A stretch of DNA of 64,000 nt from Hypanus sabinus (GCF_030144855.1 NC_082730.1:4154001-4218000); one strand, 5' to 3'; numbered from the stretch's first letter, positions 1 through 64,000 are shown. Notes: generated by a model not told the origin, from the letters alone. Numbers and translations: made by a program.

Positions 1-142
1 AGCAGGGTCTGAGTAACTCCTCCCCGATCCCATTAACTCTGTCATGATGTGTTTGTGGGTTGGGCAATAATACAAAGATTGAGACGTTTGTGGTCATGTT
101 TGTGAATGTAACCCCGGTTGCTCAGTGTCTGGGGAGATTTGA

Positions 143-2712
143 CACTCTGCGGCCATTTTGTTGATAACATCCTGTAACTAATAAATTGGCCACTAAGGGT
201 GTGTTCGTGGTCTTCTGCTGCTGTTGCCCATCCACTTCAAGGTTCAAGGTGTTCTCAGAGATGATAAGGTGAATGAGCTTAGAGCATGGACTGGGACAAT
301 TTGTTTTATGGGAAGGATGTAATACAGAAATGGAGGTTATTTAAAGGTGAACTTTTAAGGATATAGAATCTTTATGTTCCTGTTACGTTGAAAGGAAAGG
401 TTAAAAGTTTGAGAGAGCCATGGTTTTCAAGGGATATTGGAAACTTGGTTAGGAAAAAGAGAGAGATCTACAATAAAGATGGGCAGCATGGAGTAAATAA
501 GGTGCTTGAGGAATATAAAGAATGGAAAAGGAATCTTCAGAAAGAAATTAGAAAAGCTAAAAGAAGTTATGAGGACGCTTTGATAGGAAAGGTGAAAATA
601 AATCCAAAGGGTTTCTACAGTTATATTAATAGCAAATGAATAGTGAGGGATAAAATTGGTCCCTTAGAGAATCAGAGTGGACAGTTATGTGTGGAGCCAA
701 AAGAGATGGGGGAGTTTTTGAACAATTTCTTTTCTTTGGTATTCACTAAGTAGAAGGATATTGAATTGTGTAAGGTAAGGGAAACAAGTAGGGTGGTTAT
801 GGAAACTATGATGATTAAAGAAGAGGAAGTACTGGTGCTTTTAAAGAATATGAAAGTGGATAAGTCTCCAGGTCCTGACAGGATATCCACAGGACCTTGA
901 GGGAAGTTAATGTAGAAATAGCAGGGGCTCTGACAGAAATATTTCAAACGTCATTATAAATGGGGATGGTGCCAGAGGATTGGCATATTGCTCATGTTGT
1001 TCCATTGTTTTAAAAGGGTTCTAAGAGTAAACCTAGCAAGTAAGTTTTACATCAGTGGTGGGTAAATTAATGGAAATTATTCTTAGAGATGGTATATATA
1101 ATTATCTGAATAGACAGGGTCTGATTACAAACAGTCAACATGAACTTGTGTGTGGAATGTCATGTTTGACAAATCTTATTGAATTTTTTGAAGAGGTTGC
1201 AAGGAAAGTTGATGATGGTAAAGCAGTGGATGTTTTCTATATGGACTTCAGTAAGGCCTTTGACAAGGTTCCGCACGGAAGGTTAGTTAAGAAAGTTCAA
1301 TCGCTAGGTAGTAATATTGAAGTAGTGGAATGGATTCAACAGTGGCTAGATGGGAGATGCCAGAGAGTAGTGGTGGATAACTGTTTGTCAGGTTGGAGGC
1401 CAGTGACTATTGGTGTACCTCCAGGATCTGTATTGGGTCCAAAGTTGTTTGTCATATACATTAATAATCTGGATGATGGGGTGGTATATTGGATTAGTAA
1501 GTATGCAAATGATAATAAGATAGGTGGCGTTGTGGATAATGAAGTAGGTTTTCAAAGCTTGCAGAGAGATTTAGGCCAGTTAGAAGGGTGGGCTGAAGTA
1601 TGGCAGATGGAGTTTAATGCTGATAAGTGTGAGGTGCTTCATTTTGGTAGGACTAATCAAAATAGGACATACATGGTAAATGGTAGGGCATTGAGGAATG
1701 CAGTAGAACAGTGTGATCTAGGAATAATGGTGCATAGTTCCTTGAAGGTGGAATCTCATGTGGATACGGTGGTGAAGAAAGCTTTTGGTATGCTGGCCTT
1801 TATAAATCAGAGCACTGAGTATAGGAGTTGGGATGTAATGTTAAAATTGTACAAGGCATTGATGAGGCCAAATTTGGAGTATTGTGTACAGTTCTGGTCG
1901 CTGAATTATAGGAAAGATGACAACAAAATAGAGAGAGTACAGAGGAGATTTACGACAATGTTACCTGGGTTTCAGCACCTAAGTTACAGAGAAAGGTTGA
2001 ACAAGTTAGGACTTTATTCTTTGGAGCGTAGAAGGTTGAGGGGGGACTTGATAGAATTATTTCAAATTATGAGGGGGATATATTGAGTTGATGTGGATTT
2101 TTCCATTGAGAGTAGGGGAGATTCAAACAAGAGGACATGAGTTGAGAGTTAAGGGGCAAAAGTTTAAGGGTAACACAAGGGGAAACTTCTTTACTCAGAG
2201 AGTGGTAGCTGTGTGGAACGAGCTTCCAGTAGAAGTGGTACAGGCAGGTTCGATATTGTCATTTAAAAAACAATTGGATAGGTATATGGACTGGAGCGGA
2301 ATGGAGGGTTATGGGCTGAGTGCAGGTCAGTGGGACTAGGTGTGAGTAAGCATTTGGCACGGGCTAGAAGGGCCGAGATGGCCTGTTTCCATGTGTAATT
2401 ATTATATGGTTATGTGCTCTTCTCTACAGCACTGTTGTAACGTGTGGTTATTTGAGGTACTGTCACTTTCCTGTCATCTTGAACCAGTCTGGCTATTCGC
2501 TGCTAGCCTCTCTTATAAACAAGGCACTTTTGCCCAAGGAAATGCAGCTCAATGTTGTTTTTTAGTTTTAATCACCTCCATCTGTAATATGTAGAGATCG
2601 ATGTGGTGAAAATTCCAGATCAGCATTGAATTGTTTCCACCTGATGACTGACTTGATATTTGCATTAACAAGCAGATGTCCGGTTGTATCCAATAAAGTG
2701 AACATTGAGTGT
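143..2712. mobile_element. Degenerate Tc1/mariner-derived non-autonomous element (MITE), split by a CR1 insertion
   Basis: The ends CACTCTGCGGCCATTTTGTT... (143) and ...AATAAAGTGAACATTGAGTG (about 2692-2711) resemble the CACTCAGTGGCCACTTTATT-type Tc1 TIR. The uninterrupted paralog is at 34173-34688. Confidence 0.6.
264..2414 (+). mobile_element. CR1-clade LINE, 5'-truncated and internally deleted ORF2 (RT) with 3' end
   Basis: ORF 1055-2086 has CR1 RT motifs (YMDFSKAFDKVPH, GVPPGSVLGP, YAND from YADD, LEYCVQFWS). It ends in the CR1 tail GGCCTGTTTCC..TAATTATTATATGGTTAT. It is absent at the homologous site in unit 2 (about 34268). Confidence 0.95.
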
Positions 2713-4142
2713 GCTCCAGGCACAGCCCTGCAGTGGATTCAGCGACCAGCATCTCAGTGTGGAGAAGCCATCCAGAGTGAGACAGAGAGAGATACTGTAG
2801 AGAAACTGTACCTTCAAACCACTGAGTCTACACTAACCATCAAACACCTGCTTACACTCATCCTATATTAACAGTGTCTGGTCCAGCTGGCGTTCCTGGC
2901 CAAGTACTAAAGATCTGTGTGGTCCAACTAGCAGGAGTATTTAGCACTTTCTTCACTGTAGAGCCGCACGTGGCTGGAAATGTGGTTAGAACCAGAGAAG
3001 TTGCCCCAAAGACACTCTGATTCATTTTTAAAATCTCTCCGTCTCCATCATATGAGACTGGAGATAGAAGCACTCTGCAGTTCAGGACACTTTGTGGAAT
3101 GAGAAAAGAGCCAAAATTTCAAGTCAAAGACTCTTCATTAGAACGGTGGAGTAGAAAAAAACTGAAGGAAAAGTGGGTGTGAGGGTGTTGCTGATAGGGT
3201 GCCATGGGGATAAACTGGCTACAAGATTATCTGGTCAATGGCTGATTGGAAATTGGAATCAGTTGGAACTGGGAGAACATGGAGAAAAGGATATTGATCA
3301 GAATGTATAGACATCAACTATTGAACAGGAAGCCTGCTCTGGAAGGCCATGCTCCACTGCCACATCTAGCTAGATGCCCTGACACCCTTCTTAAGCCAAT
3401 CACCCCTAGTGGGGCACAGGCTATTGACAGCAGCTCACTAGAGAACTCTATCCATCTAAACAGGGAATTCTGACTCTCCAGGACAACAGAAACCTGCCCA
3501 GAAACTGTAGCATTGGACTGTACACCCTTTTGCTCCAAGGTCTTATGAGGAGTGGCAGAGTCCTCAGAGACAGACTCAAACTGCGACTCCACACTCACCA
3601 CCGGACACTGGAGATCCAGCCAACAGGAGAGGGTCGGACAGTGCAGTGTGTACAGGAGCAGTCGGTGGAAAGGAACCCCCTGGGGATGGGAGGTGCTGCC
3701 GGTGGGACATTTCCCAGAGACGGCTGAATTTGTGCTGAACCAGCTCTGTAGGAGAGCTTGGGGACCCAGATCCAGTGACAATTCAGTCTGAGTGGTGGTC
3801 ACCTTGAGTCCAATCAGTCGACAACCTTACCCCTGCACACCCACAGTGAGGGTATCCCAGTGTCTGTCCCCAAACCTCCATGAATATGTCTGTGACCACA
3901 CCCAACCACTGATATCTGGCAGCAGGTTGAAACTTCATTTCTCAGGGCTGGGGGCAGAGAGTCTTGAATCCGGATGAAGGGTCTCAGCATGAAACAACAG
4001 GAACTTTGTGTTGTCTGTCTCACAGGGCTGGGAGCAACATGATGGGCCGAATGTCTTCCTCCAGTGTCTTTGATTTTCCCAGGTCTGATTCCTCTTCCTA
4101 TCCCTGACCTCACCTATGGACTGTCTTGTCTTGTCTCCTCAG

Positions 4143-4466
4143 CTGGGACTGCGGTTCCCCCAACCACTGTGACCGGAACTCAGGGACACTCGGTCTCCTT
4201 ACATCCTGGGATCCCAGTCGGACCGGACATTCCTGAGGTTGAGTGGAGTCGGGTATAGCCCAGAAACAGGATTGTGAAGTACACAAATGGGAACATTAAC
4301 TATTATGGTAATGGGCTGTACAAGAACAGGATTACCTTTCATCCCAGGAACGTCAGTCTGGAAATCCATGATCTACGGAGAGAAGTTGCTGGGGATAATG
4401 ATGTGATTTATACAGCCGCAAGTTCAAGAGATGAATATAATACAAGGGTGCGACTGGAGGTGTACG
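4143..4466 (+). pseudogene. Gene 1 IgV exon (Cys-less V domain) with in-frame stop
   Basis: Acceptor ctcctcAG|CT, donor TACG|GTGAGT, 324 nt. Translation: GTAVPPTTVTGTQGHSVSLHPG...EWSRV*PRNRIVKY...VRLEVY. Confidence 0.92.
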
Positions 4467-6094
4467 GTGAGTGAGACCGGTCCCTGAAACACCCCTAATG
4501 GATGGGTGAGGGCAGATCCTGTGTGTTTCCCTGTTTACTGAAACCCACTGATTACCCGTGTCTGGGGCTGGGCTCATGGTCCCAGTGTAGTGAGTCTGGA
4601 GGATACACCCGCCACATCCACCGAGGCTGAGTCAGGAGCCGGGAGGGATCGAACCAACAATGGGGAATCTCATGTGTCTGAGACTGAGGGAGCTCAGCAC
4701 ACAGGGAGAATGGACCTGGTGTGAATGGGCTGGACAGTCTGTATCTGTGGGTCTCAGTTGCACACTCTACCCCAGGTCAAAGGCCTGGTCTGTCGTGTTC
4801 AGGGATCCCAGTTATCCCATCTGGTTCCTGGGACACTGCTTGTTAATTCCACAGACTGAGGTCGGAGCTCAGCAAAGTGTTTATTCCTCAGCCTTCATGC
4901 TGTGCTGTGCCTTACACTGAATATAGTGTCCCAGTGAGTGATACAGTACACGGACACAACAGCAAACTCACACACAACAATATGGTTCCTGACTCACTCT
5001 AACAGTAATATCACATTCACAGTAATCCCACTCAACAACGTCTGGTTGAGGAACCTTCTCTCCTCTGTTTGGGCGCATTGTGTAGTTAAGGAATATCGCA
5101 GATATTCACCTCAGCAGCAATCCATCTTCAGACATGAAGGTGGATTGGAGATTAGATTTAAAATGCTTCTCTGAACAGTAGTTTTCTTGCAGCTGTAGGC
5201 TGGAGTTGATTGCAAACCAGACAATTCCACTTAACATTCATTTTGCGTGTCTTGAGTGTGGGTGTGAAGAAGGAGGTGTGGAAACTATATGTAAGTCAAA
5301 GGAAGCATTGTAGATACATTATAACTATACAATTCTCCTGCATTTTCCTTTGGCATATAAAAATATCATGTTATATTGGGTCGGGAGGCCGTTTCCTCCA
5401 AGATTGTCTCAATACGATGTCTGCTGCTTGTTCTTGTTGAATAAGACTTTTCTATATCCACCAGCTTTCGTGTCTCTCTGGTGACTTCAAGTTACAACAT
5501 CCTCCATCTCAGTGTTAATGTTCACCATCTGCAGGAGGAGAACATTAGAACAGCTGGAGACATGCCCTTGTCTATACACTGGTCTCCACTGGGATAGTGT
5601 CAGAGGTCAGTATCAGTGTGTCAGAGTGGGAGCAGGATGGAGAATCAAAGTGACAGCAACTAGAACTTCTGAGTCACAATGGTGCCTGAATTGAAATGTC
5701 CCTCAAGGTGGTCGATGACACTGTGTCTGGTTTCTCAGTGGAGAGAAGGTCACCGTGTGAACACTGAGTGAGTTCACTGAATTGGGAGTATACGTCAATC
5801 ACTGTTTCATCCTTTGGTGCCCTGCATGGAGGGAAGGGAAATGGTCATGTGATACCTCCTCCTGTGGATGTCCAGAACGTGGTGTGGGACATGGAGTGAT
5901 GGGAGTTGTGGGTGTGGCAGTAGAGCAGAGCAAGGTGTTACTCAGGGAGAAACTGGTCAAAATATGTAAGAAAGAGGGAAGGGAGTGGAATGTAAGTCTG
6001 AGGATAGTGTAAACTAAATGGGTAAAGTTACTCAAAGGTATTCTAAAGGACCGAGCATAAAAATATTTGGATTGGGAGATAGTTGAAATGTTTC

Positions 6095-7080
6095 TCTGTG
6101 TGGTAGATTGTGTCTAGATTTTTGAGGAGGCTATTGGAAAGTTGATGAAGGAAAAGCAGTTAAATTTGTCTACATGGACTTTAACAATGTCCTGCATGGG
6201 ATGTTGATGAAGAATGTTTATTGCCTTGGCATTCAGGTTGAGGTTGCAAATTGGATTCGACATCGGCTTTGCAAGTGATCTACAAGATGGTTGTCTCTCT
6301 GATTGGAGGACTGTGATTAGTGAAATGCCTCAAGGATTGGTGCTGGGTCCTTATTGTTTGTTATCTATATCAGCGATCTGGGTGACAGCGTGGTTAACTG
6401 GATCATCAAATTTGAGGATGACACTGATTGGGTGTACGGTGAGGAATACTATCAAAACCTTTAGCGGGATCTGGACCAGCAGGAATAATGAGCCGAAAAT
6501 TGGCAGTTTCAATTTGATGCAGACGAGTACAAAGCCTTGACCCTTGGGAAGTAAACCAGGGTGGAACTTAAATAATGACCAGTCAGGTACTGAAGAGTGT
6601 AGTAGAATAGAGAGATCTTGGAATACAGAACAATGAATTCATGCAAGTGGTGTCACAGGCAGATAGGGTCATAAAAAAAGCTTTTGGCACATTGGCCTTC
6701 ATCCAACCAAAGGATTGGGTCCAGGAGTTGCAATGTTATATTGAAATTTTATAAGAACTTGGAGAAGCCTAATTTGGAGTATTTGTGCAATTTTGGTCAC
6801 CTACGTACAGGAAAGTTATAAACGAGATTGGAAGAATGAAGAGTATCAGGACTTGAGGACCTGAGTTATAGGGGAAGTTGGGGGAATTTCTTCATCCAGA
6901 GGGTGGAAAAAGGTGCAGGTGGAAGTGTTGGAACCAGGTTCAATTTCAATGTCTAACTGAAACTTGAATAAATATTGGGAGGGATGTGAAAGACTTTGTC
7001 CAGATGTGGATCAGAGGAGATAGTTATCGACTAGATGGACTGAAGAGCCTGCTTTGACACTGCAATGCTCTGTGATTCAA
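6095..7080 (+). mobile_element. Old degenerate CR1 LINE 3' fragment in intron 2 (shared with unit 2)
   Basis: Decayed RT motifs (FFEE, MDF, PQGLVLGP, NLEYLVQFWSP) in shifting frames. The paralog is at 37185-38155, so it predates the duplication. Confidence 0.85.
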
Positions 7081-7698
7081 TGCAGTCTCATTGAAAGGAC
7101 CAGGAAGCATAGATGTTGATCCACTGAAGGTGGAGACCAGTGGGGTTGAAGGAAAGGGCCAGAGGAAACACATCCTTGTTTTCGGTGGGAGAGGGTGTGA
7201 GAACAGAGACGTAAGAAATGGAACAGGTTCTCAGGGTCTCACACCTTCATCATAATCTGGGCAGGCAGAGTGGAGATTGAGAGATTGACAGAATAGAATG
7301 GGCTGTATCTTGTGTTGGACCAGATTCAAGGCAGCTCTGGGCTGGGGCTCACTCAGGTTTTAGGCTTTGAAGGGATGCAGGGACCACACAGAGGAGGAAC
7401 AAAAGACATGGAAATGGAGAGAATTTCTGGCATAGAGCGCTATAAACTGGACATGATGGAGAGTTTGTAGATGAGTGTGGGTTGTATTTGTGAAAGAGGG
7501 TGTAGCACATGGGAACTTCATTCATCAGCAGGTCACTGAACAAAAGGGTGAGGGAAGGTTTAAATCATTGGGTAAAAATGAGGTGGGATTGGTTTGAAGT
7601 TCACTTTGGACTGTTGGAGATGAGATGAAGGAGTTGGGGATCGAGCTGTCCACGATGATCTCCTTTACTCATCTTCTATCTCTCCCTCACGCCCTCAG

Positions 7699-7985
7699 AG
7701 CCTGTGTCAGGAGCAAACATCACGGTTCAGAACATCACCGGGACCTGTAACCTCACCCTGACCTGCTCCGTGGCCTCTGGCACCCCACCAGCTTCAGTTG
7801 GTGGAGAAGAGGAGAAGTTACAGGAGACAACAACAGCCATCACTTCTGGAAACACGGAGAGACGTTACAGGTTCATTGCACAGCAGAGATGGAGGATGTG
7901 GTGTACAGGTGTGAGGCCAGCAACCCCATCAGTGAGGACACCGCACAGGTCCGGCTGGGGAACGTCTGTAATCTGGACATATGGA
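7699..7985 (+). pseudogene. Gene 1 IgC2 exon with -1 frameshift
   Basis: Acceptor ccctcAG|AG, donor TGGA|GTGAGT. EPVSGANITVQNITGTCNLTLTCSVASG is followed by GGCACCCC versus GGCAACCCC in gene 2. The downstream YRCEASNPIS is in the shifted frame. Confidence 0.92.
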
Positions 7986-9257
7986 GTGAGTGTCGGAGGA
8001 AGGAGTTGGGATTTAGTTATCTCTCCATCCCAGGAGAGTGAGATGGGACAGCACAGAGGAACTTCAGTTTGTATCCATTCTGCACCCTGACATTGTCTGA
8101 GAGGATACTGTAGAGAACCATTCACTTTACAGGCAACCTTCATTTTTGGATTTTATCCTCCGGACTCTGCTCATATTTTGTCAGCATCGCCTGAGTGAGG
8201 AAGTGAAGTGCAGTTTGCAGAAGGTCCACATTGAATCAACTGTGTACTGTTCCTGGAAGGAGCGAATGATTAGATTGGAGGAAAGGATTATTTATGATGG
8301 CTGAGGCACCAAGTGGTCAGGGAGGTGCAGGCTGAGCTTAAGGAGAGAAGTTACTGAGGGAGTGTGAGGGAGCTGGATTGAAATCAGTGGAAATAGAATC
8401 CATGGCACATGTGCTGGGGAAGAGGGTTTACTGAGAGTTTCCTTCTTGACAGAATTGGACTAATATTTGTGGAGATCTGGTCAATGATACAGGCCCCCAG
8501 CTGTGAGTGATTTTAGAGGGAGAATGTGAGAGTTGGATTAACCAGCGAGTCCATAGATACAAAGCCGAGTGCAGCCGGAGCAGGACAGACTCGGTGTCTG
8601 TTCATCACACAGTGGGACAAATCGTTGAGAAGTTTTCAGTCACAAAACCCTGAGCATCTGGAGCCGGACACAGACTCAGCCTCAGCTCCGTGGGGAAGGG
8701 AGTGAACATCACAGAGCAGTAATGGACTGTACCAGGGAGCTGGATTAACATCATTAGAGATACAGACAGTGACAAAGACATGAGGCGAGAGGGACTACAG
8801 AGGGATAATGTGAGGGAACAGAATTAAATCACTGGAGGAACAGTCAGTGGCGCTGGAGACTGAGGGAGAGGGGTGTCTTAGGAACTAGGTAAGTGAGATT
8901 GAATGACATCACTGGACATACATTTAGTGACTCAGGAAGTTTGTGGAGAGGAGGGATGAAGGGAAAACATGAAGAACTCAGTCAGTGTCAGCAGGTACAT
9001 TCAGTGATACACAGTGATGGGGAAGAGGGATTCCTGGTGAGAGTGTCGGGAAGTGGCGTCAACACGGTTTGGATATGGCCCAAGTGCGGAGTGAGGGACA
9101 CTGAGGCAGGTTGATGGTTCAGACTTTAATTCGAAAAAGGGAAAATTAAACAATAAATGGTAGGCCAAACAGCGCCTGTTAACTAAAACTCTCGAAAGGG
9201 AAACAAAGCCCACACTGCGGCCGAAAAGAATATCTGAACATTAAACGAATACCAAGT

Positions 9258-9385
9258 AACGCACATAAAATTCTGGTAGAACGCCACAGGCCAGGCAGCA
9301 TCTATAGGAAGAAGTACAGTTCACACTTCAGGCCGGGACTCTTCATCAGGACTAACAGAAAGAAGAGATAGTAAGAGATTTTTAA
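9258..9385. repeat. Short interspersed repeat fragment (same family as the foldback at 26520)
   Basis: AACGCACATAAAATTCTGGTAGAACG..CAGGCCAGGCAGCATCTATAGG is similar to 26523-26570. Confidence 0.6.
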
Positions 9386-9647
9386 ATGAATACTGCTAGT
9401 CTTCAGTGTTAGTTGATTTTGAAAGTCCAATGGCTCAGGGAAGGCCGAATGCAAAACAGCAGCGAAGCTTTGCTATGATCTGTCCAAGTCTCGATGAGCA
9501 CTACAACGACAAGAATGTAGTTAAATACTATCACGATTAAATAATAATTACCTGACCCTTCCAAATTCACAAGTGCGATTGCCGTATCTACTGCGCTACC
9601 GAATCTGTGGTTATGACAAGCGGAGTTTTCTGTCAGACACAAAACAA

Positions 9648-9930
9648 TCATAAGACTATAAGATATAGGAATAGAAGTGGGCCATTTGGCTCATTAATCC
9701 TGCTCCACCATTCAATCACGGGCTGATCCAATTCTTCCAGTCATCCCCACTCCCATGCTTTCACCACACACCTTTTGATGCCCTGGCTAACCAAGAACCT
9801 ATCTATCTCTGCCTTAAATACACCCTTGGCCTCCACAGCTGCTCGGTAAAACAAGATCCACAGATTTACCACCCTCTGACTGAAGTAAATTCTCTGCAAC
9901 TCAGTTCCAAAAGGACGTCCTTGAATTATG
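9648..9930 (-). mobile_element. CR1 LINE 3' end fragment
   Basis: Reverse complement of a CR1 3' UTR with CATAAGACTATAAGATATAGG tail; similar to 43629-43920. Confidence 0.75.
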
Positions 9931-10254
9931 GAGTCAGTGAGAAAGAACTAAATTAACATGAGTAGATTTGCAGTCAGTTGCACAGGCACTGAGAAAGAAG
10001 GGCTTTCGAGGGAATGGATGAGGCAGAGGATAACAGCTTTAATTAATGCCATCTATTCTTTCCTGGCTGTTTAAGGCCACAGGGTCTCTGTATTTCTGGA
10101 AGATTTTTTGTACCTTTGTTTGAGAAGATGGGCAACTTCAGTTTTGATTCCTATACCATTTCCTTAATTCCTGTCACAAACATTTCCAAATATGTCTGTC
10201 AACTGTACTCTTCATCTGTGTACCAATGGGAACACGATAGTGTAGAAGGGTGGA

Positions 10255-10500
10255 GGAGGATAGCGATGTGATAGTGATGAGGGGATGGGGGGGACTGAGG
10301 GGTATTGGAAGGGAGAAGGGAGGGAAATGATTTGATAGTGATTGGGGGAATAGGGATGAAGAGGGGACTGATGGGTATTGGAGGGGAGAGGTGCAGGACA
10401 GTGATGTGATGGAGATCGGAGGGAATAGGGGTGGAGGGACTGAGGGATGTTGGAAGGGAGGGGAGCAGGATGGAGAGGTGGGGTTTGGAGGGGATTTATG
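10255..10500 (+). repeat. G/purine-rich degenerate minisatellite (about 60-75 bp units) in intron 3
   Basis: Recurrent GTGATGTGATAGTGA..GGAGGGAAT..GGGACTGAGGG..TTGGAGGG units; the expanded paralog is at 40765-41135. Confidence 0.7.
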
Positions 10501-10645
10501 TGATGGTTATTGCAGGGTACTGAGAGACTGTTGAGGTGACAGGGAGTTTTCTCTGACTGAGGAGGGATGGAGTGAATTCAATCCTGTGTCACTGGGAGGC
10601 TGAGGACTGGATTCATCAGGAAATCTTTCCTCCTTTGTGTTACAG

Positions 10646-10795
10646 CCCCTAAAACAACAGCAGTGTCAGTTGCAGTGACCCTGGTGATTGGACTATCAGT
10701 GGTGGGGACCCTCCTGATTTCTGCTCTCACTGCAATCTTTATGGTCACATGGAGGAGAAGACCTGATGGAACAGCAGTAACTTCAGGGACTGAAA
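10646..10795 (+). pseudogene. Gene 1 transmembrane exon (uncharged TM)
   Basis: Acceptor tgtgttacAG|CC, 150 nt. Translation: TPKTTAVSVAVTLVIGLSVVGTLLISALTAIFMVTWRRRPDGTAVTSGTE. It ends at a GC donor (GAAA|GCAAGT). Confidence 0.88.
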
Positions 10796-10958
10796 GCAAG
10801 TGGATCTGACATTCTGTCTTTGAGTCTAGTATTTGTGGGAGGGAGAGAGAGTGGGTGGGGTAGGGAGGTAACAACAGGGGTGGGAGAGAGGGGTTATATG
10901 GGGTAAAGTGGAAATGGTTTCAGTACATACCCTGTCACCTCTGCTTTCTGTCCCACAG

Positions 10959-11197
10959 ACCCATTGGAGACAGACATCACTTATGCAAATCTTCCGAAGA
11001 ATCGCAGTGTCTGGCTGCCCCCCAGGGGGAATGACAGAATAATGACAGACACGTTACCCCTGGAAAGAGGGCACCCAGGGATCACTCACAGTCCTTGGGG
11101 CAGACTGAATGTAAGGCCTGCATGTAATCTGAACAATCCCATAATCAACCACAGGTCCCTGTCACTAGGGATCGTTCCAACCACTACTGCATATTAA
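10959..11197 (+). pseudogene. Gene 1 cytoplasmic-tail exon with ITIM (ITYANL at 10976-10993)
   Basis: Acceptor tcccacAG|AC. In the phase-1 frame it reads PLETDITYANLPKNRSVW..., matching the ITIM consensus I/V/L/S-x-Y-x-x-L/V. Stop TAA at 11195-11197. Confidence 0.82.
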
Positions 11198-13560
11198 TAC
11201 TCTCAGTTACTCCAACATCTGCTTCTGAAAACTCCAGTCTCAACAACAAGTAACCGTTGTGTAGGTAATCATCAGGACTAAGCCCCCAAATCTCAAAGGC
11301 ACCTAGTGGCATCAATGGTAAATGTGTCAGATACCGTTTATAAATGGACCTATTAAGTAAAGTTAGTTGAGAACCTGTGTCAAGTATGGCTCGAGTAGAA
11401 ATACCTTCAGTCCATTTGGACACACCAGAGTCTGGTCCCACTAAACCTCCAGGAATATTGTTTTGCATTTTAGTATTTCCCTTGATGCACTGATTGGAAC
11501 TTATTCTCCGAGACGCCAGTCCATATCTTTACAATGTCCACCCACAGTTTTGCATCTTTTCTGCTCTGTTTGACTAACCGTTATGTACTTTCTGTAGATT
11601 TTCCTGTTCCTCATGGTTTCACTTGAAATGCCTATCTTTTCCAAGGTTGTAACAGAAAATACCTGTCAATTCTCTCATCAAAAGACCATTTATAACAGCA
11701 TTCCTCTGCTTAGTAAGTCCTACAGGTGGGTCAGTTTCCTAATAAACAGGTCACATTCAGTTAAAACATTAGCAAACATCCACTGAATCAGCTCAGTTTG
11801 AAGGCTATTCTTCTCATTCCTGAATATCTTGATCTCTGTAGCATCAGGGGCTACTTTATCAACAGAGGCTACCACTGACGGCATTACTCAGCTTCTGGAA
11901 ACATCCCGCTCCTCAATCGTATTTCCATCCTCTCTAACTTCTCTGAATAACTCAGTTAAAGATGGAGGAAGATGCTTCTTGTGAGTCATTAAAATATGTA
12001 GAGCAATCGTGCCATGTGATAATACACTCTTCACAACTTGCTCCACCCTCAATACTACCTTCTCAGGTAGTTGAATGCCCCCTTTGTGACCCACACAACG
12101 CAACAGTTTCTCTGATGAGATAAGGTAGTCATAAAGCTTCTGCCCTTCCTCCTGGACTGTGTGCCTCAACTTCATCACAGAGTCGGCCGAACGTCCAGTG
12201 GTGCCAAAGTTTGCATATAGTTTGCTGATGTAGCTAGAGAATTGTTTTGCCTTATCTCAGCTGCTAGACCCTTTAAACTCTCTACCGGTATCTATTTTTT
12301 CATATTATCTGAGCACTGCCATTCATCCAATAGATAAGATTACTCCTCACCTCAAGCCTCACATTCTTCTTCCCGATTGGCTGTGGGTTTGACTTCAGGG
12401 AACATTCTCAGCTGATAATAACACTGGCTCTCCACAGCTACACTTTAGTGTTAAACAAACAGTGACGTAAAAGCTGAAAGCAGCACTGGACTTAAATCAA
12501 CAGCTGGAGGACCAAGAAGACTTTTCACTTCAGACAAAGTCTTCCACTCACTCACAGAAAACTGTGCATCTGGCCATTAAAATATCCACCTTCTAAGTCG
12601 AGGGATATGAACTGGTCATGGCCTGCCTATCCAGGTACCCCTATTCTATCGGCCAGTGTGACTTCAGAGACATCCCTGGTAGTCGCATCGCACTTAACCT
12701 TAATATCTTTGGCATCCATAATAAAGTATCACATGCCACAAAACATTGGCTCAGACAGAAAAATCCCAGAAGAGCCCCCAAAAATGCAACCCTCTCACTG
12801 TGGCTCATAACAAAATTGGCTGGTTTGCTAACTCTGGCTAACAGTCACATAACTCAACAATAATGAGTAACGATGAGAAAGTCACCTTCAATAAGCAACA
12901 CACTTCCAGGTTCGGTACGTATCGGGTTCAACCGAATAGGAAAGTTGGCATGTTCTGATGCGGGAACAAAAATTGTAGTGAATGCTCTGTAAGTGCTGCC
13001 CCATGCAGAGTTGTCATTTCCCAGGAAATAACACCTTACACCGGCATAAAAATAAAGCGGAATTATATTTACTGACATTAAAATTTTAACAGTTAATGGG
13101 GGGGGGGGGGAAGAAAAGTGTCTAGTGCAGCTAAACTAGTTTAAATGGGCAAATAAACATTGGATCTCTGATTTCTCACTTGCTGAACCCATGATCTGCA
13201 TACAAGACACCAGTCACCTTTGGAACTTTCCTTGAAAGCCACTTTGAATGAACTGGCTAACTCAGGAGCATTGGATATTCCTGCTGAGAACTATTTGGCT
13301 ACACAAAGCACTTCTTGCAACAGTGACTCTCCTTTGAACAGTGTTGACATAGTATCTTCCCTTGTGTTCTACTCCACTGCTCCTGCCAACCAAACCTCCC
13401 CGACTGGCTGACACAACATTCCCAGCCTGAGCAAATAGTCCTCATCTCAGCCGAAGCCAAAACACTAAGCTATGAGGTTAACAATGAAAAAACCTCACAT
13501 TTGCAGAAAAACTGCCAAAATAAAAATAGCTCACAGCATAGCAGTAGAAATACAATAAAA
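11195..13560 (-). mobile_element. Ty3/Gypsy LTR-retrotransposon relic: PNMA-like gag, CCHC knuckle and aspartic protease
   Basis: Minus-strand translations: YQLRMFPEVKPTANREEECEA*..LLDEWQCSDNMKK*..ESLKGLAAE (about 12420-12250, PNMA-type capsid); QEEGQKLYDYL (ORF 11888-12178); FCYNLGKDRHF (decayed knuckle, about 11650); ILDTGSQ protease (ORF 11184-11468). Many stops and frameshifts. The upstream limit is approximate. Confidence 0.85.
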
Positions 13561-14003
13561 CACGTGCTCAACTTGGGAATGACACAGGCAAATTGTGTGA
13601 AAGTGATCAAATGGTAACCACAGAGAAGGAGGGCCAATGGGCCTGTTTCTGTAGCTCCATCCTATTTGAAGCCCTCCACCAATACCTGACAGTTCAAAGT
13701 ATATTTTGTTATCAAAGTGTGCATATATTATCCAAGCTTGAGATTCATCTCTTTATGGACAGCCACAAAACAAGAATCTCAAAAGAACCCATGAAAAAAG
13801 ACACTCCTCCTCCTCCTCCTCCCACATACCCTAATCTACACTTTATCCTCCCCATCCTAGTACCCTATTTCTCTTTATCCATCATATCCTATTCAAAAAA
13901 ACCCTGTACTGCTTAAGAAAGCTAAAAATACCCTGACCTGTTTTCTCTCACCCATGCCCAACAGCCCTTTTAATGTGAATTCCTGCACCCCAATTCCCTT
14001 AGA

Positions 14004-17000
14004 TTAATTCTCATCATCTCTCTGTATCCCATACTTCCTACAACTCAGAACTACATGTTCTACTGACTCCTCTTCCTGACATTCCACACACAATCCTGCC
14101 TGGTGTTTCCCTATCAATTTCAATGTTTGGTTTAGTGCATAGTGCCCCTGCCTTAACCTAGTCCACACAATTTCCTCTCTTCTGTATCTACTTCCTACCC
14201 TAGTACCTGCATCATTTCTTTGTATTCCATATAAATGCCTCCCTTTCCCCTCCCTGTCCCATCTTTCTTGCCACATTTGGTTAATTTTTTTCCCAGATAA
14301 CACACTTAACCTCTGCTTTACTGATACTAATGTGCATTTCTATATTTTCTTTCTTTATTGCCCTCTTTGCCAACTCATCCACCCTTTCATTGCCCTTCAC
14401 CCCTACATGAGCTGGAACCCATAGAAATTTATCCTGACCTCCCTGATTTGCAACTCTTGTGACTGACTGAAGGATTTCATGAAGTACATCTTGCCGGCTG
14501 TTTGAGTGAGAAGACCTTAATCTTGCTAGTACTGAAGATGAATCTGAGCATATCAACGCTTTGACGAGTTTAGTTTTCTCCACCCAACACAACGCAACCA
14601 ACACTGCCATCATCTCCACTGTATACACCGCTAACTTATCAGATGTTCTTCAGCTGATTGCAATTGCTTTTGCTGGTATAGCCACCCCAAACCCTGTCAC
14701 TCCTGTCTCAGGTTCCTTAGCACCATCTGTATAGACCTGAGTATAATCACTATACTTTTCCATCACATGACAGTTAAATGCACTTACCAAATCAGTTTTA
14801 TACTTTCCTTTCCTTGTTACCTTTAACAAATGCCAGTCTACGTCAGGCCATACCAGCTTCCATGGAGCTACTGAAGGACTTATCCTTAGATCAAACACTC
14901 CACATGATCTAGCAATATCATTCCCTACCCAACTAAAGTTTTCCCTCTGAAACCTCCCATTTTCCCAGGACTCCTGTAACACTCCTTTAGCAGGGTGAGA
15001 GTCATTGTGTCCCTGCAAATAAACCCAGTAGTTTGCCATCAATTGCATCCTTCTTAATTCCAAAGGCATTATTCCGATTTCTACCTGCAGGGCCGATACT
15101 GGTGATGTTTTAAAAGCCCCACTGCACACTCTCAAAACCTGAGCCTGAATCACATCCAGTTTCCTTGTAAGAGATCTAGCTGCTGATCCATACGCTACAC
15201 TTCCATAATCCAACACAGATCTTACTAAAGCCACATACATTCTCTTCAATGCGGAACAACTTGCTCCCCATTCCCTACCAGTCAAACATCTCATCACGTT
15301 TATTACTTTTTTACATTTCTCCTCAACTTTCCTGATATGGTCTGCCCATGTTAATTGTGAATCAAATATAAATCCCAGAAATTTAAATGATCCAACCCTT
15401 TCTAATTCAATCCCATACATCCTTAACTTCTTCCCTACTTCAATTCTTTTTCTAGTGAAAAATACAGTTTGAGGTTTTTTTTCCACTGAAAATCTACATC
15501 CCCAATCATAACCCCACTCTACCACTTCATCAATTGCTCCTTATTGTTTCCTGATTATATGCCCCATGTTCCTGCCTCTTTTCCACAAGGCCCCATCATC
15601 CACAAACAGTGACCTACCTATATCGACTGGTACCTTTGTGAAGACATCGTTGATCATAATGATGAAAAGTAACGGGCTAATCACACTACCCTGAGGTGTG
15701 CCATTTCCCACTATGTACTGTTTTGATAATTCTGATCCAATCCGAACTTGAATTTTTCTACCAAACAAAAAATATTTAATCCAATTAAAAACTCTCCCCC
15801 CAACCCCCATCTTGTGCAGTTTAATTAATAATCCTTCCATATCATATCATAGGCTTTGTCAATGTCAAAAAAAACACTGCAACTACTGACTCTTCATTTG
15901 CCTGGGCCTTTCTTATTTCAGTCTCTAACCTTATCACTGAGTCCATGGAATTCCTCCCCTTCCTAAAACCACTCTGATAACTTGCCAGCATTCCTCTCTT
16001 CAAGATCATATGATAACCTTTCAGTTATCATCCTTTCCATTACCTTACATATATTTGATGTTAGTGCTATTGGCCTGTAGCTAGTGGGTTTTGACTGATC
16101 CTTGCCAGGTTTCCTTATTGGAATTACTACTGCTTCTTTCCATGCACTTGGTAATCTTCCCTCCTCCCACATTCTGTTATAAAAATGCAGTAACTTCAAG
16201 AGCGCTCCCTCTCCTAGATTTTTTAGCATAACATAGCATATTAGATCGTTCCCTGGGGAGGTTGTTCTTGATCTCTTTATTGCTCTCACCATTTCTGCAA
16301 AAGTAAATGGATCATCAATTGTATCATCCATTTCTTCCCTCCAATTTAACACACCTGGGTATTGACTCATTGTTCTTTCCCTTTTCCCTTCTTCAGACAA
16401 ATTTTCTGAACTATGTATCTTTACAAATGACTTGGCTATGATCTCAGCCTTATCCCTGCTGGAGACTGCTGTTTCCTCCTCAGATATCTTTACTGGATAC
16501 TCCCAATCCCTTCCATCTCCCCCCAGCCTCTTAATCATTCCCCATACCTCTACCACAGGCATTTTTCTTCCTATTTTGTTGCAAAAACTCCTCCAACTTG
16601 CTCTTTTAGCTTGACGTATAGTTCCTCTCACCTCTGCCTGTGCCTTCTTATATTGAATCAAATGGTGCATATTATGGGTTCTTTTAACTAGCCTGAATGC
16701 TCTATTTCTGTTTTTTTACAGCCTGACAACATTCCTTTGTCCACCATGGCACAAGTTTTCTATTCATCCTATTTTTACTCCTGGTTTATAGATCCTTCTG
16801 CTGCCATAATAATTGCTGAAGTCCCCTGACTGTTTAATTCATCTATATCTCCAGAAATGTCAATCCTTCTTTGCGTAACTTCTGGAACTTAACCCAATCT
16901 GCTTTTCCAAACACCCACTTTGGGACTCCCCCACCTGGTCTTATTTCAACTCTTTCACCCACTGAACATAAATCTGGGTAGTGATCACTGCCTACTGTTG

Positions 17001-17603
17001 AAGCAGTCCAAACTCCCCAGTTACTAATGCCAGCCAAGACATTAGACACTAACGTTATATCAATACCGACTCAGTTCCTGTTATGTTTATCCTTGTTCCT
17101 CTACCATCATTCATACACACCAAATCCCTTTCTTCCATCAAATCTTCAATTACCGTTCCATTTGAATCAGTAATCGGATCACCCCATATTGTGCTGTGAG
17201 CATTGAAATCTGCATACCACACTACTTTATGTCTATTTTGTCCTTGTATCCTTAGTAGGCTGTCCAAATCCAACCTCTTACATGGATTGTAGTAGTTAAT
17301 TATAACCACTCCCTCACCTCTCTTCCATATTTCCACCACTATTTATTCCTGTTCGTCTCCTTTTTCCAGTACTCTATACGGTATACCTTGCTTGATTAAC
17401 ATAGCACAACCTCCTCCTCCCCCTAGATTTCTGTCTTTCCTTATCATTGTATACCCATGTACCACAAAGTCTAAAGCTGGTTTCAACCAAGTTTCCTGAA
17501 TACACACTACATCCGGTTTTACAACCATTTCTTTAATAAAGTCCTTAAATTCCTGGCCATTGGCCAGTAAACTCCTTGCATTCCATTGCAAGAGGATCAC
17601 CAT
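14004..17603 (-). pseudogene. Nimb/I-type ORF2 (APE endonuclease, RT, RNase H, C-terminal CCHC), frameshifted
   Basis: LQWNARSL..CIQETWL (APE), YRPIALTS, GTPQGSVISP..FVDD (RT), YTDGAK / SDS / WVPAHVGVKGNERVDELAK (RNase H), CVECQEEESVEHVVLSC. Confidence 0.92.
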
Positions 17604-17620
17604 AATGAGTATTAACCAAC

Positions 17621-18862
17621 CTATGACACTTCCTCGCTTGACTGATTAGTGAGGTTCTCCCTCACTTCTTCCCATGTCAGTCCAACTAACCCTAAATGGT
17701 TTACTGCTGCTTTGACCACCAGCTGAATTTTGTCACTTTTTGACTTTACCTCTGCCGTACTATTAAGGACTCCTGCAATGAATGTTACTAGAGCTTTTTT
17801 CCCCACATAAATTCTGTCATTTACTCTTCGCTGCATCTCATGTATCCCTATTGCTCTCTGGTCATTAGGAGCATTATTTAGTTCTCTTCACATTCTTACA
17901 GCTTCTGCATGAGTGATCTTTTTTTTCACTCTTATTTCTTGAATTTTATTCTCCCATCTCATAACCTCACGCTCACAATACGCCACATTATGAGCTCCTC
18001 CACAATTACAGCATTTTGGTTGCACTCCTGTTCCGCACTTTCCATATTCATGATCATCCCCACATCTAGCACATCTCCTCTGCCTTTTACAGTTTTTAGC
18101 TATGTGTTCACACCTTTGACAATTATAGCACCTCAATGGCTTTGGCACACATACCCTTACTGGGTAACTCAGGAAACCCAGGAACACTTTCCTTGGCACT
18201 CTTTCTTCTTCAAATTCAATCAATACTGTTTCACTTTCCTTTTTCATTCCCTCCTTTGTTGTTTTCAGTCTTAGAATATTAATTACTTTCCCCCCTTTGA
18301 TATTCCTCTTCAACTCCTCCATGTTTATACTCATTGGTATACCCATGATCACTCCTTTACAGCCACCATTTCATGCTCCCACCCTCCCTGTATATTCCAC
18401 CTTGCATTTTCCTATCTCTTTTAGCTTGAGTGCTTTCTCAAGTTGTTCCTCATTCACACGCCTTACCAATAGATTGCCATCATTAAGGACTTTTGCAAAT
18501 ACTATTTCCCCTATCTTATTTGCCAGAGTTGTTGTTAGCACAAAAAGGGTACTTTTCTTCATGGTTCCTTGCACCTTCTCATTAAAACTAATTATGACAA
18601 CACCTCCTCTCTGAACTTGTTCATCTTCCTCACTTTCAGAACTCTCTCCACTGTCATTTCTTATTCTTTTATTCCCTTTGTCTTGGTTTTCATTCATCCT
18701 TCCCCTCACTATCTCCTTATTCCCTTTATTTCTCCCTTCACAATAATCCATTTCTCCCCAGCTGCCTACCTCTGATCCCAAATCCCTATCCCACTCCTTC
18801 CCGACTCTTCTTCCCTCAACAAGTCCCAAACCACATGCACCAACTCTAATCAGAACCCTCAC
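17621..18862 (-). pseudogene. Nimb/I-type ORF1 (gag-like, zinc knuckles), frameshifted
   Basis: RCYNCQRCEHIAKNC, RCARCGDDHEYGKC and KCCNCGGAH in ORF 17888-18352, with flanking fragments 18371-18862 and 17621-17836. Confidence 0.9.
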
Positions 18863-20082
18863 CCCCCTCCACCACCCACCCAGTCACCGTCCCACAGCCC
18901 CTTATAAACACCTGCCGCCAAATTGGCCACAGGTGTGCCTCTTTGATCCAGGCTGATCTTAACAGCTGCAAGAACCAGAGTCCGGAGCTTCGGACCGGAT
19001 TGAGACCCGGAATGCAGATTCTGGACCGGACAGGACACTGACACATGGGCTGATCCAATAACCCTTTCATTCCTGGAATCATTCTTGTGAATCTTCTCTG
19101 AACCCTCTCCAATGTCAGTATATTCCAGTCCGTTAGCCTCTGCACCTAGGTCCAGGTATGACTCTAAGCTGAGCAGATTCTTTTGAAATGTTTCACCTCA
19201 GACTTCTGCCTCTTGGTCGTGCTCTTCTTGTACACTTGATAAAAGTGATGAGATTGAGTCTTACCCATGTCCCACCTAGACTTCAGAAAAGGGAATGTCC
19301 AGAACCTTTGGAATGAATCCTGGAGTCGGCCACCTTCCAGCAGCCAGTTGTTACAGAGCTTACGTGGACCCCACTCATGTGCACGTCAGGACGAACTCTG
19401 CCCACGCGAAGTGATGGATTGAGTATGAAACTGGCCTCACAGTGGACATCAGACATGTTTGCTGCTCAAATTATAGATGGTCTCCTCCGTCAGCCCCCTT
19501 CAACTGTTACACCAGTGCTTGATCACACTGGGGACTGCAGCAACCCTCCTCTTACCGGTAGATTTCAATTTCAAAAAAGAGGCAGTCCCACTGGAAATTA
19601 AAATGAAATGATTCATGTTGAGTTCCCCCCGCTGCCCCCCTGCATCCAAGAGACAGGTGGCTACAATTAAAATGGACTCCACGGGGTGTGGAAATGTGGC
19701 ACAACCCCGGTGAGACTCACCATCTTTTATAGATGCACCAGAGCAAGCATCCTATCTGGATGCATCACAGCTTTGTATGGCTACTGCTCTGAATATGAAA
19801 TGGCAGAGTTGTGAATGCAGCTCAGTCTGTCACACAAAGCAACCTCCCATTCATGGACTGTGTCCTCACTTACCACCGGCTCAGGAAAGGAGACAACACA
19901 ATCAAAGAGTCCACACACCACTGTCATTCTCTCCTCTCTCCCCAGTCCACCCCCACACCGTCCCACTGACCCAAAAATCTGTCTTTCTCTGCCCAACACC
20001 CGACCCCACACCATGCCTTCCAACAACACTCTCCGCAAAGTCTCCACTTTGTCTCCACCGTCCCCAGCACACAGATGCACAG

Positions 20083-20120
20083 ACGCACACAGACACACAT
20101 AGACACACACACACACACAC
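20083..20120. repeat. (CA)n-rich microsatellite
   Basis: Direct reading; much shorter in the unit 2 paralog (about 46500). Confidence 0.85.
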
Positions 20121-20240
20121 ATGGGATCAGGGTGGAGACAGCAATCGGAGGGTGGAGGGGGGTTGAGGACTGAGGTAGATCATCCATTTTCATATTCAAT
20201 GGTGTGAGAGGCTGGGTTGCTTGAGGGGCCAAAGCCAACT

Positions 20241-20245
20241 CGTGT

Positions 20246-20276
<31 letters not shown>

Positions 20277-20286
20277 CGTGTGTGTG
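20241..20286. repeat. (GT)n microsatellite
   Basis: Direct reading. Confidence 0.9.
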
Positions 20287-21356
20287 CGAGACAGAGAGAG
20301 GTGGAGAGATCTTGGGAACTGAGGGAAAGACACAGAATAAGTAACCAAGAGAGGAATGTGGACGCAGAGACTTCTGAAGAGAAATTAAAGATAAAGTGAA
20401 AGAGATGTGCTGTCAGAGACTATGTGAAACAGGAGAATGAAAGGACAAGATAGAGATGGGCAGAGAGGCTGTGGGTAAGGGTACAGAATCTGAGAGAGGG
20501 AGAGAGCTAGAGATGGACAGGGACTGTGGTTGGAGATGTGGAGATGGTTAATGGGATGTGTTTGAGTTACAGCTTGTGCTCTGTGCCTGTTTGGAGTAGT
20601 ATTGCCTCTTCCCCATCACAGTGCATTAGATAAGTGTGACATAGCCAATTTCCACTGCTTTACTTATTACCCCTCAACCATCAAGCTCTTGAGTAAATGT
20701 GGATACCTACCCTCACTACCCCATCATTAAATGTCTTACACCAAAGATCTCACTTTAAGGATTCTTTATCTCATTATCTCATGTTCCCAATATTCATTGT
20801 TATTTATTTATATTTGCATTTGCACAGTTTTGGTTGTCTTCACTCTGGTGAATCTTTCATTGATTCTGTTTTAGTTACTATTCTATGGATTTGTTGAGCA
20901 TGCCCAAAGCAAAATACATCTCAGGCCTGTATATGGTGATATATATGTTCCTTGATAATAAAACTTACTTTGATCACTTTGAAGTGTACTTGTTTCCAAT
21001 CTTTGTTCTCCAATCACCAAATGAAGTTACAAGTTTTAAGTTCAAGCCCAAGTTTCAAGTTTAATTATCATTCAAATATACATGAATACAGGCAAACGAC
21101 AAGGTGTAAGTCACAAACCAACAGCGTACAGCGCACTGCACATAGCACATTGCACAAATAGCACGTTTGGTTATTCATCAGTGCAGAACAACATACAGTC
21201 ACAAAGAGAGATAAAAATATATCGCCCAAGTCTTGAGTTGTCCTGGTCCAGCTTGTTCTTTCACCAAGTGAACACTGGAGGGCAGCACAGACAGGAGGGC
21301 TCAGACACCAACCCAGTATGAAATCTGATTTGGACAATCCACATAGTATAGTGAGA

Positions 21357-24300
21357 ATGGTTGCAAGGACAGTGTACCTGGAGGAAAAATGTACAGCCAG
21401 TGCAGAGTACACCTGTGGCCATTCCCCTCAATAATAACTTTAGATACTATTGAGAGGGATGACCTAACAGGGAGGAGCCACAATGACCAGGTCTCTGGCA
21501 CTGAGTTTGATGCTGTGTCTCAGATGAGCGGAGAGGTGAAGAGGACTGCAGTATTGGTAGGAGATTCCTTCATCGGAGGAACAGAGAAAAGGTTCTGTGG
21601 GTGAGATAGAGACACACAAATTGTATCTTGCCTCCCTGATGCCAGGATCAGGGATATCTCAATTCTTGACCATGGCATTCTCAAAGGCAAAGTTGAGCAG
21701 CTGAAGTTTTTGTACATATTGACATCATGACATGGGTAAATAATGTGATGAGGTCCTGAAGAGAGATTTTATGGAGCTAGGTAGAAAGCTGAGAAACAGG
21801 ACCATCAGGATAGTGATCACTGGATTGTTGCCTGTGCCATGTGCCACTGAGGGAAAGAATAGGATGATTTGGCAGGTGAATATGTAGCTGAGGAACTGGA
21901 GCATGAGGCAAGGGTTGAAATTTATGGATCTTAGTGATCTCTCCTGGGGCAGCTATGACCTGTACAATAAAAGACAGGCTACACCTGATCCCGAGGATCT
22001 CCAATATCCTTGTGGGCAGGTTGGTTCAAGTTGTTTGGGTGGGTTTAAACGAGTTCAGCAGGGGGCTGGGAACTGGAATGATAATGCGGAGGATGAGCGC
22101 TATCAGATGTAAATAGATGGAATGTGTAGTGAGACTCCTAGCAGGCAGACCTATACGATAGATAAAAATTGCAGTAAACCGGAAGAGCTGTAATGTAAAG
22201 GTGTTCAAAATTGAAAAAGGTGAATACAGAACTAAAGGTGTAATATTTGACCGCGGGCGGTAATGGAATAAGGTCGATGAACTTATAGTACAGATTCAGA
22301 TTGGCAAAGATGATGTAGGTATCACTGAATAGGCAGGAAGGCAGAGGGTCTGGCATGGCACTGTTGATAAAAAATGAAATTAAATCATTCGAAAGAAGTG
22401 ACATAAGGTCAGAAGATGTTGAATTGTTGTAGTTAGAGCTGCGGAACTGCAAGGGTAAAGAGACACTGATGGGTGTTATCTACAGATGCCCAAACAGAGG
22501 TAAGGATGTGGTCTACAAGTTAGAATGGGAGATGTGAATTGCCTGCCAAAAGGGCAATGTTACAGTACTCACAAGGTCCATCAATATACAAGTAGATTGG
22601 GAAAACCAGGTTGGTGTGGGATTCCAAGAGGGGCAATTTCTAACTTATGGGATATCTTTCTAGAGCAGTTTGTGTTTGAGCCCTGTAGGGGTTAGCTGTT
22701 CTAGATTGAGTGTTGTGCACTGAACCAGAATTGATCAGAGAGCTTAAAGTAAAACAATCTTGAGGGGTAACTTATCATTATGTAGTCAAAATGACACTGC
22801 AATTTGAGAAAGGGAAGCTGAAATCACATCTTACAGTATTACAGTGGAGTAAAATATATCACAGGGGCATGAGAGAGGAGTTGTCCAGTACTGATTCAAG
22901 AAAAAAATAACACAGGCAAGGATGATGACAGAGATGCAATCGCTGCAATTACTTAAAGCGATTCAGATGACACAGGATTTATTATTCTCAGTGTAGGAAG
23001 TATACTAAGGGCAAGATGACACAACCATGGCTAACGAAGGAAGTCAAGGTCAACATGAGGTCCAAAGTGAGGACATATAATAGAGCAGAAAATTTGCGAG
23101 ATGTTAGGGGAGTGGGAAGCTTTTAAGTACCAACAAAAGGCAACTAAAAGTCATTAAGTAGGTAAATATGGAATAAAGCTAGCCAATAATATTAAAGACA
23201 ATACCAGCAATTTCTTCAGGACCATAAAGTGTGAAAGAGAGGCAAGACTGGATGTTGGACCAGTGGAAAATGATACTGTTATGGGGACAAGGAAATGGCA
23301 GGAAAACTGGATAAGTATTTTGCATCAGTCTTACTGTGGAAGAATCTAACAGTGTGGAGGAAGTTATAGGTATCAGGGGTCATGTAATGTGTAAAGTTAC
23401 CACTACTAGAGAGAAGGTCCTTGGGACACTGAAAGGTCTGATGATGGATAACTCACCGGGAGCAGATGGTGTACTCCCCTAGATTCTGATAGAGGTGGTT
23501 GAACAGATTGTGGAGGCATTAGTAATGACCTTTCAATAATCATTAGATTCTGTAAAGGTTCCTGAAGACTGGACAATTGCAAAAGGAACCCCACTCTTCA
23601 AGAAAAGAGAAAGGCAGAAGAAAGGAAATTAAAGGCCAATTAGTCTGACCTCAGTGGTCGCGAAGATGTTGGATTCAGTTGTTAAGGATGTGTTTTCGAG
23701 GTTCTCGGAGACACAGGATAAAATAGGCCATAGTCAGCATAGTTTTCTCAAATGAAAATCTTGCCTGACATATCTGTTGGAATTTTTTGAAGAAATAACA
23801 AGCAGGATAGACAAAGGAGAATTGGTTAATGCTGCAAACTTGTGTAACACCCTGGGAAAGTGTTCACTGCTGACATAATGGTCTTTCAGTAGAAGCTGTG
23901 TTTGGAGTATTGTGAGCAGTTTTGGGCCCTTTACCTCAAAAAGGATGTGCTGAAACTGGAGAGAGAACAAAGGAGGTTCATGAAAATTATTCCAGGATGA
24001 ATTGACTTGTCCTATGAAGTGAGTTTGATTGTTCAGATCCTGTAATCAATGGAAATAAGAAGAATGAGGGATGACCTAATTTAAACCTACCAAATGGTAA
24101 AAGGTCTTGATAGAGTCTCTGAGGAGAGGACGATTTCTATGCTTGGCGTTTCGAAGACCAGAGCGGACAGACTCGAAATAGATTGGCATCCTCTCCGAAC
24201 AAAGCTTAGAAGGAATTTGTTTAGCTAGAGAGTGGTCAATCAATGGTATTTGTGATCACAGGCAGCTGTGGATGCCAATTCTTTATGCGTAAGGCAGAAG

Positions 24301-24450
24301 TTGATAGATTTCTGATTGATCAAAACATGAAGTGATATAGGGGAAGACAAGTAATTGAGGCTGAGCGGAAAAATGGATCAGCCATGATGAAATGGTGGAG
24401 CAGACTTGATGGGGCAAAGGACCTAATTCTGCTCCTATATATTATGGTCG
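21357..24450 (+). mobile_element. Old CR1 LINE with SGNH/GDSL-esterase ORF1 remnant and deleted ORF2
   Basis: AVLVGDSFIGGTEKRFCG..SCLPDARI (CR1 ORF1 esterase), GVIYRCPN (APE) and decayed RT. The paralog is at 47702-50975. Confidence 0.85.
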
Positions 24451-26519
24451 TCTGGAAATCCAGCAGCACATCTTGTTCATGCATCAACTAGAGCGATGCA
24501 ACTCCCCCATCATTGGTCTTTCCAAAGAACAAGTAAACTTTGTGCTGTGGACTCTCCCTCCTCTGGGGCTGAGACAAAAATTGATTCGCCATGGTGAAAT
24601 GGCAGAGCAGATACAATGGGCCAAATGGTCAACTGGAAATCTAGCACCCCGTTTTCTTCACACAACAACTCAATCAATGCAACTGCCCCATCATTGCTCT
24701 CTGCATAGAACAAGTAAACTGAACTTGCAGTATTTTTTGTCCAACAGGATCTTGCGATCACTGTACTAAATATCCAAGGCAATCAACTGTACTTGTTTAG
24801 GACCGCCACACAGTCTGGGCACAAATGTACAAACAAGTCCAGCTCCATCAATATTGAACAAGTTGCTGATGGGGTAGTCCTGCAGTCATTGATGTTCTTA
24901 GTCTCCAGCAGTGACTTGCGGATGGAAAATAGACGTACAGGATGAGCAAATACACGGGAGTGGTCGCTGTGTCTGAGCACGCCGCCATCGTTCCAGAAGC
25001 AGATGTAGAGTCTCGATGTGGAGGGGCCCCTCCCTCCTCTGAGCTCTCTCATGTCTGCTTGGTGGGCAAGACCAGTTGTAATGGGGAACTCTGAGTAGAG
25101 AGCAGTAACAAATATTTGAGACATGTTGAGTGGACGTGCAGACCCCTCATCCATTGTGGTCACTCCCGGGTTCTCTGCTTGTCCACATCCATGAAGCTCT
25201 TTGTCTCCTTTAGCGTCTCTGTCTGCTGCTCTCTCGGCTGCCCTGTCCATTCTCTGACTTCCTCTGCTATCCATTGGGTCAATCAGCACAGAGATCGTCC
25301 CTTTGATCCACTGAGGGAACTCCAACCATCAAACACCACGTTACACCAATACCATTTCATTAATCCCATCACCTCCCCCAGTTTCTACCCCTCACCCTCT
25401 CAGTGGGGGCAATTTATAGTGGACAATTAACCTACCGCCCTTGCATCATTGGAATCTGGGATGAAATAATAGCACCCTGGGTAACCCGTGCCTTCACTGG
25501 GAGAACATGCAAACCCCACCCAGATGGAATCTAAAACCAGGATTAAACTGGGTTTGCTGTAGTTGTGAAGCAGCAGAACTTCCTGCTGCCCATCTGTGTG
25601 TGTTTTCTCTCTCACTCCAGAGACAACTGGACTCCAGCACCATTTTCTGTTTCACAACCTCAACCACTTCCTGCCACCATGTTACAACTTTGCAAGTCGT
25701 TTATCAAGGTCCCACACATCTCGAGCTGCTGAAACCGTTCATTCGTATTCTCTGCCTTGTTGATCAATCTGTTGTGTTTTGTTTTCACTAGATCTGTTTC
25801 ATCTGATTGACCTGTGCCAGCCTCTCACTGGATCTGGCACAAGGCCACAAACAGTATTAATTTATTGCTCTTGCCCCATGTCACTTCCTTTGTTCAACAC
25901 AGTTCATCCAAACATGCAGCTCAGTCTTCGTCAGGTCACACAGGCTGTTTTTTTGATAAGCCTGTCAGTCGACGAAATCAAAAACAGCTTTTTATTTGGA
26001 AATGATCGCGCATTAATCAGATTGTGGACCCCACTGCATCTACTTATCGCAGCTTTGATGAAACCGTCCCCGGGGGGGGGAGCCAGCTCACAAAATGGTG
26101 GCTGCAGAGAACACACATAAAATGGCAGCATCCATTCCTTCCACTACAGGAATATATTTGTTTTTACTGCTTCCCTTGTCCCTGGGTCATTCTGTGCTTT
26201 ACATTCCTCCTCATATGCTCTAAACATGAGCTGTAGAATACTTGAAAGTGAGTCCATAGGTTGTGGAATCAATTCAGAGTTGCAGTGTGAGAAGTTACCC
26301 ACGCTGGTTCAGGAGTCTCATGTATAACTGTTCCTGAACCTGGTGGTGTGGAACCTGAGGTCCATACCTCCATTCCAACAGCAGCAATGAAAGATTATGG
26401 ACTGGATGGTAGGGTTCCCTGATGATGCATGTTGCTTTCTTGTATCAGTGCTTCTTGTAGATCTGCTCAGTGGTGGGGAGGGGGTTTTTTGTGATGGATT
26501 GGCCATATCTACCACTTCA

Positions 26520-26734
26520 TGGAACGCACACAAAATGCTGGTGGAACGCAGCAGGCCAGGCAGCATCTATAAGGAGAAGTGCTGTCGATGCTTTGGGCCA
26601 AGACCCTTTGTCAGGACTAACGAAGCTTCGACAGCGCTTCTCCCTATAGATGCTGCTTGGCCTGCTGCGTTCCACCAGCATTTTGGGCGTGTTGCTTGAA
26701 TTTCCAGCATCTGCAGATGTCGTCGTGTTTGTCC
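26520..26734. mobile_element. 215-bp foldback (inverted-repeat) insertion with target-site duplication
   Basis: Arms of about 66 bp (26523-26588 vs about 26628-26693) are reverse complements. The TSD ACCACTTCA lies at 26511-26519 and 26735-26743. The unit 2 site (about 53145) is empty. Confidence 0.85.
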
Positions 26735-26869
26735 ACCACTTCACGTTGGCTTTTTTGTTCCATTGATCAGGACTGTGGTGCTGAGATAAAAGATCAGTCA
26801 TAGTCCCATTGAAGGGGGAGCAGGCAGAAGGATCCAAAAATCCTTCTACTCTCATTGTTCTTATTTGGT

Positions 26870-27060
26870 GTGAGGTGACGTTCTGACATCAGTCAGTCCG
26901 CTCTTGACGTCGAGCGCTGTGGCTTTCTGCCTGTGATCACACCTCTGTATTTCACCTTTTGCACAACACGTACTTTCTTGTCGACTGCTCCTCACAACGT
27001 ACTGACTAGAAGGGGAAGCTTTGTGCAGTGCATCAGCGTCTATTCTGTTCCGTGAGAACA
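26870..27060 (+). promoter_or_regulatory. Putative TATA-less promoter / 5' UTR of gene 2
   Basis: Immediately upstream of the leader ATG and highly similar to 53280-53468. It contains CRE-like TGACGTC (26905), RUNX-like TGTGGC (26918) and ETS/PU.1-like AGGGGAAG (27011). Motif function is inference only. Confidence 0.4.
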
Positions 27061-27115
27061 ATGAACACCAGGCATCTGCTGATCTCCTGCTGGCTAACTC
27101 TCTGTGCCTCACTCT
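27061..27115 (+). CDS. Gene 2 exon 1 (signal peptide)
   Basis: Kozak-like ACAATGA; MNTRHLLISCWLTLCASL + T|GTAAGT (consensus donor). Phase 1 joins the V exon in frame (T|CT = Ser). Confidence 0.85.
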
Positions 27116-30100
27116 GTAAGTTTTATTCAGAGCAAGTCTTTGTCTTTAAAATCCTTCTCTGCACGTTCTCTGTTACTTTCTGGACTGGGGCATTTCTGGG
27201 TCCCACACTACCAGGGCAAGGAGAGTGTAGGTTGGGCACAGTGAAGCTGCCTCTCCTGTCACACTCTCATAAAGCACGAGTTTGACATAGAGAGCAAGAG
27301 AAGCTTGGTTATTGGTGGATATTAGGACAGAGGATTGTCTCATTCTGTAGCCAAAGAATCCATCCTGCTGCTAATTCTGGAAACGGAGATTGAGAAACTG
27401 GCACCAGTTGTTCACAGGATTGGCAGGGATGTGGAATTACGTACACGAGAGAAAATGGCGGGGTGCCACTCCAGAAATGAATATCTGTGTGATTGAAAAA
27501 TCTCCAGAGAGGAGGCCCTGAATCCTCGACTTTGCCTGTTGCTTGGCGGCCGGGGCCGGGGCCGAAGCGTTCGGCAGAGATGGTGCTCGGCGCTCGGTGT
27601 CGGAGGGCTGGTCGGAGGCTCGAAGTTTTCGGACGGACTCAGAGTTGGCCGTGGTTGGGTGCTTCCAGGGTGCTGCATCGGCAACTTTGCGGCACTGGAG
27701 GTTCATGGCAGGAAGAGTTTTTCTTCCTTCTACCGTCTGCGTGAGATGATGGGCTATCGGGGACTTTGAGACTTTTTCTTTACTGTGCCTCTGGTCTGCT
27801 CTTTATCAAATTATGGTATTGCTTTGCACTGTTGTAACTGTATGTTATAGTTATGTGGTTTTTGTCGGTTAGTCTTGGTCTGTCTTGTGTTCCTGTGATA
27901 TCACACTGGAGGAACATTGTATCATTTCTTAATGCATGCATTACTAAATGACAATAAACGAGGACTGAGTGTCCTCATAATCTAATAATCTAATGTGACC
28001 CAGGACCCCTCAGAACCCAGGAACTGGGATCTGGTCTGGAGATGTTTCATGGGAAAAGATCATGATGGGGAATCGCTGCAGGAATGATGGATGGTGAGGG
28101 CAGGAAGTAGGGAGGCACTGGAATGCACAAAGAGAGTGGAAGTTGTTAGCTGTCATCTAACGTTTTGGCATCCGAGTGCTGGTTTCCTCTCTCTCTGCAG
28201 ACAGACTGTCGATCTATCCATAGCCCAAATGACAATACTGAACATTCAAGCAGTGAGAGAGAATGATGAAGAAAATCGTGATATCATTGCCAGAAAAGGT
28301 TGTTAACCTGCAGAATGAGTCGAAAACCTGAGGATTGAGATTGATTACGAACACAGCAAAGAGTAACAGAAGTATCATTGAAGAAAACGAAAATGGACAA
28401 TTGAAGGATGTTAAGAACAGACTGTGAGAGCTGGAATCAGGAAATGAAACGAATATAGCAGCAGGTACAACTGTGGTTCCCTTACAGACAGAGGTGGGTC
28501 TTTGCAGTGGGGAATGAAGGAACAGTGGAGGAAATAAACCGTGTCTTCTTGTGTGCCTTTGTGGAAGACACAAAAACCTGCCAGAAATACAGGATAGACA
28601 AGTGTTGAATGCAAGGGTAGAAATAAAATCAGTCAGCATCAATGATGAAATAACATCATGAAAATGGATAACTGACACATACCGGATGATCTCCATCCCG
28701 GAGTTTGTGACAAGATGTCAGTAGTGTTACTCAACTTTCTGGTTATCATCTGCCAAACTCTACAGTTTCAGGAATGGTTCCTTCAGCCTGTTTCAAAAAG
28801 GAGGGAGAGAGAGAAAACTGGGAACCACTCACCTCCCCAGCTGACACTGGGAGCGGGGACAATATTGGGATCTGTAATAATGGATGTGAAATGCATGCTG
28901 AAGAGGAATTATCACAAAGTTTCACCAGACTGGTTTCTAATGTGAGGGGTCTGACATGTCACTAGTGTGGGAAATAGACGAGGCCTCTATTCAAATAGTT
29001 CAAAGTAAGTTTTATTATCAAAGTACATTTCTGTCACCACATACAAACCTGAGATTATTTCTCTTCGGGCATACTTAGCAAATCTATAGAACAGCAACTG
29101 TAAACAGGATCAATGGACAACGAACTGTGCAAATGCAAATATAAATAAATAGCAATCAACAACCTGTTCTTGGACCTGGATTCTTCATCTTTGCAGCATA
29201 TGGAGCAGGTCGCGTTTCTAGCGGCTCTCTCTCTTTTAATATATTTTTATTTCCCACTAACAGATCCCTTTTAGTTCTAATGACTCACTACTTCTACTGA
29301 AGGAATTATTATTTTTATTGAAGGATTCATGACTTAATTACAATGGCCGAAAAAAGTCGTTCTGGTATTGAATTGTGTTGTGGCAAGACTTTCCCCGAAA
29401 TGGAGCAAAGGGAACAAACCAAGAAAACAGAGGAACCTGTTACACTAGCGGGAAAATTTTCTTCAATACAAGACCTGGTCAGAATTCGGATCGCTGAATA
29501 TTAAAATTGATAAGCTGACCAGTTCAAACGGGAAGCTTGAAAAAGCTATTTCTACGATTCAAGACTCGCTGAAAAACTTGGATTCTCAACTTCAAACACT
29601 TCAGCAGACTACAACCCGAATCGAGAGCAAGCATGATTTATTCAAGCAAACTATTAAAGATCAAGGAATGAAGATATCTTCGACGGAAAAGAAAATCAAT
29701 GAAATTACCTCGGAACTATCTAAAATTAAGAAAAGAATGGTTGATTTAGATAGTAGAGGGCGTCGGAGGAATCTGCGTATTCTGGCACTGCCTGAAAATA
29801 CTGAAGCTGGCGATCTGTTAAAATTGTTTTCAGATATGCTGTATTCACTTTTCAATGAGACTCTCGAAACTAGCCCCTTAATCGACAAAGCCCTCAGAAT
29901 TCCATACTCTCGTCGTTCAGCCGAATTACGTCCTCCAACAGTTGTACTTTCTTTGCATTATTACATGACTGAAGAAGCTATTCTCCGAGAAGCCAGAAAG
30001 AAATGGAAATTACTCTTTAATTCAACACACATTCGTATAGTTGAAGATTATCCCCCCGAAATCTTTGCCGAAAGAACGAAATATCGAGAAGTTATGAGTG

Positions 30101-33100
30101 AAATGTATAAGTTAGATTTAAATCCCTCCCTTCGCTTTCCAGCAAAGCTGATAATTCTTCCTGAAAAATCTCAACCATTGAGAATCTATTCTCCTCACGA
30201 GGGATGGGAGAATATTAAAAACTTTACAGTTAATCCTACTGAATACAATATTGAAGTTATATTGATTATTCAATAGCCAATTTTGAAGTATCTGCTGTAT
30301 GAGTTGTTTATGGAGCTTTTAAGTACATGTTATACCTTTTCACTCTCTGGTATGGGACATGGTCGATTTATTTTTTTTACCTTATTAATAATTAATACAT
30401 ATACAACTGTTTTGTAGGGAACCTTTATAGTATTGTACTTTAGTGGTCTGTGTGGGACCTGTTGTGTATTAATCTTTTTTTTTATTTGTTTCAATACTTA
30501 TAGTTTTAGGTCTGTCATATACATATATTCATTTATTTTTATTTTTTCAGAGAAAGAATATTCTTTGTAAAATTATTTGCTCGGATTTATTCTTTCTTTT
30601 GAATATGTGTTTAAGCTACTTTAGCTGATTCTGAGATGGCTGTTGTTGATTACGTTTTTATTAATGTTAGACACAACGTTATAGTAGTTGGATTCTGTTT
30701 GTGCCTTTTATTATGGCTATTTTCCATGGGATTTTTGCTTTTTTTATATCTGGAGCTGCAAGTTGGAGAACAGGGTCAAAGGTGATTAGTTAGCATGGGA
30801 CCTGCCTATCGGTTCTATCTATCTATTGGGTGGGGGGAGGGGGAGGGGTCTATTCGTAGGTTTTTTTCTTGATTGGGCAGTTCTTTTGATGGATTTCTCT
30901 TTCGTAAATGCGACACTCCTTCTGGTTGTACCCGCACCTTTTGGTTTAATCTGTTCTTGCGTAATATTTCTTTTATATAATATTAAACTCAATTTTAAAC
31001 ATTGATGTTAATAAAATTAATATAATATCGTGGAATTGGAACGGTGTCAATCATCCCATTAAGCGTTAAAAGATTTTTAAGAAATTAAAAACACTTAATG
31101 CTGATATTATTTTTGCGCAAGAAAATCATATTCAAAAACAGGATGGGGATAGATTTTTCGATTTTGGAAAGGGCCTCTTTTCACTCAATGTCGGATAGTA
31201 AAACAAGAGGCGTTTCTATATTTCTTAGTCCCAAAACCCCTTTTGTACTCCTTAATACTATTCAATTGGAAGATATTTAATTGTTACTGGTTTATTATGT
31301 GAGCAAAAGGTAGCTCTGGTGTGTGTATACGTACGTAATGTAGATAATTCTGATTTTTTAAAGAAACTTTTTTCAGACTTACCGAATCTCAATGAATATA
31401 AGCTGATCATGGGTGATGACTTTAACTGTTGCTTAAATCCGGCGATTGACAGGTCATCAACCAATCCGTTGCTTCCTAATAAAGTGGCAGCTTCTTTTAA
31501 CTCTTTTTTATTAGAATGTGGCCTTGTCGATATTTGGAGATAGAAACACCCCAATGATAAAGATTTCTCCTTTTTTCCACACGTCCGTCACAAATATTCC
31601 CGAATTGATTACTATTTTTTAGATACACATCTGTTAAACTCCGTTGTTGAATGTGCTTATGACATCATTGCGCTTTCAGATCATGCGCCTTTAAAGTTAA
31701 TCCTTAAGCTCCCAAATAGATTTTTGAAAATCTCACAGTGGAGATTGAACCCCATTTTGTTACAGGATCCAGCTTTTGTTAATTTTATTAAGGAGCAAAT
31801 TTCTGTATTTTTCGAATTTAATACAACCGAAGGAATGTCAAATCTGGTTATATGGGACATCTTGAAATCTTTTCTTAAGGGACATATAATCTCATATTCA
31901 GCAGCCTTGAGAAAGAAAACCAAAGTGGAATTGTCAGTGCTTATTAATAAAATTAAACAGATAGATAAAGTGTATTCAGTTAAACCTACTGAAGACCCAT
32001 ATAAAGAAAGGGTCAAACTTCAATCACAGTATGATTTATTTCTGACCTTTCCCATTGAACAGAAAATTTTTAAATCTAAAAGTTTATTTTATATACATGG
32101 GGAAAAATCTGCTAAACTTTTAGCGGGTCAGTTAAAGGTTGGGATGGTCAGAAGACAGATTTTAAAAATTCGCTGACCAGATAGAACAGAAACTTTAGAT
32201 CCTTATGAAATTATTAAGATACTTATGGACTTTTATTCTAATCTTTATAAATCTGAATTCTCTGATAGTAATATCACTATGAATAGATTTTTGCAAAGGT
32301 TAAACATACCTCAAATTTTCAATTTTTCAATTTCATAGATTTTTTGAATTAAATGATTTTTTACTTTCTGGTAATATTTATTCTAATTTCTTTTTTAAAC
32401 CTTGGATAAGGCTTTTCTAACATGGAAAATTAAGGGAATAAAAACTTCTTTAGATTTGTTTCTACAAGACTGTTTAATGTCTTTTTCACAGTTAATGGAT
32501 AAAAATGATATCTCCAATACACAGTTTTTCAGATATTTACAGGTTAGGAATTTCTTACGTGATTTTTTACCAAATTACCCCTTGATCTGCTCTTCAAATT
32601 TTGCTTTTGTTATTTTTCAGTTTAAACCTTTTCAAAAAGGATTAATGGCTATCATTTATAAACAGTTAATGAATGCTCGCACATCGCCTAATGATAGGGT
32701 TCAACACTCCTGGGAAGTAGAACTTCAACATTCACTCTCAGATAACCAATGGAGTAAAATTTATTATTTAGTTAATAATTCATCTATCTGCGCACGCCAT
32801 ATTTTAATTCAGTTTAAGATAGTACACAGGGCCCATATGTCCAAAGATAAATTGGTGCATATTTTGCCTAATATATGCCCTATTTGTGAAAGATGTAATG
32901 CAGAAGTGGCTACTCTAACCCATATGTTTCGGTCATGTGTAAGTTTAAATAATTTTTGGAGGGATGTGTTTAGAATATTATCTAAAGTTATAGATCTGGA
33001 TGTTCAACCTAATCCACTTACAGCAATTTTTGGGATTTTCCCAGAAGAAGCAAGTAAAGTGTCTGCCTCCGCCCAACATGCGATAGCTTTTTCAACTTTA

Positions 33101-36100
33101 CTGGCAAGGAGAGCTATTTTGCTACACTGGAAAGAAACTAACTCGCCCACTGTTTTCTATTGTCTCTCCTTTATCATGTCATGTTTAAGCTTGGAGAAAA
33201 TTAGAAGCCGGACATTTGATACATCTTTTGAATTTGGGGCCCTTTATTTAATATTTTCACATGATTTAATTAAGCTTTATTTATTTATTTTTCTCTATTC
33301 TCTTTGGACAATATCCCTGTCCATGAAGGTTCAGAGATGACTGGAAGGATGTGTTGTTTTTTCTCTCTCTTTTTTTAAGTTTATCCTCATTTGGACTGCC
33401 CAATCTTTTTTTTCTTTCTCTCTTTTTTGTTTTAGTTTAGTTAGTGGGGTTTTTCTTTCTATCAATAAAATTTCCAAACTTTTTTTTTACGATTGCTATG
33501 AGGTGTTGTAATTTCTCTCTGACCATTGTATATATAACAGCATAATATATTACCTATTTGAGTTTGATATTATATGCTTTTTGTCTTTAATATTGCTGTT
33601 TATATGTCTTTTATATTATCTACTTGTTAAACTCCTCTTTCGATTTGTATTTGTATATTCTTTATTTGAAAATCAATAAAAAGGATTGAAAAATGAAAAT
33701 GTTCTTGGACGTGGTGGTGCAAGTCCAGAGGCACATGGACCTTCTACCTGATGATAGCACTGAGAAAGAGCATGGCCTGGGTGGTGAGGATCTTTGATTA
33801 ATGTAGATGCTTTCAGTGGCTGGGGGGATTTTATCTGCGATGTACTGGACTGAATTTGCTACATTTTGTAGAACTTCCACTCAAATACATGGTTTCCATA
33901 CCAGGCCATAATGAAACCAGCCAGCATACTGTGGGAAAACATTGGAATTCTCCCGTGAGGAATTCTTCTTTCATTGATAGACTTCTAGATATTAAAATGA
34001 TCAAGCAAATGGCAAGAAAAAGTTTTAGCCAGGATCAGTTGACTACGTTGTGTGGTCCATTGGTAGCACATCTGTTTCCTGCTCCTGCTCGTCATGTTGA
34101 CATGAGCTCGGTAAAGTGTTTGTGAACACAGATCACACAATAGAACCTCAGAGCAGGGAGTGTGAGTGTTTACACTCTGCGGCCATTTATTGATAACATC
34201 CTGTGCCTAACAAAGTGGCCACTAAGGGTATGTTCATGGTCTTCTGCTGCTGTCATGCATCAGAGATGCTCTTTTTCATCAGCACTGTTGTAACGTGTGG
34301 TTATTTGAGCTACTGCCACATTCCTGTCAGCTTGAACCAGTCTGGCTATTCCCCTCTAGCCTCTCTTATAAACAAGGCACTTTTGCCCAAAGAAATGCAG
34401 CTCAGTTTGTTTTTTAGATTTAATCACCACTATCAGTTTTATCTAGAGATTGATGTGGTGAAAATCCCAGGAGATCGGTCGTTTCTGAGATACTCAAACC
34501 ATCCCATCCGGCATCAACAATCATTCCACAGTCAAAGACACTTAGGTCACATTTCTGATGTTTGGTCTGAACCTCATGACAATGTCTGCATGCTTTATGC
34601 ATTGAGTTGTTGCCACATGATGGCTGATTTGGTATTTGCTTTAATGAGCAGATGTCCAGTTGTATCTAATAAAGTGACTATTGAGTGTGCTCCAGGCACA
34701 GCCCTGCAGTGGATTCAGTGACCAGCATCTCAATGTGGAGAAGCCATCCAAAGTGAGACAGAGAGAGATACTGTAGGGAAACTGTACCTTCAAATCTCTG
34801 AGTCTACGCTAACCATCAACCACCTGTTTACACTCATCCTACATTAATGGTGTCTGGTCCAGACAGCATTCCTGGCCAAGTACTAAAGATCTGTGTGGTC
34901 CAACTAGCAGGAGTATTTAGCACTTTCTTTACTGTGCATCCGCACATGGTTGGGAACGGGTTTAGAACCAGAGAAGCTGCCCCAAAGACACTCTGATCCA
35001 TTTTTTTAAAATCTTGCCGTCTCCATCATATGAGACCGGAGATAGAAGCAGTCAGCAGTTCAGGACACTTTGTTGAATGAGAAAAAGCCAACATTTCAGG
35101 TCAAAGTCTCTACATTAGAACTGTGGAGAAGAAAAATTCTACAGGGGGTCTCTTTGATAGGGTGCCATGGGGATAAGCTGGCTACGGGATTATCTGGTCA
35201 ATGAGTGGCAACAGTTGGAACAGGGAGAACATGGACAAAAGGACATTGAGCAGAATGTATAGACGTGAACTGTAAAACAGGAAGCCTGGTCCGGTAGGTC
35301 AGGCTGGACACCATCTCCACCACCACATCCAGCTAGATTCTCTTACACCCTTCTTAAGCCAATCACCCCTAGTGGGGCACAGGCTGTTGACAGCCACTAA
35401 CTAGAGACCACTGTTCATCTAAACAGGGAATTCTGTCTCTCCAGGACACCAGAAACCTGCCCAGAAACTGTAGTATTGGACTGTACACCCTCTTTGCTCC
35501 AAGGTCTTATCAGAAGAGGAGAGTCCTCAGAGACAGACTCAAACTGTGACTCCACGCTCACCACCTGACACTGGAGATCCAGCCAACAGGTGAGGGTCGG
35601 ACAGTGCAGTGTGTACAGGAGCAGCCAGTGGAAGGAACCCCCTGGGGACGGGAGGTGCGGCCTGTGGGACATTTCCCAGAGACGGAACAATTTGTGCTGA
35701 ACCAGCTCTGTCGGAGAGCTTGGGGACCCAGGTCCAGTGACAATTCAGTCTGAGTGGTGGTCACCTTGAGTCCGAACAGCCGACAAACTGACCCCTGCAC
35801 ACCCACAGTGAGGGTATCCCAGTGTCTGACCCCAAACCTCCAACAATATGTCTGTGACCACACCCGACCACTGATATCTGGCTGCAGGTTGAAACTTCAT
35901 TTCTCAGGGCTGGGGGCAGAGAGTTTTGAGCCCTGATGAAGGGTCTCAGCATGAAACAAAAGGAACTTTGTGTTGACTGTCTCACAGGGCTGGGAGAAAC
36001 ATGATGGGCCGAATGTCTTTTTCCAGTGTCTTTGATTTTCCCAGGACTGATTCCACTTCCAATCTCTGACCTCACCTATGGACTGTCTTGTCTTGTCTCC

Positions 36101-39100
36101 TCAGCTGGGACCGCGGTTCCCCCAACCACTGTGACCGGAACTCAGGGACACTCGGTCTCCTTACATCCTGGGATCCCAGTCGGACCGGACATTACTGAGG
36201 TTGAGTGGAGTCGGGTATGGCCCAGAAACAGGATTGTGAAGTACTCGAATGGGAACATTGACTACAGTAGTAATGAGCTGTACAAGAACAGGATAACCTT
36301 TCATTCTGGGAACATCAGTCTGGAAATCCATGATCTACGGAGAAATGACTCTGGTGAATATATTGGGATTTTTACAGCTGCAAGTTCAGGAGATGAAAGT
36401 AATACAACAGTGCGACTGGAGGTGTACGGTGAGTGACACCAGTCCCTGAAACACCCTTAATGGATGGGTGAGGGCAGATCCTCTGTGTTTCTCTGTTTAC
36501 TGAACCCCACTGACTACCCGTGGCTGGGGCTGGGCTCACGGTTCCAGTGTAGTGAGTCTGGAGGATACACCCGCCACATCCACAGAGGCGGAGTCAGGAG
36601 CCGGGAGGGATTGAACCAACAATGGGGAATCTCATGTGTCTGAGACTGAGGGAGCTCAGCACACAGGGAGAATGGACTTGATGTGAATGGGCTGGACAGT
36701 CTGTATCTGTGGGTCTCAGTTGCACACTCTACCCCAGGTGAAAGGCCTGGTCTGTCCTGTTCAGGGATCCCAGTTATCCCATCTGTTTCCCAGGACACTG
36801 CTTGTTAATTGCCCAGACTGAGCTCAGCAAGGTGTTTATTCCTCAGCCTTCATGCTGTGCTGTGCTGAGTGAGACCCTGTGTATTCATTACACTGAATAT
36901 TGTGTCCCAGTGAGTGACACATGGAGGGAAGGGAAATGGTTTTGTGACACTTCCTCCTGTGTGTGTCCAGAACGTGGTGTGGGACATGGAGTGATGGGAG
37001 TTGTGGGTGTGGCAGTAGAGCAGAGCAAGGTGTTACTCAGGGAGAAACTGGTCAAAATATGTAAGAAAGAGGGAAGGGAGTGGAATGTAAGTCTGAGGAT
37101 AGTGTAAACTAAATGGGTAAAGTTACTCGAAGGTATTCTAAATGACCAAGCATAGAAGTATTTGGATTGGGAGATAGTTGAAATGTCTCTCTGTGTGGTA
37201 GGTTGTGTCTAGATTTTTGAGGAGGATATCGGAAAGTTGATGAAGGAAAAGCAGTTAAATTTGTCTACATGGACTTTAACAATGTCCTGCATGGGATGTT
37301 GGTGAAGAATGTTTATTGCCTTGGCATTCAGGTTGAGGTTGCAAATTGTATTCGACATTGGATTTGCAGGTGATCTACAAGATGGTTGTCTCTCTGATTG
37401 GAGGACTGTGATTAGTGAAATGCCTCAAGGATTGGTGCTGGGTCCTTATTTGTTATCTCTATCAGCAATCTGGATGACAATGTGGTTAACTGGATCATCA
37501 AATTTGAGGATGACACTGATTGGGTGTACGGTAAGGAAGACTATCAAAGTCTTTAGCGGGATCTGGACCAGCAAGAATAATGAGCTGAAAATTGGCAGTT
37601 TCAATTTGATGCAGACGAGTACAAAGCCTTGACCCTTGGGAAGTAAACCAGGGTGGAACTTAAATAATGACCAGTCAGGTACTGAAGAGTGTAGTAGAAT
37701 AGAGAGATCTTGGAATACAGAACAATAAATTCTTGAAAGTGTTGTCACAGTCAGATAGGGTCATAAAAAAAGCTTTTGGCACGTTGCCATTCATAAATCA
37801 AAGGATTGAGTCCAGGAGTTGCAATGTTATGTTGAAATTTTATAAGACCTTGGAGAGGATTAATTTGGAGTATTTGTGCAATTCCTGTCACCTATGTACA
37901 GGAAAGGTATCAATTCGATTGAAAGAGTGCAGAGTATCAGGACTTGAGGACCTGAGTTATAGGGGAAGGTGGGGGAATTTCAAGGTGCAGGTGGAAGTAT
38001 TGGAACCAGGTTCAATTTCAATGTCTAACTGAAACTTGAATAAATATTGGGAGGGATGTTAAAGACTTTGTCCAGATGTGGATCAATGGGGCTAGGTATA
38101 GACTAGATGGACTGAAGGATCTGTTTAGCCACTGCAATGTTCTATGATTCAATGTAGTCTCATTGAAAGGACCAGGAAGCATAGATGTTGATCCACTGAA
38201 GGTGGAGACCAGTGGGGTCGAAGGAAAGGGCCAGAGGAAACATATCCTTGCTTTCGGTGGGAGAGGGTGTGAGAACAGAGACGTAAGAAATGGAACAGGT
38301 TCTCAGGGTCTCACACCTTCATCATAATCTGGGCAGGCAGAGTAGAGATTGAGAGATTGACAGAATAGAATGGGCTGTGTCTTGTGTTGGACCAGATTCA
38401 AGGCAGCTCAGGGCTGGGGCTCACTCAGGTTTTAGGCTTTGAAGGGATGCAGGGACCACACAGAGGAGGAACAAAAGACATGGAAATGGAGAGAATTTCT
38501 GGAATAGAGCGCTATAAACAGGACATGATGGAGAGTTTGTAGATGAGTGTGGGTTGTGTTTGGGAAAGAGGGTGCAGCACGTGGGAACTTGCTTCAGCAG
38601 CAAGTGACTGAACAGAAGGATGAGGGAAGGTTTAAATCGTTTGGGTAAAAATGAGGTTGGATTGGTTTGAAGTTTACTCTGGACTGTTGGGGATGGGACG
38701 AGGGCGTTGAGGATCGAGCTGTCCACGATGATCTCCTTTACTCATCTTCTATCTCTCCCTCACGCCCTCAGAGCCTGTGTCAGGAGCAAACATCATGGTT
38801 CAGAACATCACCGGGACCTGTAGCCTCACCCTGACCTGTTCCGTGGCCTCTGGCAACCCCATCAGCTTCAGTTTGTGGAGAGGAGGAGAAGTTACAGGAG
38901 ACAACAACAGCCATCACTTCTGGAGACACGAAGAGACGATACAGGTTCATTGCACAGCAGAGATGGAGGATGTGGTGTACGGGTGTAAGGCCAGCAACCC
39001 CATCAGTGAGGACACCGCACAGGTCCGGCTGGGGAACGTCTGTAATCTGGACACATGTAGTGAGTGTCAGAGGAAGGAGTTGCGATTTAGTTATCTCCCC

Positions 39101-41741
39101 ATCCCAGGAGCGTGAGATGGGACAGTTTAGAAGAGCTTAATAAAAACATAAACATTTACAGCAGATTACAGACCCTTTGACCCACAATGTTGTGCGGACC
39201 ATGTAACCTACTCTAAAATCTGCCCAGAAATTCCCTATAGCACAGCCCTCAATTTTTCCAAGCTCCATGCTCCTATCGAACAAGCTCTTAAAAGACCCTA
39301 TTGGACCTGTCTCTACCAGCATTGCTGGCAGTGCATTCCATGCACCCACCAGTCTCTGTGTGAAAACTTACCTCTAACAGCCCCCTTGTCCCTACTTCCA
39401 AGCATCTTAAAACAATGCCCCTTTGTGTTAGCCATTTCAGCCCTGGTTATATGTCTCTGACTATCCACATGATCAATGTCTCTTATCATCTTGTACACCT
39501 CTATCAGGTCACCTCTCATAATCCTCTTTTGTTCCAAGGAATTCACTCAACCTATTCTCATAAGGCATGCTCCCCAATCCAGGCAACATCCTTGTAGATC
39601 TCCTCGACACACTTTCTATGGTTTCCATATCCTTCCTGTAGTGAGGTGACCATAACTGAGCACAGTATTCCAAGTGGGGCCTAACTAAGTGTAACTCCAC
39701 TGATTTTAATCTAGCACCGTCACACTGGCCCTCAATAACCCCTCTACTCAAGCTCTACCTCCACCTCCCTGACCACTCGGTGCCTCAGCCATCCTAAATA
39801 ATCCTTCCCTCCAATCTAATCATTCCTTCGCTCCAGCAAGATTGCACAGTTGTTTCAGTATGGACCATCTGCAAAATGCACTGCAGATCCTCACCCAGGC
39901 TATGCTGACAAATATGAGTGGAGGCCTGTGTATAAAATCCAAAGACAAAGCTTACCTACAAAGTAAACTGTCCTCTGCAGTATCCTCTCGGACAGGGTCA
40001 GAGAGCAGAATACATCCAAGCTGAAGTTTTTAAGAAAGCACATGGTACATTGGCATTCATCAACCATGGGATTGAGTTCAAGAGCCGAGAGGTAAAGTCA
40101 GACCCAACTTAGATTTCTGGTCACCTCACTGCAGGAAGGATATGGAAACTATAGAAAGGATTCAGAGGAGATTTAGAAGGATGTTGCCTGGATTGGGGAG
40201 CATGCCTTATGAGATTAGCTTGAGTGAACTCGGCCTTTTCTCCTTGGAGTGGTGGATGATGTGATGTGACCTGATAGAGGCGTATAAGATGATAAGAGGC
40301 ATTGATCGTGTGGACAGTCAGAGGCTTTTTCCCAGGGCTGAAATGGCTAACATGAGAGGGCACAGTTTTAAGGTGCTTGGAAGTAGGTACAGAGGAGATA
40401 TCAGGGGTAAGTTTTTTTAATGCAGAGAGTAGTGAGTGAGTGGAATGGGCTGCTGGAAATGGTGGTGGAGGTGGATACAACAGGGTCTTTTAGGAGAATC
40501 CTGTATAGGCGCATTGGAGCTCAGAAAAATAGAGGGCTATGGGTAGCCCTAGGTAATTTCTAAGGTAGGGACATGCTCGGCTCAGCTTTGTGGGCTGAAG
40601 GGCCTGTATTGTGCTGTAGGTTTTCTATGTTTCTATGTTTGAGAAGATGGGCAATTTCAGTTTTGATTCTTCCACCATTTCCTTAATTCCTGTCACAACA
40701 TTTTCAAATGTCAACAGTATTGTTCTTTTGTGTACCAATGGGAGCACCATACAGCAGGAGGAAATGGGGGGAGTGATGTGATAGTGACTGGAGGGAATAG
40801 AGGATGATGGGACTGAGGGGTATTGAAGGGGTGGAGTGCAGGTCAGTGATGTGATGTTGATTAGAGGGAATGGGGAAAGAGGGGACTGACGGGTATCAGA
40901 GGGGTGGTGATGGGTTTGGAGATGAGTGATTTGATGGAGAGAATTGGATGGAAAGATTGAGGGGTACTGGAGGGGAGGGGTGGGATGGAGGACAGTGAGG
41001 TGATAGTGATCGGAGGGAATCGGGACTCAGGGGACTGAGGGTTATTGGAGGGAAAAAGGTTGGAGGGACTGAGGGATGTTGGAAGGGAGGGGAGTGGGGT
41101 GAAGAGGTGGGGGTTGGAGGGGATTTATGTGATGGTGATTGCAGGGTACTGAGGGACCATGTTGAGGTGACAGGGAGATTTTTCCGACAGAGGAGGGATG
41201 GAGTGAATTCATCAATCCTGTGTCACTGGGAATGTGAGGACTGGATTCATCAGGAAATCTTTTCTCCTCTGTGTTACAGCTTCTAAACCAACAGCGGTGC
41301 CGATTGCAGTGACCCTGGTGTTCAGATTGTCAGTGGTGCTGACCCTCCTGATCTCTGCTCTCACTGCGATCCTCATGGTCACACGGAGGAGAAGACCTGA
41401 GGGAAGGGAAGTAACTTCAGGGACTGAAGGCAAGTGGAGCTGACACCCTGTCATTGAGTCTAGTATTTGGGAGAGGGAGAGAGAGGGGGTGGGCTGGGGT
41501 GGTGACAACAGTGGTGGGAGAGAAGAGTTAGATGGGGTAAAGTGGGAATGGTTTCAGTACAGGCCCTGTCACCTCTGCTTTCTGTCCCACAGACCCACTG
41601 GAGACAGGCATCATTGACACAGACCTTCAGAAGAATCGCAGTGTCTGGCAGCCCCCCAGGGAGATTGACAGGGTAATGACAGACACATTACCCCTGAAAG
41701 AGGGCACCCAGGGACCACTCACAGTCCTTGGGGCAAACTGA
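27061..41741 (+). CDS. Gene 2: intact CD2/SLAM-family-like type I membrane receptor, 321 aa; join(27061..27115,36105..36428,38772..39059,41280..41429,41593..41741)
   Basis: 55+324+288+150+149 = 966 nt, all introns phase 1, no internal stop. The protein has a signal peptide MNTRHLLISCWLTLCASLSG, a Cys-less IgV with DSGEY, an IgC2 with CSLTLTC...YGCKASNPIS...NVC (SLAM/CD2-type four-Cys pattern), a hydrophobic TM, an RRRR stop-transfer and a Tyr-free tail. Confidence 0.85.
27438..27995 (+). mobile_element. GC/CpG-rich non-autonomous retroposon-like insertion in gene 2 intron 1
   Basis: A CpG-rich block ending in AATAAA...TAATCTAATAATCTAAT. It is absent from the homologous unit 2 site (GGGATGTGGAACCCAGG, about 53818). 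Confidence 0.6.
29343..30276 (+). pseudogene. L1 ORF1p (coiled-coil/RRM type), 5' part frameshifted
   Basis: ORF 29578-30276 carries the L1 ORF1 hallmarks RRRNLRI.xLPE, IRIVEDYP and RFPAKL. Confidence 0.9.
31001..33340 (+). pseudogene. L1 ORF2 remnant (APE plus C-terminal domain; RT missing near 32330)
   Basis: APE fragments lie at 31001-31700 and the linker at 31724-32330. The sequence then jumps directly to the post-RT segment (ORF 32402-33340). No QG..LSP or YADD motif is present. Confidence 0.85.
34173..34688. mobile_element. Tc1/mariner-derived MITE (uninterrupted paralog)
   Basis: TA|CACTCTGCGGCCATTTATT at the left end and AATAAAGTGACTATTGAGTG at the right end. Confidence 0.6.
36105..36428 (+). 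CDS. Gene 2 exon 2 (IgV domain lacking the canonical disulfide)
   Basis: AG|CT ... TACG|GTGAGT, open. It shows the C-strand W (EWSR) and DLRRNDSGEY, with no Cys. Confidence 0.93.
37185..38155 (+). mobile_element. Old CR1 fragment (paralog of 6095-7080)
   Basis: Collinear similarity; decayed RT motifs. Confidence 0.85.
38772..39059 (+). CDS. Gene 2 exon 3 (IgC2 domain)
   Basis: AG|AG ... TGTA|GTGAGT, 288 nt open. Translation: EPVSGANIMVQNITGTCSLTLTCSVASGNPISFSLWRGG...YGCKASNPISEDTAQVRLGNVCNLDTC. Confidence 0.93.
39137..39700 (-). mobile_element. CR1 LINE 3' fragment
   Basis: Minus ORFs LVRPHLEYCAQLWSPHYRKD and MRGDLIEVYKMIR. Confidence 0.88.
40030..40640 (+). mobile_element. CR1 LINE 3' fragment
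   Basis: FWSPHCRKDMETIERIQRRF-like segment and a TTCTATGTTTCTATG tail at about 40640. Confidence 0.88.
40765..41135 (+). repeat. G/purine-rich degenerate minisatellite in gene 2 intron 3
   Basis: Four to five units of the motif seen at 10255-10500. Confidence 0.7.
41280..41429 (+). CDS. Gene 2 exon 4 (TM with Arg, codon AGA 41324-41326)
   Basis: AG|CT, 150 nt. Translation: TSKPTAVPIAVTLVFRLSVVLTLLISALTAILMVTRRRRPEGREVTSGTE. Donor AAG|GCAAGT (GC-AG intron). Confidence 0.88.
41593..41741 (+). CDS. Gene 2 exon 5 (Tyr-free cytoplasmic tail)
   Basis: AG|AC; DPLETGIIDTDLQKNRSVWQPPREIDRVMTDTLPLKEGTQGPLTVLGAN*, with TGA at 41739-41741. Further downstream exons cannot be excluded. Confidence 0.72.
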
Positions 41742-41827
41742 ATGCAAGGCCTGCATGTAATCTGAACAATCCCAGAATCAACCACAGGTCCCTGTCACCG
41801 GGGGTCGTTCCAACCACCACTGCATAT

Positions 41828-42950
41828 TAATACTCTCAGTTACTCCAAAATCTGCTTCTGCAAACTCCAGTCTCAACAACAACATTGTGTGGGTAGTCAT
41901 CAGTACTAAGCCCCCAAATCTCAAAGGCACCGAGTGGCATCAATTGTAAATGTGTCAGATACCGTTTGTAAACGGATCTATAAAGTAAAGTAAGTTGAGA
42001 ACCTGTGTCAAGTATGGCTCGAGCAGAAATACCTTCAGTCCATTTGGACACACCAGAGTCTGGTCCCACTAAACCTTCACGAATATTGTTTTGCACTTTA
42101 GTATTTCCCGTGATGCACTGATTGGAACGTATTCTGTCTGAGATGCCAGTCCATATCTATACAGTGTTCACCCGCAGTTTTGCATCTTTAGTTCTCTGTT
42201 TGATTAACCGTGATTTACTTTCTGTAGATTTTCGTGTTACTCATAGTTTCACTTGAAATGTCTATCTTCTTCACAGTTGTTACAGAACTTCCAGGTTTGG
42301 TACGTTTTGTATTCAACTGAACAGGACAGTTGGAATATTCTGATGCGGGAATAAAAATTGTGGTAAATGCTCTGTAAATGCTGCCCCATGCAAAGTTATT
42401 ATTTTCCAGGGAATAACACCCTGCACCAGCAAAAAATAAAGTGGAGTTATATTTACTGATATTAAAACTTTAACAGTTAATAGAGGGAAAAGAAAAGGGT
42501 CCAGCACAGCTAAGCCAGTCTGAATGGGCAGATAAACGTTGGATCTTTGATTTCTCACTTGCTGAACCCATGATCTGCATGGAAGACACCAGTCACCTTT
42601 GGAACTTCCCTTGAAAGCCATTTTGAATGAACTGGCTAACTCAGGAGCATTGGCTCTTCCTGCTGAGAACCATTTGGCTACACGAAGCACTTCTTGCAAC
42701 AGTGACTCGCCTTTGAACAGTGTTCACTGAGCATCTTCCCTTGTGTTCTCCTCCACTGCTCCTGCCAACCAAACCTCCCCGGACTGGCTGACACAACATT
42801 CCCAGCCTGAGCAAATAGTCCTTATCTCAGCCGAAACCAAAACACTAAGCTATGAGGCTTAACGATGAGAAAACATTGCATTTGCAGAAAAACTGCTAAA
42901 ATTAAAATACCTCACAGCATACTAGTAGAAACACAATAAAACATGTGCTT
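41828..42950 (-). mobile_element. Gypsy/PNMA relic, unit 2 copy with about 1.25 kb of gag deleted
   Basis: ILDTGSQ is retained (ORF 41836-42096). The sequence jumps from GTTACAGAA (unit 1 about 11657) to CTTCCAGG (unit 1 about 12904) at about 42288. Confidence 0.85.
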
Positions 42951-43628
42951 AACTTGGGAATGACACAGGCAAATTGTTTGAATGTGAGCAATGACTCAAT
43001 GGCAGCCATAGAGATGGAGGGCCAATGGGCCTGTTTCTGTGACTCCACCCTATTTGACTCCCTTCACCAACACATCACAGTTCAGAGTTCAAAGTATATT
43101 TTATTATCAAAGTGTGCATATATTATACAAGCTTGAGATTCATCTACTTATGGGCAGTCAGAACACAAGAATCTCAAAAGAACCCATGAAAAAAGAAAGT
43201 TAACAAACACCCAATGTGCAGAGAGAGAGAGAGAGAGAAACATCACACCAATCATGCAAACAATAAAAGCCAGCCAAAGCATTCAGGATGAAAGCGAGCC
43301 CATAGACACAAACCCTGGAGCATCCGGAGCAGGCCCACAGCCTCAGCTTCAGTTCATCACACAGCAGAGCAAAATGTCATGGAGCTGACACACATGGACC
43401 CTGAGGCATCTGGAGCCAGCTCACAGCCTCAGTGTCAATATGCAGCAAACCAGCCAACACACACGACCTTTTCAATCGATCTGGCTCAGGTTTAAATCAT
43501 CCACTATAACACCACACACAGTTCCAGTCACGGTCTGTGCCGATCAAAGTCCCAGGTCTGCTGCTCTTGGACCAGATTCAGACACGGTCTGGGCTGGGTC
43601 ACACCCGGGTGTAGAAGGGAAACTGGGA

Positions 43629-44300
43629 CCATAAGACCATAAGATATAGTAGAAGTAGGCCATTTGGCCCATCGAGTCTGCTCCACCATTCAATCATGGG
43701 CTGATCCAATTTTTCCAGTCACACCCACTACCCTGCCTTCACCCAAACCCTTTGATGCCCTGGCTAATCAAGAACCTATCTATCTCTGCCTTAAGTACAC
43801 CCAATTACTTGGACTCCACAGCCACTTGGGGCAACAAATTCCACAGATTTATCTCCCTCTGACGAAAGTAATTTCTCTGCATCTCAGTTCTAAATGGACG
43901 TCCTTCAATCCTGAATTCATACCTTCTTGTCCTAGACTCCCCTACCATGGGAAATAACTCTGTTATATCTAACTTGTTCAGGCCTTTTAACATTTGGAAT
44001 GTTTCTATGAGATCCCCCTCATTCTCCTGAACTCCAGGGAATACAACCCATGAACTGCCAAACATTCCTCATGCAGTAACCCTTTCATTCCTGGAATCAT
44101 TCTGTAAATATTCTCTGAACCTTCTCCAATGTTAGTATAGTCTTTCCAAAATAAGAAGTCCACAGCTGCACACAATCCTCCACGAATGCCTTATAGAGCC
44201 TCAGCATCACATCCCACCTCTTATATTCTATACCTCTAGAAATGATCGCCAACATTGCATTCGCCTTCTTCCCAACCAACTCAACCTGGAGGTTACACTT
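43629..44300 (-). mobile_element. CR1 LINE 3' fragment
   Basis: GDLIETFQMLKG..FRTEMQRNYF..WNLLP, with a CCATAAGACCATAAG tail. Confidence 0.88.
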
Positions 44301-44673
44301 ACAATGGTGACAACATATGTGGGCCTGGAGAGGATTACTGGGAATCAAAGCCATAAACAGGGAACTGTGGATTTTTTATGGATGTTGCGGGAAGTGGTTG
44401 GGAAAGTGGGAACTTACTCCAGCAATAACTGATGAAATGAAGGTTGAGGGAAGGGCTAAAGTGGTGTGTGGCAATGAGCTGGAATCAGCTTCAAGTTCAC
44501 TTGGGACCATTGGGGATTGAATGCAGGAATCGGGGACCGATTTTCCTTAACTCATCTTTCACCATTACTGCTCAACCTGAAATCCCGTGTAAGGAACATA
44601 CGTCATGGTCTATTCATTTTCATAGATGCTGCTTGACCTGTTGAGATCCTACAGCATTTTGAGTGTGTTGCCC

Positions 44674-44836
44674 TTGGTTCTGAACATTACCGGGACCTTT
44701 GACCTCACCTGGTCCTGCTCCATGTCCTTAGGGTTCTCACCAGCTTCAAGTGGTGAAGGGGAGGAGAAGCTGTGCGAGACTCCAGCATACATCACCTCTG
44801 GAATCATGGAGAGATGGGTGCGGTTCATCACACAGA
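44674..44836 (+). pseudogene. Orphan degenerate IgC2 exon fragment of the same receptor family
   Basis: TGGTTCTGAACATTACCGGGACC.. aligns to exon 3. LNITGTFDLTWSC...TSFKW*RGGEAVRDSSIHHLWNHGE compares with TSFSWWRRGEVTGDNNSHHFWKHGE in gene 1. Confidence 0.8.
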
Positions 44837-47701
44837 TTAACCTGTGAATGGGCAGTGTGATGGGGCAGTGTAGGTGGCGCTTCACTTTGTGTCAAACATG
44901 TGCATATTTATTTGTTTTACAATAATCACACTGTTCTCAGTTCAATCTTGACAAATATTTATGCATTTAAAACATCAAATTAAATCATGATCATCCTTGT
45001 CCAGGATGCAACCCAACCCTTGTAATGCCCACTGCCATCTGAAAACATCCAAGATGTGAATGAAGAGTACGTACTCTCTTTCCAAAACTAGATTGAGCTG
45101 AGTTACTGACTCTCAGCTGATCTGCAGTGTCGGAGCCAGAGTCAGGTAGCAGTTTGTGGTGTCCTGCCATTTTTCGGTTGAGTAGCAGTGCACAGTATGA
45201 ACTGTTCCCTAAAGCGAAAGACTACTCTGAGTGATCTCCTGAGGGGCTGATCCCTCAGTAGGTACTTCTGTCTTTCATCAGTACTGTGGGTCTCTTAATT
45301 GTTGTCCAGCCTATAGTGGTTAAAGCCTTGTGCATTCTGTTTAATCTTGTCAAGCTTATTTTTCTACATCCTGTGATTATTTAAAGTGGACTCCCAATTA
45401 ACACCTAATGGTGGGTCATTGTGTTCCGAAAATAATTTGTTTCACAGAGTCGCTCGCTCAGGCCACCAATGTTCTGTTGGAATTCCAATGCATGAACTCA
45501 TCTTCTATCTCCACATGGGAGTCTATCGCTCCTCTGCACCTGGGTTCAGTTGTCTCCCAGCACACACCGTGACACTGTCTGCTACAATGCAGGTAGTCAA
45601 CAGCTAGGTCCAGGTATGACTCTAAGCTGAGCAGATTCTTTTGAAATGTTTCATCTCAGACTTCTGCCTCTTGGTCGTGCTCTTCTTGTACACTTGATAA
45701 AAGTGATGGTGGTGAGTCTTACCCATGTCCCACCTAGACTTCAGAAAAGGGAATGTCCGGAACCTTTGGAATGAATCCTGGAGTTGGCCACCTTCCAGCA
45801 GCCAGTTGTTACAGAGCTTACGTGGACCCCACTCATGTGCACGTCAGGACAAACTCTGCCCACGCGAAGTGATGGATTGAGTATGAAACTGGCCTCACAG
45901 TGGACATCAGACATGTTTGCTGCTCAAATTATAGATGGTCTCCTCCGTCAGCCCCCTTCAACTGTTACACCACTCCCACTGGAAATTAAAATGAAATGAT
46001 TCATGTTGAGTTCCCCCCGCTGTCCCTCTGCATCCAAGAGACAGGTGGCTACAATTAAAATGGACTCCACGGGGTGTGGAGATGTGGCACTACCCTGGTG
46101 AGACTCACCATCTTTTATAGATGTACCATAGCAAGCATCCTATGTGGATGCATCACAGATTTGTATGGCTACTGCTCTGAATATGAAATGGCAGAGTTGT
46201 GAATGCAGCCCAGTCTGTCACACAAAGCAACCTCCCATTCATGGACTGTGTCCTCACTTACCACCGGCTCAGGAAAGGAGACAACACAATCAGAGAGCCC
46301 ACCCACCACTGTCATTCTCTCTTCCCTCCCCAGTCTGCCCCGACACCATCCCACTGACCCACAAATCTGTCTTTCTCAGCCGAACACCCGACCCCACACC
46401 ATGCCTTCCAACAACACTCTCCGCAAAGTCTTCACTTTGTCTCCCTTGTAAAGGCCGACTCCACAGTTCCTCCACCGTCCCCAGCACACAGATGCACAGA
46501 CACACACAGGATCAGGATGGAGACAGCAATCGGAGGGTGGGGAGGGGGTTGAGGACTGGGGTAGATCATCCACTGTCATATTCAATGGTGTGAGAGGCTG
46601 GGTTGCTTGAGGGGCCGAAGCCAACTCCTGCTCTTATATCCCTCTTTGTGTGTGTCTGTTTGTACATGTGTGAGAGAGAGAAAGAGTGGGTGGGGAGATC
46701 TTCAGAACTGAGTGAAAATGCAGACTGAGAGGGAGAGACACAGACTAAGAAACCGAGAGAGGAATGTGAAAACAGTGACTTCTGAAGAGAAATGAAAGGT
46801 AAATTGAAAAAGATGTCCTCTCAGAGACTATGAGAAACAGGAGAATAAAAGGACAAGAGAGAGATGGGCAGAGAGGCTGTGGGTAAGGGTACAGAATCTG
46901 AGAGAGAGAGAGAGAGAGAGCTAGAGGTGGACAGGGACTGGTTGGAGATGTGGAGATGGTTAATGGGATGTGTTTGAGTTACAGCTTGTGCTCTGTGCCT
47001 GTTTGGAGTAGTATTGCCTCTTCCCCATCACAGTCTATTAGATAGCTGTGACATAGCCAATTTCCACTGCTTTAGTTATTAGCCCTCGACCATCAAGCTC
47101 TTGAGTAAATGTGGATACCTACCCTCACTACCCCATCATTAAATGTCTTACACCAAAGATCTCACTTTAAGGATTCTTTATCTCATTATCTCATGTTCCC
47201 AGTATTCCTTGCTATTTATTTATATTTACATTTGCACAGTTTTTTTTGTTTTCACTCTGGAGGATCTTTCATTGATCCTGTTTTAGATACTATTCTTTAG
47301 ATTTGTTGAGCATGCCCAAAGGAAAATAAATCTCAGGATTCTATATGGTGATATATATCTACTTTGATAATAAAGCTTACTTTGATCACTTTGAAGTGTA
47401 CTTGTTTCCAATGTTTGTTCTCCAAGCACCAAATGAAGTTGCAAGTTTTAAGTTCAAGAGCAAGTTTCAAGTTTAATTATCGTTCAATTATACACGAATA
47501 GAGGCAAACGACAAGGTGCAAAACACATACCAACAACATACAGTCACAAAGAGAAATAAAAATATATCGCCCAAGTCTTGAGTTGTCCTGGTCCAGCTTG
47601 TTCTTTCACCAAGTGAACACTGGAGGGCAGCACAGACAGGAGGGCTCAGACCCCAACCCAGCATGAAATCTGATTTGGACAATCCACATATTATAGTGAG
47701 A

Positions 47702-50700
47702 ATGGTTACAGGGACAGTGTATTCCGTGTGGTATGTGGGAAGTCTGGGACACCTCCAGTCTCCCAGATAAACACAACTGCATCAGGTGCACCGAGTTGCA
47801 CTTCCTGAGAGAACATATTAAGGAACAGGAGCTCAACTCGATGACCATTGACTCATGTGGGAGAATGAAAAAGAGATAGAAAAGAACTAGAGGGAGGTAG
47901 TTACCCCAGGATTACAGGTAACTGAGAGATTGCCAGGAGAAGGAGGGGAAATGTACAACCAGTGCAGAGTACACCTATGGCCATTCCCCTCAATAATAAC
48001 TTTAGATACTATTGAGAGGGATGACCTAACAGGGAGGAGCCACAATGACCAGGTCTCTGGCACTGAGTTTGATGCTGTGTCTCAGATGAGCGGAGAGGTG
48101 AAGAGGACTGCAGTATTGCTAGGAGATTCCTTCATCGGAGGAAAAGAGAAAAGGTTCTGTGGGTGAGATAGAGACACACAAATTGTATCTTGCCTCCCTG
48201 ATGCCAGGATCAGGGATATCTCGATTCTTGACCGTGGCATTCTCAAGGGCAAAGTTGAGCAGCTGAAGTTTTTGTACATATTGACACCATGACATGGGTA
48301 AATAATGTGATGAGGTCCTGAAGAGAGATTTTATGGAGCTAGGTAGAAAGCTGAGAAACAGGACCATCAGGATAGTGATCACTGGATTGTTGCCTGTGCC
48401 ATGTGCCACTGAGGGAAAGAATAGGATGATTTGGCAGGTGAATATGTAGCTGAGGAACTGGAGCATGAGGCAAGGGTTGAAATTTATGGATCTTAGTGAT
48501 CTCTCCTGGGGCAGCTATGACCTGTACAATAAAAGACAGGCTACACCTGATCCCGAGGATCTCCAACATCCTTGTGGGCAGGTTGGCTCAAGTTGTTTGG
48601 GTGGGTTTAAACTAGCTCAGCAGGGGGTTGGGAACTGGAATGGTAATGCGGAGGATGAGCGCTATCAGATGTAAATAGATGTAATGTGTAGTGAGACTCC
48701 TAACAGGGAGACCTATGCGATAGATAAAAATTGCAGTAAACCGGAAGAGCTGTAATGTAAAGGTGTTCAAAATTGAAAAAGGTGAATACAGAACTAAAGG
48801 TGTCATATTTGACCGCGGGCGGTAATGGAATAAGTTCGATGAACTTGTAGTACAGATACAGATTGGCAAAGATGATGTAGGTATCACTGAATAGGCAGGA
48901 AGGCAGAGGGTCTGGCATGGCACTGTTGATAAAAAATGAAATTAAATCATTCGAAAGAAGTGACATAAGGTCAGAAGATGTTGAATTGTTGTAGTTAGAG
49001 CTGAGGAACTGCAAGGGTAAAGAGACGCTGATGGGTGTTATCTACAGATGCCCAAACAGAGGTAAGGATGTGGTCTACAAGTTGGAATGGGAGATGGGAA
49101 TTGCCTGCCAAAAGGGCAATGTTACAGTACTCACAAGGTCCATCAATATACAAGTAGATTGGGAAAACCAGGTTGATGTGGGATTCGAAGAGGGGCAATT
49201 TCTAACTTATGGGATATCTTTCTAGAACAGTTTGTGTTTGAGCCCTGTAGGGGTTAGCTATTCTAGATTGAGTGTTGTGCGATGAACCAGAATTGATCAG
49301 AGAGCTTAAAGTAAAACAATCCTGAGGGGTAACTTATCATTATGTAGTCAAAATGACGCTGAAATTGGAGAAAGAGAAGCTAAAATCACATCTTACAGTA
49401 TTACAGTGGAGTTAAATATATCACAGGGGCATGAGAGAGGAGGTGTCCAGTACTGATTCAAGAAAAAAATAACACAGGCAGGGATGATGGCAGAGATGCA
49501 ATTGCTGCAATAACTGAAAGCAATTCAGATGACACAGGATTTATAAATTTCAAAGTGTAGGAAGTATACTAAGGGCAAGATGACACAACCATGGCTAACA
49601 AAGCAAGTCAAGGCCAACATGAGGTCCAAAGTGAGGACATATAATAGAGCAGAAAATTGGCGAGATGTTAGGGGAGTGGGAAGCTTTTAAATACCAACAG
49701 AAGGCAACTAAATGTCATTAAGTAGGTAAATGTTGAATAAATCTAGCCAATAATATTAAAGACAATACCAACAATTTCTTCAGGACCATAAAGTGTGAAA
49801 GAGAGGCAAGAGTGGATTTTGGACCACTGGAAAATGATACTGTTATGGGGACAAGGAAATGGCAGAAAAGCTGGATAAGTATTTTGCATCAGTCATACTG
49901 TGGAAGAATCTAACAGTGTGGAGGAAGTTACAGGTATCAGGGGGTCATGTAATGTGTAAAGTTACCACTACTAGAGAGAAGGTGCTTGGGACATTGAAAG
50001 GTCTGATGATGGATAACTCACCGGGAGCAGATGGTGTACACACCAAGATTCTGATAGAGGTGGTTGAACAGATTATGGAGGCATTAGTAATGACCTTTCA
50101 ATAATCATTAGATTCTGTAAAGGTTCCTGAAGACTGGACAATTGCAAAAGGAACCCCACTCTTCAAGAAAAGAGAAAGGCAGAAGAAAGGAAATTAAAGG
50201 CCAATTAGTCTGACCTCAGTGGTCGGGAAAATGTTGGATTCAATTGTTAAGGATGTGTTTTCAAGGTTCTCAGATACACAAGATAAAATAGGCCATAGTC
50301 AGCATTGTTTTCTCAAATGAAAATCCTGCCTGACATATCTGTTGGAATTTTTTGAAGATATAACAAGCAGGAATAGACAAAGGAGAATTGGTTAATGTTG
50401 CAAACTTGTGTAACACCCTGGGAAAGTGTTCACTGCTAACATAATGGTCTTTCTGTAGAAGCTGTGTTTGGAGTATTGTGAGCAGTTCTGGGCCCTTTAT
50501 CTTGAAAAGGATGTGCTGAAACTGGAGAGAGAACAATGGAGGTTCATGAAAGTTATTCCAGGATAAATTGACTTGTCATATGAAGTGCGTTTGATTGTTC
50601 TGATCCTGTAATCAATGGAAATAAAAAGAATGAGAGATGACCTAATTGAAACCTACCAAAATTGTAAAAAGTCTTGATAGAGTGGCTGTGGAGAGGATGT

Positions 50701-50975
50701 TTTCTGCGGGTGGAGTTTTGAAGACCCAATAGATTGACATCTTCTTCGAACAGATTTGTGGAGGAACTTGTTTAGCTGGAGAGTGGTGAATCAGTGATAT
50801 TTGTTGCTACAGGAAGCTGTGGAGGCCAATTCTTTATGTACATTTAAGGCAGAGGTTAATAGATTCTTGATTGATCACAGCATGAAGGGATACAGGGGGA
50901 AGGCAGGAGACTGGGGCTGAGAGGAAAACAGATTAGCCATGATGAAATGGCAGAGCAGATTCAATGGGCCAAATG
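47702..50975 (+). mobile_element. Old CR1 LINE (paralog of 21357-24450), retaining the ORF1 zinc-finger part
   Basis: The CGMWEVW..HNCIRC segment at about 47725-47840 is deleted in unit 1. The esterase and decayed ORF2 follow. Confidence 0.85.
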
Positions 50976-53468
50976 GTCATTTGGAAATCCAGCAGCACAT
51001 CTTGTTCACACAACAACTCAGTCAATGCAAATCCCCCGTCATTGGTCTCTGCAGAGAACGAGTAAACCAAACGCAGTATTTTTTTGTCCAACAGGGTCTT
51101 GTGATCACTACACTAAATATCCAAAGCAATCAACCATACTTTTTTAGGGCTGCGCACAGTCTGGGCACAAATGTACGCAACAAGTCCAGCTCCGTCAATA
51201 TCGAGCAAGTTGCTGCTGGGGTAGTCCTGCAGTCATTGATGTTCTTAATCTCCAGCAGTGACTTGCGGATGGAAAATAGACGTACAGGATGAGCAAATAC
51301 ACAGGAGTGGTCGCTGTGTCTGAGCACGCCGCCATCGTTCCAGAAGCAGATGTAGAGTCTCGATGTGGAGGGGCCCCTCCCTCCTCTGAGCTCTCTCATG
51401 TCTGCTTGGTGGGCAAGACCAGTTGTAATGGGGAACTCTGAGTAGAGAGCAGTAACAAATATTTGAGACATGTTGAGTGGACGTGCATTGTGGTCACTCC
51501 CGGGTTCTCTGCTTGTCCACATCCATGAAGCTCTTTGTCTCCTTCAGCGTCTCTGTCTGCTGCTCTCTCGGCTGCCCTGTCCATTCTCTGACTTCCTCTG
51601 CTGTCCATTGGGTCAAACAGCACAGAGATCGTCCCTTTGATCCACTGAGCGAACTCCAACCATCAAACACCACGTTACACCAATACCATTTCATTAATCC
51701 CATCACCTCCCCCAGTTTCTACCACTCACCCTCTCAGTAGGGGCAATTTATAGTGGACAATTAACCTACCGCCCTTGTATCATTGGAATCTGGGATGAAA
51801 TAATAGCACCCTGGGTAACCCGTGCCTTCACTGGGAGAACATGCAAACTCCACACAGCTGGAATCTAAAACCAGGATGAAATTAGGTTTGCTGGAGTTGT
51901 GAGACAGCAGAACTTCCTGCTGCCCGTCTGTATGTGATTTCTCTCTTAACTTCAGAGACAACTGCACTCCAGCACCATTTTCTGTTTCACAACCTCAAAC
52001 ACTTCCCGCCACCATGTTACAACTTTGCAAGTCTTTCATCAAGGTCCCACACACCTCGAGCTGCTGAAACCCTTCATTCGTATTCTTGTTGATCAATCTG
52101 TTGTGTTTTGTTGTCACTGGATCTGTTTCACCTGACTGACCTGTGCCAGCCTCTCACTGGATCTGGCACAAGGCCACAAACAGTATTAATTTATTGCTCT
52201 TGCCCCATGTCTCTTCCTTTGTTCAACACTGTTCATCCAAACATGCAGCTCAGTCTGCGTCAGGTCACACATGCTGTTTTTTTGATAAGCCTGTCAGTCT
52301 GACAAAATCAAAAAGAGCTGTTTATTTGGAAATGATCGCTCATTTATCAGATTGTCGATCCCACTGCATCTACTTATCGCTGCTCTGATCTAACCATCCC
52401 CAGGGGGGAGCCAGCTCACAAAATGGTGGCTGTAGAGAACACACATAAAATGGCAGCCTCCATTCCTTCCACTACAAGAATGTATTTGCTTTTACTGCTT
52501 CCCCTGTCCCTGGCTCTTTCGGTGTTCTATAGTTTTTTAATCCCTTCATCACTGACAATCCACAGGATCAGCATTCAATCCCTCACTTTGTTGTACGAAA
52601 GCTTCAGAATTCGGGGAGATGAGATTGTTTGGTCAGGTAGGCAGAGGAAGAGGCAAATGGAGAATAGAATGGAGTTTGTGTTGGATCAATGTAAATTGAT
52701 GTTCTCTATTTGGAGGCTGTGTCGTCTGGTCCTACACTCCTCCACCATAACAAGCATCCTCTCTGTTGAGGTCTTTTAGCATTCGATAGGTTTTACTGCT
52801 TCCGCTGTCCCTGGCTCATTCCGTGTTTTACATTCCTCCTCATATGCTCTAAAGATGAACTGTAGAATACTTGAAAGTGAGTCCATAGGTTGTGGAATCA
52901 ATTCATAGTTGCAATGTGAGAAGTTACCCACGCTGGTTCAGGAGTCTGATGTATAACTGTTCCTGAAACTTGTGGTGTGGAACCTGAGATCCATACCTCT
53001 GTTCCAACAGCAGCAATAAAAGCAGATTATGGACTGGATGGTAGGTGTCCCTGATGATGCATGTTTGCTTTCTTGTAGCAGTGCTCCTTGAGATCTGCTT
53101 AGTGGTTGGGAGGGATTTTCTTGTGATGGACTGGACCGTATCCACCACTTCATGTTGGCTTTTCTGTTCCTTTGATCAGGACTGTGGTGATGAGATAAAA
53201 CTTCAGTCAGAGTTTCATTGAACGGGGGCAGGGACGAGGGTCCAAAAATCCTCCTGCTCTTATTGTTCTTATTTGGTGTGAGGTGACATTCTGACATCAG
53301 TCAGTCCGCATTTGACGTCGAGCGCTGTGGCTTTCTGCCTGTGATCACACCTCTGTATTTCACCTTTTGCACAACACGTACTTTCTTGTCGACTGCTCCT
53401 CACAACATACTGACTAGGAGGGGAAGCTTTGTTCGGTCCATCAGCATCTATACTGTTCTGTGAGAACA

Positions 53469-53523
53469 ATGAACACCAGGCATCTGCTGATCTCCTGCTG
53501 GCTAACTCTCTGTGCCTCACGCT
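53469..53523 (+). CDS. Gene 3 exon 1 (signal peptide); rest of gene beyond the window
   Basis: MNTRHLLISCWLTLCASR + T|GTAAGT, nearly identical to 27061-27115 and with the same upstream region. Confidence 0.8.
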
Positions 53524-56500
53524 GTAAGTTTGATTCAGAGCAAGTTTTTGTCTTTTAAAGTCCTTCTCTTCAGGTTCTCTGTTAATTTCTGGACTGGGGC
53601 ATTTCTGGGTCCCACAATACCAGAGCAAGGAGAGTGTATGCTGGTCAGAATGAAGCACGGGTTTGATATAGAGAGCGAAAAAAGCTTGGTTACTGCTGGG
53701 CATTGGGACAGAGGATTGGCGCATTCTGTAGCCATAGACACATCCTGCTGCTAATTCTGTAAATGAAGCTTGAGAAAAAAGTATCAGTTGTTCACGGGAT
53801 TGGGAAGGATTTATCAGGGATGTGGAACCCAGGAACTGGGATCTGATCCAGAGATGTTTCCAGGAAAAGTTCATGATGGGGAATCGTTGTAGGAATGATG
53901 GTTAGGGGGGGGGGGGACACTGAATGCAGAAAGAGAGGGGAAATTGTTAACAGTCATCTAACATTTTGGGATCTGAATGCTGGTTTCCTCTCTCTCTCTG
54001 TTAACAGAGTGTCGATCTGTCAATAGCCCAAATCACAGAATCACAGTGAGAGAGAATGATGAGGAAAATCCTGATATCATTGTCAGAAGCAGTTGTTAAC
54101 CTGAAGAATGAGTCTTTTCTTTTTCAATCTTTTTATTAAGTTTCAAATTAGTAAACATAACAATAATGATAATGATACAAAGAGGTCGGGATTACATTAA
54201 TAACGGTTAACATGTACAAACACAGATTCCAAATAACAAATGTAGTTTAGCCTCCCAATCTCTTAGTAAATGCCCATGAAAAAAAAATTGATAAAGAGAG
54301 AATAAAAACCATAAACTAAAAAAAAACTGAACTAAAAAAACAAAGATTGGACTGCCATATTTCATTGGCTAAAATTATAATTTGTTGTTAACTCTGCTCC
54401 TCTATACCTGAGCAAAATATTAATAAAAATGGATTCAGAAAGGCTCAACTTACATCATATGAAAACAAATGGCCTCCAAGTTTCTTCAAATTTAACCAAA
54501 GGATCCACAGAACTGCTCCTCATTTTTTCCAAGTTTAAACATGCTATCATTTGGTAAAATCATTGAAATGTGGTAGGGGGATTGGAATCTTTCCATTTAA
54601 GTAAAATGTTTTTTCTGACTATTAATGTAACAAATGCAATTAAATGACAAGCTGATGAGGTTAAATGATTGTAGTCTATCACTGGTAATCCAAAAATTGC
54701 AGTAATCGGATGAGTTTGTAAATCAACCAACAGAACTATTGAAATAATATCAAAAATATCTTTCCAGTATTTTCCTCAAAGAAGGCAAGAACAGAACATA
54801 AGTGTCAAGGAAGCTACTTCAGAATTATATCTATCGCAAACAGGATTTATTTGGCAGTAAAAGTGAGCTAGCTTATCCTTGGACATATGAGCCCTATGAA
54901 CCACCTTAAATTGTATCAAAGTGTGTCTGGCACACATTGAGGAAGTATTAACTAGTTGAAAAATTTTCTCCCATTTCTCTGTAGATAAAGATAATTGAAG
55001 TTTTCTTTCCCACTCATTCTTAATTTTATCAGAAGTACTTAAGTGTATTTTTATAATTAAATCATAAATAAATGCTATTAAACTCTTCTGATATGGATTT
55101 AAACTTAATTTTTTTTCTGTAACTTCAATTTGATGTGATATCTGAACGGTACCTAAAGTAGCGTTCAGAAAGTTTCTAATCTGTAAATATCTGAAAAAGT
55201 GTGATGTAGGCAAATTATATTTATTACACAATAAATGAAACATGAAACAATCATCCATGAATAAATCACTAAAACATGTTATTCTCTTTGTTTTCCATAA
55301 AATAAAAGCTTAATTAATTCTTGATGGTTGAAAGAAAAATATAGATATAATAGAACTTGGCAGGATAAATTTATTCAATCCAAAAAATTTACAAAATTGT
55401 AACCACATTCATATTGTATGTTTGATTATTGGCTTCTCATTTGTTTATTCAATTTAGTAAGTGCAAAGGGAAGCGCAGCTCCTAAAATAGAAGCCCATGA
55501 AAACACCTGTGCAGACTCCCACTCGAGGTTCATCCATCGTGGATATTGAGTTTCATCCAACTCTTGTGTCTGAAACATTAATTTTGAATATTAATTGCCC
55601 AATAATAAAATCTAAGATTCGACAAAACCAAACGCCTTCCTGTTTTGATTTCTGTAAATATTTCTTACTTAACATAGGATTTCTTTTCTGCCATATATAT
55701 GAAGAAATTTTAGAATCAATAATATCAAAAATGATTTAGGGATGAAAATTGATACTACCTGAAATAGATATAGAAATTTAGGTAAAATAATCATCTTCAT
55801 AGCATTAATTCAACCAATCAAAGATAGGGACAATGGGGACAATTTAGTAAACAGTTGTTTAACTTGATCAATTAAGGGTAAAAATGTGATTTTAAATAGA
55901 ACCTTATACTTCTTAGTAATTTTAACACCCAAATAAATAAAATATTCAGTAACCAATCTAAATGGTGATTGCATATAAATTGGAACCTGCATATTTAATG
56001 GGAAATACACATTCTTATTAAGATTCAATTTATGACCAGAAAATCTACTAAACTGAGCAAGTAGTGTTATTACTGCAGGAATGGGTATCTCTGGGTACAA
56101 CATATGTAGTAATAGGTCAACTGCATGTAATGATACTTTATGCATCCCATTCTTACAATTAATGCCAAATATATTGGGTGAATCAAGAAGAGTGACTGCC
56201 AAGGGCTCCAGGGCAATATCGAATAGTAAAGGGCTTAAAGGACAACCCTGTCTCGTACCTCAAAAAAGCCTACAAAAGGGGGATCTCTGATTATTGGTAA
56301 ATACAGCAGCCAAGGGTGTATGATATATCAATTGAATCTAAGGTAGAAATTTTGGGCTAAAATTAAATTTCTCAAGTATATTAAATAAATATTCCCATTC
56401 AAGTCTGTCAAATGTCTTCTCGGCATTAAGCGAAATAACGCATTCTGCAGTATTAGATAAAGTGGTGCATATAATGTTCATTAAACTCCTAACATTAAAA

Positions 56501-57336
56501 TGTGAATAACAATTTTTAATAAATCCTGTCCGATCCTCAGAGACAATTTGTGGCAATATCTTCTGTAATCAACTTGCTAATATTTTGGAAAAGATTTTAG
56601 AATCAACATTCAACAAAGATATAGGTCTGTATGATGCATATTCATATCTTTGCCTTTTTTAGGAATTAAAGAAATAGATGCTTCATAAAAGGATTGTGGT
56701 CATTTACCTACAAATAAAGCATATTTAAAAATTCTGCATAACAAAGCAGAATGTAAATCTGAAAAATAATATAAAAATTCATCTGTATACCTATCCGGAC
56801 TTTACCAGAGTTCATTGAAAAAATTGCTTTTATTTCCTCTTCAGTAATGGGTGCAGCTAATGGGTTAATCAGCTGGTAATTTTGGAATATTCAGTTTCCT
56901 TAAATATTCATGCATTATGGTAGGATCATCAGGAAATTTTGATTGGTATAAATTGGTATAAAATTCTTGAAAAGATTTATTAATTTCATTGCGGTCAACC
57001 GTCAAAATACCATGCTGTCTATGAACTTTATTCATCTGACGTTTCACCAAAGCAGCCTTCATTTGGTTAGCCAATGATAGATTTGATTTATCACCATGTA
57101 TATAAAATTGACTCTTAGTTTTAAGTAATTGATTTTTAATTGAGGATGTTAATAACAAACTATGTCGCATCTGAAGTTCACCTCTCTCTTTATAAAGCTC
57201 CAGATTGGGAGCAATAGAATATTTTTTATTAATTTCTTTAACCTTATCAAGCAATGTATATATTTCACTATTAATCCATGTTTTCAATCCAGCAGAGTAT
57301 GAAATAATTTGCCCACAGATATATACTCTTAAGGTA

Positions 57337-60293
57337 CAGGTGTCCCCCGTTTTTCAAATGTTCACTTTATGTCAACTCGCTGTTTCAAAAGACCTACATT
57401 AGTTACCTGTTTTCACTGACAGAAGGTGCTTTCAATGTTAAGAGAAAAGGCAGCGCATACCCTGTGCAGCCAAGCTACTCCCCCAGAAATGCATTCTCGC
57501 CAGCATTGCTTAAATGCGTGCCTGTGAGCATCTGTGCTTAATGTCAATTTATTTTCTACATCGGTTAGCAATATGAGTTCTAAGGTATCAGAAAAGTCTA
57601 AAAGAGTGCATAAGGGTGTTACACTTAGTGTAAAACTAGAAAATTAAGCATTTCGATTGTTGTGAACAAAATAAGGATATAGTGAGTTTGGCTAAGGGCT
57701 TGTGGAAGTTGACGAAGATGATATTGAAGGGGTTTTGGCTTCCCATGACCAAGAACTGAGAGATGAAGAGCAGATGAAGAGGAAAAGATAACAATTGAAA
57801 CCGAACACAGTAGCAAAGTAGTGAAGTCATCCAGGAACTGAACATGAAGCAATAATGTGAGACTTTTATTGCGATTGGCAATGCTGCAATGGTTGCAGAA
57901 AAGTACGACTTTAATTTTTAAAAGGTACGTAGGTTTAGGGCATATTTGCTGGATGGTTTGAGTGCTTATGCAAATTTATGATGAAGGTCAACAGATGCTT
58001 GATGCTCCAATTAACGAGCATGAAATTCAGAAAGCTATTTCATCAATGCAATCAGGTAAAGCTCCCAGACTTGATGGTTCTTCGGTGGGATTGGTCAAAA
58101 AAATTGAAAGATTAGTTTCTCCGTATCTTTTGGAAATATTTCATGAATCCTTTGAGAAAGGTAATTTACATTCTTCTTTTTATGAAGCATCTATAGCCTT
58201 AATTCTTAAAAAAGATAAAGATGCCGTTGAATGCTCATCACATAGACCTATTTCGCTGTTAAATGTGGATGCAAAAATTCTTTCTAAAATAATGGCTAAC
58301 AACTTGGAAACTTTTTAAATTAAAATTATCTCTATGGACCAGATGGGCTTTATTAAAGACCGTTACTCTTTCTCTAATGTTTGGAGATTGATGAACATTA
58401 TTTATTCACCATTATCTAAGCAACCTCAATGTGTTATCTCTCTTGATGCAGAAAAGGCATTCGATAGAGTTGAGTGGCCATACTTGTTCACAGTATTAGA
58501 AAAATCTGGTTTTGGTAATAATTTTAATAGATGGATTCAAATGATCTATAAGAACCCTATTGCCATGGTCATTACTAGCAAATACAGGTCTTCTTTCTTT
58601 TCACTTTCTCGTGGTACTAGACAGGGACGTCCATTAAGCCCTTTATTATTTAATCTTGTATTGGAACCTTTAGCTATAACTTTATGGGAGGCCAAAAACA
58701 TTCATGGTATTTCTATAAATGGAACCATACATAAGATTTCTCTTTATGCAGATGATCTTTTGATTTTTATTTCAAATCTTGAGGAATCAATTCCTAATCT
58801 TTTGGAAACACCTAAAGATTTTGGAAAATTTTCAGGATACCAACTTAGTTTGAATAAAAGTGAATTGTTTCCATTAAATGCTCCTGTTAGTATATATAAT
58901 TATATTCCTTTTAGAATTGTTAATACATTTAGATATTTAGGTATTATAATTACGAAAAAATATAAAGATCTTTATAAAGCTAATATAGTTCCTCTAGTAC
59001 ACTCCATGAAATTACTATTTTCTAGATGGAATCCACTTACTCTTTCTTTAGTAGGTCATATCCATGCTGTTAAAATTATGATTTTATCTAGATTTTTAGA
59101 TATTTTCCAAAATATACCTATCTTTTTAACTAAAAAAATTTTGATCAAATTGACTCTCCTATTTCTTCCTTTATTTGGAACAAGAAGGGACCAAGAACTA
59201 ACAAATACCATTTACAAAAACCCAAAAAAGATGGTGGACTTACACTTCCTAATTTAAGACTGTCTTATTGGGCTGTGAATATTAGATAATTATGTTTTTG
59301 GTTATATTGGCTTGATAAGATATCTAGATAATAGTTAAATGTATTACTTCCAGAGTTGATTCCTAATGGGGTTTTCTTTGTAGTTAATGTTTTTTTTTTC
59401 TTAGTTAGATGGGGTTCTTTTTTTTCCTTCTTTTTTCTATATATAATTTTTTTTTAATTTCTATATATTATGATTAGTTTTTTTCTTCAGCTTTATTAAT
59501 TGTATACTAATCAATTTGTTGAAATTTTGTATTATTCAATAGTTGCAGAATATTATGTATTAATAAAATGATTCTAAAAATGAAAATGAAAATGAAACTG
59601 TATGATAGAAAAATGTGTGAGGCTAAGTGGTCAAGCATACTGTCATTTTTCAAGCCTTCCACATCAGCCAGAGCAGACAATGAAACTCGACCTTCGACAA
59701 CGAGGCAGGCAGATTTTGACGAAGGTGACCGACCTGTCCTGGAGGAAACAGACGGCGATGAGATGACATCCCTGTCTCCCAACACTCCAAGCTCTGACGA
59801 CTCAGCCAAACACACCAGTGTGCTCATTGTATTCCCAATTCTGATAAGGGGAATTACACTATACATACATTATTTCTACTTTATATAGGCTGTGTATTTT
59901 TATGTGTTACTTGGTAGCTTCATAGCTTAAGGATTACTGGAAAGAGTGCGTCTGCCGGGAGTGCTTGTGCCATGTGTTTTTGCTGCAAGAGCAGCCGAGA
60001 ATGCTTGCGTGAGATTTTCGCTGCAGTGGACAGGCTGCAATAATTGCAGAGAAGTATTCCTACATTATATAGGCTGTGTATTTATCAGATCATTCCTGCT
60101 TTTACTATATGTTACTGTTATTTTAGGTTTTATGTGTTATTTGGCATGATTTGGTAGGTTATTTTTTGGGTCTGCGAATGCTCACAAATTTTTCCCATAT
60201 AAATAAATGGTAATTGCTTCTTCACTTTACGACATTCCAGCAAACAAACAATTTCATAGGAATTCTCTACCTTCGAATCGCGGGGGAAACCTG
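57337..60293 (+). mobile_element. pogo/Tigger-like DNA transposon derivative inserted at a TA in L1 ORF2
   Basis: TIRs are CAGGTGTCCCCCG (57337) and CGGGGGAAACCTG (60281-60293). Flanks are TA (57335) and AA (60294), and removal restores L1 ...WDTLRVYICGQIIS. An HTH-like MSSKVSEKSKRVHKGVTLSVKLE starts at 57573. Confidence 0.78.
57969..59595 (+). mobile_element. 5'-truncated, internally deleted L1 fragment (RT) nested in the Tigger-like element
   Basis: ORFs 57962-58318 and 58334-59257 contain SLDAEKAFDRVEW, GTRQGRPLSP and LYADD, with a tail AATAAAATGATTCTAAAAATGAAAA. Confidence 0.9.
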
Positions 60294-60825
60294 AATCCCA
60301 TAATATCCCACTGGAAATTTCTTCCATTGAGATAGTTGAAAAGACAAAATGCAATCTTTTCTTTAATGAAATTATCAAAATTTAAATCATGAAGCAAAAT
60401 GGAGTTGAACCGCCATTATCTAGTACTAAAAGTTACATCAAATAATTTAATTGATAATTCAAAGGCGCATCTTCGGAAATGGCGATTGTATCACACTCAC
60501 AGGCAGTGACAGATGAAAATAATCGAGATTCAATAAATAAATAATCAATTCTAGAGGAATTATGATATACCGGAGAAAAGAAAGGTTACTCTTTATCATT
60601 GGGATTTAAAAGCTCCGAATTTCTAAAATTCCTGCGTCAACTAAAAAGGAATTAATAAAAGTAGCAGATTTGTTTGGAAGTACCTGATTTGGTGCAGACC
60701 TATCCATCATAGGGTTCAGAAAACAATTAAAATCTCTGCCCATTATTAACATATATTCATTTAAATTGGGAAGAGATACAAATAAATGCTTAGATAATTG
60801 AGGATAGACAGTATTTGGTGCATAA

Positions 60826-61135
60826 ACAGACAGACAGACAGACATACTTTATTGATCCCGAGGGAAATTGGGTTTCATTACAGCTGCACCAACCAAGAAT
60901 AGTGAAGAAATATAGCAATATGAAACCATAAATAATTAAATATTAATAAGTTATTCATGCCAAGTGCAAATAAAGTCCAGGACCAGTCTATTGGCTTAGG
61001 AGGTCTGACATTCGAGGGAGGAGTTGTAAAGTTTGATGCCCACAGGTAGGAATGACTTCCTATGACGCTTAGTGTTACATCTTGGTGGAATGAATCTCTG
61101 GCTGAATGTACTCCTGTGCCTAACCAGTACATTCT
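60826..61135 (-). mobile_element. Rex1/Babar-like LINE 3' fragment with (GTCT)n tail nested in L1 APE
   Basis: Minus translation RSTFSQRFIPPRCNTKRHRKSFLPVGIKLYN; (CAGA)n at 60826-60843. Confidence 0.7.
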
Positions 61136-63349
61136 GGACCAATATTAACCAAAACTACTTTTTGGTTATAAAGTAAACCAGTAGTTAATAGCAATCTACC
61201 ATATGGGTCTGAGATTGTCTCATAATGATCAAATGAGATCGATGAGTCTAAATAAAAATGGATATGCCTTTCGCTTTGGTTGAAGAATTAGAATGAAACT
61301 GTTGCACTTTCCAAAACCTAAAAACTTCTGATTATTATCCTTCCTCACAAGAGACTCCTGCGCAAAAATAATCAGAGCATTTGATCTATGAAAAACTTTT
61401 AAAATCTTCTTCTGTTTAATTGGGTGATTCAAACCATTCGTGTTCCATGAAACAAAGTTAATAATATTATCCATTTTCTTTAAATAAATGATATAGTATG
61501 TAAAGGATTAACCATATTGCATTGGAAACTTATGAATCAGGAAGAGGGAAAAAAGTTTAAAGAGGAACCAGAAGTTACGACAATACAGACATTTTTGTAG
61601 TTTCAAATCAGCCCAAATGAAAAATACTGAAATAAAAATAGCTCCCCCCTACTGCGACAAAGACCCAAAACCTGGCCAATAGAAAGCCAGGGAACTACCT
61701 AAGAAGCTCCTTACCTCCATCTCTCTTGATGGCAAATCTCCAGATTTAAAAAAAAACACCCATAGTCAAAACATTGCAAAAGGAATGCCAAACACAAGTT
61801 AAGAAAAAAAAAACAGCCATTTGCAGACCATTTCAAAAGACAAGGTCTTAAAAAATGAAGTAGAATACAATCTTAATAATATTTCAAGAAAAAACAAATG
61901 ATCATCAAGCCAGAGTCTTAATAACTTTCTAAAGAGAACAATTAAAAATAAAAAAGGAAAATAATAAAGGAAAAAGAAAGGAACTTTAACATAGAAACAT
62001 AATAAACCTCCGCACGCCAAAGCAAGGTACTAGAAGAATCAGCACAAGGGCAAAGTTCTACAAACTTAAAATGTTCGAATCTATAGACTAGTTATTAACT
62101 AATAAACCAGCTACATACAAACATAAAGGAACGGTAAATGTATTAAACATCTGAGCTCAAACAATGCTCCTCGAGAAATTGTTGTGTGTCATCTATGGAT
62201 TTAAATCACTTAAACAATTTATCAGGCAGAACAACCCTTAAACGAATGGGGTATAGCAGAGCCGGTCGGAAATTCCTTTGATATAATTCTGACATCACCG
62301 ATTTGAAAGTCAAGCTTTCTTGCATTGCCTCAGGACAATAATCTTTAACCAGATGAAACTTATGATTTTGATGTAAAATAATTCCTTTCTGACGAGTAAT
62401 TCAAATTAAGCGCTCTTTAGTACTCACATAGTGAAATCGAAGAATCACAGGGCACGGTTTTAACTCTTTCAACAGTTTTGGTCTTAAATCCCGATGGTTA
62501 TGGTCGAGTACCAGAGAAGAAGTAAAGACCACCGAGCCAAAGGCCTCCATTAAGAACTGAGAAAAAATTTTAGTAAGGTCCCTGCTCTCAACGTCTTCAC
62601 TGAGTCCTATTATTCACAAGTTCTGTCTGCGACTACGACTCTCCAAATCAATAACCTTGACTTTATACTGCTCCAATGTATGAGCAGCTGAGGTTAGTTT
62701 CTTTTCCAAAGAATTCAGTCTGGAATCTCTGTTTTCCAGCTTCACTAAGCTCTGAAATTTGATGTTGCTGTTTTTCGTCCTCCTTTTTGAGTACTGCCAG
62801 TTTACCTTCATTCTCCTTTAACATTACTTTCTCATTACAGAATCTCTTATCAAGTTTTTCATCCAAAAGATTGGAGACAGCCAGCAAAGTGAGTTGAGGC
62901 TGTTTAGGTTGTTCGAAGACACCTTCTTTCTTCCCATTTCCATTACCTTGCCTTACGCTAATGCCTTTCTTCCTTAGTAGTCATTTACGGCGATTAACAT
63001 TCAGAATTCAAACATATATAGCTGTTAAAAACACTTTGATATAGATAATAAAATGGTGGTAAGGAAATTGAAAAATGACCGGAGCAGAGCCAAAATGTGA
63101 CCTAGTCCATCTAGCGCCACCAATAGAATCCAGAATGAGTCATAAGTCTGAGGATTGAGATTGATTACGAACACAGCAAAGGGTAACAGAAATATTGTTG
63201 AAGAAAGCAAAAATGGAAAATTGAAGGATATTAAGAACAGACTGTGAGAGCCAAAATCAGGAAATGAAACAAACATAGCAGCAGGTACAACTGTAGTTTC
63301 CTTACAGACAGAGGTTGGTCTTTGCATTGGGGAATAAGGACCAACGACA

Positions 63350-64000
63350 TAGGCAGGAAGAGGGATGAGGTCCTGAAGTGTGAGTTTCGGGAACTAGGCA
63401 GAAGGCTGAAGAACAGGACCTCAAGGGTGGTGTTCTCAGGATAGCTGCCAGTGCTGCGTGATAGTGATGGTAAGAATTGGAGAAGATGGCAGTTGAATGC
63501 GTGGCTGAGGAGTTGGTGCAGAGGGCAGGGTTTTACCTTTTTGGATCATTGGGATCTCTTCTGGGGAAGGTGGGACCTGCAGAGATTGGATGGGTTGCAC
63601 GTGAACTCAAGGGGGAGCAATATCCTTGCAGGTAGGTTTGCTTGCATGGTTCAGGAGGGTTTAAACTAATTTGCAAGGGGGCTAGGACCCGCAGCGATTG
63701 AGCAGTGAAAGAAGTGCATGGAGCAGCACCAGATCTAGCATATAGAGAGGATTTGAGGACAGAGAAACAGAAGAAAGGGTGTAAAGGTAGTAAGGTAGAA
63801 GGGCTAAAGTGTGTACTTCAATGCCAGAAACATCAGGAACAAAGGTGATGAACTGAGAGCTTGGGTACATACAATAGTGGTCATTACGGAGACTTGGCTG
63901 GCACCAGGGCAGGAATGGATTCTCAAAATTCCTGGATCTCAGTGCTTTAAAAGGGACAGAGAGGGGGGGAAAGGGGAGAAGGGGTGGCATTACTGGTCAG
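63350..64000 (+). mobile_element. CR1 LINE 5' part (ORF1 esterase C-terminus, start of ORF2 APE), running off the window
   Basis: LNAWLRSWCRGQGFTFLDHW..DGLHVNSRGSNILAGRF, then NARNIRNKGDELRAW..ITETWL. Confidence 0.88.

Follow-up and report, generated by a model that had tools for sequence, protein, structure and literature searches.

Organization of the locus

The window analyzed here (the whole stretch of 64,000 nucleotides, from which all positions are counted) covers a segment of an array of CD2/SLAM-family receptor genes arranged in tandem in Hypanus sabinus, in which a unit of approximately 31.6 kb has been doubled head to tail; the host is a stingray, in line with the original prediction, made from the sequence alone, that it would be a cartilaginous fish. 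Self-BLAST resolved the duplication into colinear blocks of 82–98% identity, with a mean non-exon divergence of 7.3% between copy 1 (2415–28521) and copy 2 (34267–54114), both of them, like the exons and the exon relic described below, on the plus strand. Copy 1 holds exons 2–5 of gene 1, the leader exon of which lies beyond the 5′ end of the window, together with the leader exon of gene 2. Exons 2–5 of gene 2 are found in copy 2, along with the leader exon (53469–53523) of the following gene in the array, the remainder of which lies past the window end. A relic of a further C2 exon (44674–44834) is decayed by stops and a frameshift. On sequence grounds, the content of the window is one intact gene of the activating type (gene 2) and a dead neighbor of the inhibitory type (gene 1).

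Lesions in gene 1

The uncharged transmembrane (TM) segment and the ITYANL motif originally reported for gene 1 are present. The former is encoded by a stalk/TM exon (10646–10795; ..AVTLVIGLSVVGTLLISALTAIFMV..) with a GGA (Gly) codon at 10690–10692 and a GC-type donor, and the latter (10976–10993) by the cytoplasmic exon (10959–11197). All the same, the gene is not intact. The V exon (4143–4466) is disabled by an in-frame TAG at 4256–4258, a codon that is TGG in gene 2 and in all relatives (Trp in gene 2, P0007 and P0157), and erosion also affects the DSGEY stretch conserved in this domain. Similarly, the C2 exon (7699–7985) is disabled by a 1-bp deletion after 7781, which converts GGCAACCCC into GGCACCCC in the DNA alignment and breaks the tblastn match into two frames, and the last conserved Cys of this domain is replaced by Trp. 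The donor that should follow the cytoplasmic exon (after 11038) is gone, with AT where GT is expected, and an extra G shifts the frame of the cytoplasmic read-through. Judged by these lesions, gene 1 is a pseudogene of the neutral-TM/tyrosine-motif type and should be labeled as such in annotation. On this account, the two genes do not constitute a working inhibitory/activating pair.

Structure of gene 2

Gene 2 is intact and comprises five exons (leader, V, C2, TM and cytoplasmic), from which the previously proposed product of 321 amino acids was reproduced exactly. Its acceptors are canonical, and its donors are GT at the leader, V and C2 exons and a consensus GC at the TM exon. The leader exon (27061–27115), encoding the signal peptide MNTRHLLISCWLTLCASL and ending in a GTAAGT donor in phase 1, was placed 9 kb upstream of the V exon by tblastn searches with leader sequences from P0007 and P0164; the candidates found by a naive search immediately 5′ of the V exon were implausible. 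The V exon (36105–36428) encodes a V-set Ig domain without cysteine, and the C2 exon (38772–39059) an Ig domain with six cysteines. The stalk/TM exon (41280–41429; ..AVTLVFRLSVVLTLLISALTAILMV..; donor AAG/GCAAGT) carries an AGA (Arg) codon at 41324–41326. This Arg is residue 8 of a 26-residue hydrophobic span flanked by Pro and TRRRR, the single such span after the C2 domain. The cytoplasmic exon (41593–41741) contains IIDTDL, where GAC (Asp, 41616–41618) occupies the position of a Tyr in the family; it has an intact donor (AGG/GTAATG) after 41672 and a read-through stop, TGA, at 41739–41741. The tail is devoid of Tyr in both the read-through and the intron-retained forms, and its read-through ending matches the annotated Mobula isoform P0218. 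The TM Arg, the IIDTDL sequence and the tyrosine-free tail were all as originally reported, and so was the activating-type signature that they compose, i.e., a basic TM residue with a short tail lacking Tyr. Gene 2 had no matching annotated protein among the matches in the protein collection searched, and it should be annotated as an activating-type SLAM-like gene that is intact and has a GC-AG intron.

Preservation of the donor after 41672 could mean that gene 2 keeps tyrosine signaling by splicing to a distant or diverged exon missed by similarity, all the more so as this donor is destroyed in gene 1 and in an old Arg-bearing ray lineage (see below), and as both spliced and read-through isoforms (P0161, P0218) are annotated for one Mobula gene. 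However, no TEYAAV-type second-motif exon was recognized in the window, either by tblastn (word size 2, E up to 50) or by regular-expression motif scans of all plus-strand frames, and the interval from 41.7 kb to the next leader at 53.5 kb contained neither a TEYAAV-like nor a PEV...Y..V exon in these searches. The read-through stop of gene 2 is, in addition, placed as in the annotated Mobula isoform, and we regard tyrosine signaling through a hidden exon as highly unlikely. A TTYVGL match at 44310 was also considered as a tail exon and discarded, being antisense to a retrotransposon fragment.

Family membership

Assignment to the CD2/SLAM scaffold, as originally proposed, was upheld. The V domain of gene 2 (107 residues) has no Cys, and hence no canonical intradomain disulfide, and it passed the Pfam cut-offs for both V-set (34.7 bits; cut-off 26 bits) and Receptor_2B4 (24.5 bits; cut-off 21 bits). 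Matches of the C2 domain to Ig_2, Ig_3 and ig remained under the cut-offs, and its six-Cys pattern is common to all annotated ray SLAM-like proteins. The best matches, from Hypanus, Hemitrygon, Mobula and Pristis, bear the automatic NCBI names SLAMF8-like, SLAMF5-like, CD48-like and Ly-9-like.

The T-x-Y-x-x-V/I switch motifs are absent from gene 2, although close relatives have TVYANI, TIYANV and TEYAAV. SLAMF8, SLAMF9, CD48 and CD2 are likewise devoid of such motifs, so their absence is compatible with membership of gene 2 in the wider family. The usual tail of the family consists of a first motif, [TI][VI]YA[ND][IL] or IIYTDL, followed by TEYAAV on the next exon; it therefore carries SLAM-type switch motifs, and the family is not an ITIM-only one. 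Compared with the first-motif consensus GIIYTDL, gene 2 departs by the Tyr-to-Asp replacement alone and gene 1 (DITYANL) at five residues. By this comparison, the changes in the motif cluster are mostly on the side of gene 1.

Relatives of gene 2 in Hypanus and other rays

In its ectodomain, gene 2 is closer to another gene of the species than to gene 1. P0157 of H. sabinus, encoded beyond the window on the same 53.9-Mb chromosome, is identical to gene 2 at 107 of 107 positions in the V domain, 94 of 96 in the C2 domain and 40 of 51 in the stalk, TM and juxtamembrane region, and it combines a neutral TM with IIYTDL and a TEYAAV switch motif. An intact gene of the gene 1 type also exists in this species, P0007, with 89% V and 86% TM identity to gene 1.

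The presence of P0007, together with the neutral TM and the ITYANL motif of gene 1, would suit a reading in which genes 1 and 2 form a working pair and the stop and frameshift of gene 1 reflect misassembly or a null allele in the animal that was sequenced. Nevertheless, such a reading would have to account for four independent defects (the TAG, the 1-bp deletion, the Cys-to-Trp replacement and the lost donor) as well as the eroded DSGEY stretch. Moreover, ectodomain identity between genes 1 and 2 reaches only 81% (V) and 87% (C2), compared with 100% and 98% for gene 2 and P0157. We therefore consider a working gene 1/gene 2 pair very improbable; by sequence similarity, the better candidate for an inhibitory counterpart to gene 2 is a gene of the P0157 type.

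A comparable arrangement was observed in two species of Mobula, in which proteins with an Arg TM fall into the same 90%-identity cluster as partners without this Arg: P0159 with P0212, and P0217 with P0163/P0216. IIYTDL and TEYAAV are present in these partners. The gene models of the Arg type in Mobula end in the intron after a GC donor, and their tails are known from those models alone. Automatic models of gene 2 relatives frequently stop just past the GC donor. The original proposal of paired receptors is plausible at the level of the family, as represented by P0157 and the Mobula pairs, and failed for gene 1 and gene 2 themselves.

The Arg of gene 2 is not a private variant. Its TM column, which precedes VT[WR]R by 18 residues, is likewise occupied by Arg in the Mobula genes and in an older lineage of rays (P0206, P0027, P0198, P0031, P0215), which has tyrosine-free tails and has been kept in several species. 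Family members without Arg have Gly or Val in this column, and all 16 of those with complete tails retain a Tyr motif. TM Arg and the loss of tyrosine motifs are associated to this extent, with the reservation that the association comprises few independent events, two of them clear. It does not extend to every basic residue: in P0163 and P0212 of Mobula, a TM Lys two residues from the Arg column occurs alongside ITIM and ITSM motifs, and tyrosine loss is accordingly not strictly tied to a basic TM residue. No further Arg-type proteins with complete tails emerged when the TM and tail of P0157 were used as query in a region-restricted protein search, and a tree of the TM exon (50 columns) had too weak support to tell a single from a repeated origin of the Arg.

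Divergence and selection

At synonymous sites, the two genes of the window have diverged unevenly, the values amounting to 0.016 in the C2 exon, 0.128 in the V exon and 0.25 in the TM plus cytoplasmic exon, compared with 0.073 outside exons. The dN/dS ratio was 0.83 for V and 0.58 for the TM plus cytoplasmic exon; the value of 3.5 for C2 derives from 12 versus 1 changes, with a pseudogene as one of the partners. Positive selection was rejected as an explanation for the density of the differences, given dN/dS values of less than 1 for the V and TM/cytoplasmic exons. With regard to the density itself, eight of the 24 nt at 10973–10996 do differ, as originally counted, and the excess over the rest of the exon (Fisher p ~0.017) refers to a stretch chosen after the data had been seen. 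The uneven divergence among exons represents a mosaic history, which gene conversion fits better; the pathogen-driven selection originally invoked is not supported. Conversion from a functional neighbor could also, by itself, hold the V and C2 exons of gene 2 open in the absence of any selective constraint on that gene.

A 9-nt deletion in the cytoplasmic exon is common to genes 1 and 2, and neither has a TEYAAV exon. These shared features are compatible with an alternative in which the second-motif exon was lost in the ancestor of both genes and gene 2 is a redundant, decaying duplicate or a non-signaling decoy, its Arg and Asp having arisen by drift and its frame being open owing to youth or conversion. 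Gene 1, from the same duplication, is already dead; the dN/dS of 0.58 in the TM and cytoplasmic region involves few sites and is not clearly apart from relaxed constraint, and no annotated protein in the collection searched matches gene 2. However, Arg occurs at the same column in Mobula and in an old Tyr-less lineage of several species, a recurrence not anticipated under drift. In addition, the five exons of gene 2 are open with good splice sites, in contrast to at least four lesions in gene 1 of the same age, and its motif departs from the consensus at the tyrosine alone. Decay or a decoy role is thus a less favored explanation, to which we nonetheless assign an appreciable minority probability.

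Proposed origin and function of gene 2

The reading that we favor, with a probability of roughly 55%, is that gene 2 encodes an activating-type receptor, the counterpart of a P0157-type gene, with gene 1 dead and conversion homogenizing the ectodomains. Gene 2 would have been derived from the usual tyrosine-motif form of the family in three respects: Arg replaces Gly, with two further changes nearby, in the outer third of the TM helix; Asp replaces Tyr in the first tyrosine motif, a one-base step provided that TAC was the ancestral codon; and the second-motif (TEYAAV) exon is absent. Within the membrane, the Arg would pair with the Asp residue of an ITAM adaptor of the FcR-gamma, CD3-zeta or DAP12 type, and gene 2 would activate the cell on binding a ligand common to its P0157-type sister, which has an identical V domain, a neutral TM and an ITIM/ITSM tail. 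Gene conversion would keep the ectodomain exons similar, with the TM and cytoplasmic exons remaining distinct, and gene 1 would have no role.

A broader scenario, which we put forward only tentatively, is that one TM codon (Gly/Val) was changed to Arg several times independently (in the old lineage as well as in Mobula and Hypanus), in every case with loss of the Tyr motifs and beside a sister of near-identical ectodomain. This would amount to a recurrent switch from inhibitory/SAP-type to adaptor-coupled activating receptors, and to SLAM-scaffold paired receptors at the base of the jawed vertebrates. If true, the route would be point mutation in place, unlike that of the frog NxxR-type TM common to LRC and FCRL genes. 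If the ray SLAM-like genes act as paired receptors, the CD2/SLAM scaffold would have served paired recognition in cartilaginous fish as in frogs, and the Gly-to-Arg and Tyr-to-Asp replacements would provide a clean natural experiment on the conversion of an inhibitory into an activating receptor.

Comparison with known systems

Activating-type SLAM-like receptors are known in frogs and are apparently undescribed in sharks and rays; our search of the literature for SLAM/CD2 in cartilaginous fish or ITAM adaptors in sharks found nothing relevant. According to PMC4536121, which refers to Guselnikov et al. (2011, Immunogenetics 63:679), the CD2/SLAM expansion of Xenopus includes members with an activating-type TM. 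Like the ray genes, it is there a lineage-specific expansion in which some members carry switch motifs and others are of the Arg-TM activating type. In the same source, the NxxR motif defines the FcR-gamma-associating TM type and is found in the activating Xenopus members, as in LRC and FCRL genes. In contrast, gene 2 reads T-L-V-F-R, with Leu instead of Asn at −3 from the Arg, and L-T-I-R or L-L-I-R is found in the old Arg lineage of rays; the original assignment of gene 2 to the FcR-gamma type is consequently not sustained. Also unlike the frog genes, the TM exon of gene 2 is plainly a point-mutated copy of the neutral TM exon of its family (Gly/Val to Arg).

The mammalian SLAM family (SLAMF1–9, CD2, CD48, 2B4) resembles the ray genes in its V domain without disulfide, followed by a Cys-rich C2 domain, with one exon per domain, and in the T-x-Y-x-x-V/I motifs that the relatives of gene 2 carry on short cytoplasmic exons. 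A charged TM residue that would serve adaptor pairing is, to our knowledge, absent from mammalian SLAM members. None of the ray genes is a one-to-one orthologue of a numbered SLAMF gene, and the NCBI names of close paralogues vary (SLAMF5-, 8- and 9-like, CD48-like, Ly-9-like).

Paired activating/inhibitory receptors recur from host–pathogen and self/non-self conflict, mostly on LRC, FCRL, SIRP, CEACAM or lectin scaffolds. The ray genes would share with the KIR, LILR/PIR, CHIR, SIRP and CEACAM families (PMC2832619 for CEACAM) the occurrence of neighbors with near-identical ectodomains and opposite signaling ends, an activating form obtained from an inhibitory one through a TM charge and loss of tyrosine motifs, gene conversion of ectodomains and frequent pseudogenes. 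They differ from these families in their CD2/SLAM scaffold and in their putative inhibitory partner, which combines an ITIM-like with a SAP-type switch motif instead of carrying two ITIMs. KIR2DL4, in which a TM Arg coexists with an ITIM, is in this respect paralleled by P0163 and P0212 of Mobula, though not by gene 2: in these relatives, ITIM/ITSM motifs accompany a basic TM residue, and neither feature need preclude the other.

Gene 2 encodes an intact SLAM-like receptor with a transmembrane arginine

Using homologue leaders as probes, we located the signal-peptide exon of gene 2, the SLAM-like gene whose other exons lie in copy 2, at 27061–27115 (plus strand; phase 1, GTAAGT donor), 9 kb upstream of the V exon. 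Joined to the V (36105–36428), C2 (38772–39059), transmembrane (TM; 41280–41429) and cytoplasmic (41593–41741) exons, all on the plus strand, it yielded the open frame of 321 amino acids that had been proposed. The Arg codon (AGA, 41324–41326), the IIDTDL sequence and the tyrosine-free tail were exactly where the original prediction had placed them.

All acceptors are canonical, and the donor of the TM exon is of the consensus GC type (AAG/GCAAGT, intron start 41430–41431). NCBI models of relatives join "GTE/D" across the corresponding TM/cytoplasmic junction, and GC instead of GT also starts the intron after the TM exon of gene 1 (10796–10797). Several RefSeq models of relatives (P0007, P0158, P0159, P0162, P0165 and P0217) end three to four codons into this post-TM intron; probably these are incomplete, or else they correspond to a short-tail isoform that retains the intron. 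The gene 2 donor after 41672 is intact. When it is left unused, the frame continues to a TGA at 41739–41741, an ending that matches the read-through isoform annotated by NCBI in Mobula birostris (P0218), and when the GC donor is also unused, the protein stops four codons into the intron. None of these versions contains a tyrosine in the tail, and no TEYAAV-type exon, which would encode the second (switch) motif of the family tail, was found anywhere on the plus strand of the window.

When the V domain of gene 2 served as query in a profile-free HMMER search, 168 proteins matched. The closest relatives were gene models from rays and sharks, labelled SLAMF5-, 8- or 9-like, CD48-like or Ly-9-like. 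The domain exceeded two Pfam cut-offs, that of V-set and that of the 2B4 receptor family. Its lack of cysteine is the hallmark of V domains in CD2/SLAM proteins, and the proposed family assignment holds. The V exon matched P0157, a Hypanus sabinus RefSeq protein ("SLAM family member 8-like"), at 108 of 109 residues, as against approximately 70% for the best Hemitrygon akajei relative, which is consistent with a stingray host.

Gene 1 is a pseudogene

With regard to gene 1, the copy-1 gene that had been cast as the inhibitory member of the pair, the features described were present: Gly (GGA, 10690–10692) in an uncharged helix encoded by the TM exon (10646–10795), ITYANL (10976–10993) in the following exon, and eight differences in 24 nt with respect to gene 2 (10973–10996). 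The prediction had overlooked, however, that this is a dead gene. Its V exon carries a TAG at 4256–4258, a position that encodes Trp in gene 2 and in all relatives, and the conserved DSGEY stretch is eroded. One base is missing after 7781 in the C2 exon, which splits the homologue matches between two frames, and Trp replaces the conserved last cysteine. At the splice donor that follows the cytoplasmic exon the dinucleotide is AT, the read-through frame is shifted by an extra G, and the leader exon lies outside the window. The ITIM-like motif is thus located in a pseudogene, and the pairing of genes 1 and 2 falls.

The usual family tail contains two motifs, the first (TVYANI, TIYANV or IIYTDL) on the exon homologous to 41593–41672 and the second, TEYAAV, on the next exon; SLAM-type switch motifs are therefore present in these rays. 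The gene 1 ITYANL is a variant of the first motif. The consensus GIIYTDL occurs in P0157 and in several of the Mobula genes. Gene 2 departs from it only by Tyr to Asp (GAC; a one-base change if the ancestral codon was TAC), whereas gene 1 (DITYANL) is five residues off, and most of the dense cluster of differences is therefore attributable to gene 1. The TM changes (Ile-Gly to Phe-Arg, plus a second Gly to Leu) fall on the side of gene 2.

Segmental duplication and uneven divergence

The window is vertebrate DNA rich in retrotransposon fragments. Self-comparison revealed a head-to-tail segmental duplication, in which approximately 2415–28521 recurs at 34267–54114 in colinear blocks of 82–98% identity. 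A nearly full-length non-LTR retrotransposon (13801–19143, minus strand; endonuclease, reverse-transcriptase region, RNase H and zinc-knuckle ORF) is found only in copy 1 and hence was inserted after the duplication. Reverse-transcriptase ORFs (Pfam RVT_1) mark further LINE fragments at 367–2336 (plus strand) and, AT-rich (about 30–34% GC), at 54700–61500 on both strands; the latter block follows the leader exon (53469) of the next array member and fills its long first intron. Between gene 2 and that leader exon, a decayed C2 exon (44674–44834, plus strand; two stops and a frameshift) is the remnant of yet another family member. A CA/TG-rich low-complexity stretch (19800–20600), duplicated at 46100–46900, can be read on either strand as long pseudo-ORFs rich in His/Thr and Cys/Val.

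Non-exon divergence between genes 1 and 2 was 7.3%, while synonymous divergence was 0.016 in C2, 0.128 in V and 0.25 in the TM and cytoplasmic exons. This unevenness fits patchy gene conversion, by which the ectodomain region may have been homogenised and the V exon swapped with other array members; the gene 1 V is nearest to P0007, also from H. sabinus, and that of gene 2 is identical to P0157. The exons for signalling belong to older lineages, and a 9-nt deletion common to both cytoplasmic exons indicates that the 3' modules of the two genes are sisters. With dN/dS values of 0.83 (V) and 0.58 (TM and cytoplasmic exons), the divergence pattern gave no sign of the pathogen-driven positive selection that had been suggested.

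P0157 is the candidate partner of gene 2

Judged by its sequence, P0157 is the predicted true partner of gene 2. The V domains are identical (107/107) and the C2 domains nearly so (94/96), as opposed to only 40/51 residues from the stalk through the TM to the juxtamembrane region. The TM of P0157 is neutral, and its tail contains IIYTDL and TEYAAV. Its gene lies outside the window, on a 53.9-Mb chromosome shared with P0007. The odd N-terminus of this model, without a signal peptide, maps to ORF pieces in intron 1 of gene 2 (35167–35256 and 35445–35588, plus strand), the second of which has a TGA in the window; the upstream pseudo-exon of P0157 has Arg at the site of the stop. The RefSeq model probably starts where it does through an annotation artefact, and the MNTRHLLISCWLTLCASL exon is the genuine leader. 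In both Mobula species, an Arg-type and an ITIM/ITSM-type model fall in one 90%-identity cluster, which would correspond to the classical paired-receptor pattern of one ectodomain with opposite signalling ends.

When the VT[WR]R stop-transfer motif was used to align family members, Arg occupied a single TM column, 18 residues before that motif. The three groups that share it are gene 2; P0159, P0165 and P0217 of Mobula; and an older lineage comprising P0206 and P0031 (Hemitrygon), P0027 and P0215 (M. birostris) and P0198 (M. hypostoma). The Arg is thus not private to gene 2. Neutral members have Gly or Val in this column, and in a TM-exon tree (50 columns) the Arg genes took three separate positions with weak support. 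The expected covariation of TM Arg with tyrosine loss stood in part: tails of the older Arg lineage, with the donor destroyed at the homologous site, lack any tyrosine, and all 16 non-Arg members with complete tails (16/16) keep a tyrosine motif. However, independent events are few, the Mobula Arg models end right after the TM exon, and P0163, P0216 and P0212 (Mobula) are counter-examples, with a TM Lys two residues away and both motifs kept. Midway along its TM helix (..VLSVVETLLIF..), P0162 (Mobula birostris) carries a Glu; ligand-binding chains do not usually have a negative charge in the TM.

Putative adaptor and comparison with known receptors

By analogy with the established behaviour of LILRA, KIR-S, PIR-A and similar receptors, the Arg of gene 2 would pair with an Asp in the TM of an ITAM adaptor, which would make gene 2 an activating receptor. 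This proposal draws on the gene structure, the Arg within the hydrophobic span, the lack of tyrosine and a sister gene whose ectodomain is identical and whose tail has ITIM/ITSM motifs. The more specific assignment to the FcR-gamma docking type was borne out only by the outer-third position of the Arg, which alone points to an adaptor of the FcR-gamma or CD3-zeta type; PMC4536121 gives NxxR as the defining feature of the FcR-gamma-type TM, and at position −3 gene 2 carries Leu in place of Asn.

Our literature search found no publication on SLAM-like paired receptors in cartilaginous fish, and the ray proteins are known only as automatically named gene models. A published precedent for the receptor type of gene 2 is provided by Xenopus, in which CD2/SLAM members with activating-type TMs were described (Guselnikov et al. 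2011, as cited and summarised in PMC4536121).
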